A stretch of 64,000 bases of DNA. Origin: a virus. A program made the position numbers and the translations under genes. A model generated the notes under the pieces. It searched no databases, was not told where the DNA came from, and was given only the letters and a program-made list of their open reading frames with translations. Positions 1-64,000 of this stretch are shown in pieces; positions within the stretch are counted from its first letter, which is position 1; every line of letters starts with the position of its first letter. The DNA lies in IMG/VR virus record IMGVR_UViG_3300030109_005647, positions 74,596-138,595 of that record, one strand, 5' to 3'.

Positions 1-233
1 TTCGAGGTATTGTTTGTAAACGCCTCAAACACCGGTGTTTGTAATATCTCCAAATCATAATATGCTGACCCTGATGGGTGGTTTCCATTATAAGAGGAAT
101 AATCAATCTCATCATCACCAAATGCAAATTTTGTAATCTTAAATGAACCGTCACCTCTCGCCAAACGTAGACGACCAGTATCGGTTAAAACCGCGTCTAA
201 AATTATATCACCTGAATTGTCTAAGAAAGCCAT
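1..233 (-). CDS. Conserved phage baseplate/tail-fibre-collar-like structural protein (N-terminal part; runs off window start)
   Basis: Not in ORF track; translated by hand: MAFLDNSGDIILDAVLTDTGRLRLARGDGSFKITKFAFGDDEIDY...; SD GAGGAG upstream; LTxxGRxxLA...ITxFAxGD pattern of tail-collar/baseplate N-termini. Confidence 0.7.
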   Translation of the reverse strand, partial: MAFLDNSGDIILDAVLTDTGRLRLARGDGSFKITKFAFGDDEIDYSSYNGNHPSGSAYYDLEILQTPVFEAFTNNTS

Positions 234-252
234 ACGTGTTCTCCTCTTTAAC

Positions 253-260
253 TAAATAGT
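253..260 (-). promoter_or_regulatory. Candidate late promoter ACTATTTA
   Basis: Motif recurs in intergenic gaps; 19 nt upstream of ATG at 233. Confidence 0.55.
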
Positions 261-261
261 A

Positions 262-3200
262 TTATAGATCATTTATGATGTTTTTTGGTGTTTTGACTGT
301 AAAATTAATATCTATTTTCTTGCCTGTTTGCTTTGATGTAATTCTTAATTTATATTTTTTACCAAAAACTGTATTTCCACTTGGATCGCCTAGTTCAACC
401 TTTGTAGAAATAAAATTGCCGGTGCCAGTGCCGGTTTCTTGATTTATCTCAAGATTGTCGTAACGCACTGTGTTTTGTAATTGGCTTGGTTGTATTAGTA
501 AATACTTTTCAAAATTCTTAAATGAAGAAAATTTTTCATTATTTTGTTTTTTAATCGTATCTTCTATATCATACACCTCTATTTTTGTATACGGCGCCAC
601 TCCTATGTTTTGCACAATTTTAATTTTATATATTGAAGAAGGATTAGAAAGTTTATCATGAATGTCTCTAAATCTAAAAGTATAATAGTAATCTACATTT
701 GGAATAATTGTATCTTGTAGGCTGGTATTTCCTTGCTCTAAAATATAAGATGTAAGACTGACATCTGTTTGAAAATCCGAGTATGAAGCAGGGGCGTTTA
801 AAACCCTGTATACCTCATAACTACCGATAGAGTCATCAGACTTAAAGGTTATTTTTTTACCATACTCTACATCTTGCGTTATAGAGGCTAATTTAAAAAC
901 CTCTTCATCGTTTGCAAATATAGGTTTTGGTATTTGTTGCAATTCACCTGTTGACAGCCCAAACAAAAACAATATTTTATCGTTAACATTTCTGTAAGGT
1001 ATCGCATTAACCTGTGGTGGTAACGGTGGCGAATCCTCCACACGAGTGTAATTTAACTCGTCAGTCTCAATATTGACCTCTTTCGTGTTGTAATATGGCA
1101 CCCTTACAAATTGCATGTAAGGTGCTACTTGATATCTTAATCTAAAATGTTTTTTAGACTCATCAGATGCAACATAAGGTGGCACAAAGTTAAGTAAAGT
1201 AACAGCTTTGTTTTCTTCAGGGGTGTCTTTTATCATTTTATACTCTGTCCCAACAACAACCTTGTGAGCAAAGATTTTATAAAAATAATTTTTATATGGT
1301 ATTATTTGTGTATCGTAATAAGAAGTATTTTCTTTTTCGGTTATTGGCAAAAATATGCTTTGTAGATACCGCTCAACGCCGTCAGAGTCAATCTTATACT
1401 TGGCTATTTCATACATTAAAGTTTCTTGATGAGCTAGCTTACCAGTATTTATATCGTATGGTGATCTTAAAAGCTTTTCTTCAAGTAATAATTCTTCTAG
1501 TTGCTTGTTGTAGACTTCTATTTTCAACTTTTGTATTAGATCTGCCAGTTCGCCTTCTATGTTCATATTGTCATCAGCGTCTTTATACACAAATAGATTC
1601 TTTGAAGTGTTTGAAAATTTAAAAGCCATTGTGTCAAGAAACACATCGGAATCATATGATGGTGTTATGGGCATCAAATCAGGATTAATATTAGCCTGTG
1701 GAAGAAACTGGTCTCTAAAATAGAGCTTGAAGGTTGGAAGATTAACTCCTGAATAGATATTATAATTTGTAGTATCTACACCATTTATTAAAGCGCCATA
1801 AAACTTAGCAAATGTTTTTTGACTATCCTCTGTTACGTTGTTCTCTGAGGTTATGTTTGGAATGGTGACGGATGCTGCGTATGTGTTAACTCCATCCAAT
1901 AGGTTATTTTTTGAAAATAATTTGGCAATTGGTCCTTTAGTTTCATTTGGTATATTGATCTTGACTAGATAAGGAAAAATATTATTTTTATCTAGAGCCT
2001 GATTAAAGATGTCAATTGATTTTTCAGAAAAATATATGCCAGTTTTCATTTGTTGTATCCATCTAGGAACAGTTTGGCTTTTATCGTTTATAAGTTGCAA
2101 AGGAAAATTTTGTTTATCATTTTCCAAAAGAAGCATAAAGTTTTGTTTTGATACATCATTTACATTAGCAGCCTCATTTTTAGGAGCAAGCTGTCCCAGT
2201 GTATCATCAGTTGGGGATATAGTTTTGGCACCGATTAAGCCATCGTCAGTGACAAAATATTTTTCTTTTACACTTTGAATTGTCTCTATTGGGGAGTCTT
2301 CTATCAAATACTTCTCATACAACTGAGAGTAGTTATCTAGATAATCATTTAAATTAGATAACGTAATGTCCTCAATATCAAAGCTTGGTAAGCCTAAAAA
2401 AGTTCTTATTGACTCTTTTTGAGTCTCTAAAAATAAAAAGTCATATATACTTGGTAAAGATTTTTCATCTACAATAAAGTTTTCTATAATTCCTATCGAT
2501 ACCGGTTCATACTGCGGATCATAGTAGTTATAAATTTTATCATAAGTTGGCTGCACGGCTGTCTTAACACCTAAAGATTTATTATTTATATTCTCTTTAA
2601 GATCCGTCTTAAAATCATAAGGCACGCCATATTTTGTTGCAGCATTAAATTGCACACCTTGACCATCTAAGGTTTGTAAATTATCAAAGTAAGGTTGAAA
2701 TATTTTAGAATTTACTGTAGCTTCAAACGTTTCATCGTTAGCTAATCCAATAGCAGTGTTAAATAAAGGCAGAACTTGATTAAAATCAGCAGTAACATAA
2801 TCTTTACTTGTGTATACAAACTTGCTATTTGTTTTTTTTAAGTCATAATCTAAATCAAACTTCTTTTGCGCATCTACGCTTGTCGGCATAATTTTTTTAA
2901 AAAACACATTTAGGCTATATGTCGTGTTGTCGGGAATATTTAATCTGTATTCACCAGTAACTTTTATATTTCTATATTCTATCGTTTTATTATCAAAAAC
3001 AAATATGTTTCTTTGTCTTGGATCGTCACCAGGATCGTTACTAGATACTTTTAAATCAATGTCTAGTTTATTTATATTTGCAGAAGAGTTCTCTACAAAC
3101 CCATTTTCTGTCTCAGTTCTTTCAATTGATTGTAGAGAAGATGGAAAGTCAAAAGAATCTGGTCCAAAAACTTGATATTTTACTTGATTTGGCGCTACTA

Positions 3201-3351
3201 ATTCTATTAGTGCCGATACCGCTGTGACATTTTTGAAATCCTCACCCAATACAGCATCTACATCATCTAGACTTGCTGCGGCGGTGGCTCGAATACTGTT
3301 TGGATTATCAAAAAGATAAATATAGTTTGTGTAGTTGGCACTAGTAAACAC
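262..3351 (-). CDS. Large putative virion structural protein with FN3-like C-terminal segments
   Basis: ORF 262..3399; likely GTG start at 3351 after SD GGGAGG; PPLPPQV and DTIIPNVDYYYTFRFRD...SNPS resemble FN3-type strands; lies in the structural module. Confidence 0.55.
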   Translation of the reverse strand: MFTSANYTNYIYLFDNPNSIRATAAASLDDVDAVLGEDFKNVTAVSALIELVAPNQVKYQVFGPDSFDFPSSLQSIERTETENGFVENSSANINKLDIDLKVSSNDPGDDPRQRNIFVFDNKTIEYRNIKVTGEYRLNIPDNTTYSLNVFFKKIMPTSVDAQKKFDLDYDLKKTNSKFVYTSKDYVTADFNQVLPLFNTAIGLANDETFEATVNSKIFQPYFDNLQTLDGQGVQFNAATKYGVPYDFKTDLKENINNKSLGVKTAVQPTYDKIYNYYDPQYEPVSIGIIENFIVDEKSLPSIYDFLFLETQKESIRTFLGLPSFDIEDITLSNLNDYLDNYSQLYEKYLIEDSPIETIQSVKEKYFVTDDGLIGAKTISPTDDTLGQLAPKNEAANVNDVSKQNFMLLLENDKQNFPLQLINDKSQTVPRWIQQMKTGIYFSEKSIDIFNQALDKNNIFPYLVKINIPNETKGPIAKLFSKNNLLDGVNTYAASVTIPNITSENNVTEDSQKTFAKFYGALINGVDTTNYNIYSGVNLPTFKLYFRDQFLPQANINPDLMPITPSYDSDVFLDTMAFKFSNTSKNLFVYKDADDNMNIEGELADLIQKLKIEVYNKQLEELLLEEKLLRSPYDINTGKLAHQETLMYEIAKYKIDSDGVERYLQSIFLPITEKENTSYYDTQIIPYKNYFYKIFAHKVVVGTEYKMIKDTPEENKAVTLLNFVPPYVASDESKKHFRLRYQVAPYMQFVRVPYYNTKEVNIETDELNYTRVEDSPPLPPQVNAIPYRNVNDKILFLFGLSTGELQQIPKPIFANDEEVFKLASITQDVEYGKKITFKSDDSIGSYEVYRVLNAPASYSDFQTDVSLTSYILEQGNTSLQDTIIPNVDYYYTFRFRDIHDKLSNPSSIYKIKIVQNIGVAPYTKIEVYDIEDTIKKQNNEKFSSFKNFEKYLLIQPSQLQNTVRYDNLEINQETGTGTGNFISTKVELGDPSGNTVFGKKYKLRITSKQTGKKIDINFTVKTPKNIINDL

Positions 3352-3562
3352 TACTACCACCTCCCGTAAGGTTTTGTGGCACGAGTGGAGTAATCTCATT
3401 TACACTTAGAGATTCGGCGCTTTGAGGATCCTGAAGTTCACTTGGAAGAGGCTGGTTTTGTTGGTTTTGATCTGTCACCTGAACACCAGAAAAGGTATTA
3501 GAGGTTACGTTTTTTAAGTCTTGTAATATCATATTAAAAGAAGTGTTTACAAAATCTTCCAT
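3341..3562 (-). CDS. Small low-complexity (Q/N/P/S) hypothetical protein
   Basis: 73 aa ORF; TAATG overlap with the upstream stop; its stop overlaps the next start. Confidence 0.5.
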   Translation of the reverse strand: MEDFVNTSFNMILQDLKNVTSNTFSGVQVTDQNQQNQPLPSELQDPQSAESLSVNEITPLVPQNLTGGGSSVY

Positions 3563-6500
3563 TATGTCCCGCCTCCTGGTAGCAATCCAGGTAACGGACC
3601 ACCTGGAGCTTGTAAATTAGATGGATCTTGAGCGATTACTTGCACTGGTCCGGTATTTAATTGTGTTTGACCTATGGCTTGTCCTGGGGTTATCACATTG
3701 TCTCCTGTGTCTGTAGACTGTTGGCTCAATATAAAGTAATTATTAACCAAAGGAAGATTTGCTTCGTTCACTAATTTCTTATTTATGTAATATGAATAGT
3801 TATATCTTACCAACCTACAAAGTGTTTTTTTAACAGAAGAAGTTGGGTCTGACAAGCTATCTAAGAGTTCTTTGTTTACAACCTTCCACACTGGCTTGTT
3901 TACATTTCTTCTAGTTATTGTTTTCTGCGGTCCCTGTTCATAAGGATTGGACTTATCTTTTAAGTATACGGTTTCGTTTGACTCTTCAAAACCACTTAGA
4001 TACTCTACTCTAACTATGTTTTGATGCTTAAACCAGAAAAATGAAAGCAATAGAGGGTTGATCACGCCATTTCTAATATAGTTTTGATCAGTAGCGGAGT
4101 AATCTCTAAATGGTCCTATGTTATCAGTGGTAGTTGCCAAGCTTAAAACCTGTAATGGTGGCAGAGTTGGTAGACCGCCGATAGAGTGAACAAAAAAGAA
4201 AGTTAAATTGCCAAAAATTCCTGATGGGTAGGGTAGAAAATCTTCTTTAGACATGTTCAATTTGAAAGATCCTGCTTCAGAAAACAACTTTCTATTTACA
4301 AAAGATGATATTAAAAAATTGTCGGCTGCAGTGAAAATCTGTAAATCTGGCTTTGGTAAAAAAGTATTTCCTATCAAATTTTGTATGCCGGGTGATATTA
4401 AACTCTGGATGCCCTCATTTTCAGAACTGCTCTCTTGGTTGGTATCTTCTTCTACTAGACCGTTACTATCTGATAGATTGATCTTTGTGAGATTGACAAT
4501 ATCAAAACCAGATTTCTTAAGAAAAGACAAGTTATCCTTCTGCAGAGATAGGTTTTGCTTTTTTTGAGCCGATCCGACCTGTTCTGGGTTGATTGAGTTT
4601 TCGATATTAACGTCACTCTTAAATTTTAAAATATTTGTAAAAACACGTTGAGCAATTGTTTCAACTGGTGTTGAATTATTGAAAAATGAATAATCCAAAA
4701 CAGTTGTGGGAAGCATAACACAAGACTTGATAAACTTTATTGGTAAATTTAAGTATGAATAAACTGATGTTTCTGGTATAGCCGTAGATAGTCCTTTCGA
4801 CGTAAACGCCTCTTTCAAAGATTCTGATGTGGTATTTCCATCAGTAGCAGACTTTGGAATTATTTTTGAAAATAAAAATAAACAAGAGTTTTTATAATCA
4901 TCAACAAGAACCTCTGTAAAATTAAAGGTTCTTCTTCCCGAGACCCCCTCTAGTGTAAGAGTGCTGTCTTGAAAGTTTTTATCTAGATATCCGAGAAAAT
5001 CATAGCCATGATCAGTAGCAATAAATTTGTTATTATCTTTACTACTAACTTGTATAATTTTAGTGCCTAAAGAAGCTTCTATGTTGCCTTGCTGTTTTAA
5101 TTGACCGTAAAATTGTGGATTTGTAGATTTTGCCGGTTTAGATCCAAAGCTGCTAAGAGTTTGTAACAACTTGGACTTTAAATCGGTCAAGAAATCCTCC
5201 AACAAAAGTAAATCAGTTAATGTCGCAGTGTATAGGTTTGATAACTTTAAAAAGTAATTAACAAAATCAATGACAGATACATCTGGAGAATAAAAGAAAG
5301 TAAACACACTAAAGTCTGGAGATGCAAAATAATCGTAAACATCCTTTATGACTGTGTAGCTATCTGCTAGTTCCGTAACGGGAACTTGATCGTAGGGTGA
5401 TTGATTATTTACAATTTTTTGGATAGTTAAACTTTTTAACTTCTCGGTTGTGATATCAAATCCGCTTTTTTTATCGTTAGAGGCAAAACTGACCAATCTA
5501 CTGACTGATTCAATGGCTGGAGTGAGACCAAGTACTAATTCTCTAACATAATTAATTGTTGGATCTTTATATTCAACTTCTATTCTATACTTATTCTCAC
5601 TTCCAACAAGCGCTGGAGTAAAATGTTTAAATGAAAAATATTCTAGTCCAGTCGTGCTTTCTGTTTCTGGTAAATCAAAGTTGTTTTTATTTATTACTAT
5701 CTTCTCTTTGTTAGACATGTAGCCAGCTTGATTTTGATTTTTACCTTTTACATCAAAGCTTATAAAAGTTTCGTTTTGAGTTATCTGACCAAGCAGTTCA
5801 TCTTTTTCATAAATTAAAAGCTTTTCTAGCGTCGTTAGCTGCATCATATTATTTAAGAACGATTTATATCCAGATTGTGTAAGTGACTGTTTTGCATTAT
5901 CAAAAAGAAAAGGATAAGCGGTTAAGTTTTTTATAATTTCTAATTTATCTACAACAAATGCGCCTTGTATGTTGGCTTGTTTGTCTTGCGATAAATAGAT
6001 ATCACTAATATAGGTTTTATTTTTTGTTTCGGAAAAATCTAAAATGTTTTTGCTAGCTTGAAACCTAGCCGTTAAAGAATTTAACGTTTCAAAAGATTTT
6101 GTTATGTTTACAATATTTCTTTTAACTTTGTCTTTGACGCGATTGTCGATGTATTTCGTCATCGCAACAATTTTATAATCTAAAGAAGGGTGTGGTTCAT
6201 TAGGAGTATGTTCTGCCCCGACCATAAAAGACTTTGATTCTTCGTGATAATGAACTGGACCAGCCCACACATCACCAGCTTTACCAAACTTTCCTGTAAA
6301 TTGATTAACTTTATCTGGTGGATACTGTGCTAAAGTAAATACTAAACCTTCATTTTGTAAAGACTTATCTAGAATTACTATTTCTCTAGATGGATCTGCT
6401 ATAAAGACATCATTAATACTTTCGTGCTGTATAGCGGTCACAATTATGTAAGCTAAAAACTCCGTGCCTGCTGAGAAATCAAACTCTACTTCTGATATTA

Positions 6501-6975
6501 ATTCTGATAATATTGTGCCATCATCTAGAGTTTCCTCTGGTAATTCTATAACATTTCCACTACTTTTAAAGTTTCCATCCCCAATAAGATTTAAAATCTT
6601 TGTTTGTATATGCGGGTTTAAGCCTGTGTTGTCGGTTGTTAGCTCTACTTTTGTAGCAGTGCTTACCAAGCTATTATAAAACTCTTTATCTGTTATCTGA
6701 TGGACATACGTTTTTACAAATTGTGATAATTCTGAGTCTAGTAATAGTGCCAACTCTGATTGAATATTATAATTTTTTAATATTTTTGCTGATAAAACTA
6801 ACCTACTTGTTGATGAGTCGCCAGGGGTTAAAACGGTTTGAGACGAATTATCATAGTAACCAGGATTGTTGCTTTTAGACTTCACAACCTTCTGTTTATA
6901 ATTTGAATCTAATGTTATCTTTTTAACATAAGTTTTTGGCAATAATTCCTGTGATAAGCTGTTTAATGATATCAT
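3562..6975 (-). CDS. Large putative virion structural protein
   Basis: ORF 3562..6984; likely ATG at 6975 overlapping the upstream TAA; structural context; no catalytic motif recognised. Confidence 0.5.
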   Translation of the reverse strand: MISLNSLSQELLPKTYVKKITLDSNYKQKVVKSKSNNPGYYDNSSQTVLTPGDSSTSRLVLSAKILKNYNIQSELALLLDSELSQFVKTYVHQITDKEFYNSLVSTATKVELTTDNTGLNPHIQTKILNLIGDGNFKSSGNVIELPEETLDDGTILSELISEVEFDFSAGTEFLAYIIVTAIQHESINDVFIADPSREIVILDKSLQNEGLVFTLAQYPPDKVNQFTGKFGKAGDVWAGPVHYHEESKSFMVGAEHTPNEPHPSLDYKIVAMTKYIDNRVKDKVKRNIVNITKSFETLNSLTARFQASKNILDFSETKNKTYISDIYLSQDKQANIQGAFVVDKLEIIKNLTAYPFLFDNAKQSLTQSGYKSFLNNMMQLTTLEKLLIYEKDELLGQITQNETFISFDVKGKNQNQAGYMSNKEKIVINKNNFDLPETESTTGLEYFSFKHFTPALVGSENKYRIEVEYKDPTINYVRELVLGLTPAIESVSRLVSFASNDKKSGFDITTEKLKSLTIQKIVNNQSPYDQVPVTELADSYTVIKDVYDYFASPDFSVFTFFYSPDVSVIDFVNYFLKLSNLYTATLTDLLLLEDFLTDLKSKLLQTLSSFGSKPAKSTNPQFYGQLKQQGNIEASLGTKIIQVSSKDNNKFIATDHGYDFLGYLDKNFQDSTLTLEGVSGRRTFNFTEVLVDDYKNSCLFLFSKIIPKSATDGNTTSESLKEAFTSKGLSTAIPETSVYSYLNLPIKFIKSCVMLPTTVLDYSFFNNSTPVETIAQRVFTNILKFKSDVNIENSINPEQVGSAQKKQNLSLQKDNLSFLKKSGFDIVNLTKINLSDSNGLVEEDTNQESSSENEGIQSLISPGIQNLIGNTFLPKPDLQIFTAADNFLISSFVNRKLFSEAGSFKLNMSKEDFLPYPSGIFGNLTFFFVHSIGGLPTLPPLQVLSLATTTDNIGPFRDYSATDQNYIRNGVINPLLLSFFWFKHQNIVRVEYLSGFEESNETVYLKDKSNPYEQGPQKTITRRNVNKPVWKVVNKELLDSLSDPTSSVKKTLCRLVRYNYSYYINKKLVNEANLPLVNNYFILSQQSTDTGDNVITPGQAIGQTQLNTGPVQVIAQDPSNLQAPGGPLPGLLPGGGT

Positions 6976-8036
6976 TAGTCGCAAACGTCCCTTGTGTCAT
7001 CTTCATCTGCATAGACATTTTCTATCTCTACAGAGTTATTTAGATCCTCACAGTTAAATATTTTAGTATTGTATATTTGTTCTGTTTTATCGCTAGAGAT
7101 AATCGGACATATAATCGATTCGTCTATTTCAGAGTCGACCAAGAAATCAAATAAATAATCAACAGTCTGAGTGTCTATTTTTTCGTCCAAGTTGTCACTA
7201 AACAAATCCTCTTTACTTTTGTAAAAATCTATTGGTGATAATACTTCCTCTATCGAAGCTTGACCATTTTTGCCAATAGTTTCCACATCGGTTACTTCAA
7301 ACATCTCAACTTCAAAGTTTTCCTTACCATAAAATATATTGGACTCTTCTAGTCTAATGATTAAAGCGTCTTTAAATGTTTTTATAGTATCACCATTATT
7401 AAAATCTAGACCATCCAAGAAAAAAGGATCAGTAGCTTGATTAACCTGTTCTGGATATATTTTATTATATTTGTTGTTGTTTCTTACAATCTCATATTCA
7501 ATGTTACTATCTAGTTGCGGGATGTTTAAAAACTTTTCTCCCTTAGAACTGCTAATACTAGTATAATTTACTGAAGCTGATAGTGGTGCCTTTAAAAAAG
7601 CGGCATTCCATGCTGGAGCGTATCCGGCTGACGGATCATAAACAGCCAAAGGCTGTTGTAGTACCTCTGTTTGTTCTGGTCCATCTTGTAAAATTAAATC
7701 CCCTCTTTCTACTGGCGCCTCGAATATACTATTTTCTGTTAAGAATTCAGCGCCTATAATAAGGTCATTAACAATGTTTGGATTCTTATTAAAGATTGCA
7801 ATATCTCTACCAGAATAAACAGGTTGTGCTGTCATTCTAGGAGTGTTCTCTTGAATTCTAGGTTCGATTTCACTTTGAGTTTCAGTTGTTACTCCTGCGA
7901 AAGCATTATCATAAATAATGTCGTCATCAAAAAAGGCATAATAAACAGGCTTTAACTTACCTACGGCAAGCAAATATTTACCGTAAGATGTGAGTTCTAA
8001 ATTTATTACTTGTTCTTTTGGATCTAAATAACTCAA
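6975..8036 (-). CDS. Baseplate/tail-collar-like structural protein, paralog of the 1..233 gene
   Basis: N-terminus MSYLDPKEQVINLELTSYGKYLLAVG...YAFFDDDIIY aligns with MAFLDNSGDIILDAVLTDTGRLRLARG...FAFGDDEIDY; TTG start with GGAG SD. Confidence 0.6.
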   Translation of the reverse strand: MSYLDPKEQVINLELTSYGKYLLAVGKLKPVYYAFFDDDIIYDNAFAGVTTETQSEIEPRIQENTPRMTAQPVYSGRDIAIFNKNPNIVNDLIIGAEFLTENSIFEAPVERGDLILQDGPEQTEVLQQPLAVYDPSAGYAPAWNAAFLKAPLSASVNYTSISSSKGEKFLNIPQLDSNIEYEIVRNNNKYNKIYPEQVNQATDPFFLDGLDFNNGDTIKTFKDALIIRLEESNIFYGKENFEVEMFEVTDVETIGKNGQASIEEVLSPIDFYKSKEDLFSDNLDEKIDTQTVDYLFDFLVDSEIDESIICPIISSDKTEQIYNTKIFNCEDLNNSVEIENVYADEDDTRDVCD

Positions 8037-8046
8037 TTAATAACTC

Positions 8047-11000
8047 CTATTGCCCAAAGGGATCGGAACCGCCAAGGTTGCCAAGCTGCGCTAATGACTG
8101 CCCTACTGCTGTAGCGCTGTCCACTGTTGTCGATGGACCTCCATCTGGTGTGCTTACACCTGCTCCAGTACTACTACCAAAACCGCCTGGACCAGAAGGA
8201 TCTATGAAATCTGTAGTGCCGCCTGCGCCGACTCCAGGTAATGCCGATGCTGGTGTCTCTGGTAGTGGAGCATATTCATTCTGGTCGGCATCAGACTTAG
8301 ACGGTGCGCCAAACTTTTCTTGTATTTCTTGCGTCGGAACTTTAACAGAACCATCTTGCGGGGTCATTGTAATTTCCGCATCTAATTTTACTAGCTCTAC
8401 CATACTAAAGAAATCATATGGCCAGTTATATGTGATATTTGGAAACTGCTGTTGATTTGCAAATTTAAAATCAAACTGACCGCCATCATTAATATTGGTT
8501 GTTCTCTCAAAGTAATTAGTCGCTGCTCGTTTCTTAGCCTTGAATACCATCCATTGTATATCACTAGTATACTCTCGTGATTTAGATATTTGTTCTTCGT
8601 TCCCTAATATCTTTTTGCCATTGATCAAATTCAACTTAAGAGAGTTAAATACTTCGTGTGATATTGTAACTTCATCGCTGTCATGGTAAAATGGTGATGC
8701 TCCAATTGACACTGGGGGTAGGTTTTGCCAAATGTTAGCCAAGTCTTCTTGTGTTAGAGTGCGTGTAAATTCAAAAATATACATGGCAAATGGACCACCA
8801 GGAATTTGTTCAATACCAAGTTTACCAGGAACATTGTTTTTGTAAGTTATAAAGTCCATGTGTGGTGGAATAACATATCTCTGCATTTTGTCTACCATAT
8901 CCACAATACTTTGATCTGCTAATGGATTTTCTGGTAGCGTCCCGTCTCCTGGCTGGTTTCCTTGTAGTATTAATTCTGCCTGATTAACAGCATCTCTGGA
9001 TATTTTAAATGTAACTTTATTACCGCCTACAACTCTAAATGGAATAGCGACCACAGCTTCGCTAATTTCTTTACTTGATCCCACTTTTCCTATGCGTTGT
9101 GGTACTTTACCGTTTGTTTTGTCGAACCCAAGAAGGTCAGCGAGTGAACCAGTGAGGCTTGTATCGTTAACACTAGATGGGTCGGCTATAGAAAGAAACG
9201 CACCATTTGCCTCGTCAATTTCTCCATATTGGTGCCACATGCCAACTCTTCCAGTGTCACCAGTGCTGGCTATTGTTGATTGTGTTACGTTTTTAAAATT
9301 CAACATGGGGCATTCCCATTTTGGCTCAATAATCATAACATCAATTTCATTAATATCTTTTTTAACCGTTTTTGGTTGACCGGTAATCGCATCAAAATCT
9401 GTCTCTAATATTCTTGCCTTTCCAATGTTAAAAGAAGAAGTAAAATGCTGTGCGTATTTTGTGGCGGCTTGGTCAAACGCAGAGCCTTGGGCTCCTTGAA
9501 AGCTAGCGGTTAAATTATTCATTATTTCATCTAAATCGAAATAAGTAAAATCGTCTGGATCGAGCGGTCTATAGGTTAAAGTTAATATTCCTGCGCCCGT
9601 CTTGCTGTCTAGGGTAGCATGTTTATATACAGGAGCGAAAGCTGAGAAGTCGACTGCTGTTCCTACCGGTACGCCATATGCTGATCCTTGTTCATAGTTA
9701 AAGAATGTAGTGTTTTCATTTTTAAAGTTAGGACTATTTGAAATTCTTACCTGCATTGTATACTCTTTAAACGATTCTCCTCCTGGCTGAATTAATTTTT
9801 TAGTATTGCTTGCAAAATCAGGATGATTTGATGGCAACGAGGTCAGTCTTGTCATCCTTCCTTGTGGTAAGAAAAAGTTAATCGATTCTGCGAAGAAATT
9901 ATTTGCCGCTAAGGTATAAAGTAGTGTGCTTTGATTATCTGAAACTTTAAACGTGTATTGTGAGGTACTTTGTAATCCTTCAAACTTCTCTCCAGCATAT
10001 GAAGTACCAAAACCAGAGGCTTGGTTAGCAATTCTAGCATCATTTATATGTAAATCATACCATGTTAAACTTCCAACGTTGCCACCTATATTCCCATCAG
10101 GATCTATAATTGCTTCAAATGGTATTCTTGTAAACGGCTGTGTTCTTTCATAGAAAGGATTAGTGCCTGTAGATGATGTCACATAAGCAACGCTTCTTCT
10201 TGTGTCATTAACAGAATTACTGGGCATTGGAAAGTCAACCGCCAAGCCTGCTTTAATAGAATTATACATTATGCCTGGTGCGTAGAAAGGTGTAAGTCCA
10301 GCGCGTGCTGAACCGCTCGTTAAGTTATTCCCCTCAAATGGTCCTAGATATGAAGCGCTAAATAAGTTTGCCAACTGCGTTGTTCTTTGAGCAGGGTAAA
10401 AACCGTCATAGGGCAAGAACTTTATCAACGATTTACAACGCATAGTAACTCTATCTATCACTGTATCATCTGTTGCGTCCTCTGTGATTTCAAAGAACTT
10501 TAATAAATCAGTAGTGTTATAAACTTTGTAAAATTCTGGATTGGTGGCATCTAAAACAGATGACCCGGTTAAATCTAAGAATGGCTTTGTTGGGTTAATC
10601 TGTGGATTTCGTGCGTTAATATCGAAACCAGTGTTGATGTAATCTGTCATATACTCTGATATTCTAAACTCTGGTATAATAGAATAATCTTTTCCTAGTG
10701 TTCGAATCTCATTAGCATATTCAGCATATGTTGTGTAAGAAGGATTTAGTCCTGATTGTAAGCCGGCATCCCAAGCGGTATCGTTGACGATGCCAATCGT
10801 TGAAGAACTAACCGGCAGCGTGTAAAGAGGGCTAACAAAGTGATCACCGGCAGAGTTCATAAATACTGTACAGTTATTTTGAAGCTCACCTGCGCCATCC
10901 GTACCCTCAAGATTTGCTGCGGCGCTCTTTACGTTTAGTCTCGCATCAAGTGCAAAAATACTTTGCTTTGGAATGGTGAACCCAATAGAATTAACTGCGT

Positions 11001-14000
11001 TTTCTTCTTCTCTCAACTCTTGAGAGTCATCTTTTGAAGCGTCACCTTTCCAGAATAAATTTTCAAAATTCTCGCGACCTCTAACTTTAGAAAGGTAAGT
11101 GTTTTGTTCTTTCGGGAAAACTGTTTCTCTAACAGTGTATGAAAGTAATTCATCTATCGGGTTTAACTCTGATACACCAGCAAAATCACCAGCACTGTAT
11201 AGATAATAGTTTATGACATCTAGTGTCTGCTGTTCTGATTTTTTATTTCTTTCAGCGAGTATATCACTATCTAGATCTATTCCATCGGCTCCGTGATCCG
11301 TAAAGTAGCCCAAATTATTAAGGTATGAGTGGTTTATTGTAATCCCTTTGGTTGTAAAGTCTTCTGGATTGGAAGATATTCCAAGCTTTACTGATAGCTT
11401 ATGACGTAGCTGCTTATATTTACTTGTAATTGGAGGCTCTATAACTGATGTAATACTGCCTTTAGCTCCGTCAATTACAATTGGATCTCCCTCTGAATTT
11501 GTTGCCTTTTGAGGTTTTAGATAACTTAGCCTGTTTTCACCTCGATGTGTTCTTACAATTGGATGATTGTCTTTTCTATATAGTTTCCAGTTTGAGCCGC
11601 CTACTGGACCTCCACGAGAAGATAAAATACCTTGTAGCACTCTAGAAGGTGGCGCAAATACATTAACTGAAAAATTATCAACCAACCCTCCCTTGTACAC
11701 TCTTAAATCTGCTTCTGGAGGAGTACTGTCCATCTCCCCGACATTTGGAAATCCTAGTTGATTTGCGCTAGATGTCAAGGGGTTAACAATATTCGTATTA
11801 AGACCAGCAAAATCAACAGGAATAAACTCAGCGCTAGACGCTGCAGCCAACTCAAGTAAACCAAAGACCCTAATTCCACTCGAATTAACAAAACTACCAA
11901 CAACACTAGAGGTAATAAAAGTTAAATCAGTAGAGGCAAGACTTGCATTACTAAAATCTGGCTGTTCAAAACCATAAAGAGCGGAGCCAGTATAGTCATT
12001 TATCAAGCTAGCTGTGATCCATGCATATTGAACATCTGTTTGCGGTATTTGATGTGTAACAAAGAAATTATCAAATACAGTTTCGGTCGAAACAGTCCCA
12101 AAGTCACCAGTAAACTCATTAGAATATTTTATCTGTTTCCTACCATTTCTATTGACCTTGTGAAAAGAACCAGTGCCAATGTATTTCAAATTAGCCCCAG
12201 GATCGTTTATAGAAGAAGAGCCGCCAGGATATGTTCCCCAGGATGCTCTTTCGTAATCTGCTATAGTTCTTGCGTCACTAAATAAACCAAATTGATTTGT
12301 ATGATCTGACAACAACTCTTGAAGAGGAAGTCTCACACTTAAATTTCTAAAAGGTAGCGCATTATAAACACTATATTCCGCCGCGGCGACATCTAACATT
12401 CCTTCGCACATCGTCGCAGGATCACCGGGAGCGGAGAATCGATTCACAATAATCGCTTTGTTCTTACCGGTTAAATCTCTTCTAGGCAGCGCAAAGTCAA
12501 CAACACCTGACACGTATAAAGAATCAGTCACCGTTGTCGCCAAATCGCCATCAGATTCCGCTAAATAACGATTATTCAATGAACGACCATTAGTCATTAC
12601 AATTTCATAAGTTTTAGAATAGTTTCCAATGTTCGTGCTACTATCAGAGTCAATACCGGTGCCATCTGAAGACGCCGTTATTTGTTGAATATTTTTTATA
12701 TTTACAGGTCTTTTGGCATACTCTTCACGGAAGAACACAGACTTTGGATTCTCTACTGCAACATTAACTAAATCTAATGCGGTAGAAGATACTTTTAATC
12801 TCCAGCCCTCTAGTCTTTCACCTTCTCTTTGAGGTTCTTCATTGTCTGTCACAAGATTAGTCATGACATGGCGATAGGCGCGACCACCCACATATTTTTC
12901 TGTAAATGGACCCTGCATTGGGACATCGCCAAAAGGACCGTAACTATCGTGATGTAAGTTTGTAATTGCCAACTCTGGTTTAAAGTCTGCTAAGTCTGTC
13001 ATAGCAGGGTTTGCGACGACAGAAGAGCTATAAAGACTAAATGGAAACACCAAATCTCCTTTATAAACTTCGGAAAATGACTCAGCATTATCTTGAGATA
13101 CCCCTACAGAAAATTTATATTTTCTCTTACCCTTGTTTAAGATCAAATTATCATCACAAGATTTAAACGATTCAAGTTCTGATTCTGCAGGCTCTATAGA
13201 AATTAACGCACCCTCTGTTGCGCCGGGGGCTGTTGGACGCTTCCGAAGTGAGTCCCAAAAGCCCACTTTTTTATTTTCATATGCGTTGCCGCCGCCGTGA
13301 ATTTCAGGCTCTTTTATCGCATTAATTTTATAAGGTCTTGCAAATCTTCGTAAAGCATACGTGGATCCCTGGTAAGTTCCACTTGAACCTTTAAAACTTG
13401 GAGCGCTGGCATCATTTAAATTATTTACAACATTTAATATCGCTTGTCGATCTGAATCTATAATGGAATCACCACTTGTCAACGCCGATCTTTCTGCTCT
13501 TTCTTTAGCCCATAAACAATTTTCAGCTTCAGTTTCAGATAAAGGCTTGTGACCCTCTTTCCAGGGGTATAGCATCTCATTTATTCCAAATATCGAAGCC
13601 TCTGGATCTGACTGTTTAAACTCATATGTAGGAAACTTTGATTGATATTTATTTCTCTCTAAAATATGCGATTCAATAACGTTTCTAAGAGGTCTTTCAT
13701 CTAAACCAGAAGACATTGGCGCTAACTTTTGAATCATAGAGGAAACTGCTAGATCAAACCATTTAAAATATTCAATATATTTATCAACATCCGGTGTTGT
13801 TGTTCTTTGGAAAAACAACTGCCTTAGCATTTTAAGTGCTTTGTATTCTCCACGATATCTATCAACACCTTGACCAATAAGATTATTAAAATCAACCACT
13901 GTTGACATAAAATTTAACATATCTTCTGATATGTTTTGATAGGGGCTTTTTTCTACATATAAATCAAAAAAAGTAGGTCTGCTATCTCTTGTAAAGTAGA

Positions 14001-17000
14001 TGTCGTCGTTTTGTAAAACCTTGACGGTGTTTTCACTAGCCATAGTCTCTGGTATGTTTTGCTTTGCAATGATTATGTCATCAGTTAAAACAACGTCAGT
14101 GCTAGATGCCTTAAACTCGTGTCCAATGCCGGTGTGTTGTTTATTTGAAAGATTACTTAAAAATCCATATCTATTTATTTGTTCCACAGAGCCTGACGTA
14201 AAATCATCTACGATGAAACTACCTGCTGTGTCTGAGCCTGTTACATTATCAAAATTCCAGTGCAGCAATAATGTTTCTTTATTTGGAACATAAACGTTAT
14301 TTATAGAAGTATTAAAAAGATAAGCATTTTGCTCTGGGTTCTTAATGCTATAATTGTTTGGGTTTGAGGCGTGTAACGATAAGTCATTAATTGTTAACTT
14401 ATTCTGCCATGCTCTGATAGTGTTAAATTTAACGTCAGATTGCTGTAAGACTGATCCAGTAAAGTTTGTTTTATGGGAACCGACAAATAAACGCTTTGGA
14501 GATGCCAAGAAATTGATTGCCTGCTGTTGCGTTATAGATCCTGTTAGGGTGAATTGATTCATTGTGACATCTAAAACTTTACTAATACCAGAAAATTGAA
14601 CAACATATCCGGTATTTTCAGTTGCGCCGTTTGATAAAGTTGCAGGTGAGGCACCAGTAGCGCCATCTTCAACAAAAGTCCCCTCGATATCGGTTAATGT
14701 AATTGAATTCCCTATTGGACCAGCTACGTTTGCTGTAATTGTTATATCATCTGGTGTAGAGCCGATAGCAGCAGTGATACCTTTAATTCCACTTGTTGCA
14801 TTACCTGATCCGGCGCCGTATTGAATAATTGAAGTATCGCTGCTTCCATTAATTGCCGCCACAAGTCGAGTAGCAGTTGAGTTAGCCGCAATGGGCGAAG
14901 TGCCTTTTACTTGTATTTCGTTGGCAGTGCCTGCAGATGGCGTGGCAGCTTCAAGTATCCTGATAGTGATATCATTTCCGGTTCCACCTGCAGCAACTGG
15001 AACATTAATTTTAAATCTATCGTTTTGTGCCTGACCAGCAAAACTTAATAATATATTAACACCGGATGCTTTTGAATCACTTAGTGTTCCTGATACTTGA
15101 TTTGCGTTTGGATATGCCTCTGGATATAACGATACCAAAAAACTCCAATTGGTGTCACTGTAAACATCGTCATAATAAGAGGACACTAATTCTGGTAAAA
15201 AACCTCCAGCGGTTCCAGTTAGAACAAATCTTGCTTTATCAGAGTATGTATTTAATTTTTCTGATTTTACAACAAAGTTAGCGTAGTCGTTTGTGTTCCA
15301 AGTTGTATGCTGGGGGATGCTATCTTCTGCGGTATGTTGACCGAACAGCGATGCGGTTATCATAATCGGATATTGATTGGCATAACTCGCGAACCCATGT
15401 TTAAACGTGTTAAGGTTTGATTGATCTACTCTATTTGGAAAAGTAATGTTTGCTTCGACACTAAATGGGAGACTAGCTTCTTGAGATGTTCTTGCATTGA
15501 AGTCCTTGCTAGCAGACATAAAAGTAACAGAATTGCTATTTAAGCTGCTAGAATATTGGTGAACACTTGCGTCGGCATTTGGTATAGTATTAAAATTGAT
15601 TAACTTAAACTTACCAGATGCAGTCCTAAAGTTATCTTCCAAAACATAATCAACATTGTTTGAATAGATGTTTAATTTATATACTTGATCATCAATTCCA
15701 AAACATCTTATTAGGTTTCTAAAAGATTTCTCTGTTCCTTTGGATTTGTTTATATAAGTCAAGTTGTTGTAAATGTTTTTATATATGATGTTTTTAACAT
15801 CATTAAACTTTTCAGTATATTTTATATTATTATCTCTATTCTCAAAATACTCTAAACTATCAATGGCGTTAAATATCTCTGGTGTGATAAACCCTTTTGA
15901 CTGTAAAATCCTATTCATAAAGGGTATTGGTTTTTGAGAACCACTAACATAATCGTTTTGCGGAAGAGAAGGCATTGATTTAGCAAAGTTTGTTGCACTA
16001 TCAAAGTAACTACTTATGATTTGTGTTAAATTCCATAACGAATTAGCAATGATGCCTTCATCATCTGGATTATTAGCGTCGTGTTCTTCTAGAATCCAAC
16101 CTGGTAGTGTATAGTATATTGTTGATGGATTTGTATAATCATATTGTTTACCCTCTTTTCTTCTATCAGAAAGATATGAAACAACATCAGGGTGAGATGA
16201 ATATATAATTGGATCTCTGAACTCTACTCCAGAATAAGAAGCTAGTCCTGATTCATTGATTGCGGACCCAGTGTCCCTAGAATATAAAGAAGAGTAGCCA
16301 GTCCACGATCCATTACTAATTCGACCAGAGTAATCTAAAACTTTTGCGTCTGTGGATGCTGTAAGAGTCAACCCTTCGTTAAACTTATAGTATAAACCAA
16401 GATGAGTATTGGCATCGTCAGTATTGGTGCCTCCACCAACTTGATCAAACCATCGTGTTTGTATTTGTTTTGAAGTTCTCCAGTTTTTCCAAAATCTAAA
16501 TTCATCAACAGAGCCAGATAACTTACCCCAGCCTCTGCCCGCCTGTGGTGATCCATCGTTTGTACCCGATGGGTGTGTAGCAAGGGCGCCAATGGTACCG
16601 ACTATGGTGCCACTTACATAGTCAACAGTTGTTCCTGTTTTTATTGTATGATTGTAGCCGCCATCAACAAAAAGATCCACTGCGGTGTTTGAGCCATCAT
16701 TTTTAAATCTAAATGAGTAATGGTGCCAATTATCATCAGCAACGGATGATGTGGTAAGTGAAGAACCTATATTTTCTTTTGATATGCCAGACGTACCTGA
16801 CATGTAGGTTACATAAAATGGAGACAGAGTGTTTGTCGCTGCGCCATGTCCCGACATCTCAATTGTCATTCGACCATAATCTAAACTTGAAGAGATTGAA
16901 CTTGTAGTGAATATATCGAATACAACCTCAGTTTGGGTAGCCGCAGGATTAAAAGCTGCTTTTTTAAGCCAAAACTCTACGGTATTTCCATCGTTTCCGC

Positions 17001-17568
17001 CTATCTTTAAGTTACACTCGCGATCTTTTGAAAGATCGTAAAGATTTGCTTTTTCTCTATAGTGTGCTTCGCCGGTGTCAGGATCAATGTAAACGTTTGT
17101 GCCAAAGCCCGCATGTGGACCTCCGTTAAACGATACAAATTCATAGGTGCCTGAGCCGGCGGCTCCGTATGAACCCCAGGTGCTATAATCAGTAGATGTA
17201 TCGGTCGCTGATAGACTAGCTGTTGAAAAAACAGCGTATCCGGTGCTTCTTGGGTACCCGTTTTCAAAAAGATATAAATCTAGACCAGAGGAGGAGAGTT
17301 CCCAAAGTATTTTTTCTTTTTTAGATCCATCATAAGGATACGTCTCATAAACTCTTGTAATGGAATCATAGTAATACTTTTCTGCAGAGCCAAATTTAGC
17401 AAAATTTTCTGGTTTTGAATAATCAACTAAAGGAATAAATCTATCGCGATCTTCAATGAATACTTTTACATAATCAGGTGATTCCACCCCACTAGCAGTA
17501 AGAGAAGATAAGTTAGTGTTCGAAATATATTTGTATTTTTGTTCTTTAAATAAATCTTTTAAGGACAT
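8047..17568 (-). CDS. Giant (3173 aa) baseplate wedge-like protein with LamG/concanavalin-like domains
   Basis: LamG motifs (TVEFWLK, WHHYSF, LFVDG, GSVDEFRFW, YYKFNEG); KSKGTEKSFRNLIRCFG resembles the baseplate wedge/gpI-type KGTxxxxxxLxxxFG motif; downstream of the gp6-like gene. Confidence 0.7.
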   Translation of the reverse strand: MSLKDLFKEQKYKYISNTNLSSLTASGVESPDYVKVFIEDRDRFIPLVDYSKPENFAKFGSAEKYYYDSITRVYETYPYDGSKKEKILWELSSSGLDLYLFENGYPRSTGYAVFSTASLSATDTSTDYSTWGSYGAAGSGTYEFVSFNGGPHAGFGTNVYIDPDTGEAHYREKANLYDLSKDRECNLKIGGNDGNTVEFWLKKAAFNPAATQTEVVFDIFTTSSISSSLDYGRMTIEMSGHGAATNTLSPFYVTYMSGTSGISKENIGSSLTTSSVADDNWHHYSFRFKNDGSNTAVDLFVDGGYNHTIKTGTTVDYVSGTIVGTIGALATHPSGTNDGSPQAGRGWGKLSGSVDEFRFWKNWRTSKQIQTRWFDQVGGGTNTDDANTHLGLYYKFNEGLTLTASTDAKVLDYSGRISNGSWTGYSSLYSRDTGSAINESGLASYSGVEFRDPIIYSSHPDVVSYLSDRRKEGKQYDYTNPSTIYYTLPGWILEEHDANNPDDEGIIANSLWNLTQIISSYFDSATNFAKSMPSLPQNDYVSGSQKPIPFMNRILQSKGFITPEIFNAIDSLEYFENRDNNIKYTEKFNDVKNIIYKNIYNNLTYINKSKGTEKSFRNLIRCFGIDDQVYKLNIYSNNVDYVLEDNFRTASGKFKLINFNTIPNADASVHQYSSSLNSNSVTFMSASKDFNARTSQEASLPFSVEANITFPNRVDQSNLNTFKHGFASYANQYPIMITASLFGQHTAEDSIPQHTTWNTNDYANFVVKSEKLNTYSDKARFVLTGTAGGFLPELVSSYYDDVYSDTNWSFLVSLYPEAYPNANQVSGTLSDSKASGVNILLSFAGQAQNDRFKINVPVAAGGTGNDITIRILEAATPSAGTANEIQVKGTSPIAANSTATRLVAAINGSSDTSIIQYGAGSGNATSGIKGITAAIGSTPDDITITANVAGPIGNSITLTDIEGTFVEDGATGASPATLSNGATENTGYVVQFSGISKVLDVTMNQFTLTGSITQQQAINFLASPKRLFVGSHKTNFTGSVLQQSDVKFNTIRAWQNKLTINDLSLHASNPNNYSIKNPEQNAYLFNTSINNVYVPNKETLLLHWNFDNVTGSDTAGSFIVDDFTSGSVEQINRYGFLSNLSNKQHTGIGHEFKASSTDVVLTDDIIIAKQNIPETMASENTVKVLQNDDIYFTRDSRPTFFDLYVEKSPYQNISEDMLNFMSTVVDFNNLIGQGVDRYRGEYKALKMLRQLFFQRTTTPDVDKYIEYFKWFDLAVSSMIQKLAPMSSGLDERPLRNVIESHILERNKYQSKFPTYEFKQSDPEASIFGINEMLYPWKEGHKPLSETEAENCLWAKERAERSALTSGDSIIDSDRQAILNVVNNLNDASAPSFKGSSGTYQGSTYALRRFARPYKINAIKEPEIHGGGNAYENKKVGFWDSLRKRPTAPGATEGALISIEPAESELESFKSCDDNLILNKGKRKYKFSVGVSQDNAESFSEVYKGDLVFPFSLYSSSVVANPAMTDLADFKPELAITNLHHDSYGPFGDVPMQGPFTEKYVGGRAYRHVMTNLVTDNEEPQREGERLEGWRLKVSSTALDLVNVAVENPKSVFFREEYAKRPVNIKNIQQITASSDGTGIDSDSSTNIGNYSKTYEIVMTNGRSLNNRYLAESDGDLATTVTDSLYVSGVVDFALPRRDLTGKNKAIIVNRFSAPGDPATMCEGMLDVAAAEYSVYNALPFRNLSVRLPLQELLSDHTNQFGLFSDARTIADYERASWGTYPGGSSSINDPGANLKYIGTGSFHKVNRNGRKQIKYSNEFTGDFGTVSTETVFDNFFVTHQIPQTDVQYAWITASLINDYTGSALYGFEQPDFSNASLASTDLTFITSSVVGSFVNSSGIRVFGLLELAAASSAEFIPVDFAGLNTNIVNPLTSSANQLGFPNVGEMDSTPPEADLRVYKGGLVDNFSVNVFAPPSRVLQGILSSRGGPVGGSNWKLYRKDNHPIVRTHRGENRLSYLKPQKATNSEGDPIVIDGAKGSITSVIEPPITSKYKQLRHKLSVKLGISSNPEDFTTKGITINHSYLNNLGYFTDHGADGIDLDSDILAERNKKSEQQTLDVINYYLYSAGDFAGVSELNPIDELLSYTVRETVFPKEQNTYLSKVRGRENFENLFWKGDASKDDSQELREEENAVNSIGFTIPKQSIFALDARLNVKSAAANLEGTDGAGELQNNCTVFMNSAGDHFVSPLYTLPVSSSTIGIVNDTAWDAGLQSGLNPSYTTYAEYANEIRTLGKDYSIIPEFRISEYMTDYINTGFDINARNPQINPTKPFLDLTGSSVLDATNPEFYKVYNTTDLLKFFEITEDATDDTVIDRVTMRCKSLIKFLPYDGFYPAQRTTQLANLFSASYLGPFEGNNLTSGSARAGLTPFYAPGIMYNSIKAGLAVDFPMPSNSVNDTRRSVAYVTSSTGTNPFYERTQPFTRIPFEAIIDPDGNIGGNVGSLTWYDLHINDARIANQASGFGTSYAGEKFEGLQSTSQYTFKVSDNQSTLLYTLAANNFFAESINFFLPQGRMTRLTSLPSNHPDFASNTKKLIQPGGESFKEYTMQVRISNSPNFKNENTTFFNYEQGSAYGVPVGTAVDFSAFAPVYKHATLDSKTGAGILTLTYRPLDPDDFTYFDLDEIMNNLTASFQGAQGSAFDQAATKYAQHFTSSFNIGKARILETDFDAITGQPKTVKKDINEIDVMIIEPKWECPMLNFKNVTQSTIASTGDTGRVGMWHQYGEIDEANGAFLSIADPSSVNDTSLTGSLADLLGFDKTNGKVPQRIGKVGSSKEISEAVVAIPFRVVGGNKVTFKISRDAVNQAELILQGNQPGDGTLPENPLADQSIVDMVDKMQRYVIPPHMDFITYKNNVPGKLGIEQIPGGPFAMYIFEFTRTLTQEDLANIWQNLPPVSIGASPFYHDSDEVTISHEVFNSLKLNLINGKKILGNEEQISKSREYTSDIQWMVFKAKKRAATNYFERTTNINDGGQFDFKFANQQQFPNITYNWPYDFFSMVELVKLDAEITMTPQDGSVKVPTQEIQEKFGAPSKSDADQNEYAPLPETPASALPGVGAGGTTDFIDPSGPGGFGSSTGAGVSTPDGGPSTTVDSATAVGQSLAQLGNLGGSDPFGQ

Positions 17569-17569
17569 A

Positions 17570-19402
17570 TTATTCTACTCTAAACCTAAACCTTTCTGGT
17601 TGCTCAACGTAACTTCCATTAATTAGATAAGAAAAGCTTAATTCATAGACAGTATCGCTATCAAATAAGTTCATTTCTAAGTCAAAGTAGCTACCACTCG
17701 CATCATAAGATAACCGAGTGTGGTTTAGCGAACCGGTCCCAAAAGGAATAACTTCTAGATTATCGCTCACGCGGGTGAAGCGATAGTAAGTATTGTCAAT
17801 TATACTTGTTTCTATTTCGTTATTCGCTACTGTATAAATAGTTGGGGACCAATCTTTTTGACGAGTATAGAGTCTAAATCTTACCTTTTCACCTTGATTA
17901 TAAACTGCACGTAAGTTGGTGACTTTAGAGACATATCTTTGGTCAAAATTATAATTTTGACTGTTAAAGGTTTGTACAGTTACCGCTGAACCGGTGTGGT
18001 ACTCAATCCCGTCTTTATTCCAAACATCAAATATTTTTGTGATGCTTGAAGAGGCGTAAGCAAATGAACATGAGTAAATACCCGTTTCGACGTGAGAGCC
18101 TGTAATGGTTAGAGTGTCTGGTGAGTTTACGCCGCCGCCGAAAGGTAAAGAAAGTTTATTTCCAGTAGGGGCGGTGCTGCCGCTATAAATATTAACGAAA
18201 ATATTTCCTGTCCCTATCGCTGGGATATCTTTAAGCTGTCCTCTGACCACGTTGTATAGATATAGATTCATTAAATTATCAGAAGCTGGAACAAGAGAGG
18301 AACTTAAGAAAAAATCTCCACGATTATCTTTTTTGCTGTCATCCCATCGGGCTTCGATAATGGGTCGTTTGTGAAAAAACTGTGATCCACGCGCAAAGAA
18401 CATTTTAGTATAATAAGATTGTTCTTCAGTTTCATTGGCGGCGGTAAGACGCACACCAAAGCCATGATTACTTAAATCACCAGAAACCCAATCCTCCACG
18501 AGATGGCTTACATCAACCTCTAAGTTTTCGAAACCAGAGTCAAAAGATTGTGTGAAAGTATATTCTGCACTGTCGATATAACTGCCACCTTCAACATTGG
18601 CGCCGCCAGTAAAGTTAGCCACTGTAACACCATTGACGCTATCTGTATTATCTTTATCACCTATTGTGCCAGCAGTTGTCTGAGTAACTGTAACTTTAGT
18701 GCTATCTGTAACTACAGCAGTAAACCCAGCATTTGTGGTCGCAGTAATTGACGCGGCAATTGCCGTTGCTATGTTCGCATTGCTCGTGGCGCCGCCATAG
18801 CCTAATTCTACAGTGCCCCCCGCAGTGCCTCCTGGTTGTGACCCAAAGGGAGTAGTATCTTTAAACTGATACGTTGTGGCAACGCCAGCCGCATCGACCA
18901 AAATAAATGTTTCATTATTTCCTATCGATCCGTGACCAGTGACCGTAATTAGAGCGGTTGATCTTCCTGAATTCTCTGCCCACGGAACGCCACTAGAAGC
19001 AGAAAGATAGTTAGATGCATCTTCATCTGTATAATTTTCCATGTCCAGACCAAGACCTTCATTCCAAGATTGAGATATCGGCTGTACTAATAAAGCGTAA
19101 TCCTTCGGCGTAGTTTGTGTATGCTCCGCGTCATACATGGTTAAGAAGAAATTAACACTACCAGATGCTGGAATTATGCCACTTGTTCTATCTGTATTTA
19201 TTGCAGTTGTGTCGAATTCAATAAGAACTCGCGCTAATTCTGAGGATAGACCAGTGCTTGAACTTACTTGGGCATATATGCTAAAAACTTCAAGGATATC
19301 AGATTGACCCATATTTCCGCTGACACCACGGGTATCAAGGTTTGATTTGAAAGCGTTTGTTATGGTGTTATCTTTTGTCGCGTAGTATCTTTTTATAGCC
19401 AT
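17570..19402 (-). CDS. Virion structural protein with DNRLRE-like N-terminal domain and an inserted Thr/Ala/Gly-rich domain
   Basis: ATKDNTI...N.G....LEV...RVLIEFD...SQSWNEG...NHGFGVR...RPIIEARWDD pattern of DNRLRE-type domains; between baseplate genes. Confidence 0.6.
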   Translation of the reverse strand: MAIKRYYATKDNTITNAFKSNLDTRGVSGNMGQSDILEVFSIYAQVSSSTGLSSELARVLIEFDTTAINTDRTSGIIPASGSVNFFLTMYDAEHTQTTPKDYALLVQPISQSWNEGLGLDMENYTDEDASNYLSASSGVPWAENSGRSTALITVTGHGSIGNNETFILVDAAGVATTYQFKDTTPFGSQPGGTAGGTVELGYGGATSNANIATAIAASITATTNAGFTAVVTDSTKVTVTQTTAGTIGDKDNTDSVNGVTVANFTGGANVEGGSYIDSAEYTFTQSFDSGFENLEVDVSHLVEDWVSGDLSNHGFGVRLTAANETEEQSYYTKMFFARGSQFFHKRPIIEARWDDSKKDNRGDFFLSSSLVPASDNLMNLYLYNVVRGQLKDIPAIGTGNIFVNIYSGSTAPTGNKLSLPFGGGVNSPDTLTITGSHVETGIYSCSFAYASSSITKIFDVWNKDGIEYHTGSAVTVQTFNSQNYNFDQRYVSKVTNLRAVYNQGEKVRFRLYTRQKDWSPTIYTVANNEIETSIIDNTYYRFTRVSDNLEVIPFGTGSLNHTRLSYDASGSYFDLEMNLFDSDTVYELSFSYLINGSYVEQPERFRFRVE

Positions 19403-21198
19403 TATTGAACAGTCCCTATGATGTCTGTGTTTGGAAATTTAATTTCAAAAACTGAATCGAATGGGCAAATTATTTTTCTACCATCTCTGCTTAAATTCCC
19501 GTCAACAGAAAAGTTTGTATCTGAATATAAAGAGCCAGTTTTTGTTTCAACCTGTACGTCAATAACATCCAACACTAAAGGTGAATTTTTCAAGACAGAG
19601 AATATATCTGTTATAAAAAATGATTCTCCAATTTCATATTTGCCTCTACTATTAAAGAAATTAGCAATGCTATTTTTTGAAGAGTCTAAAGCGGCAAATT
19701 TATCTACGTCTGGGTATGCTATTATTTTGTAATTTACTTGTAAGTTTATTATTTTAGCATCCAATATATCAATTGTATCGTTAATCATTTTAAACTTAGA
19801 AATGTAAGTTCTTAAATTATTTTTAATCGTAGCGCTGCTAACCTCTAAATTTCCTAAATTATTCTGGGAGACAACATACAAATTAATATTTCTCTGGTTA
19901 AATGAGTCTGAGTCTTGATAGACGCCCACTTTCTTAATAGTGCCGAATTTTGGAGGCATGTTGTATGCGGCTGTCATCATGTCTTCTTTTGTTACTATTC
20001 TATTCTGCATAGAATAACTTCCAAAGGCTCTTTCTTTTATTTCTTCTTGAGATGGGAAAGGATTATCACCTACGAAAGCCTCTTCGTTTATCACCTCTAA
20101 GCTATCTCTTGTGGTAGTAACAGAGTTGGCATTGAGAACAGCCTCGCTCTCAAAAGAGAAAATAGGATCATATACAACGTTAACTGTATTTTGAGCAGTG
20201 TTTGTATCTTCAGAAGAATTAATTCTATAGATTATTGTTAATACTGTGTTACTTGGGCTTACACCAAGAGAGTCTGTTTTTATTAAAGAAGCCGGGTCAA
20301 AAGAATCATCTATTATGTGCGTTCTGCCGTGCGTGTTTATCAAAACCTTGCTCGGGTCCAAAACCTCTTCAACGTTTTCTTCTGATCCCGCACCAAATTG
20401 TAAAAAAACTGAATTTCTTTCTTTTATAACGGTATATCGGCGTGGAACAGAAATTGGTTTCATAATACTTGCAACAGTCTGACTGTCGGACCCATTATTG
20501 TCAACTCCAACAAATACAGTGTTCTGGCTTAGGTAGTCGACTTCAAAATATGGATTTCCATCTGAATCGATTACAGAAACAATTTCTGTAATGTTTTCTC
20601 CCGGTACCTCAACTTGTCTATAACGAATATACGAACCTAGTACTTGCTCTGTAACAGCTAGTTCTCCTGAGATGGCTTGTCCTCTTGCGCGAATGGCGTA
20701 AGATGTTGGGACGCCAGTGTTATTATCAACCTCACCAACAACAACCTCATTTTGTTCTGTATCTTTAAAATTGACATCTTCCAAAAGAGTAAATGTTTTT
20801 CCACCATTAGTTTTAAATTTGCTATTAGATTTTAATATTGGCGCATAATCATAATCTGGAGCACCAGTGAGATTAGCAGGAACTAAAATAAAAAATGTTA
20901 AAGTGCCGTATGAAGCGGGGGATAAATCTGCTTTATATCCCATCTGTCTAGATATTTTTAATATATTGTCGTACTCTGTTGCGGTTGTTAAAAAGCTTTC
21001 GTTTACTTGATAATCCAAATAAAAAGAAAGAATATCGCCAACATAAGAAACAGTATCCAACATCAAAGATCCAAAAGAGTTAACAGAAAAGTCTCTAAAT
21101 GTCTCTGGGTAGTATCTTCTGGCATAGTTTACCAAATCGTTCTTTATAGTGGTAAAGTCTCTACTTGTGTAGTCTATAGATGGTTTTTTTGGTGGCAT
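19402..21198 (-). CDS. Baseplate wedge subunit (T4 gp6 / baseplate J-like)
   Basis: IDYTSRDFTTIKNDL..Y..YPE.F.DF....G..MLD..SYVGD.LSFYLD...NE.FL.TA and QNRIVTKED motifs typical of gp6-like proteins. Confidence 0.88.
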   Translation of the reverse strand: MPPKKPSIDYTSRDFTTIKNDLVNYARRYYPETFRDFSVNSFGSLMLDTVSYVGDILSFYLDYQVNESFLTTATEYDNILKISRQMGYKADLSPASYGTLTFFILVPANLTGAPDYDYAPILKSNSKFKTNGGKTFTLLEDVNFKDTEQNEVVVGEVDNNTGVPTSYAIRARGQAISGELAVTEQVLGSYIRYRQVEVPGENITEIVSVIDSDGNPYFEVDYLSQNTVFVGVDNNGSDSQTVASIMKPISVPRRYTVIKERNSVFLQFGAGSEENVEEVLDPSKVLINTHGRTHIIDDSFDPASLIKTDSLGVSPSNTVLTIIYRINSSEDTNTAQNTVNVVYDPIFSFESEAVLNANSVTTTRDSLEVINEEAFVGDNPFPSQEEIKERAFGSYSMQNRIVTKEDMMTAAYNMPPKFGTIKKVGVYQDSDSFNQRNINLYVVSQNNLGNLEVSSATIKNNLRTYISKFKMINDTIDILDAKIINLQVNYKIIAYPDVDKFAALDSSKNSIANFFNSRGKYEIGESFFITDIFSVLKNSPLVLDVIDVQVETKTGSLYSDTNFSVDGNLSRDGRKIICPFDSVFEIKFPNTDIIGTVQ

Positions 21199-21215
21199 AA
21201 TCTAAATTAATCCTT

Positions 21216-21620
21216 TTAATTCTGTATAGTTTCGACTAGTGTTACCGAATCTGTATTTTTCGTGCCTTTTATAAGATATTCAAATCTCACAGACAATAGA
21301 TTTCTTTGTCCTGTTGTTGATATTTCGCGGTTAGAACCTCTATTAACCTGTAGATCAATTATTTGTATTTCTGGTAAATAGGTTGCAACTTGACTTCTTA
21401 TTCTTTCCTCTATATCGAATTCAGGTGTGTTTTCAAATAGATAGTTTCTTAATCCAACCCCATAATCTGGAATCATAATACGTTCACCAGGAGCAGTAAG
21501 CATTAACATTTTTACCTTTTGTTTTGTATTTTCTTTGGCAGTTTTTGTTAAACCGTAAAAAAGATCTGTTCTGTCTTCGAGTAAAGGTAACTTTGCATCT
21601 AACCCTATAGTGCCTTGCAT
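21216..21620 (-). CDS. Baseplate wedge subunit gp25/GPW-like
   Basis: KMLMLTAPGERIMIPDYGVGLRNYLFE signature; adjacent to the gp6-like gene. Confidence 0.9.
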   Translation of the reverse strand: MQGTIGLDAKLPLLEDRTDLFYGLTKTAKENTKQKVKMLMLTAPGERIMIPDYGVGLRNYLFENTPEFDIEERIRSQVATYLPEIQIIDLQVNRGSNREISTTGQRNLLSVRFEYLIKGTKNTDSVTLVETIQN

Positions 21621-21640
21621 TTATTGACCCCCAATACAAA

Positions 21641-21648
21641 TAAATAGT
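21641..21648 (-). promoter_or_regulatory. Candidate late promoter ACTATTTA
   Basis: Recurrent motif, 20 nt upstream of the gp25-like ATG. Confidence 0.55.
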
Positions 21649-21662
21649 TTATTTAATAAATA

Positions 21663-24600
21663 CTAATCTTCGCAATCCAAAGTATTTTCGGAGCCCTGTA
21701 TTATGTTATTGGCTTCTTGAGTGCCATCAGACAGCGTGCTTTGGTCTGAATCGTCCGGTATGCCATCTAGAATTTTTGCTACGATTCCAATTGGAGTTAG
21801 TGGTCCAGGTAAAAGCCAAGGCGTTCTCCAGGTTGGATCGACCATGTTTGCTGCGCCTTTTAATAAAGTTTCTAGAAAAAGATTAATTAAATTAAAATCA
21901 AAAGAATCAGCAGGAAGTTGGGCTTCAGGTGTATACTTATAAAAATCTTGATTATTTTCTCTATCTGCCGTAGCAGCAACATTGTTTTTAGAGGAATTTA
22001 GAGTTTGTAACGTGTTCCTAAATAAATTATCCATATTAGGGTAATTTTTTTGAACCGATTCTGTAAGCAATACAGCAACAAAAGATAAAATATTTTTATA
22101 CTGCATTGAGTCCACGAGCGCTCGAAAAGTATCAGAATTTGCGAAACTAGCCTCAAAGCCTGCCCCTTCACCGCAAACTTCAGGAAAGAAGCTAAACTGA
22201 CTGTCGCCCTTAAACGCTGTTGGTTTTACTGTACAAGTTTGAATTTTAACAAGAGGTAGTTTGAAATACTTTTTACCATCAGTGCCCTCTTGAACGAAGT
22301 ATTTTCTTTGAAGGGCAGCGTTAACGAAATCTTTCCTACTTAGTTTATCTATTTGATTATTTAAATCAGAACTGTCTTCGGCATTTAAAATTAAACTAAA
22401 TGAATTTGCTAAATCAGCAAATAAACTTAAATAATTTGTGTCAGATAGTTCATCAACAGGTATTAATATATTTAAAGTCTTATAGCCACTCAAAGAAGAA
22501 AAGTATTTACTTTGATCTTTTAGTTCCTGTTCTATAGCGTTTATTGCGTGAACTGGCAATGGGCTAAACTGTAAATTAGTCACAACTAAAGATATAAAAT
22601 CACTAACACTATTGAATACATTTTCGGGCGATGCGAGAGTGCTGCGATAAGTTTGGTATTCTGTAGAGTCATATGATATATAACCATTAATTTTAGACAA
22701 TTCTTTGACTTGATCGCTCGTTAAATACTGAAAAGCTTGGTTATCAAAGTACACGTCTTGAATATCATAAGAGGGCACTTTGTTGCCAGTGCTAGACACT
22801 GAACCAAACAAATACTTAGAAATTATGCTGCCGCCAAAGACATCCTGATTAAAGTTTCCCCTAAGATATATTCCAGATTGTTGAACTTCCGAAGGTGTTA
22901 AAAGAGTTTTTGTCGCATCAATCATCGGCGCAGTCTCTGGTAGCGCGAGAAAGATCGTGTCATACAAGCTTTTTTCAAATACTCCACTCTCGCCAAAGCG
23001 CTTGTGTTGTACTTCAAATCCATTTTCTAAAAAGAATCCACCGTTAAATAATCTGCTTGGTTTACCTTCAGCATCTTTAGAATAAAAACCATTTGGTATT
23101 TTTGTTATGTGATTGTCAAAATCAATCTCAATTACAGGGGGAGGATTATAATTTTGACTAGTGGCAAGTATGTTATTCAGACAAGTTTGATATACATTTT
23201 GTAAAGGATCTGTAAATTCTTGAGCAAACTCTCCCTCTTCAAAAAATGTGCCCTTCGTTGCAAACCCAGAATTAACTATTTTTTCCACAACTACCGGTTG
23301 TATTTGTTTTATAGATGTAGAGATTATTTCTCTTAATGAGTTAGATTTTATTTGTTCATCTGTCAACCCAGGGTTGTCCAAGTCTAAATTGTTTCTAGCT
23401 ATATAAACCTGTCTTATTGACTCCTGCAAGACGTTTTCAAAAAAGAATATATCATTTTGTTCAAAAATTAACACTTTTCGTTTTACCTGATCCACAAGGT
23501 ATGTAAAATAAAATGAATCAAAGTCTTTTTTATCTTCGGAGTCAGGAGGGATAATAGCATCGATACCATAAGATGCAAAAGTAAAAAAGCTTTTTAAAAA
23601 CTCATTTATTGTAAGTACCCTCACATATGCTTCATAAAAAGAATATATCTTTGCTTTTTCTACTGCAGTTGGTACCGCATTGAGACCTAGAATACAGCCT
23701 AATTTATCAGAATTTTCTTTAAATCTAGTGACTATATCTTCGTATCCAAACAATGATTTATCACAAGAGTTTTTCTTGTTTACTTGAAGTTTATCAAAGT
23801 TTTCTTTTTTAAATAAATCGTTACCAGAAGAAACATACTCTGCGTGCTCTTTAATCATTTGTTCTATCAACGCGCCGAAAAATGATATACTTTTAACTGT
23901 TGATAAAATGTTGTTTGAATACTCCGATTGATCTTCCGTGCTGTTTAGATTATTAATACTGTCAAAAAAGTCTTGATAGGAGTGAGATTCCAAACTAGAA
24001 AAGAAAGATGTTGATCCAACTACTAATGCGGCAGTGCTTGGAGGAATATTATCTGTTTCAAAGTCTCCGTAATTTAGTCGATATTGTATTGGAGATCCCT
24101 CTGGTTGATCGCTTAATATAGTACTCAAATATATTTTGATATATTGAGTTAAAAGTGTGGTTTCTGTTATAATGCCGTTTTTTGATGCCGCTACAATATT
24201 GTTATAAACTTTTTTACCGACAGTGTTAAATTGATTCACTAAGCCATTTAAAGTTGCTTTATTGACATCCTGAAGACCTTGAATGCTAGAATTATTAGGG
24301 TCCGCAAACTTGTAAAGGCTATTCATCGCATTGGTTAAATTCGCAGGAGCTAGTGGTCCTTGAAAGAATTTTGCTAGGCTTTCTGGACCTGTGCCAAACT
24401 GATTTGTAAAAATCATTTTGAACCCGACTAATTCTCTCTCAAAAATCTCTTGAATAGAAAGAAAAGAATCATTAAGAAATTTTTCATCTATGTATTGAGA
24501 TGTGTCATGCTGCAATGTTTTGAATATTGGAGGATTATCTGATCCGTCCGCATCTGGACCGCAAAAAACTGGCGTATTAAATAAACTTGGGTTCTGCAGT

Positions 24601-26756
24601 TGATAGATTGAATCCATAACCTTTTCTAGTATCTGATTTTCTGAATCATTCAATGCCTTTAAAGCATCCTCTGTGAGTTTTTGCCTTAAATCTTCAGCTA
24701 AAAAATCATCACTGACGGGACTACATAACGCATTTAAAACTTTTTTCGTATTCTCTAGGGCATCTATTTTTTCTTTACATAGTTTTGAATCAATGCTTCC
24801 AGCAAATAAGAGAAACAATTCTTTAACACCCTGTTCATCTCCCAGGGCGTCTCGCAGAGACTTAAAGCGTTCTAAAGACAAAAGACCATAGAAGATTTTG
24901 TTAATTATTGAATTGTAATTCAATCCAGTTGAAAATGTTGAAAACAGAGAGCACATTTCAGATACAGTCAGAAGATCATTTAAACTGTCAAAAAAGTCAT
25001 CTAAAACATTCCTGCTCACTTTGTTTTCCAGGTAAGCCTCTATTTCGTCAAATATCTCCGGGTTCGTAACTATTTCTTGAAGATTATCTTGCTCATATGG
25101 AAATTGTAGGTCCCCTAAATCATCCAACTCTTCTGATTCTTGGGCTGCTCCATCAGGACTTTTGAGGTTGGAAAAATCTGCAGCACTCGTACCATCACAC
25201 AAGCCAGCTAATTCTCTCAATATCGCTCCAATTGTCTCGACAACTATTTGTGTTACTAGGCTGTATATCGCTTCTTTTAATGTTTGACTTGAATCGGAAC
25301 CCATACGCATCCCTTGATATTGATCAAGGGTGCCTGCTATGTTCTCCATAGCCTCTCTAGCTGGGTTGGCTAAACTATCTGCCTGTCTACGAATGAGTTC
25401 ACCGGCTTTTATATTTGCATCTTGTATGTCTTCTAGTGCCTCTTTTGATATGTTCTTGATTTCATTTACAGTATTTTCTAATTGTTGTTGACCGGATAAA
25501 GCAGATAAAAGAGATAGTGCGGCGGGTATAGCACCCAAGACAACAACACAAATTATATCTCTCTCCTGTGGATTTGCTTGTCGATATGTTTGTATTAAAA
25601 AATCTCTTACTATAGCTACAGTTGTTGAACTAGGGGTCGGTTGATTTAAATCACTATCTTGAAGACTTGTTTCTGTCTTTATTAGTGAAGCTAAAATGGC
25701 GGCTTCTGGATTTACACTATTGTATAAATACAATATTATGTTTTGTACATCTCTATTGGTCAGGTTTCTCATAATTGTATTACAAACCTGAGATAGAGGA
25801 GAAGACTTGATCAGCTTAACTGTACATTTTGCTGCTTGTCGTATTAAATATTCTACAGGTATTGAATTCAATACTTTTTTATAAACATCGTCAATTGTCT
25901 TTATCTCGGTGGCATTTCGTAAAATATTAAGAACCACTGGATCACCAACTTGAAGAAGTGTTTTACGGACATCATCATTTATAATTCTTTTATCAGTGAT
26001 ACCCAATCTCAATAATTCTTGATCCACCTGCTCAGTGGTCTTATAAGCGGTGGAGCCGTCATTATAAATTTTTCTCAATAGTTTATTTGGCTTGTTTAAT
26101 CTATCTTCTCCATCTCCTATACCAACAACGCCTCTTTTTTCATCCTTATCTACTATAGGAGAATCTAGTGCTTCTGTTTCCTCTTCAATCCCAAGATTGT
26201 TTATTGGGTTTTCTATTAAATCTATAGTATCTGACAATGTAACATCAACAAATAATAGAACCTGAAAGTAGATTAGAGATCCAGCGTCTTTGTTGCCTGG
26301 GTCGACATAAAAGTTTCGAGTAATGAGCATTTGCTGCGGAAGTCTTTCTGATACTTCCTCGCTTGCTATATCATCTTCACTATCTTCGGCAAAACCCAAT
26401 ACAAAATTAAAAGTTTTATCTGTTTTAAAACTTTGGGCAAAAACACTTAAAGCTTCGCTTTTAATAGTAACAATTAATTCTTCATTAAAATCATTAGAGC
26501 TAAACTTTTCTTTCCCTAGAATGTCTAAAACTTGCTTTATTGAAAATTGAGTTGTTATGTGATAAACATTTGTCTCTTTTCTTATTGTTTCATCAAAAGT
26601 TTGAAATATAATTTCATCTTGACTGTTCTTGATGTTAGTATTTTCATCAAGAAAGCTCTCAGCATTTGGAGAAGCAAAAGCAATGCCTTCTGCTTCGTCA
26701 TAGCTTATTTCTGTAGAGCCAATTTGTTTATACCATCTTGTTATTTGATTTGCCAT
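21663..26756 (-). CDS. Very large acidic, mostly helical hypothetical protein (likely baseplate/hub-associated)
   Basis: 1697 aa ORF between the spike-like and gp25-like genes; no catalytic motif recognised. Confidence 0.45.
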   Translation of the reverse strand: MANQITRWYKQIGSTEISYDEAEGIAFASPNAESFLDENTNIKNSQDEIIFQTFDETIRKETNVYHITTQFSIKQVLDILGKEKFSSNDFNEELIVTIKSEALSVFAQSFKTDKTFNFVLGFAEDSEDDIASEEVSERLPQQMLITRNFYVDPGNKDAGSLIYFQVLLFVDVTLSDTIDLIENPINNLGIEEETEALDSPIVDKDEKRGVVGIGDGEDRLNKPNKLLRKIYNDGSTAYKTTEQVDQELLRLGITDKRIINDDVRKTLLQVGDPVVLNILRNATEIKTIDDVYKKVLNSIPVEYLIRQAAKCTVKLIKSSPLSQVCNTIMRNLTNRDVQNIILYLYNSVNPEAAILASLIKTETSLQDSDLNQPTPSSTTVAIVRDFLIQTYRQANPQERDIICVVVLGAIPAALSLLSALSGQQQLENTVNEIKNISKEALEDIQDANIKAGELIRRQADSLANPAREAMENIAGTLDQYQGMRMGSDSSQTLKEAIYSLVTQIVVETIGAILRELAGLCDGTSAADFSNLKSPDGAAQESEELDDLGDLQFPYEQDNLQEIVTNPEIFDEIEAYLENKVSRNVLDDFFDSLNDLLTVSEMCSLFSTFSTGLNYNSIINKIFYGLLSLERFKSLRDALGDEQGVKELFLLFAGSIDSKLCKEKIDALENTKKVLNALCSPVSDDFLAEDLRQKLTEDALKALNDSENQILEKVMDSIYQLQNPSLFNTPVFCGPDADGSDNPPIFKTLQHDTSQYIDEKFLNDSFLSIQEIFERELVGFKMIFTNQFGTGPESLAKFFQGPLAPANLTNAMNSLYKFADPNNSSIQGLQDVNKATLNGLVNQFNTVGKKVYNNIVAASKNGIITETTLLTQYIKIYLSTILSDQPEGSPIQYRLNYGDFETDNIPPSTAALVVGSTSFFSSLESHSYQDFFDSINNLNSTEDQSEYSNNILSTVKSISFFGALIEQMIKEHAEYVSSGNDLFKKENFDKLQVNKKNSCDKSLFGYEDIVTRFKENSDKLGCILGLNAVPTAVEKAKIYSFYEAYVRVLTINEFLKSFFTFASYGIDAIIPPDSEDKKDFDSFYFTYLVDQVKRKVLIFEQNDIFFFENVLQESIRQVYIARNNLDLDNPGLTDEQIKSNSLREIISTSIKQIQPVVVEKIVNSGFATKGTFFEEGEFAQEFTDPLQNVYQTCLNNILATSQNYNPPPVIEIDFDNHITKIPNGFYSKDAEGKPSRLFNGGFFLENGFEVQHKRFGESGVFEKSLYDTIFLALPETAPMIDATKTLLTPSEVQQSGIYLRGNFNQDVFGGSIISKYLFGSVSSTGNKVPSYDIQDVYFDNQAFQYLTSDQVKELSKINGYISYDSTEYQTYRSTLASPENVFNSVSDFISLVVTNLQFSPLPVHAINAIEQELKDQSKYFSSLSGYKTLNILIPVDELSDTNYLSLFADLANSFSLILNAEDSSDLNNQIDKLSRKDFVNAALQRKYFVQEGTDGKKYFKLPLVKIQTCTVKPTAFKGDSQFSFFPEVCGEGAGFEASFANSDTFRALVDSMQYKNILSFVAVLLTESVQKNYPNMDNLFRNTLQTLNSSKNNVAATADRENNQDFYKYTPEAQLPADSFDFNLINLFLETLLKGAANMVDPTWRTPWLLPGPLTPIGIVAKILDGIPDDSDQSTLSDGTQEANNIIQGSENTLDCED

Positions 26757-26768
26757 AGTTTTCTCTTG

Positions 26769-27737
26769 TTAAGTTGTGTATACGGTTTTACTAGCGCTAT
26801 TCTCATAGCCAAAAGGTTCTGCCGTTGTAAGACCATCAAGTGTTGTTTTTAATTCGTTCATTATAACATCAGCTTGAGCAATTCCAGTGTTGCTAGCGCA
26901 TTTTATACCGCTAACAATAAGATCTATACTTGGTGAAACTTTGCCGCCTGCTACCGCTGCAGGACCTCCACCGGCTGCGACACCTACAGCTTGAATAGCT
27001 ACACTATCGTGCTGGTGTTTTGATATTTCAAGATTAAACTCACTTTGTGCTATTAGAAAGTTTCTAACTATCAATTGAAGTTCGTTTATTCTTTCTACCA
27101 ATTTTTTTATGTTTTTGTTGTTTTGCTCTGCTTTCGTTACAGGCTGTAGTAACTCGCCTTTATTAGCGGCAATAAACTCTATTCTGGAGTGGCTTGCAAT
27201 ATCAGTACCGTGCGAAGAATTTAAATCTGTCCTAGTCGCTATAACTAATTTTTGCCTAGATAAAAGCCTGACAGAATCAGCCTTTGCGATGAAAGACGAC
27301 ACACCGCGTGCCTGAGATGTGGTGCCTTTTGATATATTCTCGTTTCCATCAGGATCATTAAGCTGGGAGATATTAATATATGCCGCGTCCTTAGCTAGAT
27401 TTGGTTCTGTGACCAAAGACGCTTGAGATTTCACACCGGTGACATATCTACGAATGTCACTAGAAGACGGACCAGCACAAATAGAAATTTCTCCAGCGCC
27501 CATATATCTTCCATAACCAGAATCAGGATCACCTGGGCGATTTCTTCCTTGTCTAATATATGTCCCATTTTGACCGTAATCTACTTTTTCCCCTGGTAGC
27601 CTTCTAAGTCTTGCGACCCGTTCAACTAATGGATCACCATTGATTCCACACTTATTAAAATAAGTTGAATCTAAATTTGCCGCTCTTTGAGCCTCTGGTG
27701 AAAGATCGTCAGGATTAAAAACCGATTTAAGAGACAT
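26769..27737 (-). CDS. Baseplate central spike-like protein (gp5 C-terminal / gpV-like)
   Basis: Short beta-repeat segments (FIAKADSVRLLSRQKLVIAT), a coiled coil, then an HxH motif (KHQHD) as in metal-binding spike tips; position between lysin and gp25. Confidence 0.55.
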   Translation of the reverse strand: MSLKSVFNPDDLSPEAQRAANLDSTYFNKCGINGDPLVERVARLRRLPGEKVDYGQNGTYIRQGRNRPGDPDSGYGRYMGAGEISICAGPSSSDIRRYVTGVKSQASLVTEPNLAKDAAYINISQLNDPDGNENISKGTTSQARGVSSFIAKADSVRLLSRQKLVIATRTDLNSSHGTDIASHSRIEFIAANKGELLQPVTKAEQNNKNIKKLVERINELQLIVRNFLIAQSEFNLEISKHQHDSVAIQAVGVAAGGGPAAVAGGKVSPSIDLIVSGIKCASNTGIAQADVIMNELKTTLDGLTTAEPFGYENSASKTVYTT

Positions 27738-27758
27738 ATATGTTTCCTTTTATATTAT

Positions 27759-30035
27759 TTAGCATTTTTGTTGTAATGAGTTGTTACTTCCCACTCCCTC
27801 CACTGTTTTTACTTTTTTACCTGCTTTTACTTCTTCTTCGCTTGGTCTTGTACCGGGAAGCAGACTAAGAACTAAATCTCTATAAGCCTTCTTCTCTTTT
27901 CCAGTTCTATAGTGTACTTTATGACCACCGGTTGGATTAAGTCCTGCAGCAATAGCAGCTAGTTTAATTTTTCTTGTTTGTTCAAAAACAGAGAAATATC
28001 TGATTTTGTATTGAGCAGCCTTTCGTATTTGAGCTTTATCCATAGCCTCGCGGCGTTTTTTTAAACCGCTATTATCACCACCAGCATCAGGATTTTGACC
28101 ATAAGGAGGACCAAGGACAACAACATTAGTGCCCCCTGACTGTAGGGATGCTAACTTTTTATAAAGTTTTTCCAGTTCTTGATCCCAAGCTCCACCAGGC
28201 TTTAAACTTTTTGAATTAGCTTTAGCAGAACTGGCGTCGTTTCCTCCACAAGATCCAAAAATGACTGCGACAGCTTTTTGAGACGTCACAGAAGTCAATG
28301 CTGTGCCGCCCTTATTAGATTTTGAAGTTGGACCATTTAAATTACTTGACTGAGGACCGACTGCCTTTCTTCCATCTACCGCCTGCCAGCTTATTTTTGA
28401 ACCAGGATAGTTCTTTTTTGCCCAAGCCAATATCGCGCCTTTGTTGGCATTTGTATTTGAATCTCCATATATATAAACTACTTTTCCATTCGCTTTAGCG
28501 GAATCTACTGCTGCTTGTGCTTTTTCATTAGCCTTTGCCACAACATTAGGAGTCTGTTCGGTTGTCTCTACTTCATTTGGTTTTTTTAAATTTTCATCGT
28601 TTTTGCTTGCTTCTGTTTTGGATTTATACCAACTGGGGTAATAGGACTCTTTCGCTTTCTTAGCTTTCGCTTTCTTAGCTGCCGCTTCAACTTCCTCGGC
28701 TGATGGATCAGGAGAATCAACCTCAACTACTGTTGTTGCTGTTGTTGTGCTTGGCACTGATACTTGCGAGCCGGTTTGTCTTTGTTTATCCAAGTCGGAT
28801 ATAGCTTTCATTTTTGCGCCATATTTACAAATAGATCTTGGTTGACCGTTGTAAAATTTTCCCATTGAACACCAATCAAAAGTTTGCATAGCTTTTAAAA
28901 GGTATTGATTTCCACTTTTTGATTTTTTAACAACCGTACAAAACTTAATAAGCGCGTCGGCTTGTGCCTCTACTGATCTTGTCATGCCTATGGCACAGTC
29001 TTTTGGATCTTTATAGCCTAAAGCTTTTGGGACACCTCCCCACGGATGAATTTGGAAAATACCCCATGATGTGTTTGCGTACGCACCTTTGTCCCAAAGC
29101 GATCTCCCTTGTCCCCAAATTCCAGTGCTATTGGTAAATCTTTTACCAGCCCAAGTTACATTTGGCTGTTTTTTAAAAACTGCTCGATACTTTTTAGTCC
29201 AATGGTTGCTTATCATAAAAAGAAAATGCGGCATTTTATTTAAATCGGCTTCACCGTTCCAGTTATTTGCTTTTGGCTTACGACCACCAGTTTCAGTAAT
29301 TATAAATCCCCTAATGAGTGAGATGTCGCAATTCAATGTTTGTGATATATGTTTTAATACAGGAAGAGGAATATTTCTATCTAACGCTTCTAATTTACCA
29401 AGTAAGCTGCGAGTACCAAATTTATGACCATTGGTTCCACCGCCGGTGGCACCTTTCATGGCGCACTCGCCAAAGTGACCCGATGCTGCTAACCTTCTTG
29501 CTACAGCGTCAAATCCTGCACCAGCTAAAGGAAACTCAAATAATGGATCAGTTAACGTTACAGGATCTCCAAAACTTACAGCGACTTTAGCTCCAGGGGT
29601 CGGAGTTTCACCTAGATAATCATATGATTTAAAAATACCTAAATTTGCTACAATATCTTCAATTTTTTTAACATAATCATCATAACCAGCTTCTCCAGGC
29701 TGTTTAAGATCTGGGGTTTCTATATGTGTTAACGAGGGTACATTGACGATTGCCAAAAACGGTTCAAAATTTTCACTTTGTATGTTTTCTTCAGATAGTT
29801 TTACGCTAGCCAATAGTGGATCAAAAAACAAGTTCCCCGCTGTGGATAAGCCATCTGGAAATACTTGTGCTATGAAGTCCCCATAAAATATATTTTTTGA
29901 TTTATAGCTATCGCTCTGTGCTTGGCTTTGCGCTTGATTTTTTAACCATCCAACAAAATCTCCATTTATCTTGTCAAAAGGGACTGAATCTACGGGGGTG
30001 CTAGTATTATTTAAGAAAGAACGATTTTTTGCCAT
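27759..30035 (-). CDS. Tail-associated lysin: gp5-N/OB-like + N-acetylmuramidase (DUF3380-like) + SGNH/GDSL-like esterase
   Basis: PTPGAKVAVSFGDP (gp5 OB-type); ITETGG, TSWGIFQI, LGY, EAQ.DA.IKF, DW...GKFYNG...KY (DUF3380); YIYGDSNT, DGR, GGND, VHY (SGNH blocks). Confidence 0.72.
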   Translation of the reverse strand: MAKNRSFLNNTSTPVDSVPFDKINGDFVGWLKNQAQSQAQSDSYKSKNIFYGDFIAQVFPDGLSTAGNLFFDPLLASVKLSEENIQSENFEPFLAIVNVPSLTHIETPDLKQPGEAGYDDYVKKIEDIVANLGIFKSYDYLGETPTPGAKVAVSFGDPVTLTDPLFEFPLAGAGFDAVARRLAASGHFGECAMKGATGGGTNGHKFGTRSLLGKLEALDRNIPLPVLKHISQTLNCDISLIRGFIITETGGRKPKANNWNGEADLNKMPHFLFMISNHWTKKYRAVFKKQPNVTWAGKRFTNSTGIWGQGRSLWDKGAYANTSWGIFQIHPWGGVPKALGYKDPKDCAIGMTRSVEAQADALIKFCTVVKKSKSGNQYLLKAMQTFDWCSMGKFYNGQPRSICKYGAKMKAISDLDKQRQTGSQVSVPSTTTATTVVEVDSPDPSAEEVEAAAKKAKAKKAKESYYPSWYKSKTEASKNDENLKKPNEVETTEQTPNVVAKANEKAQAAVDSAKANGKVVYIYGDSNTNANKGAILAWAKKNYPGSKISWQAVDGRKAVGPQSSNLNGPTSKSNKGGTALTSVTSQKAVAVIFGSCGGNDASSAKANSKSLKPGGAWDQELEKLYKKLASLQSGGTNVVVLGPPYGQNPDAGGDNSGLKKRREAMDKAQIRKAAQYKIRYFSVFEQTRKIKLAAIAAGLNPTGGHKVHYRTGKEKKAYRDLVLSLLPGTRPSEEEVKAGKKVKTVEGVGSNNSLQQKC

Positions 30036-30038
30036 CCT

Positions 30039-30335
30039 TTATTTTTCCCCTTGGATTACGTCAAAAAGCTCTCTTTTGTCGTCTTCCGATAGTTCTACAC
30101 TAGAATCAGTTTTCTTAGCCATAATGGACGTAAGTTTTACTAATTGTTCATTGGATCTTTGTAAAGTTTCTACATACTTGGCTGCGATCAAACCTAAATC
30201 TTTGTGAGTTTCTTGACCATTGGTGATTTCTGCAAAAACTTGTGTGAGGAGTGTGGCTGTGATATCGCGATCGTCGCGAATATTGTCTATTGCTTCTTTA
30301 ATGTAGACCTCTAGGTCCTTTACTGATCGTCCCAT
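30039..30335 (-). CDS. Hypothetical helical protein
   Basis: 98 aa ORF overlapping the sigma-factor gene end. Confidence 0.5.
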   Translation of the reverse strand: MGRSVKDLEVYIKEAIDNIRDDRDITATLLTQVFAEITNGQETHKDLGLIAAKYVETLQRSNEQLVKLTSIMAKKTDSSVELSEDDKRELFDVIQGEK

Positions 30336-31018
30336 TCTTTTTTAAACTCCGCGTATCTCTTACGCACCTTGTTTAGAGAACTTACAACCTGCTTTGTGTT
30401 AAGCCCAGTTATCTCTCTAATATACAAGTAAATAGCTTTTTTGTTAAAAATTTCTATATTACTCGCTTCGTTAAAAAGAATCTCGATTGCTTTAATAGTC
30501 TTCACTTCATTTTCGCGGAGGGGCATCTTTTTCCAACCTTCAATTTCTTTATTAAGGTGTGAGAAAAATTCATGCTTGTTTCTATCTTCAATATAGGTAT
30601 TGTGAACTACTAATTGTTGTATAGTGGTTGTATTTGACTGACCGGAGTGAGTTAGAAAATATTCTTCAAGATGGGTTTCTCTTTTAGCCTTTTTGGAGGT
30701 TTTTTTAACTTCCGCAATGAACCAATTTTTTGAAACAACACTAAAATAGGTGAACGCTTTGGAGCCTTTATCTGGATCGAAGTTGTTTAAAACAGTAATG
30801 AGCCAGTTTTTACAATCGTCTTTGAGTGAGTCAATATTAGGGAGAGATGTGAACTTATAAGTGTAAACTATCTTGTCAACCATTTCGTCAAACACTGGTC
30901 CAATGTATTCTTTGTAAAGCTCGTTGCGGCGCTTGGGCTCTTGCGTTTGACAATACTCCACAATAGCATCTTGATGCTCTCTGCGAAAATAATGGTTTTT
31001 AGTTCTCTTCCTTGGCAT
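30320..31018 (-). CDS. Phage late-transcription sigma factor (T4 gp55-like)
   Basis: Likely start MPRKRTKNHYF at 31018; NFDPDKGSKAFTYFSVVSKNWF matches the sigma region 2 / gp55 FDP.K...AF.YF motif; C-terminal HTH-like segment. Confidence 0.72.
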   Translation of the reverse strand: MPRKRTKNHYFRREHQDAIVEYCQTQEPKRRNELYKEYIGPVFDEMVDKIVYTYKFTSLPNIDSLKDDCKNWLITVLNNFDPDKGSKAFTYFSVVSKNWFIAEVKKTSKKAKRETHLEEYFLTHSGQSNTTTIQQLVVHNTYIEDRNKHEFFSHLNKEIEGWKKMPLRENEVKTIKAIEILFNEASNIEIFNKKAIYLYIREITGLNTKQVVSSLNKVRKRYAEFKKEWDDQ

Positions 31019-31289
31019 ACTCTTCTTCCTCTTGTCTAAGGACACGCTGAAAACTTTGGCATTCCTCAACGAGAGATTTTGAGTGACGAAGTAGGTTTCC
31101 TAGTGTTTCGTCGCCATAAAAACGCTCAAGACCATTAACAATGTTAATATGATCTCTGTATTCTTCTAGTGTTTCACTGAAGCCGTCTAATTCTTCTTGA
31201 AAAGTTAAAAACCTCCTTAAGAGTTGAACGATATACCAGACAAAAACAATATTAAGAATGGTTGAGAGAGTCAAGAAAAGGTGTGTCAT
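30999..31289 (-). CDS. Small membrane-anchored coiled-coil protein
   Basis: N-terminal hydrophobic helix LFLTLSTILNIVFVWYIV. Confidence 0.55.
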   Translation of the reverse strand: MTHLFLTLSTILNIVFVWYIVQLLRRFLTFQEELDGFSETLEEYRDHINIVNGLERFYGDETLGNLLRHSKSLVEECQSFQRVLRQEEEEYAKEEN

Positions 31290-31534
31290 CTGCTACTATC
31301 TAGTTCCTTTTTTTGATTTTTGAGATCTTCTTTTGAGTTTTCAATAAACTCATTCGTTAAATCACCAGTTTTTTTCTTTTTTTGCTGTTTATTAGCATTA
31401 TAGGAGAAGTTTGTTGGCTTTCGTCCAATGTTTTTAGAACTACACCAAGGGCATTCATCTATTGATTCGGACATTAAATGGTTTTCTTTCCACTCTCCTA
31501 AACAGTCTCCACACTGATAAACATAAATTGGCAA
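31286..31534 (-). CDS. FmdB-family zinc-ribbon protein
   Basis: MPIYVYQCGDC...CPWCSS signature. Confidence 0.85.
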   Translation of the reverse strand: MPIYVYQCGDCLGEWKENHLMSESIDECPWCSSKNIGRKPTNFSYNANKQQKKKKTGDLTNEFIENSKEDLKNQKKELDSSR

Positions 31535-31546
31535 TTTAGCTCTCCT

Positions 31547-31780
31547 TTATAGCGTGTCGGGTTGATCGGTAATGACATCCCAATCTGTTGACGACGTTGT
31601 GTTGTCATTAAGTTTCACTAGCGGCGGATTTAAAACAACTAATCCTTCTGGTGAGCTTGTCATCTTAAAATTCTCCAACATTGGAACAATATCAGATTGC
31701 TCCATTAGAGATTTTTGCAGTGCCATCATTAGCGCACCAATAGCTTGTTTTGATAAATTTGTATGTTTTACTTCAGTCAT
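31547..31780 (-). CDS. Hypothetical protein
   Basis: 77 aa ORF with AGGAG SD, in operon. Confidence 0.55.
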   Translation of the reverse strand: MTEVKHTNLSKQAIGALMMALQKSLMEQSDIVPMLENFKMTSSPEGLVVLNPPLVKLNDNTTSSTDWDVITDQPDTL

Positions 31781-31789
31781 GTTTACTCC

Positions 31790-32629
31790 TTATTCTTCAC
31801 TAACTGCGCGACCTTTAAGCTGTTCCCAGTCTTTTTCTGGTCTTACTTCTAAATTTTTATTCCAAACCGATTTTAACACTGCAGGGTTCATACCTGCTGA
31901 TTCAGCAAAACTGATCAAAGCGTTGATATCTTTTGGAAAACACGAGCCTCCAAATCCAAATTTGCCATCAGGACCAGGGGAGCTAAAATGTGTTTTACCT
32001 ATTCTTTGGTCGTAAAGACCATACTCTACTACTTTATCATAGTCTACGTTTATTTTTTCACATACTTGTCTAATTTCATTAGAAAAACTAACCTTTGTAG
32101 CCAGAAAACAATTAGTAAAGTATTTTACCATCTCTGCTGTGTTTGATCCTGTTTTGATTATGGATGCCGTAGGATAACACTTTCTATAAAGATTCTTAAC
32201 TTTTGTAGTTCCAGGTCTTGGACCACCAATTATAACTCTATTTTGATTTTTAAAATCATTAATAAAATTAGCCTCGGTTAAGAACTCTGGATTAAATAAC
32301 ACTTGTAAATTGTTACATTCTTTGTTAAATTTTTCAGTTGTTCCTGGTAAAACTGTAGATTTTATAACTGCAATGTTGTCGTTGCCAAAAGAGTCTAGCT
32401 TGTAAACCGTTTCAGAGACGATAGATAAGTCACAGTCTCCACTTTTTCTCATCGGAGTGGGAAGGCAAACAAAAATAATCTCTGCCCTCTGGCTTAATTG
32501 TTCAAGAGAATCACAGGTTGATTGTTTAAATTTATCATAAGTTTCAATCTGAACAAAGTCCTTAAAGCCTTCTCTTATGGCAGTTCCAACAAAACCTTGT
32601 CCTACCACTCCAATCGTATTATTTTTCAT
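31790..32629 (-). CDS. ugd: UDP-glucose/GDP-mannose 6-dehydrogenase family (short form)
   Basis: GVVGQGFVG, CLPTP, IKSTVLPGTT, FNPEFLTE, AEMVKY..N.FLA.KVSF.NE, GFGGSCFPKD with catalytic Cys. Confidence 0.92.
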   Translation of the reverse strand: MKNNTIGVVGQGFVGTAIREGFKDFVQIETYDKFKQSTCDSLEQLSQRAEIIFVCLPTPMRKSGDCDLSIVSETVYKLDSFGNDNIAVIKSTVLPGTTEKFNKECNNLQVLFNPEFLTEANFINDFKNQNRVIIGGPRPGTTKVKNLYRKCYPTASIIKTGSNTAEMVKYFTNCFLATKVSFSNEIRQVCEKINVDYDKVVEYGLYDQRIGKTHFSSPGPDGKFGFGGSCFPKDINALISFAESAGMNPAVLKSVWNKNLEVRPEKDWEQLKGRAVSEE

Positions 32630-33482
32630 TTTTCAACCTCTCAAAGCACTTATTTATTCCTTCTTTAATTGCAACTGATGTTTGCCAGCCAAGTTGTTTT
32701 ATTTTATCAGTCTTAGCACACGTAAATAAAACATCTCCCTTTCTCTTTCCAACATAATCGAACCTAACACTTGGTAGGTTTTTTTGTACTATTTCTTTAA
32801 TTTCATTTAAAGAAATATTTGTCCCGGTGCCAATGTCGTAATGCTCGCCATTAAAATCACCCTTTCTTGTCATCGCAAAAATGTTTGCACGCACAGCATC
32901 AGAGACATGAAGCATGTCTCTACACTGATCTCCCTCTCCTGTGATATACGGATTTACGCCCTTTCTTATACTGTCCATCCAGTTGGCAATTGCAGTGCAA
33001 TAAGGACCGTCTACAGTCTGATCTTCCGAGTATACATTAAAATATCTAAGAGATACTGTATCTAAATCATATAAATCTGAATATAGTTTGCATTCCATCT
33101 CGGATACTAATTTTTGTAAAGCATAGGGACTCGTAGGTCCATTACCATTACCCACAACAGAAGAAGAGCTAGAATAGATAACCCTTTTTGCTCCAACTTG
33201 TTTAGCAAAATCTAAAACACAGCTTGTGCATAAAACATTATTTTCCATCGTTATAACAGGGTTTTCTACACTATAAGCAACGCGTGGGAAACAAGCTAAA
33301 TGAAAAACATATTCTGGTTTGAAATTATAGTAATGAGGGTGAAATTTATCCTTGAGGTCTTTTTTTATGTCATGACCTTCTACCAGATCGATACCTAATA
33401 CCTCGTGACCCGCTTCTTCTAGCGCTTTAACGAGATGGCTTCCTATGTATCCGCGATGACCAGTAACCAAACATCTACTCAT
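32619..33482 (-). CDS. NAD-dependent nucleotide-sugar epimerase/dehydratase (extended SDR)
   Basis: LVTGHRGYIGSHL, SSSS, YALQK (YxxxK), LRYFNVY, RDMLHVSD. Confidence 0.92.
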   Translation of the reverse strand: MSRCLVTGHRGYIGSHLVKALEEAGHEVLGIDLVEGHDIKKDLKDKFHPHYYNFKPEYVFHLACFPRVAYSVENPVITMENNVLCTSCVLDFAKQVGAKRVIYSSSSSVVGNGNGPTSPYALQKLVSEMECKLYSDLYDLDTVSLRYFNVYSEDQTVDGPYCTAIANWMDSIRKGVNPYITGEGDQCRDMLHVSDAVRANIFAMTRKGDFNGEHYDIGTGTNISLNEIKEIVQKNLPSVRFDYVGKRKGDVLFTCAKTDKIKQLGWQTSVAIKEGINKCFERLKNEK

Positions 33483-33500
33483 TTAACTCTCCGTGTTTCT

Positions 33501-33511
33501 TAAATATTATA
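33501..33511 (-). promoter_or_regulatory. Overlapping TATAAT and TATTTA candidate promoter elements
   Basis: Minus strand reads GTATAATATTTAAG, 18 nt upstream of the epimerase ATG; GGAG SD follows. Confidence 0.45.
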
Positions 33512-33530
33512 CATCATCTCATTTAATAAT

Positions 33531-34355
33531 TTAATTAATTTTAAATTGATGTGGCTTATCCCAAAAACCTTTAGCTTCGACCATTCTCTCTTCTTCGTAC
33601 ACCAGCTTCTTATTCAAAACATACTCTTCAAAATTTATTATTGGATAAACATCTAGCTTTGTTTTTTTAGATGCATTAAAAAATTTAACGCTTTTGTCTT
33701 TTTCTAAAAACTTTTTATATGCAAGAGAATGTATATTTCTCATCTGATTATTTGCTTTGTATACTTTATTTTCTGGTATATCAGCCCTATAAGATTTATC
33801 AAAGTGGTTAGGATCGCTGGTTGAGCCTCTATCTGCCGTCCAGCCTAAATCGGCGCCTACAAAAATAATTTCATTAAAGCCCATATAATAAGATAACTGT
33901 AGTGCTAAACTTATAGTAGTTGCGCTCTTGTCAATCCTGTCAACAACATTGGTTGAAAAGCAGCTTTCTAGAATATTTCCAGATGTATCCGGCTTGTTTT
34001 CTGACATAGAATCAAACCATTTTATTTGTGGATATTTATTTTTAGGATCGATAGTTGGTTTAAAGATTCGTGCTATAAAGGATGTTGTTTTTGGATCAGA
34101 CGCGGACCTTCTTACTGATTCTGTCCAAGCAGAACCCCACACTGGGTTTCTAACATTAGTAGAAGAAAATAAATAATAAGTTGGTTTCCATTTTGGATTC
34201 TTATCATAAATAAGAGAAATTCTATTCATAGCTATTGTTGTTTCATTTTTTAACAAATCTAAATTAGTTTCAGCTAGACTTGGACCATTTGCTATGATAA
34301 AAACCCTCTGTGCAGTGTGCCTGTCTTTAAATTGTTCAAATACTGTATTTTTCAT
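33531..34355 (-). CDS. DUF115 / Maf-like (motility accessory factor / MptE-like) putative CMP-sugar transferase
   Basis: VFIIANGPSL, TIAMNRI, LQLSYYMGFNEIIFVGADL, NHFDKSY motifs. Confidence 0.75.
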   Translation of the reverse strand: MKNTVFEQFKDRHTAQRVFIIANGPSLAETNLDLLKNETTIAMNRISLIYDKNPKWKPTYYLFSSTNVRNPVWGSAWTESVRRSASDPKTTSFIARIFKPTIDPKNKYPQIKWFDSMSENKPDTSGNILESCFSTNVVDRIDKSATTISLALQLSYYMGFNEIIFVGADLGWTADRGSTSDPNHFDKSYRADIPENKVYKANNQMRNIHSLAYKKFLEKDKSVKFFNASKKTKLDVYPIINFEEYVLNKKLVYEEERMVEAKGFWDKPHQFKIN

Positions 34356-34356
34356 T

Positions 34357-35052
34357 TTAACTTTCCTCTGTGAACAACATTACTGTTCTTTTATAGTTTA
34401 AACCACTTTTTCTATCCTCATAAGTGTGATAACCGTTTATCCCATTTTTTTTCATTCTATCGATTACATACTTTTTTGTTGGCGTATAATGCAATCCGTT
34501 CCACTCATTAGATTTAGAATTGCCACCATGGTATTTGTATGTTGATTCTTCACTATCTAAAGTTTTAAATTCTAATATTATGTTTTTGCCTATTGCAGCT
34601 AGCTTATCTAAACAAGCATCCATATTTGGTACACGATGTATTAAACCCAAACCAAGAACTATATCAAATTTATTCTTTTCGTCTAATTTGTATAAGTCAA
34701 ACACTTCAAATTTAGTGTTTTCAAGACCATAAACATCTTTAGCAAAATTTGCTCTTTCTATTCTTGTATGATCGGGGTCGATGCCGTAAACCTTTGACAT
34801 TTCTTTTTTCGCTGACATTATAGAAAAATATCCGTCACTGCATCCTACATCAATCATTGTCTTTCCTTTTGGAGATAGGCTTTCTACAATTGGATCTAAT
34901 CTTTTCCATTTGTTTGTATTGAACCCAGGGCTGTTCACTTTATTGCTGACGGTTTTTATTCCCCCTGGAAACTCGTATAAATGATTCCAAGATTTTTCTA
35001 ATTTAAATTTTTTTACTTTTTCTTTTATTTCTTCCTTTGTGTATTTAGACAT
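34357..35052 (-). CDS. Class I SAM-dependent methyltransferase (DUF1698/CmoB-like)
   Basis: MIDVGCSDGYFS motif I, VYGIDP, FDIVLGLGLIHR. Confidence 0.85.
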   Translation of the reverse strand: MSKYTKEEIKEKVKKFKLEKSWNHLYEFPGGIKTVSNKVNSPGFNTNKWKRLDPIVESLSPKGKTMIDVGCSDGYFSIMSAKKEMSKVYGIDPDHTRIERANFAKDVYGLENTKFEVFDLYKLDEKNKFDIVLGLGLIHRVPNMDACLDKLAAIGKNIILEFKTLDSEESTYKYHGGNSKSNEWNGLHYTPTKKYVIDRMKKNGINGYHTYEDRKSGLNYKRTVMLFTEES

Positions 35053-35758
35053 TTAAATAAACCTCCATAATTTTTTGTGCCTCGGCAGATGTTAGAAATC
35101 CACTTCTGACGGACGCCCAAGACGATGCATCTTTACTATCGTATACTTCCAAAAAGTCACTCTTTTCTCTACCTTGTAACTCTCTTGGTTTTGCAAATTT
35201 TACGCTCTCATAAGATACAGGTAACTCTTGATCTGGAAACAAAGCAAAGAACACAGAAGTGCGATGATTACCACTAACAATATAAAATTTTTTTAAATTA
35301 TTTTTTTTAATAAAGTATCCAGTGATATTTCCTTGTTTGCGATCAGGAAATTGTTTTGGACTATATCCGTTTTCTCTAAAAGAATCAATTAGTTGCTTTA
35401 TCTTTAAAACTTGTTTATAAACAAAATCTTCTGTTTCAAAGCTTATAAACGCAATATCAGTCATTGTTTTTAAGGGTTTTTTGTAAATCCAAGGTAAAAA
35501 TGGATTAGTCACTGTATAATTTTTCAGTTTATCAACCGCATTGTATAAACTATAAATTGAATCTGGAGAATATGAAATGTAATGTTTATACAGTGGGCTT
35601 TCCTTGTAATAAGAAGCGGCATTAAACTTAGTTTCTGCGCTCTCCATATCGATAATTTGTTTTGCTGTTCTATAACAGGGGTTTTTTTCAACACCGATCG
35701 GTATTCTACTTAAATTACAAACATCGGATTTTTTTATTTTAATTAATTGACTATTCAT
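35045..35758 (-). CDS. Hypothetical protein with ParB/Srx-like motif
   Basis: LIDSFRENGY...YIVSGNHR resembles the ParB/Srx L..SI...G...IxDGxHR core. Confidence 0.5.
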   Translation of the reverse strand: MNSQLIKIKKSDVCNLSRIPIGVEKNPCYRTAKQIIDMESAETKFNAASYYKESPLYKHYISYSPDSIYSLYNAVDKLKNYTVTNPFLPWIYKKPLKTMTDIAFISFETEDFVYKQVLKIKQLIDSFRENGYSPKQFPDRKQGNITGYFIKKNNLKKFYIVSGNHRTSVFFALFPDQELPVSYESVKFAKPRELQGREKSDFLEVYDSKDASSWASVRSGFLTSAEAQKIMEVYLNV

Positions 35759-35762
35759 TTTT

Positions 35763-36827
35763 TTATTTTAGATAACTACTAAGCTTGTCATTTCTTTTTA
35801 TAGAAATTGCGGCGCAAGATGGATATGGATTAGTGGCAGCAAAATCATTAATTATAATCCTCTTACTATGATTACAATTAGAAATAATTGTCTTGTATGT
35901 TATACCTTTTTCTTTTAAGTATTCTTTAACCACGCTTAAGTATTTTTCTGGTCGAGCCGTCATAAATATAATTTCGTTTCCTGTATCTGACAAGCGTTTT
36001 AAGATTTCAACATTTTCTTCTATAGGTTTGAAGTAGTTGGACCAGTTCCTAGAGCCATATTTGCCACAATTTTCCAGTATAACACCGTCTATATCAAAAA
36101 CATATGTATTATGTTTTTCCATTTCTTTGTACCACTCATTTGCAGTTCCCCAATCTACATAACGATCAGCTTCAACATATTCAAAAATATGAGAATTACA
36201 AATTATCAAATAAGATATGACATGGCTGACGTATATTTCATTTTCATGCTTATATACATCACTGGAACATATATTTTCATATGCTCGAACAAAATCTATT
36301 GAGTCAACACAATATACACCCAAGCAAATTATGTTAGATACCATCTCTTTTTCTAGAATATCAACAATAACATCATCATCGTTTTTAATGATAAAACTCT
36401 TTTGTTGCAATCTATCCACCTGTACATTGTGATCTATAGTTAAACCTACAATGTGATCTTTTTCTGGTAGGTAATTTATTTCGACTACGCAGTCAGAGTC
36501 TTTTATTGTTAGCTGTCCAGATAGATTTGCCTGCTGAATGGTCTTATAAACCGTTTCAGCAGAGCAAGTGGTAGGCTTTTCTAGTATTATAATCTCAACC
36601 GTATCCCCAAAAGCCTGATTTAGAATAATATCTGCTTCATAAACATCACAGTGTTCTCTCAAAACCGTAATTATTGTTTTCTCATATCTTTGATAATTCG
36701 AAGAGGTCAAAACCTTTTCAATCATTAAATGTCCAGATGGATGTGTAAGCAACCATTTTGGTTTCATGTTGGGATACCTGCTTGACTTACCAGCGGCAGG
36801 AATAAGTAGGGTTTTTTGTTTTAACAT
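35763..36827 (-). CDS. Sugar nucleotidyltransferase-like + HAD phosphatase fusion (BcbE/BcbF-like)
   Basis: LIPAAGKSSRYP..KPKWLL, DSD, DWGT; C-terminal VFDIDGV, FMTAR, IIIND; likely start MLKQ at 36827. Confidence 0.8.
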   Translation of the reverse strand: MLKQKTLLIPAAGKSSRYPNMKPKWLLTHPSGHLMIEKVLTSSNYQRYEKTIITVLREHCDVYEADIILNQAFGDTVEIIILEKPTTCSAETVYKTIQQANLSGQLTIKDSDCVVEINYLPEKDHIVGLTIDHNVQVDRLQQKSFIIKNDDDVIVDILEKEMVSNIICLGVYCVDSIDFVRAYENICSSDVYKHENEIYVSHVISYLIICNSHIFEYVEADRYVDWGTANEWYKEMEKHNTYVFDIDGVILENCGKYGSRNWSNYFKPIEENVEILKRLSDTGNEIIFMTARPEKYLSVVKEYLKEKGITYKTIISNCNHSKRIIINDFAATNPYPSCAAISIKRNDKLSSYLK

Positions 36828-36828
36828 T

Positions 36829-37626
36829 TTATGGTATACCAAATATCTTACCAAGATATTGTAATCTATTTTGTAAGTATTTTAAAGTTGTTCCATTTGA
36901 ATATGGAATAATTCTAAGTAGATTTAAGACTAAAAGTCTTTTTGAAGCTTCAATCTCTTCAAAGGACATTTCTTGTAGCATCTTGTCATACAAATGTATT
37001 GTCTTTATTAAAGGCTTGTCCATGTTATGACGCCATGACCAATCTAAGACGACATCTTGCATTATTTTTGAATAGTCAACATACTTTGTCTGTATAAAAG
37101 AGTCAAGAAAATCAATGAAATATATTTTATTTCTATAGATTAATATATTTTCAAAAGTAAGATCGCCATGATTTTGCGATACCGGCGTTTTTGACCAGTC
37201 ATGCTCTTTACAATAACTATAATATTTATTTGTATAAGAGGGTAGTCGAGAAGTTAATGAACTTAACTTCTTGTTTATTAGGGGTGTTATATCTTTAGTG
37301 TTGTCAACTTTTTCTTGTAGATACTTGTAGATTTTATCAAAAATAGGCATTATGTTATTTATGCTGCTCAAGGATACATAGTTGTGCATCGGTGCGCCGC
37401 GAATAAATTCCATATCGAAATAAAAAAGATTGTTAGTATAGCCTGATTTGTAAACAATTGGCGTGTGGAAATCACTATGATTAAACGATTGTTGCTTTTC
37501 CATCTGTTTGAATAAACGAGAATTGTATTCCTGAGAGGAAGATACTTTTCGAATAAACTTTTTTCCGGCTTCCTCTTGAAGATAAATGTGGCATCCAGAG
37601 TGCCCGTTCATTTTTTTTATTATCAT
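36829..37626 (-). CDS. APH/choline-kinase-like phosphotransferase (sugar kinase)
   Basis: GHSGC, IRK, FDMEFI, HGDLTFENIL, YFIDF motifs. Confidence 0.85.
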   Translation of the reverse strand: MIIKKMNGHSGCHIYLQEEAGKKFIRKVSSSQEYNSRLFKQMEKQQSFNHSDFHTPIVYKSGYTNNLFYFDMEFIRGAPMHNYVSLSSINNIMPIFDKIYKYLQEKVDNTKDITPLINKKLSSLTSRLPSYTNKYYSYCKEHDWSKTPVSQNHGDLTFENILIYRNKIYFIDFLDSFIQTKYVDYSKIMQDVVLDWSWRHNMDKPLIKTIHLYDKMLQEMSFEEIEASKRLLVLNLLRIIPYSNGTTLKYLQNRLQYLGKIFGIP

Positions 37627-37643
37627 CTGTGCCTTGTTTGATG

Positions 37644-38573
37644 CTATCTTCCTTGCGGTCTGTCATAATTAAGATAATTCAACGAATTTAGATCTAAATC
37701 TTTTTCAAAATATAGGTACCTTATTGCTGTTTTAACTTTTGATTTCTTAATATCAGGAGGATGGTTTACAATTTCATTACTCCAGTTTTTAATCCAGCCC
37801 TGCTTTTCAGAGGTATGAATAGGATCTCCGTGTTTCCAAGTGCCTTTCCATTTGTTATAGAAATAGTTCCAAGCAGTTTTTTTATATATACCACCTCTAC
37901 TGTTATGCCATATTTTTTGTTGTTCTGCGTCATCGGGCTTTCTTTTTATGATGCTTTCACCCTTTTGTTCTACTGTAACAAAATTACGATCCTCAAAAGA
38001 CTCAATCGGATAATCTGGCTCATGGTTTAATTTAATGCCATGGACTATATCGTTAATAGAAGATTTCTCTTTATTAAAGATCAACGCTCTCAAAAAATAG
38101 TCTGTCTCTTTGTATTGTGCAGGTAAGTTTTCATCCCACATGCCAATTTTTTTGATTGCCTCTGGTCTGTAAGCAGTGACCGTATCTCCACATAGCCCTG
38201 TGACAAAACTATAACCTTTTTTATTAAAAAGTGCATCTAGATTCGAACAAAAATTTGGGTGGACCACGGCATCATTTTGTAGTGTCACTAGTATCTCTGT
38301 ATCTGGATTTTTTAAGTCCACAATGCCATTAATAAAAGCTTGATTATAATTCTCAGATACGTTTCCATTTGACCAATCAGGTCTTAGTACGTTATGAAGA
38401 ACGTTAACTTTTTCTTTAAACTCTGGGTCTAGGTTAAATTCAGAGTGATTGTTTATGATATTAACTTCTGTATTTTTTACAGTTGAAAAGTCAGATTTAA
38501 ACAATTTACGCAGCGTATCATTGAGCACTTCACATCTTTTGTATGTAACAATATAAACTTTTATTTTTTTCAT
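37644..38573 (-). CDS. GT-A fold glycosyltransferase (GT2-like)
   Basis: VYIVTYKR, IINN, LQND, IKKIGMWDEN, ETDYFLR. Confidence 0.75.
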   Translation of the reverse strand: MKKIKVYIVTYKRCEVLNDTLRKLFKSDFSTVKNTEVNIINNHSEFNLDPEFKEKVNVLHNVLRPDWSNGNVSENYNQAFINGIVDLKNPDTEILVTLQNDAVVHPNFCSNLDALFNKKGYSFVTGLCGDTVTAYRPEAIKKIGMWDENLPAQYKETDYFLRALIFNKEKSSINDIVHGIKLNHEPDYPIESFEDRNFVTVEQKGESIIKRKPDDAEQQKIWHNSRGGIYKKTAWNYFYNKWKGTWKHGDPIHTSEKQGWIKNWSNEIVNHPPDIKKSKVKTAIRYLYFEKDLDLNSLNYLNYDRPQGR

Positions 38574-39547
38574 AAAATATTACTATCTTTTAGTTGTTCC
38601 AAACAGCCACTCCAGTCAGAGAAACGAAAAGCTTTGTCGTCAATATAAGCCACCGCTCTAGGCTTTTCAGCAGTAACTTTTGCGACATATTTTGATGCAT
38701 TATGTTTTTCTAGCCACTCCCATATCATTTGCGTTCCAGTTTTTCCATTTACCAAGCCGCGATCAGATTTCGCTTTGCAGGTATAAATAATAACATTATA
38801 TTTTTCAGCCAATGTTGCTAACGCCTCTATCGCTCCGTCAACCGGTGAATCATAAATTGTTCCATCATAATAACCCTTTGAGCATTGGTGGACCACTCCA
38901 TCAAAATCGACACCAATATTTACTTGCTCATCAGGATACGAGTATTCCCTGATTTTAGATCTCCAATGTTTAGCGTTTTTAATATCATCTGGAGAATTTT
39001 TGCCGATAGGAGGGCACACGTTTCCAGATCCATGGGTGAGTTCATATGTCAGCAAAAGAGTTAGCACTTCTGAGGTATGATAATATTCTGCGCCTAAGAT
39101 GACCTGTGTTAAGTTTGGGATCTGTATTTTGATAGGTCTGCTAGTGATCATTGCTATATGCATATTGTTATCACCAGCCCACTGTAGGGCTTTAATAATG
39201 TCAGTTGAGCTTCCAGAAGAAGAAACACCCAAAACCAAAGATTTTTTCATTTGAGTTTTAGTTTTTGTAGTGGTTCTTGCTCTGAGCCAGTCAACCATCC
39301 ACTGTTCAAAACTCGTATCATTAATTAAAGAAGTTGCGACGATAGCAGAGCCAGGGCAAATTGCGTTTTTTGTGCCATTTGACAATCTAGTCATATCTAC
39401 TGCTGCGTGATCCGCAATGGCTAAATTACCGCCATGTCCTAATACATATATATCATTAGACGAATTGAATTTTTTTTGAAGCTCAGTCCAATCGCCTGAA
39501 TTAACGACTTGTACAAATTTTTCTCCAATATTCTCAAAATCAAGCAT
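38570..39547 (-). CDS. SIS sugar-phosphate isomerase (GmhA-like) + HAD phosphatase fusion
   Basis: YVLGHGGN..IADH.A.D, LIND, GVSSSGSS.DIIKAL; C-terminal IGVDFDGV, YIDDKA. Confidence 0.85.
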   Translation of the reverse strand: MLDFENIGEKFVQVVNSGDWTELQKKFNSSNDIYVLGHGGNLAIADHAAVDMTRLSNGTKNAICPGSAIVATSLINDTSFEQWMVDWLRARTTTKTKTQMKKSLVLGVSSSGSSTDIIKALQWAGDNNMHIAMITSRPIKIQIPNLTQVILGAEYYHTSEVLTLLLTYELTHGSGNVCPPIGKNSPDDIKNAKHWRSKIREYSYPDEQVNIGVDFDGVVHQCSKGYYDGTIYDSPVDGAIEALATLAEKYNVIIYTCKAKSDRGLVNGKTGTQMIWEWLEKHNASKYVAKVTAEKPRAVAYIDDKAFRFSDWSGCLEQLKDSNIL

Positions 39548-40220
39548 GTTGTATTTCCTTGTATGTTTCTATTAAAGCTATGGTGTCCATACCCATAGCA
39601 ATTATACCATAACCGGTATACTTTTTAATTTGTTTTTTAACATCTTTTGGTATGTGAACAGCCATTTTTTCTATTGGAATTTGCTTTTTTATCTTTTCTA
39701 CTGCCGACATATATTTGGGATTATCAAAATCCGCAGGACAGCCTAAACTAGCTGAGAGGTCGTAAGGACCAATCATATAGTAATCAAAGCCAGTTATGTC
39801 TTTAATGTTTTTTACGCCGAGCGAAGTTTCTATCTGGGCAATCAATATTGGAGATTCAGAAACAATATCCTTGTTTAGACCCCATCTATTTTGTCTCACC
39901 AAACCCAAGCCTCTTAAACCTCCATATTTTGGGTATTTACACAAACTATGGATCTCTTCAACTTCAGATTTTTGTTCGACTGTGGAAAATATTATACCTG
40001 ATGCTCCTGCGTCCAAACAATATTTTGCCATGAACTTATCTTGTTTACCAAGCCTAACGAAACATTTTTTATTATTTGAAGTTATAACCTGTATACAGCT
40101 ATACAAGGTTTCTTTATTATAACAAGCATGTTCAGTGTCTAGAACAACGCCATCTAGATCATTTTGACAAAGAATATCGGATATAATTGTGGAGGGTATC
40201 TGCTGCCAAGCTAATTTCAT
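39540..40220 (-). CDS. HpcH/HpaI class II pyruvate aldolase
   Basis: VLDTEH, FVRL, LDAGASGI, KYP..G.RG, AQIET..GV.NI, IGPYDLSASLG; likely start MKLAW at 40220 (ATGA overlap). Confidence 0.9.
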   Translation of the reverse strand: MKLAWQQIPSTIISDILCQNDLDGVVLDTEHACYNKETLYSCIQVITSNNKKCFVRLGKQDKFMAKYCLDAGASGIIFSTVEQKSEVEEIHSLCKYPKYGGLRGLGLVRQNRWGLNKDIVSESPILIAQIETSLGVKNIKDITGFDYYMIGPYDLSASLGCPADFDNPKYMSAVEKIKKQIPIEKMAVHIPKDVKKQIKKYTGYGIIAMGMDTIALIETYKEIQHA

Positions 40221-40870
40221 ATGTTCACCATAATATTTGCTAGCTTCCAATCATCTTCTATATCTATATCTAAACTTTCTTTTTGTTCTGTTGTATAGAA
40301 ATATGGTTGAGATCCTATTCTGTTCCCTGTTTTTGTCATTTGACCAGCAAAAAACATATAAAATAAAGAGTTCTCCTCATAATAACAAGGAAGATCTTGA
40401 GTTTGCTCAAGTTTCATTGGATTATGATTTACAGGGCACATTCCATAACCTTCTTTCCTCCACAATCTAGTATGTAAAGCGTTGCATGAAACGACAGAAT
40501 CATAATTACCATCTATTAAAATTCTTTTGGCATCATTTAGTGTATTTACGTTTAAAAATGGAGAAGTTACGTGAACTTGGCATATGATATCATTCTGTTG
40601 ACAATATTTTTTTACAAAATTTGCTATCAAATCGCAAACTGGTGTTTCATCTCCCAAAAGGTGAGACTGTCTAGCATACGCGGTGACATGTTGTAGTTCT
40701 TTATCTGCTGAGACCTGTTCAAGTATTTCTTCACTGTCAGTGTCAACAAAAACTTCAAAACTTTTTAATTTATAGAGTGTGTGTTTATATAATGGTAAAT
40801 CTTTAAATATTCTAAAGTTTTTACCAGGCACACGTTGTGAGTTTTTTTTTATAGGAATAAAAATTTTCAA
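40217..40870 (-). CDS. CMP-ulosonic acid synthetase (NeuA/KdsB-type cytidylyltransferase)
   Basis: IPIKKNSQRVPGKN, VDTDSEEI, HVTSPF, YEENS, SLDIDIEDD. Confidence 0.9.
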   Translation of the reverse strand: MKIFIPIKKNSQRVPGKNFRIFKDLPLYKHTLYKLKSFEVFVDTDSEEILEQVSADKELQHVTAYARQSHLLGDETPVCDLIANFVKKYCQQNDIICQVHVTSPFLNVNTLNDAKRILIDGNYDSVVSCNALHTRLWRKEGYGMCPVNHNPMKLEQTQDLPCYYEENSLFYMFFAGQMTKTGNRIGSQPYFYTTEQKESLDIDIEDDWKLANIMVNI

Positions 40871-41631
40871 TTAACAGCCTCTTTAAATAAGCTCTTATCT
40901 AGATCTTTTAAGTTTAATATTTTTTCTAAAGTGCCATCTAGTTTTACAATTGGATGATCAATTAAGGTCTCTTTAGCGTGTTTCCACATATTTTTTTGAT
41001 TGTGTCTTTTTGAAGAAAAAGCCATGTGTGCAAACTCATCTTCCGTAACTTTTTTTTCTTTTTCTATTCCTGACTTACACCCAGGTATAAAACCGTCGAG
41101 ATAAAAACTAAATCCATATATGGACAAAGATTTTGGTTTAAAGCTAAGTAGGTCATATATTGCTAAGTAACCAGTATTTGGTCTGCTTTTTACTTTCTTA
41201 GCAAGTTTTGTATGAAAGTCATGTGATACGATTCTTACAGGCATAACTGATTGTATCTTTTTTACTGTTTTTTTATTCACCATGTAATGAAATTTTGTTT
41301 TCTTGGAAACACCAGAATAAGACGACTCTGGAGGAGCCACCAAAAAATCAACGCCATATTCATTTTTTAATTCGCTTGCATTTATTTTTCCTGCGTTCTG
41401 CGCTGTTTCAATCAAGCAAGAATATAGAATATCACACTTAACACCTATGTCATTGGGGTATTGTCTGGTTGTTTCTATACTCCTATTGATTCTAACGACT
41501 AAATCATTTTTATCAATCTCATCGCCTAAATTTTTACCCATCATATATTTGGCAGGACCAACAATAGCTATATTCTTATCGCGAACAAGCTCACTGAATT
41601 TAAAATTATTATCTTCGTTTGATATTTTCAT
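40867..41631 (-). CDS. GT29-like (sialyltransferase-type) glycosyltransferase
   Basis: Sialylmotif-L-like IAIVGPA...LGDEIDKNDLVVRIN...DIG.K; motif-S-like PNTGYLAI.DL...LSIYGFSF; late His. Confidence 0.78.
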   Translation of the reverse strand: MKISNEDNNFKFSELVRDKNIAIVGPAKYMMGKNLGDEIDKNDLVVRINRSIETTRQYPNDIGVKCDILYSCLIETAQNAGKINASELKNEYGVDFLVAPPESSYSGVSKKTKFHYMVNKKTVKKIQSVMPVRIVSHDFHTKLAKKVKSRPNTGYLAIYDLLSFKPKSLSIYGFSFYLDGFIPGCKSGIEKEKKVTEDEFAHMAFSSKRHNQKNMWKHAKETLIDHPIVKLDGTLEKILNLKDLDKSLFKEAVN

Positions 41632-42205
41632 TTTTTTTAAAAATTCCAATTTTGTTTTCTACCAATTGTCCAGAAATTAAATTTTCTTTGCCAAAGAAAT
41701 GGTATGCGTATTTACTCTCAATATGTCTACCCATATCATCCATAACACATATGCCACCATCTTTTAATAAATTCCAAGCAGCAAAAATACTTTTCATCCT
41801 ACCAGGACCCTTATAAGGTCTTGGTGGGTTATGACCTAACGGTCCATCTACGAATATCATGTCCCAGTTTTCTGATTTAATGCTTTTTGGTAATGCCATT
41901 TTTAATTTTCTTAAATCAAATCCTATTTTCTCATGGTCTTTTGCCTCTGTGTTGTATTTTACAGTATGTATCTCCAATCCAGATCCGTTGAATTTTGAGA
42001 TCCACTCCTCATCATCTTCTAGGAAAGCTGTACGACCACCCTCATTTATCTTTTGCCAAACAAATGCGTCGTGTCCTAATCCAAAAACTAAAAAGTTACA
42101 GGGAGATAATAAATTTAACTCTTTTGCGACAGCTAAGTACTGATTTGTCGACATCAAACCATAACCTTTTATCTTCATCTGCTTAATTAATTGATTATAA
42201 CTCAT
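41609..42205 (-). CDS. DUF579 polysaccharide O-methyltransferase (plant GXM/IRX15-like)
   Basis: SPCNFLVFGLGHD..W..IN.GGRT.FLEDD..W and LP......WD.I.VDGP.G...PGRM.SIF.A, closely matching recalled plant glucuronoxylan methyltransferase motifs. Confidence 0.8.
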   Translation of the reverse strand: MSYNQLIKQMKIKGYGLMSTNQYLAVAKELNLLSPCNFLVFGLGHDAFVWQKINEGGRTAFLEDDEEWISKFNGSGLEIHTVKYNTEAKDHEKIGFDLRKLKMALPKSIKSENWDMIFVDGPLGHNPPRPYKGPGRMKSIFAAWNLLKDGGICVMDDMGRHIESKYAYHFFGKENLISGQLVENKIGIFKKNENIKRR

Positions 42206-42207
42206 TG

Positions 42208-42951
42208 TTAATATTCCATAAAATTCTTTTTTACTACTTCTAAGGCTTGTTCTAGCGTTTGTATTTCATAAGTACCCTGGTTGATTCTAGTGTCTGCGTG
42301 CATATGATATATTCTAGGGGTTAGGTGCTCTTCGCCAAAAGTGTGATGAAACTTTCTTTGCTTTTCTCTGTTTGCCTTACTTCTAATGTTATATTCTACA
42401 GGAAAAACATAAAATTGAAGACCGTTTTGTATAGCCTCCCACAGTGATACTCTAAAGGATGGTTGATCCCATGGACAATGTTGATAATATTTGTAAAAAT
42501 TTTCTCTCCATTTTTTAAACAAAGTGGTGACTTTATCGCTTTTATTAAACACCATAACACCAGTATTTACCTCAGAAAAAGAATAAGGAATGTCTCCATA
42601 CTCTGGTATGGCTTCTGAATACTTTTTTCTTTTCCTAGCTAGATCATGAGTAGCCGCAAGATCAAAGTTGTCTAATAAATCATACATATCTTCTATATTA
42701 TAATCAATAATCGTATCTGTATCCAGGAACAGTGTTTTTTCATATGGTGACATTATAATATAATCAATTTTAGGTCTAAGATGTTTTGCTCTTATTAAAA
42801 CACACTTATCTACATATTCAGAATCGACTGGTTTATCTACAAATGCCGTAATATGTAACTCTGGATTGTGTTTTTTTACAGATTCTGCAGATATCAACAT
42901 TTCTTTTAAAAAATTTTCTCCAAAAGCAATATACAATACGCCTCTTTTCAT
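42208..42951 (-). CDS. GT-A nucleotide-diphospho-sugar transferase (GT8/GT77-like)
   Basis: SPYEKTLFLDTDT (DxD), NTGVMVF, WDQPSFR, PVEYN, IYH. Confidence 0.82.
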   Translation of the reverse strand: MKRGVLYIAFGENFLKEMLISAESVKKHNPELHITAFVDKPVDSEYVDKCVLIRAKHLRPKIDYIIMSPYEKTLFLDTDTIIDYNIEDMYDLLDNFDLAATHDLARKRKKYSEAIPEYGDIPYSFSEVNTGVMVFNKSDKVTTLFKKWRENFYKYYQHCPWDQPSFRVSLWEAIQNGLQFYVFPVEYNIRSKANREKQRKFHHTFGEEHLTPRIYHMHADTRINQGTYEIQTLEQALEVVKKNFMEY

Positions 42952-43946
42952 TTTTTTATGCTCCTAATGTTAAAATAAAGTCTCTCTGCCCAAGAAATAG
43001 GATTATATAATCTATCAAATTCTTCTTTTGCGTTCTTCGCAACTTTTGTTCTGACTTTTGGGTCTTTATATTTTAATATCCCTTTTATCCAGCTTTGCTT
43101 ATTAAAAGCAATGGTCCCGCATCTTGGGTCTCCCAATATGTGGAAATTACTTGGGGTTAAATCAGTCACTATAGGTATTCCTAGTTGATGAAAAACAAAT
43201 GACCTGCCGGCATTTGATTTATTTTTCATACGAATTACGTGATCAGTAGAGTGCATACCATAATGGTCATTTATTGGAAAGTTATGATTTTTCATATCAA
43301 TGTAAGTTACATTTGGTACAATTCCAACGTCACAAGTCATTAAGTTTTGTTTGATTGTATCCAAGCCCCACTTCTTGATAGCGATATTTTTAATGTTTGG
43401 TCTGCCATATTGCCAATTTATATTCTCGTGAGTCGTGACGACTAATAATTCAATGTCACAAATCTTATCAATATACTCTAAAGCCGATTTTAAATGGGGC
43501 TCGAATTTACTTAGGTGAGGGTAATGCCCGTGATATCCAATTCTTAAGACATCTTTCTCAATATGTTCTTTTTGTTTACAATTTTGGAACATATTTTCTA
43601 TGAGGGGAAATAAAAATACATTTTCATAAGTTGACAAACTATCCATTTCTTCTAATGAGCCAACTATGACAAAATCAATATTTAAATTTTTCTTTTCAGC
43701 AGATAAGTTAATAACGCCAACAGTTCTTTCAGGATATTTTGTTTTTATTTTTGAAGCAGCTTCTGCATCTTCTTTACCACAAATGATAATATCATGATCT
43801 TCAACCCTGCTATTTGGATTGGCTATCTCTGATTGTATCCCTGCTTGTTTAAAATAATTGTTTAAATCGTGAACCCATATTCTATACGAGCCAACATTTA
43901 TGAAAGGTGTGGTGCAATAAAATAATATTTTTTTTTCTTTTGACAT
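42948..43946 (-). CDS. GT-B fold glycosyltransferase
   Basis: GSYRI, LRIGYHG, DVGIVP, KSNAGR...LGIPIV, W...I...R......A C-terminal pattern. Confidence 0.7.
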   Translation of the reverse strand: MSKEKKILFYCTTPFINVGSYRIWVHDLNNYFKQAGIQSEIANPNSRVEDHDIIICGKEDAEAASKIKTKYPERTVGVINLSAEKKNLNIDFVIVGSLEEMDSLSTYENVFLFPLIENMFQNCKQKEHIEKDVLRIGYHGHYPHLSKFEPHLKSALEYIDKICDIELLVVTTHENINWQYGRPNIKNIAIKKWGLDTIKQNLMTCDVGIVPNVTYIDMKNHNFPINDHYGMHSTDHVIRMKNKSNAGRSFVFHQLGIPIVTDLTPSNFHILGDPRCGTIAFNKQSWIKGILKYKDPKVRTKVAKNAKEEFDRLYNPISWAERLYFNIRSIKK

Positions 43947-43950
43947 GATT

Positions 43951-44841
43951 TTATTTTTTAATAAACTCTTTGTATTTATTTGATACTTCTTTCATATCAT
44001 AACTCACTTCATGTATATTTTTAATTTTTTTATCAAAACTAAGGACTGGTGGTTTGTATAATTCAACAGGCTTAAAATCCCAATCTTTTTCCTGTATTAC
44101 AATGGCATCCAAACCAGCTATTTCTTTTGTGCCGCCGGCGGAAGAGCAGATAATTTGGCATCCACTAGCCCTTGCATCAACAACAACATTAGGGCAGTGA
44201 TCAAGCCAAGCTAAATGCAGAAAATATTTTGATCTCTTGTATAAAGAAATTAAGTTAGGTACGGATATCTCTCCAACATAAAATATTCTTTCACTTTTTT
44301 GTATTTTTTTATCTGATTTTCCTGCGATTACTAGGCAATCTTTTTCAGAGGAGTGTTCTAAAAAATATCTAATATTGTCGTCTAATCTTTTATGTGGACG
44401 CCATGATGCGGCGCAAGACCAAACATTTTCGAATTTATCTATTTTTGGATGACTCAGAGGTGTAACAGTTTCAATAAAATCTGTGTCAGCGCCATTGTGG
44501 ATTACAGCAGAATATTCATGCTCTCCGAAATATTCTGTTGTTAGCTTTTTATTAAAATTAGATTGAAATATAACACCGGTGGAATGGTGATATGTTTTTT
44601 CAATATTTTGATTTTGTATTTTATACGGTTGAGATAAATTAAAGTATATCCCATCTAATCTCTGAAAAAGAGGAATTTTGCTTTGAAAATCTCTTGTTTC
44701 TATAAAGCATAGTCTAGCATCGGCGGTAGAGGTTTTGTTAAATGTGACACCATTTTTTTTGCCATATTTAACTAATTTTGATGCGAAATGGTTAGGTCCC
44801 GAAGCGCTTTGAAGGTTTACGTTTTCTAGTTGTATATTCAT
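43951..44841 (-). CDS. GT4-like glycosyltransferase
   Basis: SGP..F, QRLDG, IFQS.F, VIHNGAD, HKRL, DHCPNVVVDARASG..IICSSAGGTKEI. Confidence 0.85.
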   Translation of the reverse strand: MNIQLENVNLQSASGPNHFASKLVKYGKKNGVTFNKTSTADARLCFIETRDFQSKIPLFQRLDGIYFNLSQPYKIQNQNIEKTYHHSTGVIFQSNFNKKLTTEYFGEHEYSAVIHNGADTDFIETVTPLSHPKIDKFENVWSCAASWRPHKRLDDNIRYFLEHSSEKDCLVIAGKSDKKIQKSERIFYVGEISVPNLISLYKRSKYFLHLAWLDHCPNVVVDARASGCQIICSSAGGTKEIAGLDAIVIQEKDWDFKPVELYKPPVLSFDKKIKNIHEVSYDMKEVSNKYKEFIKK

Positions 44842-46457
44842 ATTCTTTTATATGGAGTTTTACTCCTGATTTTGTCTGCCAATTCAGATTGTTTTTTTGC
44901 CTTAATCTTATCTACACTTAAGGGGTTTTGTCTATTGTAAACATAAAGCGCTTCTGGTATATATCGTGATCTCTCTGCAGACATCTCTAATAGTGGCAAC
45001 ATTATAGCTTGATCATAAGTCATTTCGAAATATTTACCGCTCTCTTTAAGATCTTTTTGATCTAACTTTTCCCACAGGCAATATTTAAAAGTTCTAAGAT
45101 GTGATGCTCGCCAACTGTCTTTTCTAAACGAATTATTTTTGATAATCTCCTCTGGGTATTCAGAAGGCTCTACGCCTCTTTGACCGGTTGGGTTATATAT
45201 ATAACTTCCATAAGTTAATAGTGTATCTGTCGTGTATTCATCACTTAACCTAGATAAAACCGCCGTAGATGATAACCAATCATCGCCATCCATCAATATT
45301 ACGATATCCTGTTTTTTTATACTCTTCTCATTTAAGATGTAAGCAATGTTTCCCAAAGCATACTTTTTTTCTTTATTTTGTATTAATTCAAATCGGGTAT
45401 CATCTCTTATCATTTGCTTGATTATATCTGAGGAGTTATCAGTCGACATATCATCAACCAAATAACACTTAAAATTAGTATAACTTTGACGCCTAATACT
45501 GTTTATACATTTGTCAATCCACTTTTCACAATTATAAAAAGGAACAACAAAAATAAATTTATCATTTTCAATATGTGTTTCCTTTGGCTCCGGTAAAGAT
45601 AAATTTTCAAATGCTAATTTTTCTATTTGTGTCCAGAATATTTCTGTTCGTTTTCTCAAATAATATAAAGTGTTTTCTCTTGTTTGGAACCAAGGCTCGT
45701 CTTTGTGTTGAACATTTTCATTTAAAATCAACTCACAGTCCAATAATTTGGCTTCTATTGTCATCCTTGGGCAAGTATCACCAGCATTTGGAAAAAATAT
45801 AATTCCTTTGGAATTTGCTAGCTTTTGTAAAAGTTCCTTATGACTCAAACCCCAAACCAATTCATACTCTAAGTTATTCTCTTCAGCATATGCTTTGGAT
45901 TCGCTTACGCCTTTAATCCAAGAAGGTGAATTTAAAATTAAATATTTATTATTTTTGTTTTTTGTATCTAGAGAACAAATGTAATCCAATGTTTCATTTG
46001 AAAAAACAGAGCTTAAGACTTGACTCCTATCGTTATCTAAAAATGGAAATTTATTTCTATAATGATCAAATTGATTTCTAGACATCCACCAAGCCATCTT
46101 TGCATTGTTTAAAAATATTGAGGTTATTTTTCCTTGACTTGTTAATTCGCAATTACAAGTTTCACCCTCTAATATGTGTTTACCTGGGGATCTATATTTA
46201 CAATATTTATAATCATACTCCAGAACAGAGTAATTTAAATTTTTAGCAGCAAATAAAAGGACTTGTTGCGATGCGTTGGCAAAATTGCCAAAAATCCAAA
46301 AAGCTTTGGTATTTTTTTTCATTAATGAAATTAAGCGTGGATCTGAGGACAGCACCTTATTGCAAGGAAAATAAGATGCTTTAATCAATGCTTCAGTTGT
46401 TAACTCGGCGCCTCCCTCATAATGTTCAACAAATAAATCGGATACAAAAAAAATCAT
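44838..46457 (-). CDS. Bifunctional glycosyltransferase (GT-B N-terminal + GT2 C-terminal)
   Basis: GGAELT, WIKG, DTCPRMTIEAKL (GT-B); VVPFYNCEKWI..CINSI..Q.Y, VDDMSTDNS, MDGDDWL (GT2). Confidence 0.85.
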   Translation of the reverse strand: MIFFVSDLFVEHYEGGAELTTEALIKASYFPCNKVLSSDPRLISLMKKNTKAFWIFGNFANASQQVLLFAAKNLNYSVLEYDYKYCKYRSPGKHILEGETCNCELTSQGKITSIFLNNAKMAWWMSRNQFDHYRNKFPFLDNDRSQVLSSVFSNETLDYICSLDTKNKNNKYLILNSPSWIKGVSESKAYAEENNLEYELVWGLSHKELLQKLANSKGIIFFPNAGDTCPRMTIEAKLLDCELILNENVQHKDEPWFQTRENTLYYLRKRTEIFWTQIEKLAFENLSLPEPKETHIENDKFIFVVPFYNCEKWIDKCINSIRRQSYTNFKCYLVDDMSTDNSSDIIKQMIRDDTRFELIQNKEKKYALGNIAYILNEKSIKKQDIVILMDGDDWLSSTAVLSRLSDEYTTDTLLTYGSYIYNPTGQRGVEPSEYPEEIIKNNSFRKDSWRASHLRTFKYCLWEKLDQKDLKESGKYFEMTYDQAIMLPLLEMSAERSRYIPEALYVYNRQNPLSVDKIKAKKQSELADKIRSKTPYKRI

Positions 46458-47737
46458 GCGTAGTTTGAAATTTTAGAGAATAGATCATCTATTTCTTCAT
46501 CTGAAATACTTTCGACAAAATACTCATCAATAATTTCTTTAAATTTATTAATTTGTTTTTCACTATTAAATTCTTCTAGAATCCAATCTTGAAGTTTTTT
46601 TGCTTGAGATTTAAATCGTCCATAATCTTTATAAACTTCTCTTAGCTTTATTTTACAAGAACCCTGCTGTGGATATGCCCACATAGAGTCTTTCTGTATC
46701 ACTCCATCCCAAACAGCGTCTGGGGGGACCGGCTGAAGGTCATAATCAATTCTAGCAAAATGAGGTTTGTTTTTCTCTCTACCTTTTTTATCTTTTGTCG
46801 GTTTATAGAGAAAATCCAAGTGACCAGACCAATCTGTTGCTAAAACAGGTAATCCACAATATGCAGCCTCAAAAAGTGGTAGACCAAACCCCTCTCCGTG
46901 TGTTAAGCTTATTAACGCATTAATGCTCTTGTGAGAATACAAACAATGCATCTCTTCATCTGTTAGATCACCGTGAAGAAGATAAACTTTACATTCTCTA
47001 TCTTTATACTGTGGTCTAGAAAGAAGTTTTTCTAATTCTTGAGTTACTGCATTTTTATCTAATATACTGCCGCCTCTAACAAATGTTTTAACAACTAGTC
47101 CGACCTCTGGATTGTCTATAAATTCTTCAACAAACCACTTCACCGTCGAGCCTAAATTTTTGCGTGGACCCCACTGTGCGACTGTAAGAAAATTAAATTT
47201 AGTGTTTAAATCTAGATCAAGATCTGAAGTTAAATTATTTAGAATATCTTCTTTTACCGGGTAATGAACAATATCAACTTTTTTAGCACATTTTAATATT
47301 AAAGGTTGATTTGTATTTCTGTCTATTGCCTCGTATATAGTATTTACTAAACCAGCTTTTGAATGCTGAGATATGGTGACTACTCTATCCATCTCATTGC
47401 ACTTTTGTAACCATATCGGTGCTACTTTTGTTGTTTCAATGCCCGCTGTAACTCCAATGTTGATGGGAGCCATTTTTTGCCACTCATTTGGAATTGTAAC
47501 CTGCACGGACATATCATATTGCCCTCTTTCTTGGCTATATAATGCTGTCTTTTTAATAATTTTATCCATCCAGTCTCTTTCTTCTGAATTTTCCCATATC
47601 CAAGAAGATTTGCCCCAGTTAACCGGGAGCAAATAGATGTCTAGACCTTTAATTTCCCTAAGAACGCGCAACACAAAACGACAATGTTCGCCGTATCCAG
47701 TTCGTGTTAATGCTGGTCCTCTTACTAGAACTTTCAT
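46454..47737 (-). CDS. GT4 glycosyltransferase
   Basis: TGYGEHCR, PRKN, THGEGFGLPLFEAAY.GLPV.AT.WSGHLDF; start MKVL at 47737 after GGAGG. Confidence 0.9.
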   Translation of the reverse strand: MKVLVRGPALTRTGYGEHCRFVLRVLREIKGLDIYLLPVNWGKSSWIWENSEERDWMDKIIKKTALYSQERGQYDMSVQVTIPNEWQKMAPINIGVTAGIETTKVAPIWLQKCNEMDRVVTISQHSKAGLVNTIYEAIDRNTNQPLILKCAKKVDIVHYPVKEDILNNLTSDLDLDLNTKFNFLTVAQWGPRKNLGSTVKWFVEEFIDNPEVGLVVKTFVRGGSILDKNAVTQELEKLLSRPQYKDRECKVYLLHGDLTDEEMHCLYSHKSINALISLTHGEGFGLPLFEAAYCGLPVLATDWSGHLDFLYKPTKDKKGREKNKPHFARIDYDLQPVPPDAVWDGVIQKDSMWAYPQQGSCKIKLREVYKDYGRFKSQAKKLQDWILEEFNSEKQINKFKEIIDEYFVESISDEEIDDLFSKISNYA

Positions 47738-49005
47738 TAGGCTACCTCCTTGATGGTCCAACGTTTTGAGTATTTTCTAGTCGACCAAGAGCCTTTCTCT
47801 TCATGTAATTTAGTCATTACATCAACCCAAGTTTTTTTAAAGTTTTCAAAATTATAATTTTCCATAACGTGGGCGCGACCAAGAAGACCGATTTGCTTTC
47901 TCTCTTCTTCAGAAAGGTTGTAAATTTTTTCCATCGCGGCGACCACATCATCACCATTAAGTCGATCCTCATATATCCAAGGAATTTGTTGAGATCCGAT
48001 AACAGCCCTGGATGATGGGTAAAGAGCTACTCCAAATTCTTTTTCATCAGCTTTAATTTGTTCTTGGAGACCTCCTGTCATATTAACAATGATAGGAGTG
48101 CCACAGGAAAGCGATTCTAAAGTTGCCAATCCAAAACCTTCAGCATCAGAGATGTTCACCGTGCAGTCAGATATATTGTACATAAAAGATAATCTCTTTA
48201 AATCAACTTTTTGCTGACTGAACAGGATTTGACCCTCAGTTAGATTTAAATGTTCTATTATGGCTTGCAGATCTTGACCATTCGGGTCTTTTACATCAGT
48301 ATGCATAACTAAACATGCTTTATCGTGACCAACTTTATCTAGAAATTCCTTAAACCAAAAAATTAAAGAACCAGATTGTTTTCGTCGCGCATTTCGATTA
48401 TTCCAAAAGAAAACAAATTTATTGGGATCATAATATTCCCCAAATACTTGTTTTTTAAACTCTTCCAGTTCTTCTTGATTATCAACAGGAGCAAAAATTT
48501 CACTATTAACCGCATGTGGGATGTATTGAGATTCTACACTTGGTGCTACAGTTTTAACAATATCATCTGTCACTTTTGAAATTGTTGCGATAAAATCATT
48601 CGACTCGTAAAGTTGTTTATTATAAGTGGGATAAGGATAATTATCCCAAACATGGTAATAAACCATAGGCATAAGAGGACGGATTTCATTTTCCATTTCC
48701 CACAACCAGCCCCAAAAACGGGGATCAGTCATAAACCAAATAATGTCTGGCTTTTCTTGTCTAATAATCGAGCGGACCATCTCCTGATTGCCGTATCCAT
48801 CAACAGGGAACATAAGCCAATCGTCTCCGTATTGTTCAGTCTTGATTGGGTCATAGTTTGGGTGTTTGATTGCGCCACCAAAAGAACGAATTTGGAACTT
48901 ACCAGTTTTTAATAACGCTTCACAAATATACCTAGTTTGAGTTCCAACGCCACTAGGACTAAGAGGCATATCACTAAGAGTGAAGACCTTAATTTTTTTA
49001 TCCAT
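47737..49005 (-). CDS. GT4 glycosyltransferase
   Basis: SD.P..PSGVG, YIPHAV, NRNARRK, SDAEGFGLATLESLSCGTPII...TGGLQEQ. Confidence 0.9.
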   Translation of the reverse strand: MDKKIKVFTLSDMPLSPSGVGTQTRYICEALLKTGKFQIRSFGGAIKHPNYDPIKTEQYGDDWLMFPVDGYGNQEMVRSIIRQEKPDIIWFMTDPRFWGWLWEMENEIRPLMPMVYYHVWDNYPYPTYNKQLYESNDFIATISKVTDDIVKTVAPSVESQYIPHAVNSEIFAPVDNQEELEEFKKQVFGEYYDPNKFVFFWNNRNARRKQSGSLIFWFKEFLDKVGHDKACLVMHTDVKDPNGQDLQAIIEHLNLTEGQILFSQQKVDLKRLSFMYNISDCTVNISDAEGFGLATLESLSCGTPIIVNMTGGLQEQIKADEKEFGVALYPSSRAVIGSQQIPWIYEDRLNGDDVVAAMEKIYNLSEEERKQIGLLGRAHVMENYNFENFKKTWVDVMTKLHEEKGSWSTRKYSKRWTIKEVA

Positions 49006-49012
49006 TTAAACC

Positions 49013-49813
49013 TCATGAGCAATGCTTTGTCTTGTAGTATTCACACACGCCATATTTGCCGTAGCAGGAAAGTCTATTTTTGACGTGGTTACTTTTATTA
49101 ATATTATATACGGCTTTGTTCAATAGTTTAAGGGCATTGCCTATTTTCTTTTCGCCGTTAGTGACTTTAAATAGTTCAACATTATTTTTATTAGCTGTTC
49201 TTTTCAACAAGGCAAAATGGGTAGTAATATCATTATAATTCTTCTCGTGTTTTTTAGCCCAGAAATGTTTATAAAGGGTAAGCTGATAGGTTATCATTTT
49301 ATCTGATTTTTTACGACTGTCCCAGCCCCAAGAGCAAGTTTTCCAATCAATTATGTGATACTTTTTAGTGTCTGGAGTGTAAACGACAAGATCTATAAAA
49401 CCCTTAAAATTTTTATTTTTATTTTCAATATTTTCATAAAGCTGTTCTTCTACAGAAACCATCTTAAACTTACCAAAATATTTTTTCAGAGCGGGGAGAA
49501 TAAACTTTATAATGTGCTTTCCTTGAGTTCGCATAGAAGCAACAAGTTCCGGTTTAAACTCAATCTTAGGTGTGGACTTTTTTACTTTTTGTAAATTTTT
49601 TACAAACTCTTGTTCAAAAAGTTTCTCTAAACCCTCAGATTTTTTATTTTCGTCGTTATCCTGTACAATTACTTCACAAACAGTGTGAAGAGCAGAACCG
49701 AACGAGGTGTGCTCGTTTCCTTTAAATTGCTTTATCTTGTCAATATAATTTAATTTATGTTTCCAAGCACAACCTGTCCATTCTTTAAGCTCGGAGTAAG
49801 ATATGTGAGACAT
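49013..49813 (-). CDS. PD-(D/E)XK nuclease, Cas4/RecB-like with probable Fe-S cysteines
   Basis: ISYS...C, FGSALH, EEQL, GFIDLV, IIDWKT, QLTLY; C-terminal C..C..C cluster. Confidence 0.85.
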   Translation of the reverse strand: MSHISYSELKEWTGCAWKHKLNYIDKIKQFKGNEHTSFGSALHTVCEVIVQDNDENKKSEGLEKLFEQEFVKNLQKVKKSTPKIEFKPELVASMRTQGKHIIKFILPALKKYFGKFKMVSVEEQLYENIENKNKNFKGFIDLVVYTPDTKKYHIIDWKTCSWGWDSRKKSDKMITYQLTLYKHFWAKKHEKNYNDITTHFALLKRTANKNNVELFKVTNGEKKIGNALKLLNKAVYNINKSNHVKNRLSCYGKYGVCEYYKTKHCS

Positions 49814-50233
49814 TTATTCCTCTGTTGTTTTTCTTTGGGCTCTTTTTCTTCTTGTCGTATTTGCCCTTGGGGTTGCTTTTTTTACCGGGTTTTTCTTTAA
49901 ACCATAAGGTAAAGATTCCTTGAGTTCTGCTTTTGCTTGCTTTTTCACAGGAGTCTCTGTTACGGTTGCGGTTTTATCTATTTTAACATAATTGTTTGAA
50001 ATGTCAATTTGTTTCTTTTCAAAAACATATACCCCTTTTCTTTTACTTTTCGACAAATTTCCACTGCTCTCTGTTGGTAAAAAAATATAATCTCCAAGCG
50101 TAAACTTGGTTTGTATTTTTTTTATTATTATATCTAATTTTACATCTATTTTTTTAGCCCTAGAATCGGAATAGATTTCAATTTCAAAAAATCTTTTGTT
50201 ATCGTTTTTACTTTTTATTTCACTGACGTGCAT
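49814..50233 (-). CDS. Basic hypothetical protein
   Basis: Likely start MHVSE at 50233 after AAGGAG; Lys/Arg-rich tail. Confidence 0.5.
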   Translation of the reverse strand: MHVSEIKSKNDNKRFFEIEIYSDSRAKKIDVKLDIIIKKIQTKFTLGDYIFLPTESSGNLSKSKRKGVYVFEKKQIDISNNYVKIDKTATVTETPVKKQAKAELKESLPYGLKKNPVKKATPRANTTRRKRAQRKTTEE

Positions 50234-50243
50234 ATTGCTCCTT

Positions 50244-50912
50244 TTAGAAATCAAAAAATGAATCCAATATGCCATAAAGCACTGGACTCAACTCTTTGAG
50301 TTTATTCTTGTTTCCTAATAAATAGTTCTCAAATCCATTTGCCCAATATTCTCGTAAAGCAGTTATTGCATAGGGAGAATAAAATAAATTAGAAGAAATA
50401 GTCCTTAATTTATCATAACCAATTTCTCTATATAAGTGTTGATCGAAGTTATAGTCATATTCAGAATTTTTATAATCTTCTAAACTGTATTTGCTATCAT
50501 CTAGCAAATGATACAGAGTGCTTCTTTTGGAAATAAATTCTCTCTCTAGTCTACCATCTCCATAAATTTTTTCTTTATTTTTTTTCTCAACTGCATGAGC
50601 TAACTCGTGAAGAATATCGTCTAGTAGGTCTTCCTCATTGTCCTGATCTGGTGACAGATATATTGCTCCGTCTTGAAACATTGCATTATATTCTCTGCCA
50701 TCTTTAAAAAATTCATCAACATAGCCAACAAAAAGCCCATCAACATTATCAAAGAAATAATCTGGGGTTAGCATTTCTATCTTTTTTTTAACAAAATTAA
50801 TGTTAATATCATTTTCAAATGGTTGTGCAAAAACAAGCGGCTTCCCATGGATTTTGTATTGTTTAAGCTTCTTTTTAGATTTTTCTACACCTTCAGAAAT
50901 ATATTGTTTCAT
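50244..50912 (-). CDS. Zincin-like metallopeptidase (HExxH)
   Basis: ILHELAHAVE plus downstream SPYA....REYWANGFE. Confidence 0.7.
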   Translation of the reverse strand: MKQYISEGVEKSKKKLKQYKIHGKPLVFAQPFENDININFVKKKIEMLTPDYFFDNVDGLFVGYVDEFFKDGREYNAMFQDGAIYLSPDQDNEEDLLDDILHELAHAVEKKNKEKIYGDGRLEREFISKRSTLYHLLDDSKYSLEDYKNSEYDYNFDQHLYREIGYDKLRTISSNLFYSPYAITALREYWANGFENYLLGNKNKLKELSPVLYGILDSFFDF

Positions 50913-51194
50913 TTAATCAACACTTCCAAACGCCCCATTTTCAGAGATACTAGGATTTGTCATTGTCTCGGAATCAACAAGCCCCTGTTTGTATCCACGG
51001 ATGAAATTCTCTTCTGCAATAACCAAAACAAACTCAGGAAATTCACTTGCCATCACTTGAATAATCATTTCAACATTTACCTCATCATTCTCAGGGTTTA
51101 ATTTGTCACCGACATAGTTAATTAGCCACTTTTTCATTTCATTTACTGGATTTACTGCTTGTAGTAGTTCTGGATTTTCATTATTTAAAGACAT
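50913..51194 (-). CDS. Hypothetical protein
   Basis: 93 aa ORF with strong SD AAGGAGG. Confidence 0.65.
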   Translation of the reverse strand: MSLNNENPELLQAVNPVNEMKKWLINYVGDKLNPENDEVNVEMIIQVMASEFPEFVLVIAEENFIRGYKQGLVDSETMTNPSISENGAFGSVD

Positions 51195-51212
51195 ATAAGT
51201 CCTCCTTTTATG

Positions 51213-51223
51213 TAAATATAACA
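51213..51223 (-). promoter_or_regulatory. Candidate promoter TGTTATATTTA (TATTTA motif / extended -10-like)
   Basis: 18 nt upstream of ATG at 51194. Confidence 0.45.
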
Positions 51224-51238
51224 GATATTTGGCATAGT

Positions 51239-52552
51239 TTAAAGGATTTTAGAAGCGATAGTAGCTACTTTGGAGCGCTCACCCTTTAAGAGAGTTACAT
51301 GTCCAGAAATATCATAACTTTTAAACTTTTCGACGGCGTGTGTGAGACCGTTTGATGTTTCGTCTAGATATACATTATCAATCTGTTCTACGTCACCTGT
51401 TAAAATAATTTTTGTTCCCTCGCCAACTCTGGTAAGAATAGTTTTGAGTTCGTGGGCTGTAAGATTTTGAGCTTCATCAATGATGATAAATGCATTCGCT
51501 ATAGAGCGACCACGAATATAAGTTAAAGCCTCTACTTCTATTTTGCCTCTATCCATATAGCTTTCCAGAGTGGCTTTGTCATTTGCCATTAAATATTCTA
51601 AATTATCACGAATGGGAGCAACCCAAGGAGACATTTTTTCTTCCATTGTTCCCGGTAAAAATCCAATATCTCTACCCATCGGCTGTATTGGTCTAGACAC
51701 CACAAGCCTACTATAAGTTTCTTTTTCTACAACTTGGCTAAGACCGGCTGCGATCGCCATTAAAGTTTTACCACAACCAGCCTTGCCAACCAGTGTAACA
51801 ACATTGATTTTTGGATCTTCCAATAAATCCATTGCAAATATTTGCTCTTTATTTCTAGGTTTTAACCCCCAAAGTCTTTTTTTATTACCCGGGTTGAGTA
51901 ACTTTATAGGCTTTTCGTAAGATTCAAATTTACCTAGAGCAGTCTTTTTTTCATTTTGATTAGAAATCAGCATGAGGAACTGATTTGGATTTAATCGTAA
52001 ATCTTCTTCTTCGATATAAACCTCTTCGCCGGAATAAAACCGGTCAAGAACCGGTTCGTCTACCAAATGAGTAATGAAACCAGTGTATATTGTATCTGTA
52101 TCTTTTACAACTTGATCTGAATCAAAATCCTCGGTCGTTAAACCCAAAGAATCGCACTTAACACGCATGTTAATATCTCGTGTGACCACGATTACTTTTC
52201 TTCTTGGGTTTTCATTTTTCTGGTTTAACGCAACGCTAATGATCTCGTTATCAGGAACAGAAAGATCAAAATCTTCTGGTAGACCTTCTCTTTTAACCAT
52301 CTTCACGCATATTAGACCCTTACCCTTATCTATTCTCACACCTTTAGATAAACTACCTTTTTCACGGAGAACATCAAGATTGCGAATAAGCATTCTTGCA
52401 TTGGTTCCGGCGCCGTCTTGTCTTTTTTTGTTGTTATCTATTTCTTCAAGAACCTTGAGGGGAAGAACAATATCGTTATTACCATAAGAGCGAATACAAC
52501 TCGCGTCTGTCAAACAAACGCTTGTATCAAGAATATAAATTTTTTTAGCCAT
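51239..52552 (-). CDS. phoH: PIN-domain PhoH family ATPase (PhoH2-like)
   Basis: N-terminal PIN (ILDTSV, VLEEID, DNEI, VTRDINMRVK); GKAGCGKT, RDIGFLPG, YIRGRS, IIDEAQN, TGD.EQID. Confidence 0.93.
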   Translation of the reverse strand: MAKKIYILDTSVCLTDASCIRSYGNNDIVLPLKVLEEIDNNKKRQDGAGTNARMLIRNLDVLREKGSLSKGVRIDKGKGLICVKMVKREGLPEDFDLSVPDNEIISVALNQKNENPRRKVIVVTRDINMRVKCDSLGLTTEDFDSDQVVKDTDTIYTGFITHLVDEPVLDRFYSGEEVYIEEEDLRLNPNQFLMLISNQNEKKTALGKFESYEKPIKLLNPGNKKRLWGLKPRNKEQIFAMDLLEDPKINVVTLVGKAGCGKTLMAIAAGLSQVVEKETYSRLVVSRPIQPMGRDIGFLPGTMEEKMSPWVAPIRDNLEYLMANDKATLESYMDRGKIEVEALTYIRGRSIANAFIIIDEAQNLTAHELKTILTRVGEGTKIILTGDVEQIDNVYLDETSNGLTHAVEKFKSYDISGHVTLLKGERSKVATIASKIL

Positions 52553-52732
52553 GTTAACTCACTTTGTTAAACACTTGATCTTCTTCATCAAAACACCCAC
52601 TTTCAATAAGTATAATCTGAAAAAGCAGTCATTATAAATAGTCTTTTTGTTTATAAAAAAGGAAAAAGCGGTGCGGCGCCCTTATTTATTTATATGAGAG
52701 TAAAAATCTCAGAGACATGGGAGGATAAAAAA
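52553..52732. promoter_or_regulatory. Divergent promoter region between phoH and the protease gene
   Basis: ACTATTTA on the minus strand (52635-52642); CTTATTTA on the plus strand (52681-52688); only divergent junction in the window. Confidence 0.5.
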
Positions 52733-53488
52733 ATGAGTAGGGTTATGATTGGTGCCCTAGCGTTCGTTATGCTGTTTGCTTTCTCTTGCGGCACGATGAA
52801 TTCAAGTGTAAAAAATGATTTTCCAAGAGAAGGATTTGCGTTTATTAGTAAAACAGTTCAGTTAAAAAGATGTTTTGGTAAAGACAATTGCGCCACAATG
52901 GATTTACGATCTTCAGGTTCTGGTTACGTCGTTAAGCTTTCCGACAAGGGCGCATACATAGTTACCGCCGCTCACGTTTGTGATGGCGAAAAAGGTTTGT
53001 TAGAATCAGTTGAGCAAACTATTCACATGAGAGTCTCAACATTATCATTAAAAAGGTATGATGCTATTGTTCTAAAAAAAGATCAGTCAATTGACGCTTG
53101 TTTACTTTTTGCAGAGGGTTTAACTGAAGGGGTGGAGGTTATACCTCTAGCCACGAAACCTCCGAAAAGAGGTGAAAAAGTTTATAATATAGCGGCTCCT
53201 TTAGGTATGTTTGATTATGATATGGTTCCAGTCTTCGAAGGTAGATATGCTGGTGAGGAAAATGGTCAAGATGTCTATTCCTTAGCTGCTACTTTTGGTT
53301 CTTCTGGATCTATGATTCTTAATTCTAAAGGTGAGTTAGTGGGAATGGTTCACTCTGTTTTAGTAAAGTTTAGAAATATTGCTATTTCTTCGCCTTATGA
53401 AAAACTTATGGAATTTATAAGAAGCGGCTTATCTAAAGCTGAATTAGCCGAGTGGATGTGCATTCCTGAAGAGTGTGTAGACTATTAA
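52733..53488 (+). CDS. Trypsin-like serine protease, probable lipoprotein
   Basis: GSG, VTAAHVC, IDAC, GSSGS triad motifs; start MSRV after GGAGG; signal peptide ending FAFSC. Confidence 0.88.
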   Translation: MSRVMIGALAFVMLFAFSCGTMNSSVKNDFPREGFAFISKTVQLKRCFGKDNCATMDLRSSGSGYVVKLSDKGAYIVTAAHVCDGEKGLLESVEQTIHMRVSTLSLKRYDAIVLKKDQSIDACLLFAEGLTEGVEVIPLATKPPKRGEKVYNIAAPLGMFDYDMVPVFEGRYAGEENGQDVYSLAATFGSSGSMILNSKGELVGMVHSVLVKFRNIAISSPYEKLMEFIRSGLSKAELAEWMCIPEECVDY

Positions 53489-53871
53489 TATTTATATGTA
53501 GGTTTTTTCTTGTTCCAAACGGTCAGACCTAGTTTGTTTTTAACCCAGATTAGGTCTGTATATAAGTTCATATAATCTGTGTAGTTTTCTTCATCTGTAT
53601 GTGCTTGCATAAAAGTAAACTCATCCATCTGAAAAAATGTTGTTAAATAAAAATTAACTTTATTATCAATTTGTTGTCTATTGTTTGCTATTGATGTTCT
53701 TGTATCCGGTAGGATAAATTCGTAGTCATTTCTATCGTGAACAACTGTTATTAGCAATCTACCTGTTACTAGTTGCACCTTTAAGCTTATGTGATCAATA
53801 TTGGTAACATACCAGTGCTCTTGCTCATATGAACGAATTGAATTTCTTTTTTTACCATACTTAGATGCCAT
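53485..53871 (-). CDS. Hypothetical protein
   Basis: 128 aa ORF, TAATG-coupled to the upstream gene. Confidence 0.55.
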   Translation of the reverse strand: MASKYGKKRNSIRSYEQEHWYVTNIDHISLKVQLVTGRLLITVVHDRNDYEFILPDTRTSIANNRQQIDNKVNFYLTTFFQMDEFTFMQAHTDEENYTDYMNLYTDLIWVKNKLGLTVWNKKKPTYKY

Positions 53872-54077
53872 TAATTTACTGCCGATATTAAACTTGCTTG
53901 AACAAACTCAACTTTTTTATTTTTATTTTTTGGATCTTGTAAGGTTAGATATTGTTCTGAATTCCATCGAAGGTATTGAATATCTTCTAACAACCAAACT
54001 TTATTTTTATAGTAAACTGGAGATCCAATGTAGGCTCTTCTTCCGTTCCCGTCTAAAGTAAATCTTGTTGTCGACAT
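53871..54077 (-). CDS. Small SH3/KOW-like hypothetical protein
   Basis: Start MSTTRF after AAGGAGG; beta-rich pattern IGSPVYY...W.LEDI. Confidence 0.55.
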   Translation of the reverse strand: MSTTRFTLDGNGRRAYIGSPVYYKNKVWLLEDIQYLRWNSEQYLTLQDPKNKNKKVEFVQASLISAVN

Positions 54078-54090
54078 TTTAAACCTCCTT

Positions 54091-54321
54091 TTAGGGGGTT
54101 TGTGACCCCTCTTCTGTTCGGTGGATAACAAAATCATCTAGTGCATCGATGCATTCTAGCGCTTCTGCTAATATTGTAGTCCATTTGTCAACTTCTTTTA
54201 AGATATCAGTATGTTCTCCAACCATAACAGTCTGAGTAAATAACATATCTAACATCGCTCTAGCTTCCTCTGCTTTGGCTTCATATTTTATTTTTGCTGC
54301 ATTGAATAATTTATTATTCAT
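54091..54321 (-). CDS. Small helical hypothetical protein
   Basis: 76 aa ORF with ATGA overlap; VGEH.DI..E.DK pattern. Confidence 0.6.
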   Translation of the reverse strand: MNNKLFNAAKIKYEAKAEEARAMLDMLFTQTVMVGEHTDILKEVDKWTTILAEALECIDALDDFVIHRTEEGSQTP

Positions 54322-54695
54322 ATAACCTCTTTTTCTTCTTCTTCAAAAAATGAAATTGTATTATACTTTTTAATATAGCGGTTAAACTCCATATAGTCAA
54401 CCCCTAAAAATCTAGCTGCTTCTTTTTTTGTTCTTGCAATGCTTAAAGCTGTCTTTAAAAGAGCATCTGTAACTGCATGGCGAGTCAATCTCCAGATTGG
54501 TAAGCCATAAAATTTTCCATACAGATATCTGGTTGATAATTCTAATTTAACTGCTATTAAGTCTTCTAAAGAAATATTATTAATATTATTTAAAGTATTA
54601 TCAGTAATTTTCTTTTCAGATTTTAGTTTGTTTATTATACTATACTTTGAGTATTTTGTAACAGTATTTTTCTTTTTCTTATTTTTCCATGACAT
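54318..54695 (-). CDS. Fis-like helix-turn-helix protein
   Basis: C-terminal ALSIARTKKEAARFLGVDYMEFNRYIKKY matches the Fis-type HTH. Confidence 0.65.
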   Translation of the reverse strand: MSWKNKKKKNTVTKYSKYSIINKLKSEKKITDNTLNNINNISLEDLIAVKLELSTRYLYGKFYGLPIWRLTRHAVTDALLKTALSIARTKKEAARFLGVDYMEFNRYIKKYNTISFFEEEEKEVI

Positions 54696-54737
54696 ATATT
54701 AAATAATAATAGAAATAATGATATAATTTAATTTATA

Positions 54738-55457
54738 TTATTTATTATAATCTGGAGATTCTGGTTCTGGTAGGGTTGGTTGAAGTTCTTCTTCAAATCT
54801 ATCGAAATATAATTTAAGATTAGTTAACATATATTCTTTATAAAGTTTTCTATCTTTTTCATCAGCCAAAGATTCATATGCATCTTGAATTTGATTCTCA
54901 ACTTTATTAAAAGTAGTTGAAGCAAAATTACGACCGGTTACATTCATACCTTGTAGATCTTGAAATTTTTCAGGCTCAGTTTCTTCAACTTCTTCAGGCA
55001 TATCTCGATCACGAACAGGAATAAACTTATCTTCTTCAACATCCACATCTAAAGTAACTTCTTCTTCAAGTTCATTTTCTTCTTGACTTTCTCCAGCAAT
55101 TGCTGTAATATCAACTGGTGCCAATGAGTTCTCGACAGCGTTAAGAATGTGCGCTCTAAAAGAATCTCTCTGAGACTTAGAGGTTGTTAGCCCTTTAAAA
55201 GCATCTTCGATAATCGGAATAATATTTTTTAAAGTATCCTCAAGGACATTTATCCCCGTTGATCTTTGAGGCTGCTCGTCTGGAACATCGGCACTTACTT
55301 CTCTGATAAGAGAACGAATAACACCACGGAGTCTATTCTCCTCAAGCATTACTTTGTCTTCTTTTTCAGCAAGGTAATTTTCTAGAAGTGAGCGAACAAC
55401 TTTACGAAGACGCTTTTCTTCTTTTAGTTCTTTTAAAAATTCATCGCGATCAATCAT
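54738..55457 (-). CDS. Acidic putative head/prohead-associated protein
   Basis: Likely start MIDRDEF at 55457; duplicated EE.RLR.V.RSL..E motif; Glu-rich. Confidence 0.5.
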   Translation of the reverse strand: MIDRDEFLKELKEEKRLRKVVRSLLENYLAEKEDKVMLEENRLRGVIRSLIREVSADVPDEQPQRSTGINVLEDTLKNIIPIIEDAFKGLTTSKSQRDSFRAHILNAVENSLAPVDITAIAGESQEENELEEEVTLDVDVEEDKFIPVRDRDMPEEVEETEPEKFQDLQGMNVTGRNFASTTFNKVENQIQDAYESLADEKDRKLYKEYMLTNLKLYFDRFEEELQPTLPEPESPDYNK

Positions 55458-55461
55458 TAAT

Positions 55462-57576
55462 TTAGACTCCAAGTTTCTGTAATAAATAGTTTAACGCCTC
55501 ATTAACTTCATTTTCAGTAACTTTTCTTTTTTTTCGAGGACCCATAGCGACTGCACCCGCCGATATTGCTGAAACTTCTTCTATATCTTCAGGCTTTTTT
55601 ACTTGCTTTGTGGCTATGGCATATGCTATATCTTCACCTTCTTCTTCACCATATTGTTTTTTTGTGCTTTTCATTATCTCTTTAGCGTTTTTATCTCTTT
55701 TTCGAATTTCACTTTTAGTGAGTTTCTTTTTCTTCTTTTTGCGCTTTTCTTCTAGCACCTCATCAACTAGCCCACGAAAGATACCCAAGAAGGGTTCATT
55801 TTCCTCCTTAAGTTCTCCTTTTACCATATCTGCTATGTAATCCACTCGATCTTTTGAAGTATCTGGTAAGAATCGTTCGATATCTTCATCGTTTTTCAAA
55901 GCATTTCTAAAATCAGTGGCGCTTAACACTTCACCAACAGGCTTGAAAGCATAATCCATTGAATTTAGAACTTCAGCGTCCTTAACATATTTTTGAACAT
56001 TTTTATCAAACCTTTCAGCAGCATCGCCATCTTTTGTCGAGGCACCAAGAATAATCTTTGTTCCCTTCATCTCCGGTCTGTTCCCATATTCCATCGCCGC
56101 TTGTACGGGTGTAGGAAAATCAGGAATCTGAACATCAGCATTTGTAATATTAGCGTCATCCAAATAAAGGTTTAAAATTCTTACAGCAGTTTGTGCTGTA
56201 ATCCCATCTCTCTCTTTTGGACTGACCAGAACAACTACTCTATCAGCCAACCTAGCATAATGTTCAATCATGTCAAGGTGCCCACGATGAGCAGGCTTAA
56301 ACTTTCCTGGTAAAATAGCAACAGTTTCACCTTCATTTCGCTCCATAAGCATTTCCTTTACCATCTGTGGGATTTTACCCCTTCCATACTTAAATAACCC
56401 CAAAAGTTGGTTCATTGGGGCAAAGTTTCCTGTAAACTTATACATCTGACCATCGTATTGGAAAACAAAACCTTCTACGACTGTATCGATATTGTCATGG
56501 TGCTTAAGTTTGGTAAGCTGTCTTACTAATATGTCTTGGGCTCCTTCTTGTTCTGGTCCTTCATAATCTTGGATAGCGCGAATAGCAGTCTCTGTTTCTT
56601 TTTTTAGTCTTTCGACCTCTGCTTGGTTATCTAAGATATATGAACTCTTAAGACCCCGAAGAAGTTCTACGGCAAAGTCATGTATTGCCATTTCAATTGG
56701 TTCAATTAATTTTTTTGATAAAATTTTGGAGTTCTTATTAAAGGCAGATACTTTTGCTCTGGTTTCTCTATCCATACCCTTTGTTATCTGTGAAGTAGTT
56801 GGAGCAGTTTTATCACCAAGCATTCGACGGACAAGAAGCTCTACTCTCTCGTCGTCTAGTTCTGGGAGGTTCTTTGCTGTAAAGGGTGTTAGTTTATCAC
56901 GAAGATAATCATTTAATGTCATATCACCAGAATAACCTGTAGCCTGTATACGATCTAAGGTTTCTTGAACAAATGCTTCGTCGGTTATCTTATTGAGGGT
57001 AAGGAAAGCTGTTCTGCGAACGTTAAAGGCTTCATCAGCCGTTGCTTGTTCAAATCTATCAACCACGCTATCTAAAAATGCTGATTGTTTTTCATTTGCT
57101 ACAACTTCTAGACTATTATCTTCTTTATTATATTTTTTATGACCCATGCGATGAATATTCACGACATTTTCGTCATAGTTTACAACATTCGGAGCAACTG
57201 GACCTTGTATTTCTGTGTTGTAGAAGATTTCACCATTAGGTCCAAAGATTTGGGCTTTTTCTTTTTCTGAAAGCGATTCAAGAGCACTTACATAAGCATT
57301 GAAGGCGGTAACATAGGCTCGTTTTGATTCTTCACCACCTCGGAACTCTCTATTGATAAGGTCATCAAAAGTCATCCCACCGCGAGACATGTCACCTTTG
57401 TTTCTTGCTGCGCGGGGCTTTCCGTCGACATAACCAAGAAAAATGTTGTAGCCATCAGTTTTTTCTGTTCCTACAAGTTCACCTTTTGCGGCTTTTTGTA
57501 GGATCTCTGCCATTTTATTAAAGGTGAGATCACGATTATCATAAAGATGTGCTAAATGTCCTGCTACGCCACCCAT
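55462..57576 (-). CDS. RNA-ligase-like (DUF6267-type) nucleotidyltransferase fused to a HIGH-family (cytidylyltransferase/NMNAT-like) domain
   Basis: TEKTDG (KxDG), EGFVF, YKFTG ligase-type motifs; PGKFKPAHRGH and LSATDFR HIGH-NTase motifs. Confidence 0.75.
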   Translation of the reverse strand: MGGVAGHLAHLYDNRDLTFNKMAEILQKAAKGELVGTEKTDGYNIFLGYVDGKPRAARNKGDMSRGGMTFDDLINREFRGGEESKRAYVTAFNAYVSALESLSEKEKAQIFGPNGEIFYNTEIQGPVAPNVVNYDENVVNIHRMGHKKYNKEDNSLEVVANEKQSAFLDSVVDRFEQATADEAFNVRRTAFLTLNKITDEAFVQETLDRIQATGYSGDMTLNDYLRDKLTPFTAKNLPELDDERVELLVRRMLGDKTAPTTSQITKGMDRETRAKVSAFNKNSKILSKKLIEPIEMAIHDFAVELLRGLKSSYILDNQAEVERLKKETETAIRAIQDYEGPEQEGAQDILVRQLTKLKHHDNIDTVVEGFVFQYDGQMYKFTGNFAPMNQLLGLFKYGRGKIPQMVKEMLMERNEGETVAILPGKFKPAHRGHLDMIEHYARLADRVVVLVSPKERDGITAQTAVRILNLYLDDANITNADVQIPDFPTPVQAAMEYGNRPEMKGTKIILGASTKDGDAAERFDKNVQKYVKDAEVLNSMDYAFKPVGEVLSATDFRNALKNDEDIERFLPDTSKDRVDYIADMVKGELKEENEPFLGIFRGLVDEVLEEKRKKKKKKLTKSEIRKRDKNAKEIMKSTKKQYGEEEGEDIAYAIATKQVKKPEDIEEVSAISAGAVAMGPRKKRKVTENEVNEALNYLLQKLGV

Positions 57577-57579
57577 ATG

Positions 57580-58023
57580 CTATCCCCCTCTACGATCTCT
57601 CATGCGAGCTAAATCTTGTGCAACAGATGCTCTTACGTCTTTTTGTCTAGCTATTTCTTTACTACCAACTCTTTTTTCTCGTGATCTTTCATAACTGGTG
57701 CGACCATCCTTGTCAACTCTTCCAACTTTTTGCAACAAATTATCACGAAGTTTTTTTAGCTTATCTTTTTCTTCTTGAGTTCCTTTTTTTCTTATTTGAT
57801 TGCTTACCATATTTTCCAACTCGCTGACGCCGCTCTTCAAGTCAGTGGCAATGTCTTTAGGTAATTCAGGAGCCGCAAGCATTTTTTCTAACGCATCAAT
57901 CAAGCTTGCCATTGAAAACGCACCTGGGGGCAATCCTATTTTTTGTTGTAAACTCTGTTCTTGTAACGTTTTTGATATCTCTTCTTTGATTATTTTTTTT
58001 AGAGTTGATTTATTTATTTTCAT
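57580..58023 (-). CDS. Putative internal head protein
   Basis: Leader MKINKSTLKKIIKEEI...LQE; basic tail. Confidence 0.5.
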   Translation of the reverse strand: MKINKSTLKKIIKEEISKTLQEQSLQQKIGLPPGAFSMASLIDALEKMLAAPELPKDIATDLKSGVSELENMVSNQIRKKGTQEEKDKLKKLRDNLLQKVGRVDKDGRTSYERSREKRVGSKEIARQKDVRASVAQDLARMRDRRGG

Positions 58024-58037
58024 TTATGTGTCTCCTG

Positions 58038-58895
58038 TTATTTACCGGTTAGGAAATAATATCCTAAATCAGCATAATCTTTTTTATTCATAGCTTTTGG
58101 CTCTGAAACACCGGGGAACATTGTCATGAGAGAAATAAATTTTCTTCCACCCTTGGCACCACCAACTTTTCCAAGATCACTAACTATTAAGTTTAATTTA
58201 TTTGTTGGTCTTAAAGGTCCATCAACTACAGCCACCGCTTGATGTGCAAAATATTTCTTTTTTGGATCTGCTTCAGAGGCATTCGACAGTTTTTTACTAT
58301 CATCCGGCATACCTAAAGAGTCAAAAGGAAAATTGCCGTTCTCATCTGCTTCATAAACACCTAAACCTTGCTTCATTTTAAACGGAATTGCTTGGTTATT
58401 TGTAATAAGTTCTTTAAATTGAAAGTCTCTTGGCGATTTACCTGCAGCTTCGCTTTTATGAACGATGGAATCTTCACCTATGTCTCTACCCATATCCACA
58501 TTAAACCATTTTAGTTTTGTAACATAAGGGTTTGATTCTATCTCGTCTGGTTTTGGTTTTTTCTTTAATAGGGTTGCTGCTAAGTTTACTAAAGATTCGT
58601 CTGTTGATAATGAGTCTGCAAACTTAGAACCTGGGAGATCTGATTCTCTTTTGTGAGAATGCTTTGCATGTTCAAAAGTGGTATTTGGTATATACAAGAA
58701 AACATATGGACCCATCTCTACAAGGTTTTCTTCTGTTAGATCGTTGGCATAACCCTTTAGGAAGCGATTCTTCAAGAGAAGTCTTTTTGCTTGGTTAACG
58801 ACCTTTCTCGCTACCCGCTTTTTCATTTTCTCTTCTAACATTTCTTCGTTAGTTTCGTTTATAAACTTATTCCATCTTTCTAATATTAGTTTCAT
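58038..58895 (-). CDS. Putative internal head protein with a possible RNase-like domain
   Basis: Leader MKLILERWNKFINE; H..H....PGSKF and terminal TMFPG. Confidence 0.45.
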   Translation of the reverse strand: MKLILERWNKFINETNEEMLEEKMKKRVARKVVNQAKRLLLKNRFLKGYANDLTEENLVEMGPYVFLYIPNTTFEHAKHSHKRESDLPGSKFADSLSTDESLVNLAATLLKKKPKPDEIESNPYVTKLKWFNVDMGRDIGEDSIVHKSEAAGKSPRDFQFKELITNNQAIPFKMKQGLGVYEADENGNFPFDSLGMPDDSKKLSNASEADPKKKYFAHQAVAVVDGPLRPTNKLNLIVSDLGKVGGAKGGRKFISLMTMFPGVSEPKAMNKKDYADLGYYFLTGK

Positions 58896-59146
58896 TCTTT
58901 ACCTTCCTCCAGCACACGCACTTGTTCTTCTAGAAGTGATATTTTATTTTCAAGAGTTCTAACAACTCTTTTTATTTCAAGTAAGTTTTGACGAGCAACT
59001 GATAGTTGCCTACTTTCCCTTTGACTTTTTGGTCGCACTTCGTCTAGGATACGAAGAACAGACTCGACATAAGCACGAGCAGTAGGATTGCTTTTAACTT
59101 CTCCTATTAAAAAGTCTCTGGTCATCTTTCTTAGATCAACTTTCAT
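58892..59146 (-). CDS. Small coiled-coil hypothetical protein
   Basis: 84 aa ORF, overlapping both neighbours. Confidence 0.55.
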   Translation of the reverse strand: MKVDLRKMTRDFLIGEVKSNPTARAYVESVLRILDEVRPKSQRESRQLSVARQNLLEIKRVVRTLENKISLLEEQVRVLEEGKE

Positions 59147-59880
59147 TATTCGCTCTTTAGCATTTCGCTAATCATATCACGAACAGCATCTTGTAGCGCC
59201 GCTTCATCTAAATCTTCAAGGACTGCTTCTTTGGCTTCTGTTGACATTGGATGAGCTTCTTCTAGGGCACCTTCTTTCTCTTCTTCATCCAACTCTTCTG
59301 GTGCTTCTTCTAGTTGAGCAGTTGCATAGTCAGCATTGGACAGGTCATAAGTGCCCATACCCTCATTTAAAAATGATTTCTCTTTTGGCTTGTATCCCCA
59401 TTTATCCATAAGCATTTCGCCAAATTCTTTACTTCTCCAATTTTTGTAAGACATTTTCTGTTCTCCTTTGGTGTCTTTATCTTTATAATTAGTTTCGTCA
59501 AGTCGATTCTTCAGACGATCTTCAAAATCACGAAAACACATATTTCCTTTTTCGTATGCCTCGCGTTCCATTTCACGCATGTGTGGATCTTTTTGAGCAT
59601 AACCTGGACCAGTAGGACCCATACTCATTAAGTCTCCTCTTTCGTTTTGTAAGTGATGCACCAGTTCGTGAGCGAGAGAGCGAAGACAGTCTTTCATATG
59701 TCTACCAGTGGTGTAAACTGTTATAGATTGTTCTGCTGGATCATAGTGGGCAGTTTTGCCAAGAGGTTTCATGCTATTTTCTTTGTCTTGCGCGAATACT
59801 ATGGTAGGCTTGTTCTGAAGTTTATATCGCTGATGAAAGAATTGTAATAAATCATCAGCATACGTGCGGATATCATTCAT
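59146..59880 (-). CDS. Zincin-like metallopeptidase with acidic C-terminal extension
   Basis: AHYDP...ITVY..GRH.KD.LRSLAHELVHH.Q...EREAY. Confidence 0.75.
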   Translation of the reverse strand: MNDIRTYADDLLQFFHQRYKLQNKPTIVFAQDKENSMKPLGKTAHYDPAEQSITVYTTGRHMKDCLRSLAHELVHHLQNERGDLMSMGPTGPGYAQKDPHMREMEREAYEKGNMCFRDFEDRLKNRLDETNYKDKDTKGEQKMSYKNWRSKEFGEMLMDKWGYKPKEKSFLNEGMGTYDLSNADYATAQLEEAPEELDEEEKEGALEEAHPMSTEAKEAVLEDLDEAALQDAVRDMISEMLKSE

Positions 59881-59884
59881 AAAA

Positions 59885-59892
59885 TAAATAGT
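59885..59892 (-). promoter_or_regulatory. Candidate late promoter ACTATTTA (probably leaderless transcript)
   Basis: 4 nt upstream of ATG at 59880; no SD. Confidence 0.55.
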
Positions 59893-59905
59893 TAGTTATT
59901 TTAGT

Positions 59906-60904
59906 TTAGACTTTATGAGGGGAACGAGAAAACACAACAGACTTAACAAAAGGCACATTGTCCAATCTTTGTGTAATATATTCTTCCATGTGTTTAGCAT
60001 CAATGAACCGTTTAAGAGTGCTGTTTTCATTAACAGCAAAGTGACCGACATTTTCTAGAACATCCATTTTATTAAAAACAACATGAGTTGCTCCATTAAT
60101 ATTAATGGCTTTTTGAAGAAAATTTAAATTCATCCAATTGACTTGCCGGACGCGTCCTGTCGTCGCTCCGTATTCTTGACCTTCTTCTTGTATTTTAGTA
60201 AACACCTCACCTGCAGGTTGGAACTTCTTAGACCCAACATACGTCTCGTAAGATTTAGCTACACCATAGATGTTTCTTACTGTTTGAGGAGGGACACCGT
60301 TCATCAAAGCAGCCGCAGAAATACAGTTTGATGAAGTAACATAAGGATATGAACCCCAATCAATATCTAAGCCAAACCCTTGGGCGCCCTCAAAAAGAAT
60401 AATTGGATTGCCACAGCGTTCATGCAACTCTTCGTATAAATCCATAAGGTAAGGGCGAAGCTCGGGCACGGTTTCAGCCCTAACTCCGGTTCTAGCAAAC
60501 TTATCGCGGTAAGCGGGACCATTACCTCGTTTAGTTGTGCCTATTTTTGTCTCTCTTGCTTCTTCTTCAATATGATTTTGCGTAATAATGTGAGCGTTTT
60601 TAGCGATAAATACAAGACCATCCGTATCAATACCGCCTGCTTTTAGTTCTTCAATCTCTTTGAAAAACTGTTCCACGTTGACGACACACCCCGGACCAAT
60701 AATGGACCGAATGCCAAAAAATACACCGGCAGGTATGTGATGAGTAATAAATTTTTTCCCTCTATGAAAGATAGTGTGCCCTGCATTGCAACCACCATTG
60801 TATCTAATAACATGTGTATATTCTCCTGTTCTACAAAGGTGGTGTGTAACCTTTCCTTTTCCACAATCACCATATTGTAAATCTACAACAATATCTGAAA
60901 TCAT
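59906..60904 (-). CDS. purA: Adenylosuccinate synthetase (short form)
   Basis: DLQYGDCGKGK, RYNGGCNAGHT, IGTTKRGNGPAY.DK, FEGAQG..LDID.G.YPYVTSS, EYGATTGR.R, NKMD; start MISD at 60904 after GGAGG. Confidence 0.95.
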   Translation of the reverse strand: MISDIVVDLQYGDCGKGKVTHHLCRTGEYTHVIRYNGGCNAGHTIFHRGKKFITHHIPAGVFFGIRSIIGPGCVVNVEQFFKEIEELKAGGIDTDGLVFIAKNAHIITQNHIEEEARETKIGTTKRGNGPAYRDKFARTGVRAETVPELRPYLMDLYEELHERCGNPIILFEGAQGFGLDIDWGSYPYVTSSNCISAAALMNGVPPQTVRNIYGVAKSYETYVGSKKFQPAGEVFTKIQEEGQEYGATTGRVRQVNWMNLNFLQKAININGATHVVFNKMDVLENVGHFAVNENSTLKRFIDAKHMEEYITQRLDNVPFVKSVVFSRSPHKV

Positions 60905-60951
60905 AAAACCCTCCAAATGAGGTTTTATTATAACATAAGGGAATAAATAGT
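60905..60951 (-). promoter_or_regulatory. purA leader: ACTATTTA, extended -10 TGTTATAAT, and SD-sequestering hairpin
   Basis: Minus strand ACTATTTA-TTCCCTTA-TGTTATAAT-AAAACCTC-ATTT-GGAGGGTTTT-ATG. Confidence 0.55.
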
Positions 60952-60958
60952 TAAAGAG

Positions 60959-62827
60959 TTAGTTTTCGCCGCAGGCAGTTTCATCGAGGATATCTAGAAG
61001 ATTGGAATACATTTGCTCGGCAGTGGGGACTAAATCAAATTTCTTTGCTTTTGGAAGCGCATCAACAATATCATTCCAGTAAGCATTTCCAAAGCCAGCA
61101 CTAAAAACATAAAAACTAAATTCTGGCGCAGCTTTCATTGAGTCTATAACATCGCTTTGTGTTATCTTTGGAACCAAGTAGCTTTGAGGTTCCTCATCTG
61201 TAAAAACTATTATTACTCTTTTGGTCTCTTCTCTCCACTCTATATTCCAGTTTTCTTTTTCGGGTTCTGAAAGGTTAGCACCTCCCCAGTTTTCAAGCCA
61301 TGCAGCAGAGTTAACATCAAATGTTCCGTTACCAATTAAACTTTGTAGGGAGAGGTATATAGCATCTAAACTTTGCTCGTCTCCACCGTCCATTTGTGTT
61401 GTATCTATGCTTGAAAACGAAGCCATGAAACTTTGAAAGTCAGTTAAATTAATTTCTATTTTTAATTTTTCAACATTTTTTGTTAAGCCTGCATCATACT
61501 CTTCAACAGCAATTAATACTAAACCCCACTTTATGATCTCAGAATCACTGTAATGGACAGCAAACTGACTTAGCGCTGAGAGCACAGCGTTGATATCATT
61601 TAGCATAGAACCTGACATGTCGACAATGAGAAGAATATCAGTAGGCTCAAGTTCTTTTTCTGTTATACCATCACAGTTTGTGTCTTCTCCGTTGCATATG
61701 TCCTCGTCCATCGGGACAACTTCATCCATACACAACTCGGCAACAAACGTGCCGTTCTCGAAATCACTGCCCCAAACTCCTTTATTACAATAAAAATTTC
61801 CAGGCTTGCATATGCCAACACCAAGAGTCTCAGGGGGTCCACTATAACAAATAGAAAACAAGTCCTCATCAACTAATTGATTACAGTTGTCATCATGATT
61901 ATTACAATCCTCTGGCGCTACAGTTCCTAAATATGGATCGCATTTTGTGTCTGGTAGCGTTAGCTCTGGAAACCAGTGACAAGTGGCAAGGCACTCACTC
62001 ATCTTAAAACTTGTGCATTTTTGGTCCTCGCATTCACAAGTTTTGTATCCCTCGCCGCAAACCAATGGAGATTCACCGCAGGGCGCTAATACTCCAACAT
62101 CTTTTTCAGTACAAAAGCATTCTATACCCTCATCGATCTCACCATCACAATCATTATCAAGCCCATCACAAATCTCGTCAAAAGGTTGCTTTGCAGTGCA
62201 AAACCACTGACCTTGAATACAAAACTCTAAATCATCCTCACAAGCAGTTGAACAAGCTTGCACTAAATCTTCATCGGTTAAACCATCGCAATCATTATCT
62301 ATATTATCACAAACTTCTGCCGGTACCGGACCACATAACCCACAGTTATTTAATTGTCCTTCATCTATTTCACCATCACAGTCGTTATCAATACCATCAC
62401 AAATTTCTTCGGTGCAGTTAACAATACATTCAGTATATTGTATCAAACCTTTGACACAAACTTTATCTTGTATTCCTGGCTCGCCCTCTTCATTTAAACA
62501 TGGCGCATCTTTTTCTATTAAATATTGAGTTGGGTTGCATTCAAGTTGTTGTTCACATTCGCCTTGAAATACTATAGTATTTGGTTCTTCACATTCATTA
62601 ATACAAATTTGTTTCCGCCAAACTTCACTTAAATCTTCACAAAAGTACCAGTCGCATTTCACACACGGATCTTGCCATATGGAATACGTGTCTTCTTCAA
62701 CTACAATATCAACTACATCTTTAACATCGGGGACTGCAGGCACAGGACTAGCAGCGACTGGTTCTTTTTTACTGGAACAGGAGGATAATAATATTATACT
62801 AATGAGAAGAAATCTCTTCATCTTCAT
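60959..62827 (-). CDS. Cys-rich lipoprotein with MopE-type (CDGxDNDCDG) repeats and C-terminal vWA domain
   Basis: Lipobox LLSSC; five E.C(D/N)..D..C(D/N)...E repeats; DILLIVDMSGSM MIDAS, VFTDEE. Confidence 0.85.
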   Translation of the reverse strand: MKMKRFLLISIILLSSCSSKKEPVAASPVPAVPDVKDVVDIVVEEDTYSIWQDPCVKCDWYFCEDLSEVWRKQICINECEEPNTIVFQGECEQQLECNPTQYLIEKDAPCLNEEGEPGIQDKVCVKGLIQYTECIVNCTEEICDGIDNDCDGEIDEGQLNNCGLCGPVPAEVCDNIDNDCDGLTDEDLVQACSTACEDDLEFCIQGQWFCTAKQPFDEICDGLDNDCDGEIDEGIECFCTEKDVGVLAPCGESPLVCGEGYKTCECEDQKCTSFKMSECLATCHWFPELTLPDTKCDPYLGTVAPEDCNNHDDNCNQLVDEDLFSICYSGPPETLGVGICKPGNFYCNKGVWGSDFENGTFVAELCMDEVVPMDEDICNGEDTNCDGITEKELEPTDILLIVDMSGSMLNDINAVLSALSQFAVHYSDSEIIKWGLVLIAVEEYDAGLTKNVEKLKIEINLTDFQSFMASFSSIDTTQMDGGDEQSLDAIYLSLQSLIGNGTFDVNSAAWLENWGGANLSEPEKENWNIEWREETKRVIIVFTDEEPQSYLVPKITQSDVIDSMKAAPEFSFYVFSAGFGNAYWNDIVDALPKAKKFDLVPTAEQMYSNLLDILDETACGEN

Positions 62828-62851
62828 ATAATAAATATGTGTTTAAGGGGG

Positions 62852-63217
62852 CTAAGTGTATTCTTTATCTTGTTTTTGTGGTAGTTTTGTGATGCGAGTT
62901 GATATAATACGGTCGCCGTCCGCGTCTTTCATTGTTGATATTTTTTCTGAGACCAGTTGTAAATACGTGAGCGCTCTTCCTGGTTCAACATAAAAACGAA
63001 GGTAGAGATTCATTAATTTATTGTTTTGAGGATCACGCTGAATACCACCTTCACCGGCACGAATAACAGTAACGCCTTCGATTCCACGGATAGCTTCAAA
63101 AACGCGACCATAAAGTTTAGTAGCAGATTCAGCCTTTACAAGAAGTTCTGCTTCATAAACAGACTTTTGTTCGGTGAGGAAATATTTAAAATTTTCAAAA
63201 AGATTTTTCATTATCAT
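62852..63217 (-). CDS. Putative internal head protein with ferredoxin/ACT-like fold
   Basis: Leader MKNLFENFKYFLTE; IRGIEGVTVI pattern. Confidence 0.5.
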   Translation of the reverse strand: MIMKNLFENFKYFLTEQKSVYEAELLVKAESATKLYGRVFEAIRGIEGVTVIRAGEGGIQRDPQNNKLMNLYLRFYVEPGRALTYLQLVSEKISTMKDADGDRIISTRITKLPQKQDKEYT

Positions 63218-63232
63218 AATTAGTCTATTTTA

Positions 63233-63433
63233 TTACAAAACGTGCTCTAATGTAAATTCTAAACACCAAAAAGCTTCGCCATCTGCCCAATAAACTAAAA
63301 CATCGTATATTCTTTCGTCATCTCTGTCGTCATCACGAGCAAACTCTGGGATTTCGTGAGTTTTAACGACAACGCCTATGCTATGTAATAAATCGAACCT
63401 TACAAGGTCCCCAGGTTTAAAGCTGCAGGACAT
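63233..63433 (-). CDS. Small KOW/SH3-like protein
   Basis: FKPGDLVRF....GVVV...V.VYW.DG. Confidence 0.6.
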   Translation of the reverse strand: MSCSFKPGDLVRFDLLHSIGVVVKTHEIPEFARDDDRDDERIYDVLVYWADGEAFWCLEFTLEHVL

Positions 63434-63436
63434 GTT

Positions 63437-64000
63437 TTACTTTTGTTCGGCGGCTTCCTCCAGACTACCGCCAAAACCAGGTGGTGCCGACTTTGCCCTA
63501 TCATATGATGGTTTAGTCATTCCTGGTGAAACATATTTATTACCGCCCTTTCCGATCAGGCGTATTTTCATTTTCCTATAGTTTTTCTTAACTGCTCTTT
63601 GAAAAGGTTCAGTTTGCTCTTTTCTTAATCTTTTTGTTTTTCGCTTTGACGCTTCTTTTCTTTTCTTTGCGTAATCAAAAGCTTTTTTAAGTCTTTTCTT
63701 AACTTTTGGATTTTTTGCATTTTGATATGCCGCTCTTACTCTTTGATGTATGAGGTTGATTATTTGTGATTGTCTTTTGTGCGACTTTGATTTAAAAGAA
63801 GCTTTTGATAAAGTATCTTTAATGTCCTGAACCGTGCTAAACTTTACACTTACAGTATCTTTTGGATTTTCGTCTGTATAGAGTCTTCTACCAGAACCTT
63901 TTGGTTTTTTACCTGTTCCGGTTTTGGGGTCTTTGCCTTCGTTTGTTCTCTCGCCTTTTTTAGAACGAGTTTTTTGATTTTTACAAAACTGCTTCATCGT
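63437..64000 (-). CDS. Highly basic hypothetical protein (probably truncated at window end)
   Basis: Frame is open to the window edge (ACG precedes the ATG at 63997); GTGKKPKGSGRRLYTDENPKDTV segment; ends ...SLEEAAEQK. Confidence 0.55.
   Translation of the reverse strand, partial: TMKQFCKNQKTRSKKGERTNEGKDPKTGTGKKPKGSGRRLYTDENPKDTVSVKFSTVQDIKDTLSKASFKSKSHKRQSQIINLIHQRVRAAYQNAKNPKVKKRLKKAFDYAKKRKEASKRKTKRLRKEQTEPFQRAVKKNYRKMKIRLIGKGGNKYVSPGMTKPSYDRAKSAPPGFGGSLEEAAEQK

Follow-up and report, generated by a model that had tools for sequence, protein, structure and literature searches.

A hypervariable, export-free glycan-assembly island of marine myophages with virion proteins as its possible acceptor

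Glycosyltransferase-rich variable regions of marine myophages are already known from published work. A passage in PMC7029224 takes comparable glycosyltransferase (GT) islands of pelagimyophages to modify the host O-chain, and passages in PMC7029224 and PMC12801897 interpret the GT clusters of pelagimyophages and cyanomyophages in terms of the host envelope. The 17 kb block described here lies in a window (the whole stretch of DNA analysed, 64,000 nt) of a 138.6 kb viral contig with a completeness of only 78%. What is new is the recognition that this block represents a single allele of a hypervariable island, 9–25 kb long and found across the clade, located at a fixed site between a conserved GT-B trio and the late sigma factor gene. 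Over 130 marine virus contigs share the island layout, and its carriers are an abundant lineage of marine myophages. We tentatively read it as a hypervariable, wholly cytoplasmic glycan-assembly island that would place its glycan on virion proteins, with a probability of about 0.42.

Related loci keep the gene order PhoH / o222 / PD-(D/E)XK / GT4a / GT4b / island / o77 / sigma55. The distance from GT4a to the sigma factor gene is 16.7 kb here, 9.0–23.2 kb in 20 contigs (by hand) and 12.8–24.6 kb in five further contigs. The nearest backbone relative (L039/L086) has a sigma factor of 96%, a PhoH of 95% and a GT4a of 85% identity, whereas its X280 domain reaches only 27% and none of the 16 genes that follow the x-GT2 gene is shared. 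Clustering the 1042 island proteins of the relatives gave 394 clusters, of which 244 hold a single protein, and a census of 150 cluster representatives shows glycan enzymes throughout the 25 families that it lists. The order PD-(D/E)XK/GT4a/GT4b/island is also present in the cultured phages Immuto (Flavobacterium) and Mel-JY01 (Microcystis), whose hosts belong to different phyla (Bacteroidota and Cyanobacteria, respectively); here, the GT4a/GT4b pair has 31–36% identity.

The coordinates of the block (31790-49005, minus strand) coincide exactly with ORF boundaries and enclose 19 minus-strand ORFs of 198 to 539 aa each (Table 1), where the original prediction had counted 18 genes. Their co-orientation was correctly seen, but is no special trait of the block, since 140 of the 144 ORFs of the record share the minus strand. 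The genes had also been called tightly overlapping, which applies to 11 of the 18 junctions, the widest gap being 48 nt (by hand from the ORF coordinates). Domains were called with Pfam and NCBIfam profiles, telling matches above and below the cut-offs apart, and with PHROGs. Based on these profile matches and two GT-B fold assignments, the predicted nine GT genes with ten GT domains were recovered, the possible GT-A transferase being a weak assignment. Both predicted methyltransferases (Methyltransf_31 and IRX15/GXM) and the Maf-like and GT29-like transferases exceed their cut-offs as well, and so do the GT2 domain of the two-domain transferase, the Nucleotid_trans match and three Glycos_transf_1 proteins. 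Among the proposed donor-synthesis enzymes, this is true of the Ugd-like dehydrogenase, the SDR, the aldolase and the cytidylyltransferase, whereas the kinase, SIS, HAD and nucleotidyltransferase (NTase) assignments are weak. As predicted, a gp55-like late sigma factor and gp25/gp6-like baseplate genes follow downstream on the same strand.

Table 1. Features of the island and its flanks in the window, in the direction of the gene order
Feature	Position	Strand	Evidence
Candidate phage promoter motif ACTATTTAT	52634..52642	-	89 nt before PhoH gene
PD-(D/E)XK exonuclease, conserved upstream flank	49013..49813	-	PF12705 66.8 bits
GT4a, retaining-type GT-B glycosyltransferase, first island gene	47737..49005	-	Glycos_transf_1 49.5 bits
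GT4b, second conserved GT-B glycosyltransferase	46454..47761	-	Glycos_transf_1 31.9 bits
Two-domain transferase, X280 (residues 1-295) + GT2 (residues 303-432)	44838..46457	-	GT2 68.6 bits
Small GT4-type glycosyltransferase, 296 aa	43951..44841	-	Glycos_transf_1 32.5 bits; homologues in 13 loci
GT-B fold glycosyltransferase, 332 aa	42948..43946	-	Atlas structure TM 0.75-0.80 to GT1/GT4 clusters
GT8-like / nucleotide-diphospho-sugar transferase	42208..42951	-	PF03407 Nucleotid_trans 26.2 bits, above cut-off
DUF579 / glucuronoxylan-methyltransferase-like O-methyltransferase	41609..42205	-	PF21729 IRX15/IRX15L/GXM 106.1 bits
GT29-like (sialyltransferase-type) transferase	40867..41649	-	PF00777 35.1 bits, cut-off 23
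CMP-sugar synthetase (cytidylyltransferase)	40217..40870	-	PF02348 CTP_transf_3 56.7 bits
Class II pyruvate aldolase, HpcH/HpaI family	39540..40250	-	PF03328 70.3 bits
SIS (GmhA-like) isomerase domain + C-terminal HAD-like part	38570..39547	-	SIS 19.7 bits, under gathering score
Possible GT-A transferase (weak)	37644..38573	-	GT2 16.5 bits, under cut-off 23.3
Protein-kinase-fold (APH/Bud32-like) kinase, presumed sugar kinase	36829..37626	-	Bud32/APH matches far under cut-off
Nucleotidyltransferase-like N-terminal domain + HAD-like phosphatase	35763..36854	-	Language-model feature search 0.96, NTP_transferase clusters (lead)
237-aa protein, no family	35045..35758	-	No profile match
Class I SAM methyltransferase	34357..35052	-	Methyltransf_31 56.7 bits
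DUF115/MptE-like (Maf-type) transferase, sialyltransferase-like	33531..34355	-	PF01973 37.7 bits, cut-off 34.6
SDR nucleotide-sugar epimerase/dehydratase	32619..33482	-	PF01370 152 bits
Short NDP-sugar dehydrogenase (Ugd-like), without C-terminal domain	31790..32629	-	TIGR03026 196.6 bits
Three small ORFs (77, 82, 96 aa) + gp55-like late sigma factor, conserved downstream flank	30320..31780	-	

GT4a has a predicted structure (AF2, pLDDT 88.6) whose best matches are sucrose-phosphate synthase, the chlorovirus NY-2A GT 3oy2, MshA and BshA (Z 33–34), followed by the lipid-acceptor folds PimA/PimB' (30.7–30.8), WaaG (28.8) and PglA (28.3). Its EX7E motif is invariant in 49 sequences, and homologues occur in all 80 kept loci (60–85% identity) and in all five sigma-seeded records. 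The family is acidic, with a median pI of 5.39 (range 4.85–6.81, n = 49), and GT4a has a net charge of -11.8. GT4b, with an EGFG...E motif invariant in 39 sequences, has homologues in 75–80 loci, and copies adjoining GT4a are found in Immuto (33%) and Mel-JY01 (31%). X280 is a compact GT-B domain of about 280 aa in the N-terminal part of a 539-aa protein (AF2, pLDDT 94.5) and matches GT4 enzymes with Z up to 21.4. A homologue, either free-standing or fused, directly follows GT4b in 54 of 69 loci. The fold matches of X280 span all acceptor kinds (Z 18–21). The original prediction had suggested looking for two conserved GT4 genes around a variable core; the pair is indeed conserved, but it stands at one end, together with this third GT-B domain.

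Among the variable transferases, the 332-aa protein has no match in Pfam or NCBIfam, and its nearest feature clusters are 94–100% viral. The GT8-like transferase also scores 23.5 bits with PF01501, just under the cut-off, while the possible GT-A transferase has no PHROG match and a single homologue (46%, in L116). The DUF115/MptE-like protein matches phrog_4603 'alpha-2,3-sialyltransferase' (2e-7) and, weakly, the Kdo-transferase WaaZ (25 bits). Six of the nine GT proteins of this phage are basic (pI 8.65–9.37).

The Ugd-like dehydrogenase (279 aa) consists of the N-terminal and central domains only and carries GxGxxG and GGSCFPKD motifs; the short form (279–285 aa) is seen again in 23 loci. 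The epimerase family forms the largest cluster of the related islands, with 120 proteins in 70 loci. The aldolase scores 73–92 bits with the HpaI, GarL and YfaU models, each under the equivalog cut-off, and the CMP-sugar synthetase 74.5 bits with the PseF model, under that model's cut-off. The SIS-HAD protein matches the GmhA model with 30 bits and the phosphoheptose isomerase 5i01 in the PDB (5.7e-5), has DFDGV and IDDK motifs, and its gene co-occurs with that of the CMP-synthetase in relatives L017, L116 and L164. The HAD part of the NTase-HAD protein matches with 21–26 bits, under the cut-offs, and has an FDIDGV motif; both HAD parts combine sub-threshold matches with DxDGV motifs. The kinase contains HGDLTFEN (HGDxxxxN type) and IDF motifs, with no homologue among 160 related loci, and the 237-aa protein has no match in Pfam, NCBIfam or PHROGs.

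Together, these enzymes suggest a pathway in which a uronic-acid-type UDP-sugar would come from the SDR and the short Ugd-like dehydrogenase, and an NDP-sugar from the NTase-HAD protein together with the kinase. A CMP-activated 2-keto-3-deoxy (Kdo-like) acid may arise through the SIS-HAD protein, a pyruvate aldolase in the place of the usual PEP-dependent synthase of that route, and the cytidylyltransferase. This acid would be moved by the GT29-like and DUF115-like enzymes, and the uronic acid O-methylated by the GXM-like methyltransferase. The trio of GT4a, GT4b and X280 would begin the glycan on a conserved acceptor encoded by the phage itself, the virion proteins made in the same cell, and the variable enzymes would lengthen it, giving particles coated with a strain-specific acidic, methylated glycan.

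The claim that the block is export-free was borne out and can be extended. None of the 19 block proteins has a Kyte-Doolittle hydrophobic segment, in agreement with the predicted lack of membrane proteins; the same scan gives 5–11 segments in E. coli WaaL, Wzx, Wzy and WcaJ. Searches of the block and of the 138.6 kb contig turned up neither a flippase nor a priming transferase nor a polytopic membrane protein, and each of the 1042 island proteins from relatives has at most two hydrophobic segments. Bac_transf, Glycos_transf_4 (both priming-transferase families) and Wzx are absent from all five records searched, i.e. four complete relatives and this contig, with each positive control detected. 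Likewise, the five records and the 1042 island proteins yielded no polymerase, no ligase and no membrane protein of the Gtr type. In the four complete relatives, the polytopic exceptions are a tape-measure-like protein and a PAP2 membrane phosphatase with weak PgpB likeness, the latter in all four.

PhoH heads a gap-poor gene string that runs into the island and has the late sigma gene as a downstream member. The motif ACTATTTAT occurs 18 times on the minus and twice on the plus strand of this genome (237 vs 21 occurrences by strand in relatives), including copies that precede the genes for the tail tube, the adaptor and the gp25-like protein by 11–95 nt. It lies at most 250 nt before PhoH in 48 of 73 loci and is rarer inside islands (0.016 vs 0.128 per kb). 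Since it also precedes non-structural genes (PhoH and an adenylosuccinate-synthetase-like gene), 'late' timing does not follow from it.

Virion proteins are our best guess for the acceptor, itself a doubtful one, and several points indirectly favour a phage-intrinsic, non-lipid acceptor. The GT4a/GT4b pair is retained in Immuto and Mel-JY01 although their hosts differ at the phylum level, and these two phages are, with RM378, also the nearest capsid relatives. The motif at the head of the island's gene string is shared with genes of the tail tube, adaptor and baseplate. The GT4a family is acidic, compared with a median pI of 8.9 in 18 E. coli lipid-acceptor GTs, and its nearest solved folds mostly use soluble acceptors. 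However, lipid-acceptor GT4 enzymes reach Z 28–31 to GT4a and X280 is unselective, so fold neighbours do not tell acceptors apart. The six basic GTs, resembling lipid-acceptor enzymes, and the late sigma gene downstream in the same string count against virion proteins, among which no Ser/Thr-rich acceptor-like tract stands out. The original prediction had moved from the export-free premise, which stands, to virion proteins, a step beyond the present results; soluble GTs can act on host undecaprenyl-linked intermediates with subsequent host export. Soluble phage enzymes may build or rebuild a glycan on an undecaprenyl-phosphate-linked primer or the LPS core of the host and leave its export to the host's own flippase, ABC transporter or ligase. 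The altered cell surface could serve in the latent period, e.g. to block superinfection or the sticking of progeny to debris, and variation of the island would follow that of the host surface glycotypes. This close rival is quite possible. Peripheral GTs of lipid-linked pathways are likewise without membrane spans (0–1 hydrophobic segments in each of the 18 E. coli GTs), the basic GTs suit it, and the implied uronic acid, Kdo-like acid, possible heptose-type route and weak WaaZ likeness recall the LPS core. The PAP2 phosphatase of the complete relatives suits an undecaprenyl-phosphate pathway and slightly favours it too, although in G001 some 48 kb separate the gene from the island. It also agrees with the interpretation in the cited passages of PMC7029224 and PMC12801897. 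It is harder to reconcile with the missing priming transferase, flippase, polymerase, ligase and Gtr-type protein, with a strongly acidic GT4a, with a GT4a/GT4b pair common to phages of Bacteroidota and Cyanobacteria, whose envelopes differ, and with the mainly viral nearest clusters of the two island proteins that were compared with the protein atlas.

Two further acceptors deserve attention beside virion proteins. GT-B enzymes could glycosylate modified bases of the phage DNA, in the manner of T4 and its hydroxymethylcytosine, with the PD-(D/E)XK nuclease attacking unmodified DNA. This nuclease gene stands immediately before GT4a in 80 loci and in Immuto, and lies near GT4a in Mel-JY01; T4 alpha-glucosyltransferase is a remote structural match of X280, at rank 29, and the adenylosuccinate-synthetase-like gene nearby carries a PurZ-type PHROG name. 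Hypermodification is nevertheless very improbable, given that ThyA-type hydroxymethylase, C5 DNA methylase and DpdA are absent from all five records (positive controls all detected), that GT4a is acidic and that 9–10 transferase domains, CMP-acid synthesis and O-methylation exceed the known glycans on DNA, which are short. Tet/JBP gave no match in the five records, in a search whose control was also silent. Alternatively, the acceptor of the trio might be a small molecule, a polysaccharide primer in the cytoplasm, or a protein, either of the host or a non-structural one of the phage, with a product active within the cell or set free at lysis. The best structural ties of GT4a do make small-molecule glycosides (sucrose phosphate and the mycothiol and bacillithiol precursors), but hypervariability at strain level is typical of exposed surface glycans and hard to reconcile with an internal metabolite. 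No precedent is known for this reading, and we regard it as unlikely.

In the downstream flank, the late sigma factor matches phrog_234 (5.7e-8) and the 82-aa ORF is a zinc ribbon (Zn_ribbon_8); o77 recurs in 75 loci and the sigma factor in 85.

Annotation confirmed the block as a run of glycan genes, as the original prediction had read it. Its ends, 31790 and 49005, coincide with ORF ends, but the minus-strand ORFs within them number 19 and not 18 as predicted. Overlaps occur at 11 of the 18 ORF junctions and the widest gap is 48 nt (counted by hand from the coordinates). Co-orientation is general to the record (140 of 144 ORFs lie on the block's strand), and the GC content is 0.31–0.36 across the block compared to 0.36–0.40 in the structural genes at 8–20 kb. 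Above the curated Pfam/NCBIfam cut-offs, sugar activation is represented by an NDP-sugar dehydrogenase, an SDR epimerase, an HpcH/HpaI aldolase (70.3 bits) and a CMP-sugar synthetase (PF02348, 56.7 bits), and transfer by a GT29-like protein (PF00777, 35.1 bits), a GT8-like protein, a GT2 domain and three GT1/GT4 proteins. An MptE-like/DUF115 protein (PF01973, 37.7 bits) also matches the alpha-2,3-sialyltransferase family phrog_4603 (2e-7). Two methyltransferases exceed the cut-offs as well, one of which belongs to the plant glucuronoxylan-methyltransferase (DUF579) family.

Weaker assignments concern the kinase (sub-threshold Bud32/APH matches and a visible HGDxxxxN motif), the SIS domain (19.7 bits, with a phosphoheptose isomerase match in the PDB at 5.7e-5), both HAD parts (sub-threshold matches and DxDGV motifs), the nucleotidyltransferase domain, which is a language-model lead (0.96), and one transferase with a GT2 match under the cut-off (16.5 bits). 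Structure comparison assigned a GT-B fold to a 332-aa protein without a Pfam match (TM 0.75–0.80), and X280, the N-terminal part of the x-GT2 protein, is a compact GT-B domain (pLDDT 94.5; Z 21.4, rmsd 2.8, 266 aligned residues). With these two folds included, the predicted count of nine transferase genes with ten GT domains holds, one gene being weak. The Ugd-like protein has only 279 aa, with GxGxxG and GGSCFPKD motifs and no C-terminal domain; as 23 related loci and the complete relative G001 have it at this length too, it is not a broken gene, and a truncated pseudogene was rejected. Partial or sub-threshold Pfam matches to ‘GT4-conflict’ and ‘TCAD9’ were given no weight, being covered by stronger generic matches. 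Single-sequence PDB searches with the NTase-HAD, SIS-HAD and 539-aa proteins returned nothing beyond the domains already known. A 237-aa island protein without a family match carries an SGNHRT stretch, which may resemble the ParB/sulfiredoxin-fold motif.

Regarding the chemistry, the SIS-HAD protein, the aldolase and the cytidylyltransferase co-occur in three relatives (L017, L116 and L164), and together they would parallel KdsD, KdsC and KdsB of the Kdo pathway, with a class II pyruvate aldolase taking the place of the PEP-dependent synthase. The GT29-like and DUF115-like sialyltransferase-like enzymes would then transfer the resulting CMP-acid. The block holds both a CMP-sugar synthetase (PF02348) and putative CMP-acid transferases (PF00777, PF01973, phrog_4603). 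Searched at E up to 0.01, its 19 proteins gave no Pfam/NCBIfam match to a KdsA- or NeuB-type PEP-dependent synthase. Compared to the Kdo pathway (KdsD-KdsA-KdsC-KdsB-WaaA), the sugar-phosphate isomerase (SIS), HAD-type phosphatase, CMP-synthetase and CMP-acid transferases are present in some form, but the aldolase replaces KdsA and the transferases are GT29-like or DUF115-like instead of GT30. Another product may be a methylated uronic acid, judging from the dehydrogenase, the SDR protein, the GT8-like transferase and the GXM-like methyltransferase. In a comparison with NDP-heptose synthesis, the GmhA-like SIS match scores 30 bits where the cut-off is 209, the kinase falls outside the GHMP and RfaE types, and the HAD and NTase parts are backed by motifs and feature search only. 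A literature search for the pairing of an HpcH aldolase with a cytidylyltransferase in polysaccharide synthesis found nothing relevant.

The block is one allele of an island found across the clade. Related loci were collected by searches seeded with GT4a and with the gp55-like late sigma factor gene (sigma55), which confirmed 150 and 131 loci, respectively; the best 80 of each were taken. Their common order is PhoH, o222, a PD-(D/E)XK nuclease, GT4a, GT4b, a variable stretch, o77, a zinc-ribbon ORF, o96 and sigma55, where o222, o77 and o96 are conserved flanking ORFs. The distance from GT4a to sigma55 is 9.0–23.2 kb in the 20 contigs recovered by both searches (by hand from the tables) and 12.8–24.6 kb in five additional records from the sigma search, each of which carries GT4a at 56–62% identity. 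An X280 homologue, free-standing or fused to other domains, directly follows GT4b in 54 of the 69 loci whose sequence reaches far enough. GT4b measures 655–705 aa instead of about 430 aa in roughly one third of relatives; since these are mostly loci without a separate X280 gene, the added length may represent an X280 that has fused and diverged.

Apart from this GT-B trio, the island is a mosaic. The relative with the most similar backbone (sigma 96%, PhoH 95%, GT4a 85%) has none of the 16 genes downstream of x-GT2, and a more distant phage (GT4a 66%; L047/L048/L050) has a seven-gene module in common, from the small GT4 through the aldolase, at 58–72%. From 136 loci, 1214 island ORFs were obtained, 1042 of them unique, which fall into 394 clusters including 244 singletons. 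Among the 25 commonest of the 140 families matched by representatives of the 150 largest clusters are GT2, epimerases, GT1/GT4, FkbM methyltransferases, PseB-like dehydratases, formyltransferases and radical SAM enzymes, together with GT10, GNAT, DegT aminotransferases, UDP-GlcNAc 2-epimerase and RmlC. Public data contain at least 7571 clusters of GT4a-family sequences, many of them from ocean surveys and on phage-size contigs, and the island is therefore common in the sea.

The record is 138,595 bases long (completeness rated at 78%), with the window as its final 64 kb and all 10 of its N bases outside it. PHROG matches point to a contractile-tailed phage, with a tail sheath, tail tube, portal, large terminase and gp23-type major head protein, as well as gp6- and gp25-like baseplate wedge proteins, the gp55-like late sigma factor, PhoH, GroEL and a DnaE-type polymerase. 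Among named phages, its capsid is closest (32–48% identity) to those of an uncultured 484 kb phage, Rhodothermus phage RM378, Flavobacterium phage Immuto and Microcystis phage Mel-JY01; a phage collection searched for near-identical DNA gave no match. Strong GGAGG-type ribosome-binding sites precede many genes of the record, and sigma-70-type promoters (TTGACA-N17-TATAAT) precede early genes outside the window. These signals suggest a host outside Bacteroidota, unlike that of Immuto, and of a further kind.

Both cultured phages Immuto and Mel-JY01 carry adjacent GT4a and GT4b genes (31–36% identical), preceded directly or one gene off by a PD-(D/E)XK nuclease and followed by a 6–9 kb run of GTs, aminotransferases and methyltransferases. 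Judged by their listing, the papers on Immutovirus include none about glycans, and no paper was found on Mel-JY01. The EX7E motif is kept in both GT4a and GT4b, so neither is an inactive partner, and a GtfA/GtfB-like pair of an active and an inactive subunit was rejected. For the GT4a model (pLDDT 88.6), sucrose-phosphate synthase, a chlorovirus GT4, MshA and BshA tie at Z 33–34, followed by lipid-acceptor enzymes at Z 28–31. This ranking is a soft preference and does not test the acceptor; since every kind of GT4 enzyme matches, fold neighbours were set aside as uninformative on this point. Likewise, the match to the chlorovirus NY-2A GT4 (3oy2; Z 33.4, 20% identity) was rejected as a sign of kinship, as it is tied with cellular GT4 enzymes (sucrose-phosphate synthase, Z 34.0) and shows fold only. 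GT4a proteins are acidic as a family (median pI 5.39, n=49), compared to a median pI of 8.9 for 18 E. coli lipid-acceptor GTs; six of the phage's variable GTs are basic.

The prediction that the pathway lacks export functions was borne out and can be extended to the clade. A crude hydrophobicity scan, which finds 5–11 segments in E. coli WaaL, two Wzx, two Wzy and WcaJ and 0–1 in 18 peripheral GTs, detected no hydrophobic 19-residue segment in the 19 block proteins. Among the 1042 island proteins of relatives, none has three or more segments, two have two and 40 have one. The sole multi-span protein of the contig is a 796-aa protein, probably the tape measure. Based on hydrophobicity and not on family names, no polytopic candidate for Gtr-type membrane proteins (GtrA/GtrB/GtrC) was seen in the block, elsewhere on the contig or among the island proteins. 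Genome-wide family searches covered the contig and four complete relatives (186–191 kb). In these five records, neither the initiating transferases PF02397 (Bac_transf) and PF00953 (Glycos_transf_4), with controls positive in 10 and 12 of 14 genomes, nor the Wzx flippase PF01943, with a positive control, were found. In G001, a full ORF and hydrophobicity scan gave two polytopic proteins, a tape-measure-like protein and a PAP2 phosphatase of 206 aa with five spans (Pfam 8.8e-16, weak PgpB likeness). The PAP2 gene is present in all four complete relatives and absent from the incomplete contig, which holds 78% of the genome. It does not encode an exporter, lies about 48 kb away from the island and may serve undecaprenyl pyrophosphate recycling or lipid A alteration.

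What the glycan is attached to is a question of graded likelihood. The block combines virus-encoded soluble GTs with a lack of membrane machinery, a pattern in keeping with virion glycosylation of the mycobacteriophage or giant-virus type. That virion proteins are the acceptor is an inference and the reading we prefer, at a probability of roughly 0.4. Candidate acceptors are four very large ORFs among the baseplate genes, which are 23–34% identical to their G001 counterparts and are probably fibres or baseplate extensions; a look for Ser/Thr-rich acceptor-like tracts gave none that was convincing. Modification of the host envelope instead is a close rival, somewhat less likely. Among the results, the PAP2 gene alone would suit a pathway that uses a membrane lipid carrier, and comparable islands have been read as host O-chain modification (PMC7029224, PMC12801897, as far as the text of these articles was available). 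Against this speaks the retention of the GT4a/GT4b pair in Immuto and Mel-JY01, whose hosts belong to different phyla, as a phage-borne or universal acceptor is a simpler explanation than a lipid-linked intermediate of one host. Some other soluble molecule is an unlikely acceptor, and phage DNA a very improbable one: the ThyA-type hydroxymethylase PF00303, the C5 DNA methylase PF00145 and DpdA were each found in none of the five records with positive controls, and Tet/JBP (PF12851) also gave no match in a search whose control was itself silent.

More tentatively than the virion acceptor as such, an abundant oceanic myophage lineage may coat its own particles with strain-specific, complex acidic glycans that are assembled wholly in the cytoplasm by a hypervariable island with a conserved three-enzyme initiation module as its anchor, including an undescribed aldolase route to CMP-activated Kdo-like acids. 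If true, tailed phages would have an equivalent of giant-virus glycosylation, with a diversity like that of O-antigens. Should the sugars end up on virions, such coats could influence how abundant ocean viruses adsorb, which hosts they infect, how sticky their particles are and how many are lost to grazing, and the islands would be a large untapped source of soluble glycosyltransferases. With the host surface as the target, they would mean serotype conversion by lytic phages without a membrane component. The question becomes testable through the fixed site, the conserved initiating trio and the occurrence of the GT4a/GT4b pair in two phages that are in culture.

Several known systems share parts of this arrangement. 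In mycobacteriophages Che8, Corndog and Myrna, it is reportedly established that phage-encoded soluble GTs modify capsid and tail-tube subunits in the cytoplasm. Mycobacteriophage virion glycosylation uses few GTs; soluble phage-encoded GTs are common to both systems, with nine GT genes and three activated-sugar routes here. Giant viruses, with their chlorovirus capsid glycans and mimivirus fibril glycan clusters, encode their own sugar-nucleotide synthesis, soluble GTs and methyltransferases in clusters of clade-specific content. The gene kinds are similar to those of the island, whose content is variable too, but giant viruses infect eukaryotes. Like bacterial O-antigen and capsule loci, the block brings nucleotide-sugar synthesis genes and several glycosyltransferases together in one direction, with extreme strain variability at a fixed site. 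In contrast to such loci, the island lacks a priming transferase, Wzx, Wzy, an ABC transporter and a ligase, and its conserved part consists of transferases and not of export genes.

Pelagimyophages possess a GT-rich hypervariable ‘host recognition cluster’ near tail genes (PMC7029224), and cyanomyophages P-SSM2, S-SCSM1 and S-SCSM2R contain LPS-like gene sets (PMC12801897); in the available text of both articles, these regions are read, without experiments, as host O-chain or DNA modification. As far as this literature goes, the role of the many glycosyltransferases of marine phages has been answered by guesses, either host O-chain or DNA. As described there, the regions resemble the island in being variable parts of marine myophage genomes beside tail/baseplate genes, rich in GTs and in genes for nucleotide sugars, among them UDP-glucose dehydrogenase and those of the Kdo pathway. 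The present phage belongs to another lineage (DnaE-type polymerase; nearest capsids RM378, Immuto and Mel-JY01), and its island, unlike the regions described in those texts, is compact and operon-like, sits at a fixed site anchored by the GT-B trio, and has neither interspersed fibre genes nor a KdsA or NeuB synthase. New elements are the fixed site, the conserved trio and the clade-wide lack of membrane components, as well as the reach into cultured phages of two host phyla and the putative aldolase-based CMP-acid route. Newness was judged from the text of the two articles, and their supplementary tables may list comparable clusters.

As for expression, the motif ACTAYTTAT is strand-biased (18 vs 2 in the record, 237 vs 21 in relatives) and sits 11–95 nt before the tail tube, adaptor and gp25-like genes, with further copies in front of PhoH and of the adenylosuccinate-synthetase-like gene. 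We regard it as a candidate promoter specific to the phage, and it differs from the TTGACA-N17-TATAAT sites of early genes. Since 48 of 73 loci have it no more than 250 nt ahead of PhoH and it is eight-fold rarer inside islands, the island looks like the interior of a long transcription unit, predicted to start before PhoH and to run into sigma55. Within the block, neither a sigma-70 promoter scan (95 vs 83±10) nor a terminator scan (13 vs 9.6±3.7) gave an excess over shuffles.

Features of the window and of related loci, with positions
Feature	Position	Strand	Remark
Glycan block	31790-49005	-	19 ORFs
GT4a	47737-49005	-	
GT4b	46454-47761	-	
x-GT2 protein	44838-46457	-	539 aa; X280 = residues 1-295
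Weak GT2 transferase	37644-38573	-	
SGNHRT protein	35045-35758	-	237 aa
o222 protein	50244-50912	-	222 aa
Muramidase-domain protein	27759-30035	-	758 aa
Very large baseplate-region ORF	8047-17568	-	3173 aa
Very large baseplate-region ORF	21663-26756	-	1697 aa
Very large baseplate-region ORF	3562-6984	-	1140 aa; no PHROG match
Very large baseplate-region ORF	262-3399	-	1045 aa; no PHROG match
Adenylosuccinate-synthetase-like gene	59906-60916	-	336 aa
MopE-repeat protein	60959-62827	-	622 aa
ACTAYTTAT, examples	21647, 52641, 59891, 60950	-	strand-specific motif before genes
Long GT4b, examples	L021:10192-12180; L083:11251-13344		
PAP2-family lipid phosphatase	L180:1456-2076		G001
PAP2-family lipid phosphatase	L181:1351-1974		
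PAP2-family lipid phosphatase	L182:1393-2082		
PAP2-family lipid phosphatase	L183:1357-2013		

Some further genes in the window were noted. The adenylosuccinate-synthetase-like protein is short compared to the 416 positions of the Pfam profile (1e-81), and its best PHROG, phrog_1211, bears a PurZ-type name; it could point to a 2-aminoadenine genome or be an ordinary PurA. Between the sigma factor and the baseplate genes, the 758-aa protein combines an N-acetylmuramidase domain with a weak GDSL/SGNH esterase match (21.3 bits, below cut-off) and may be a tail lysozyme with a glycan-deacylating part. The 622-aa protein contains MopE-type metal-binding repeats and a weak VWA domain. The backbone protein o222, present in 76 loci, has no family match but carries a HELAH (HExxH) motif and may be a metallopeptidase.
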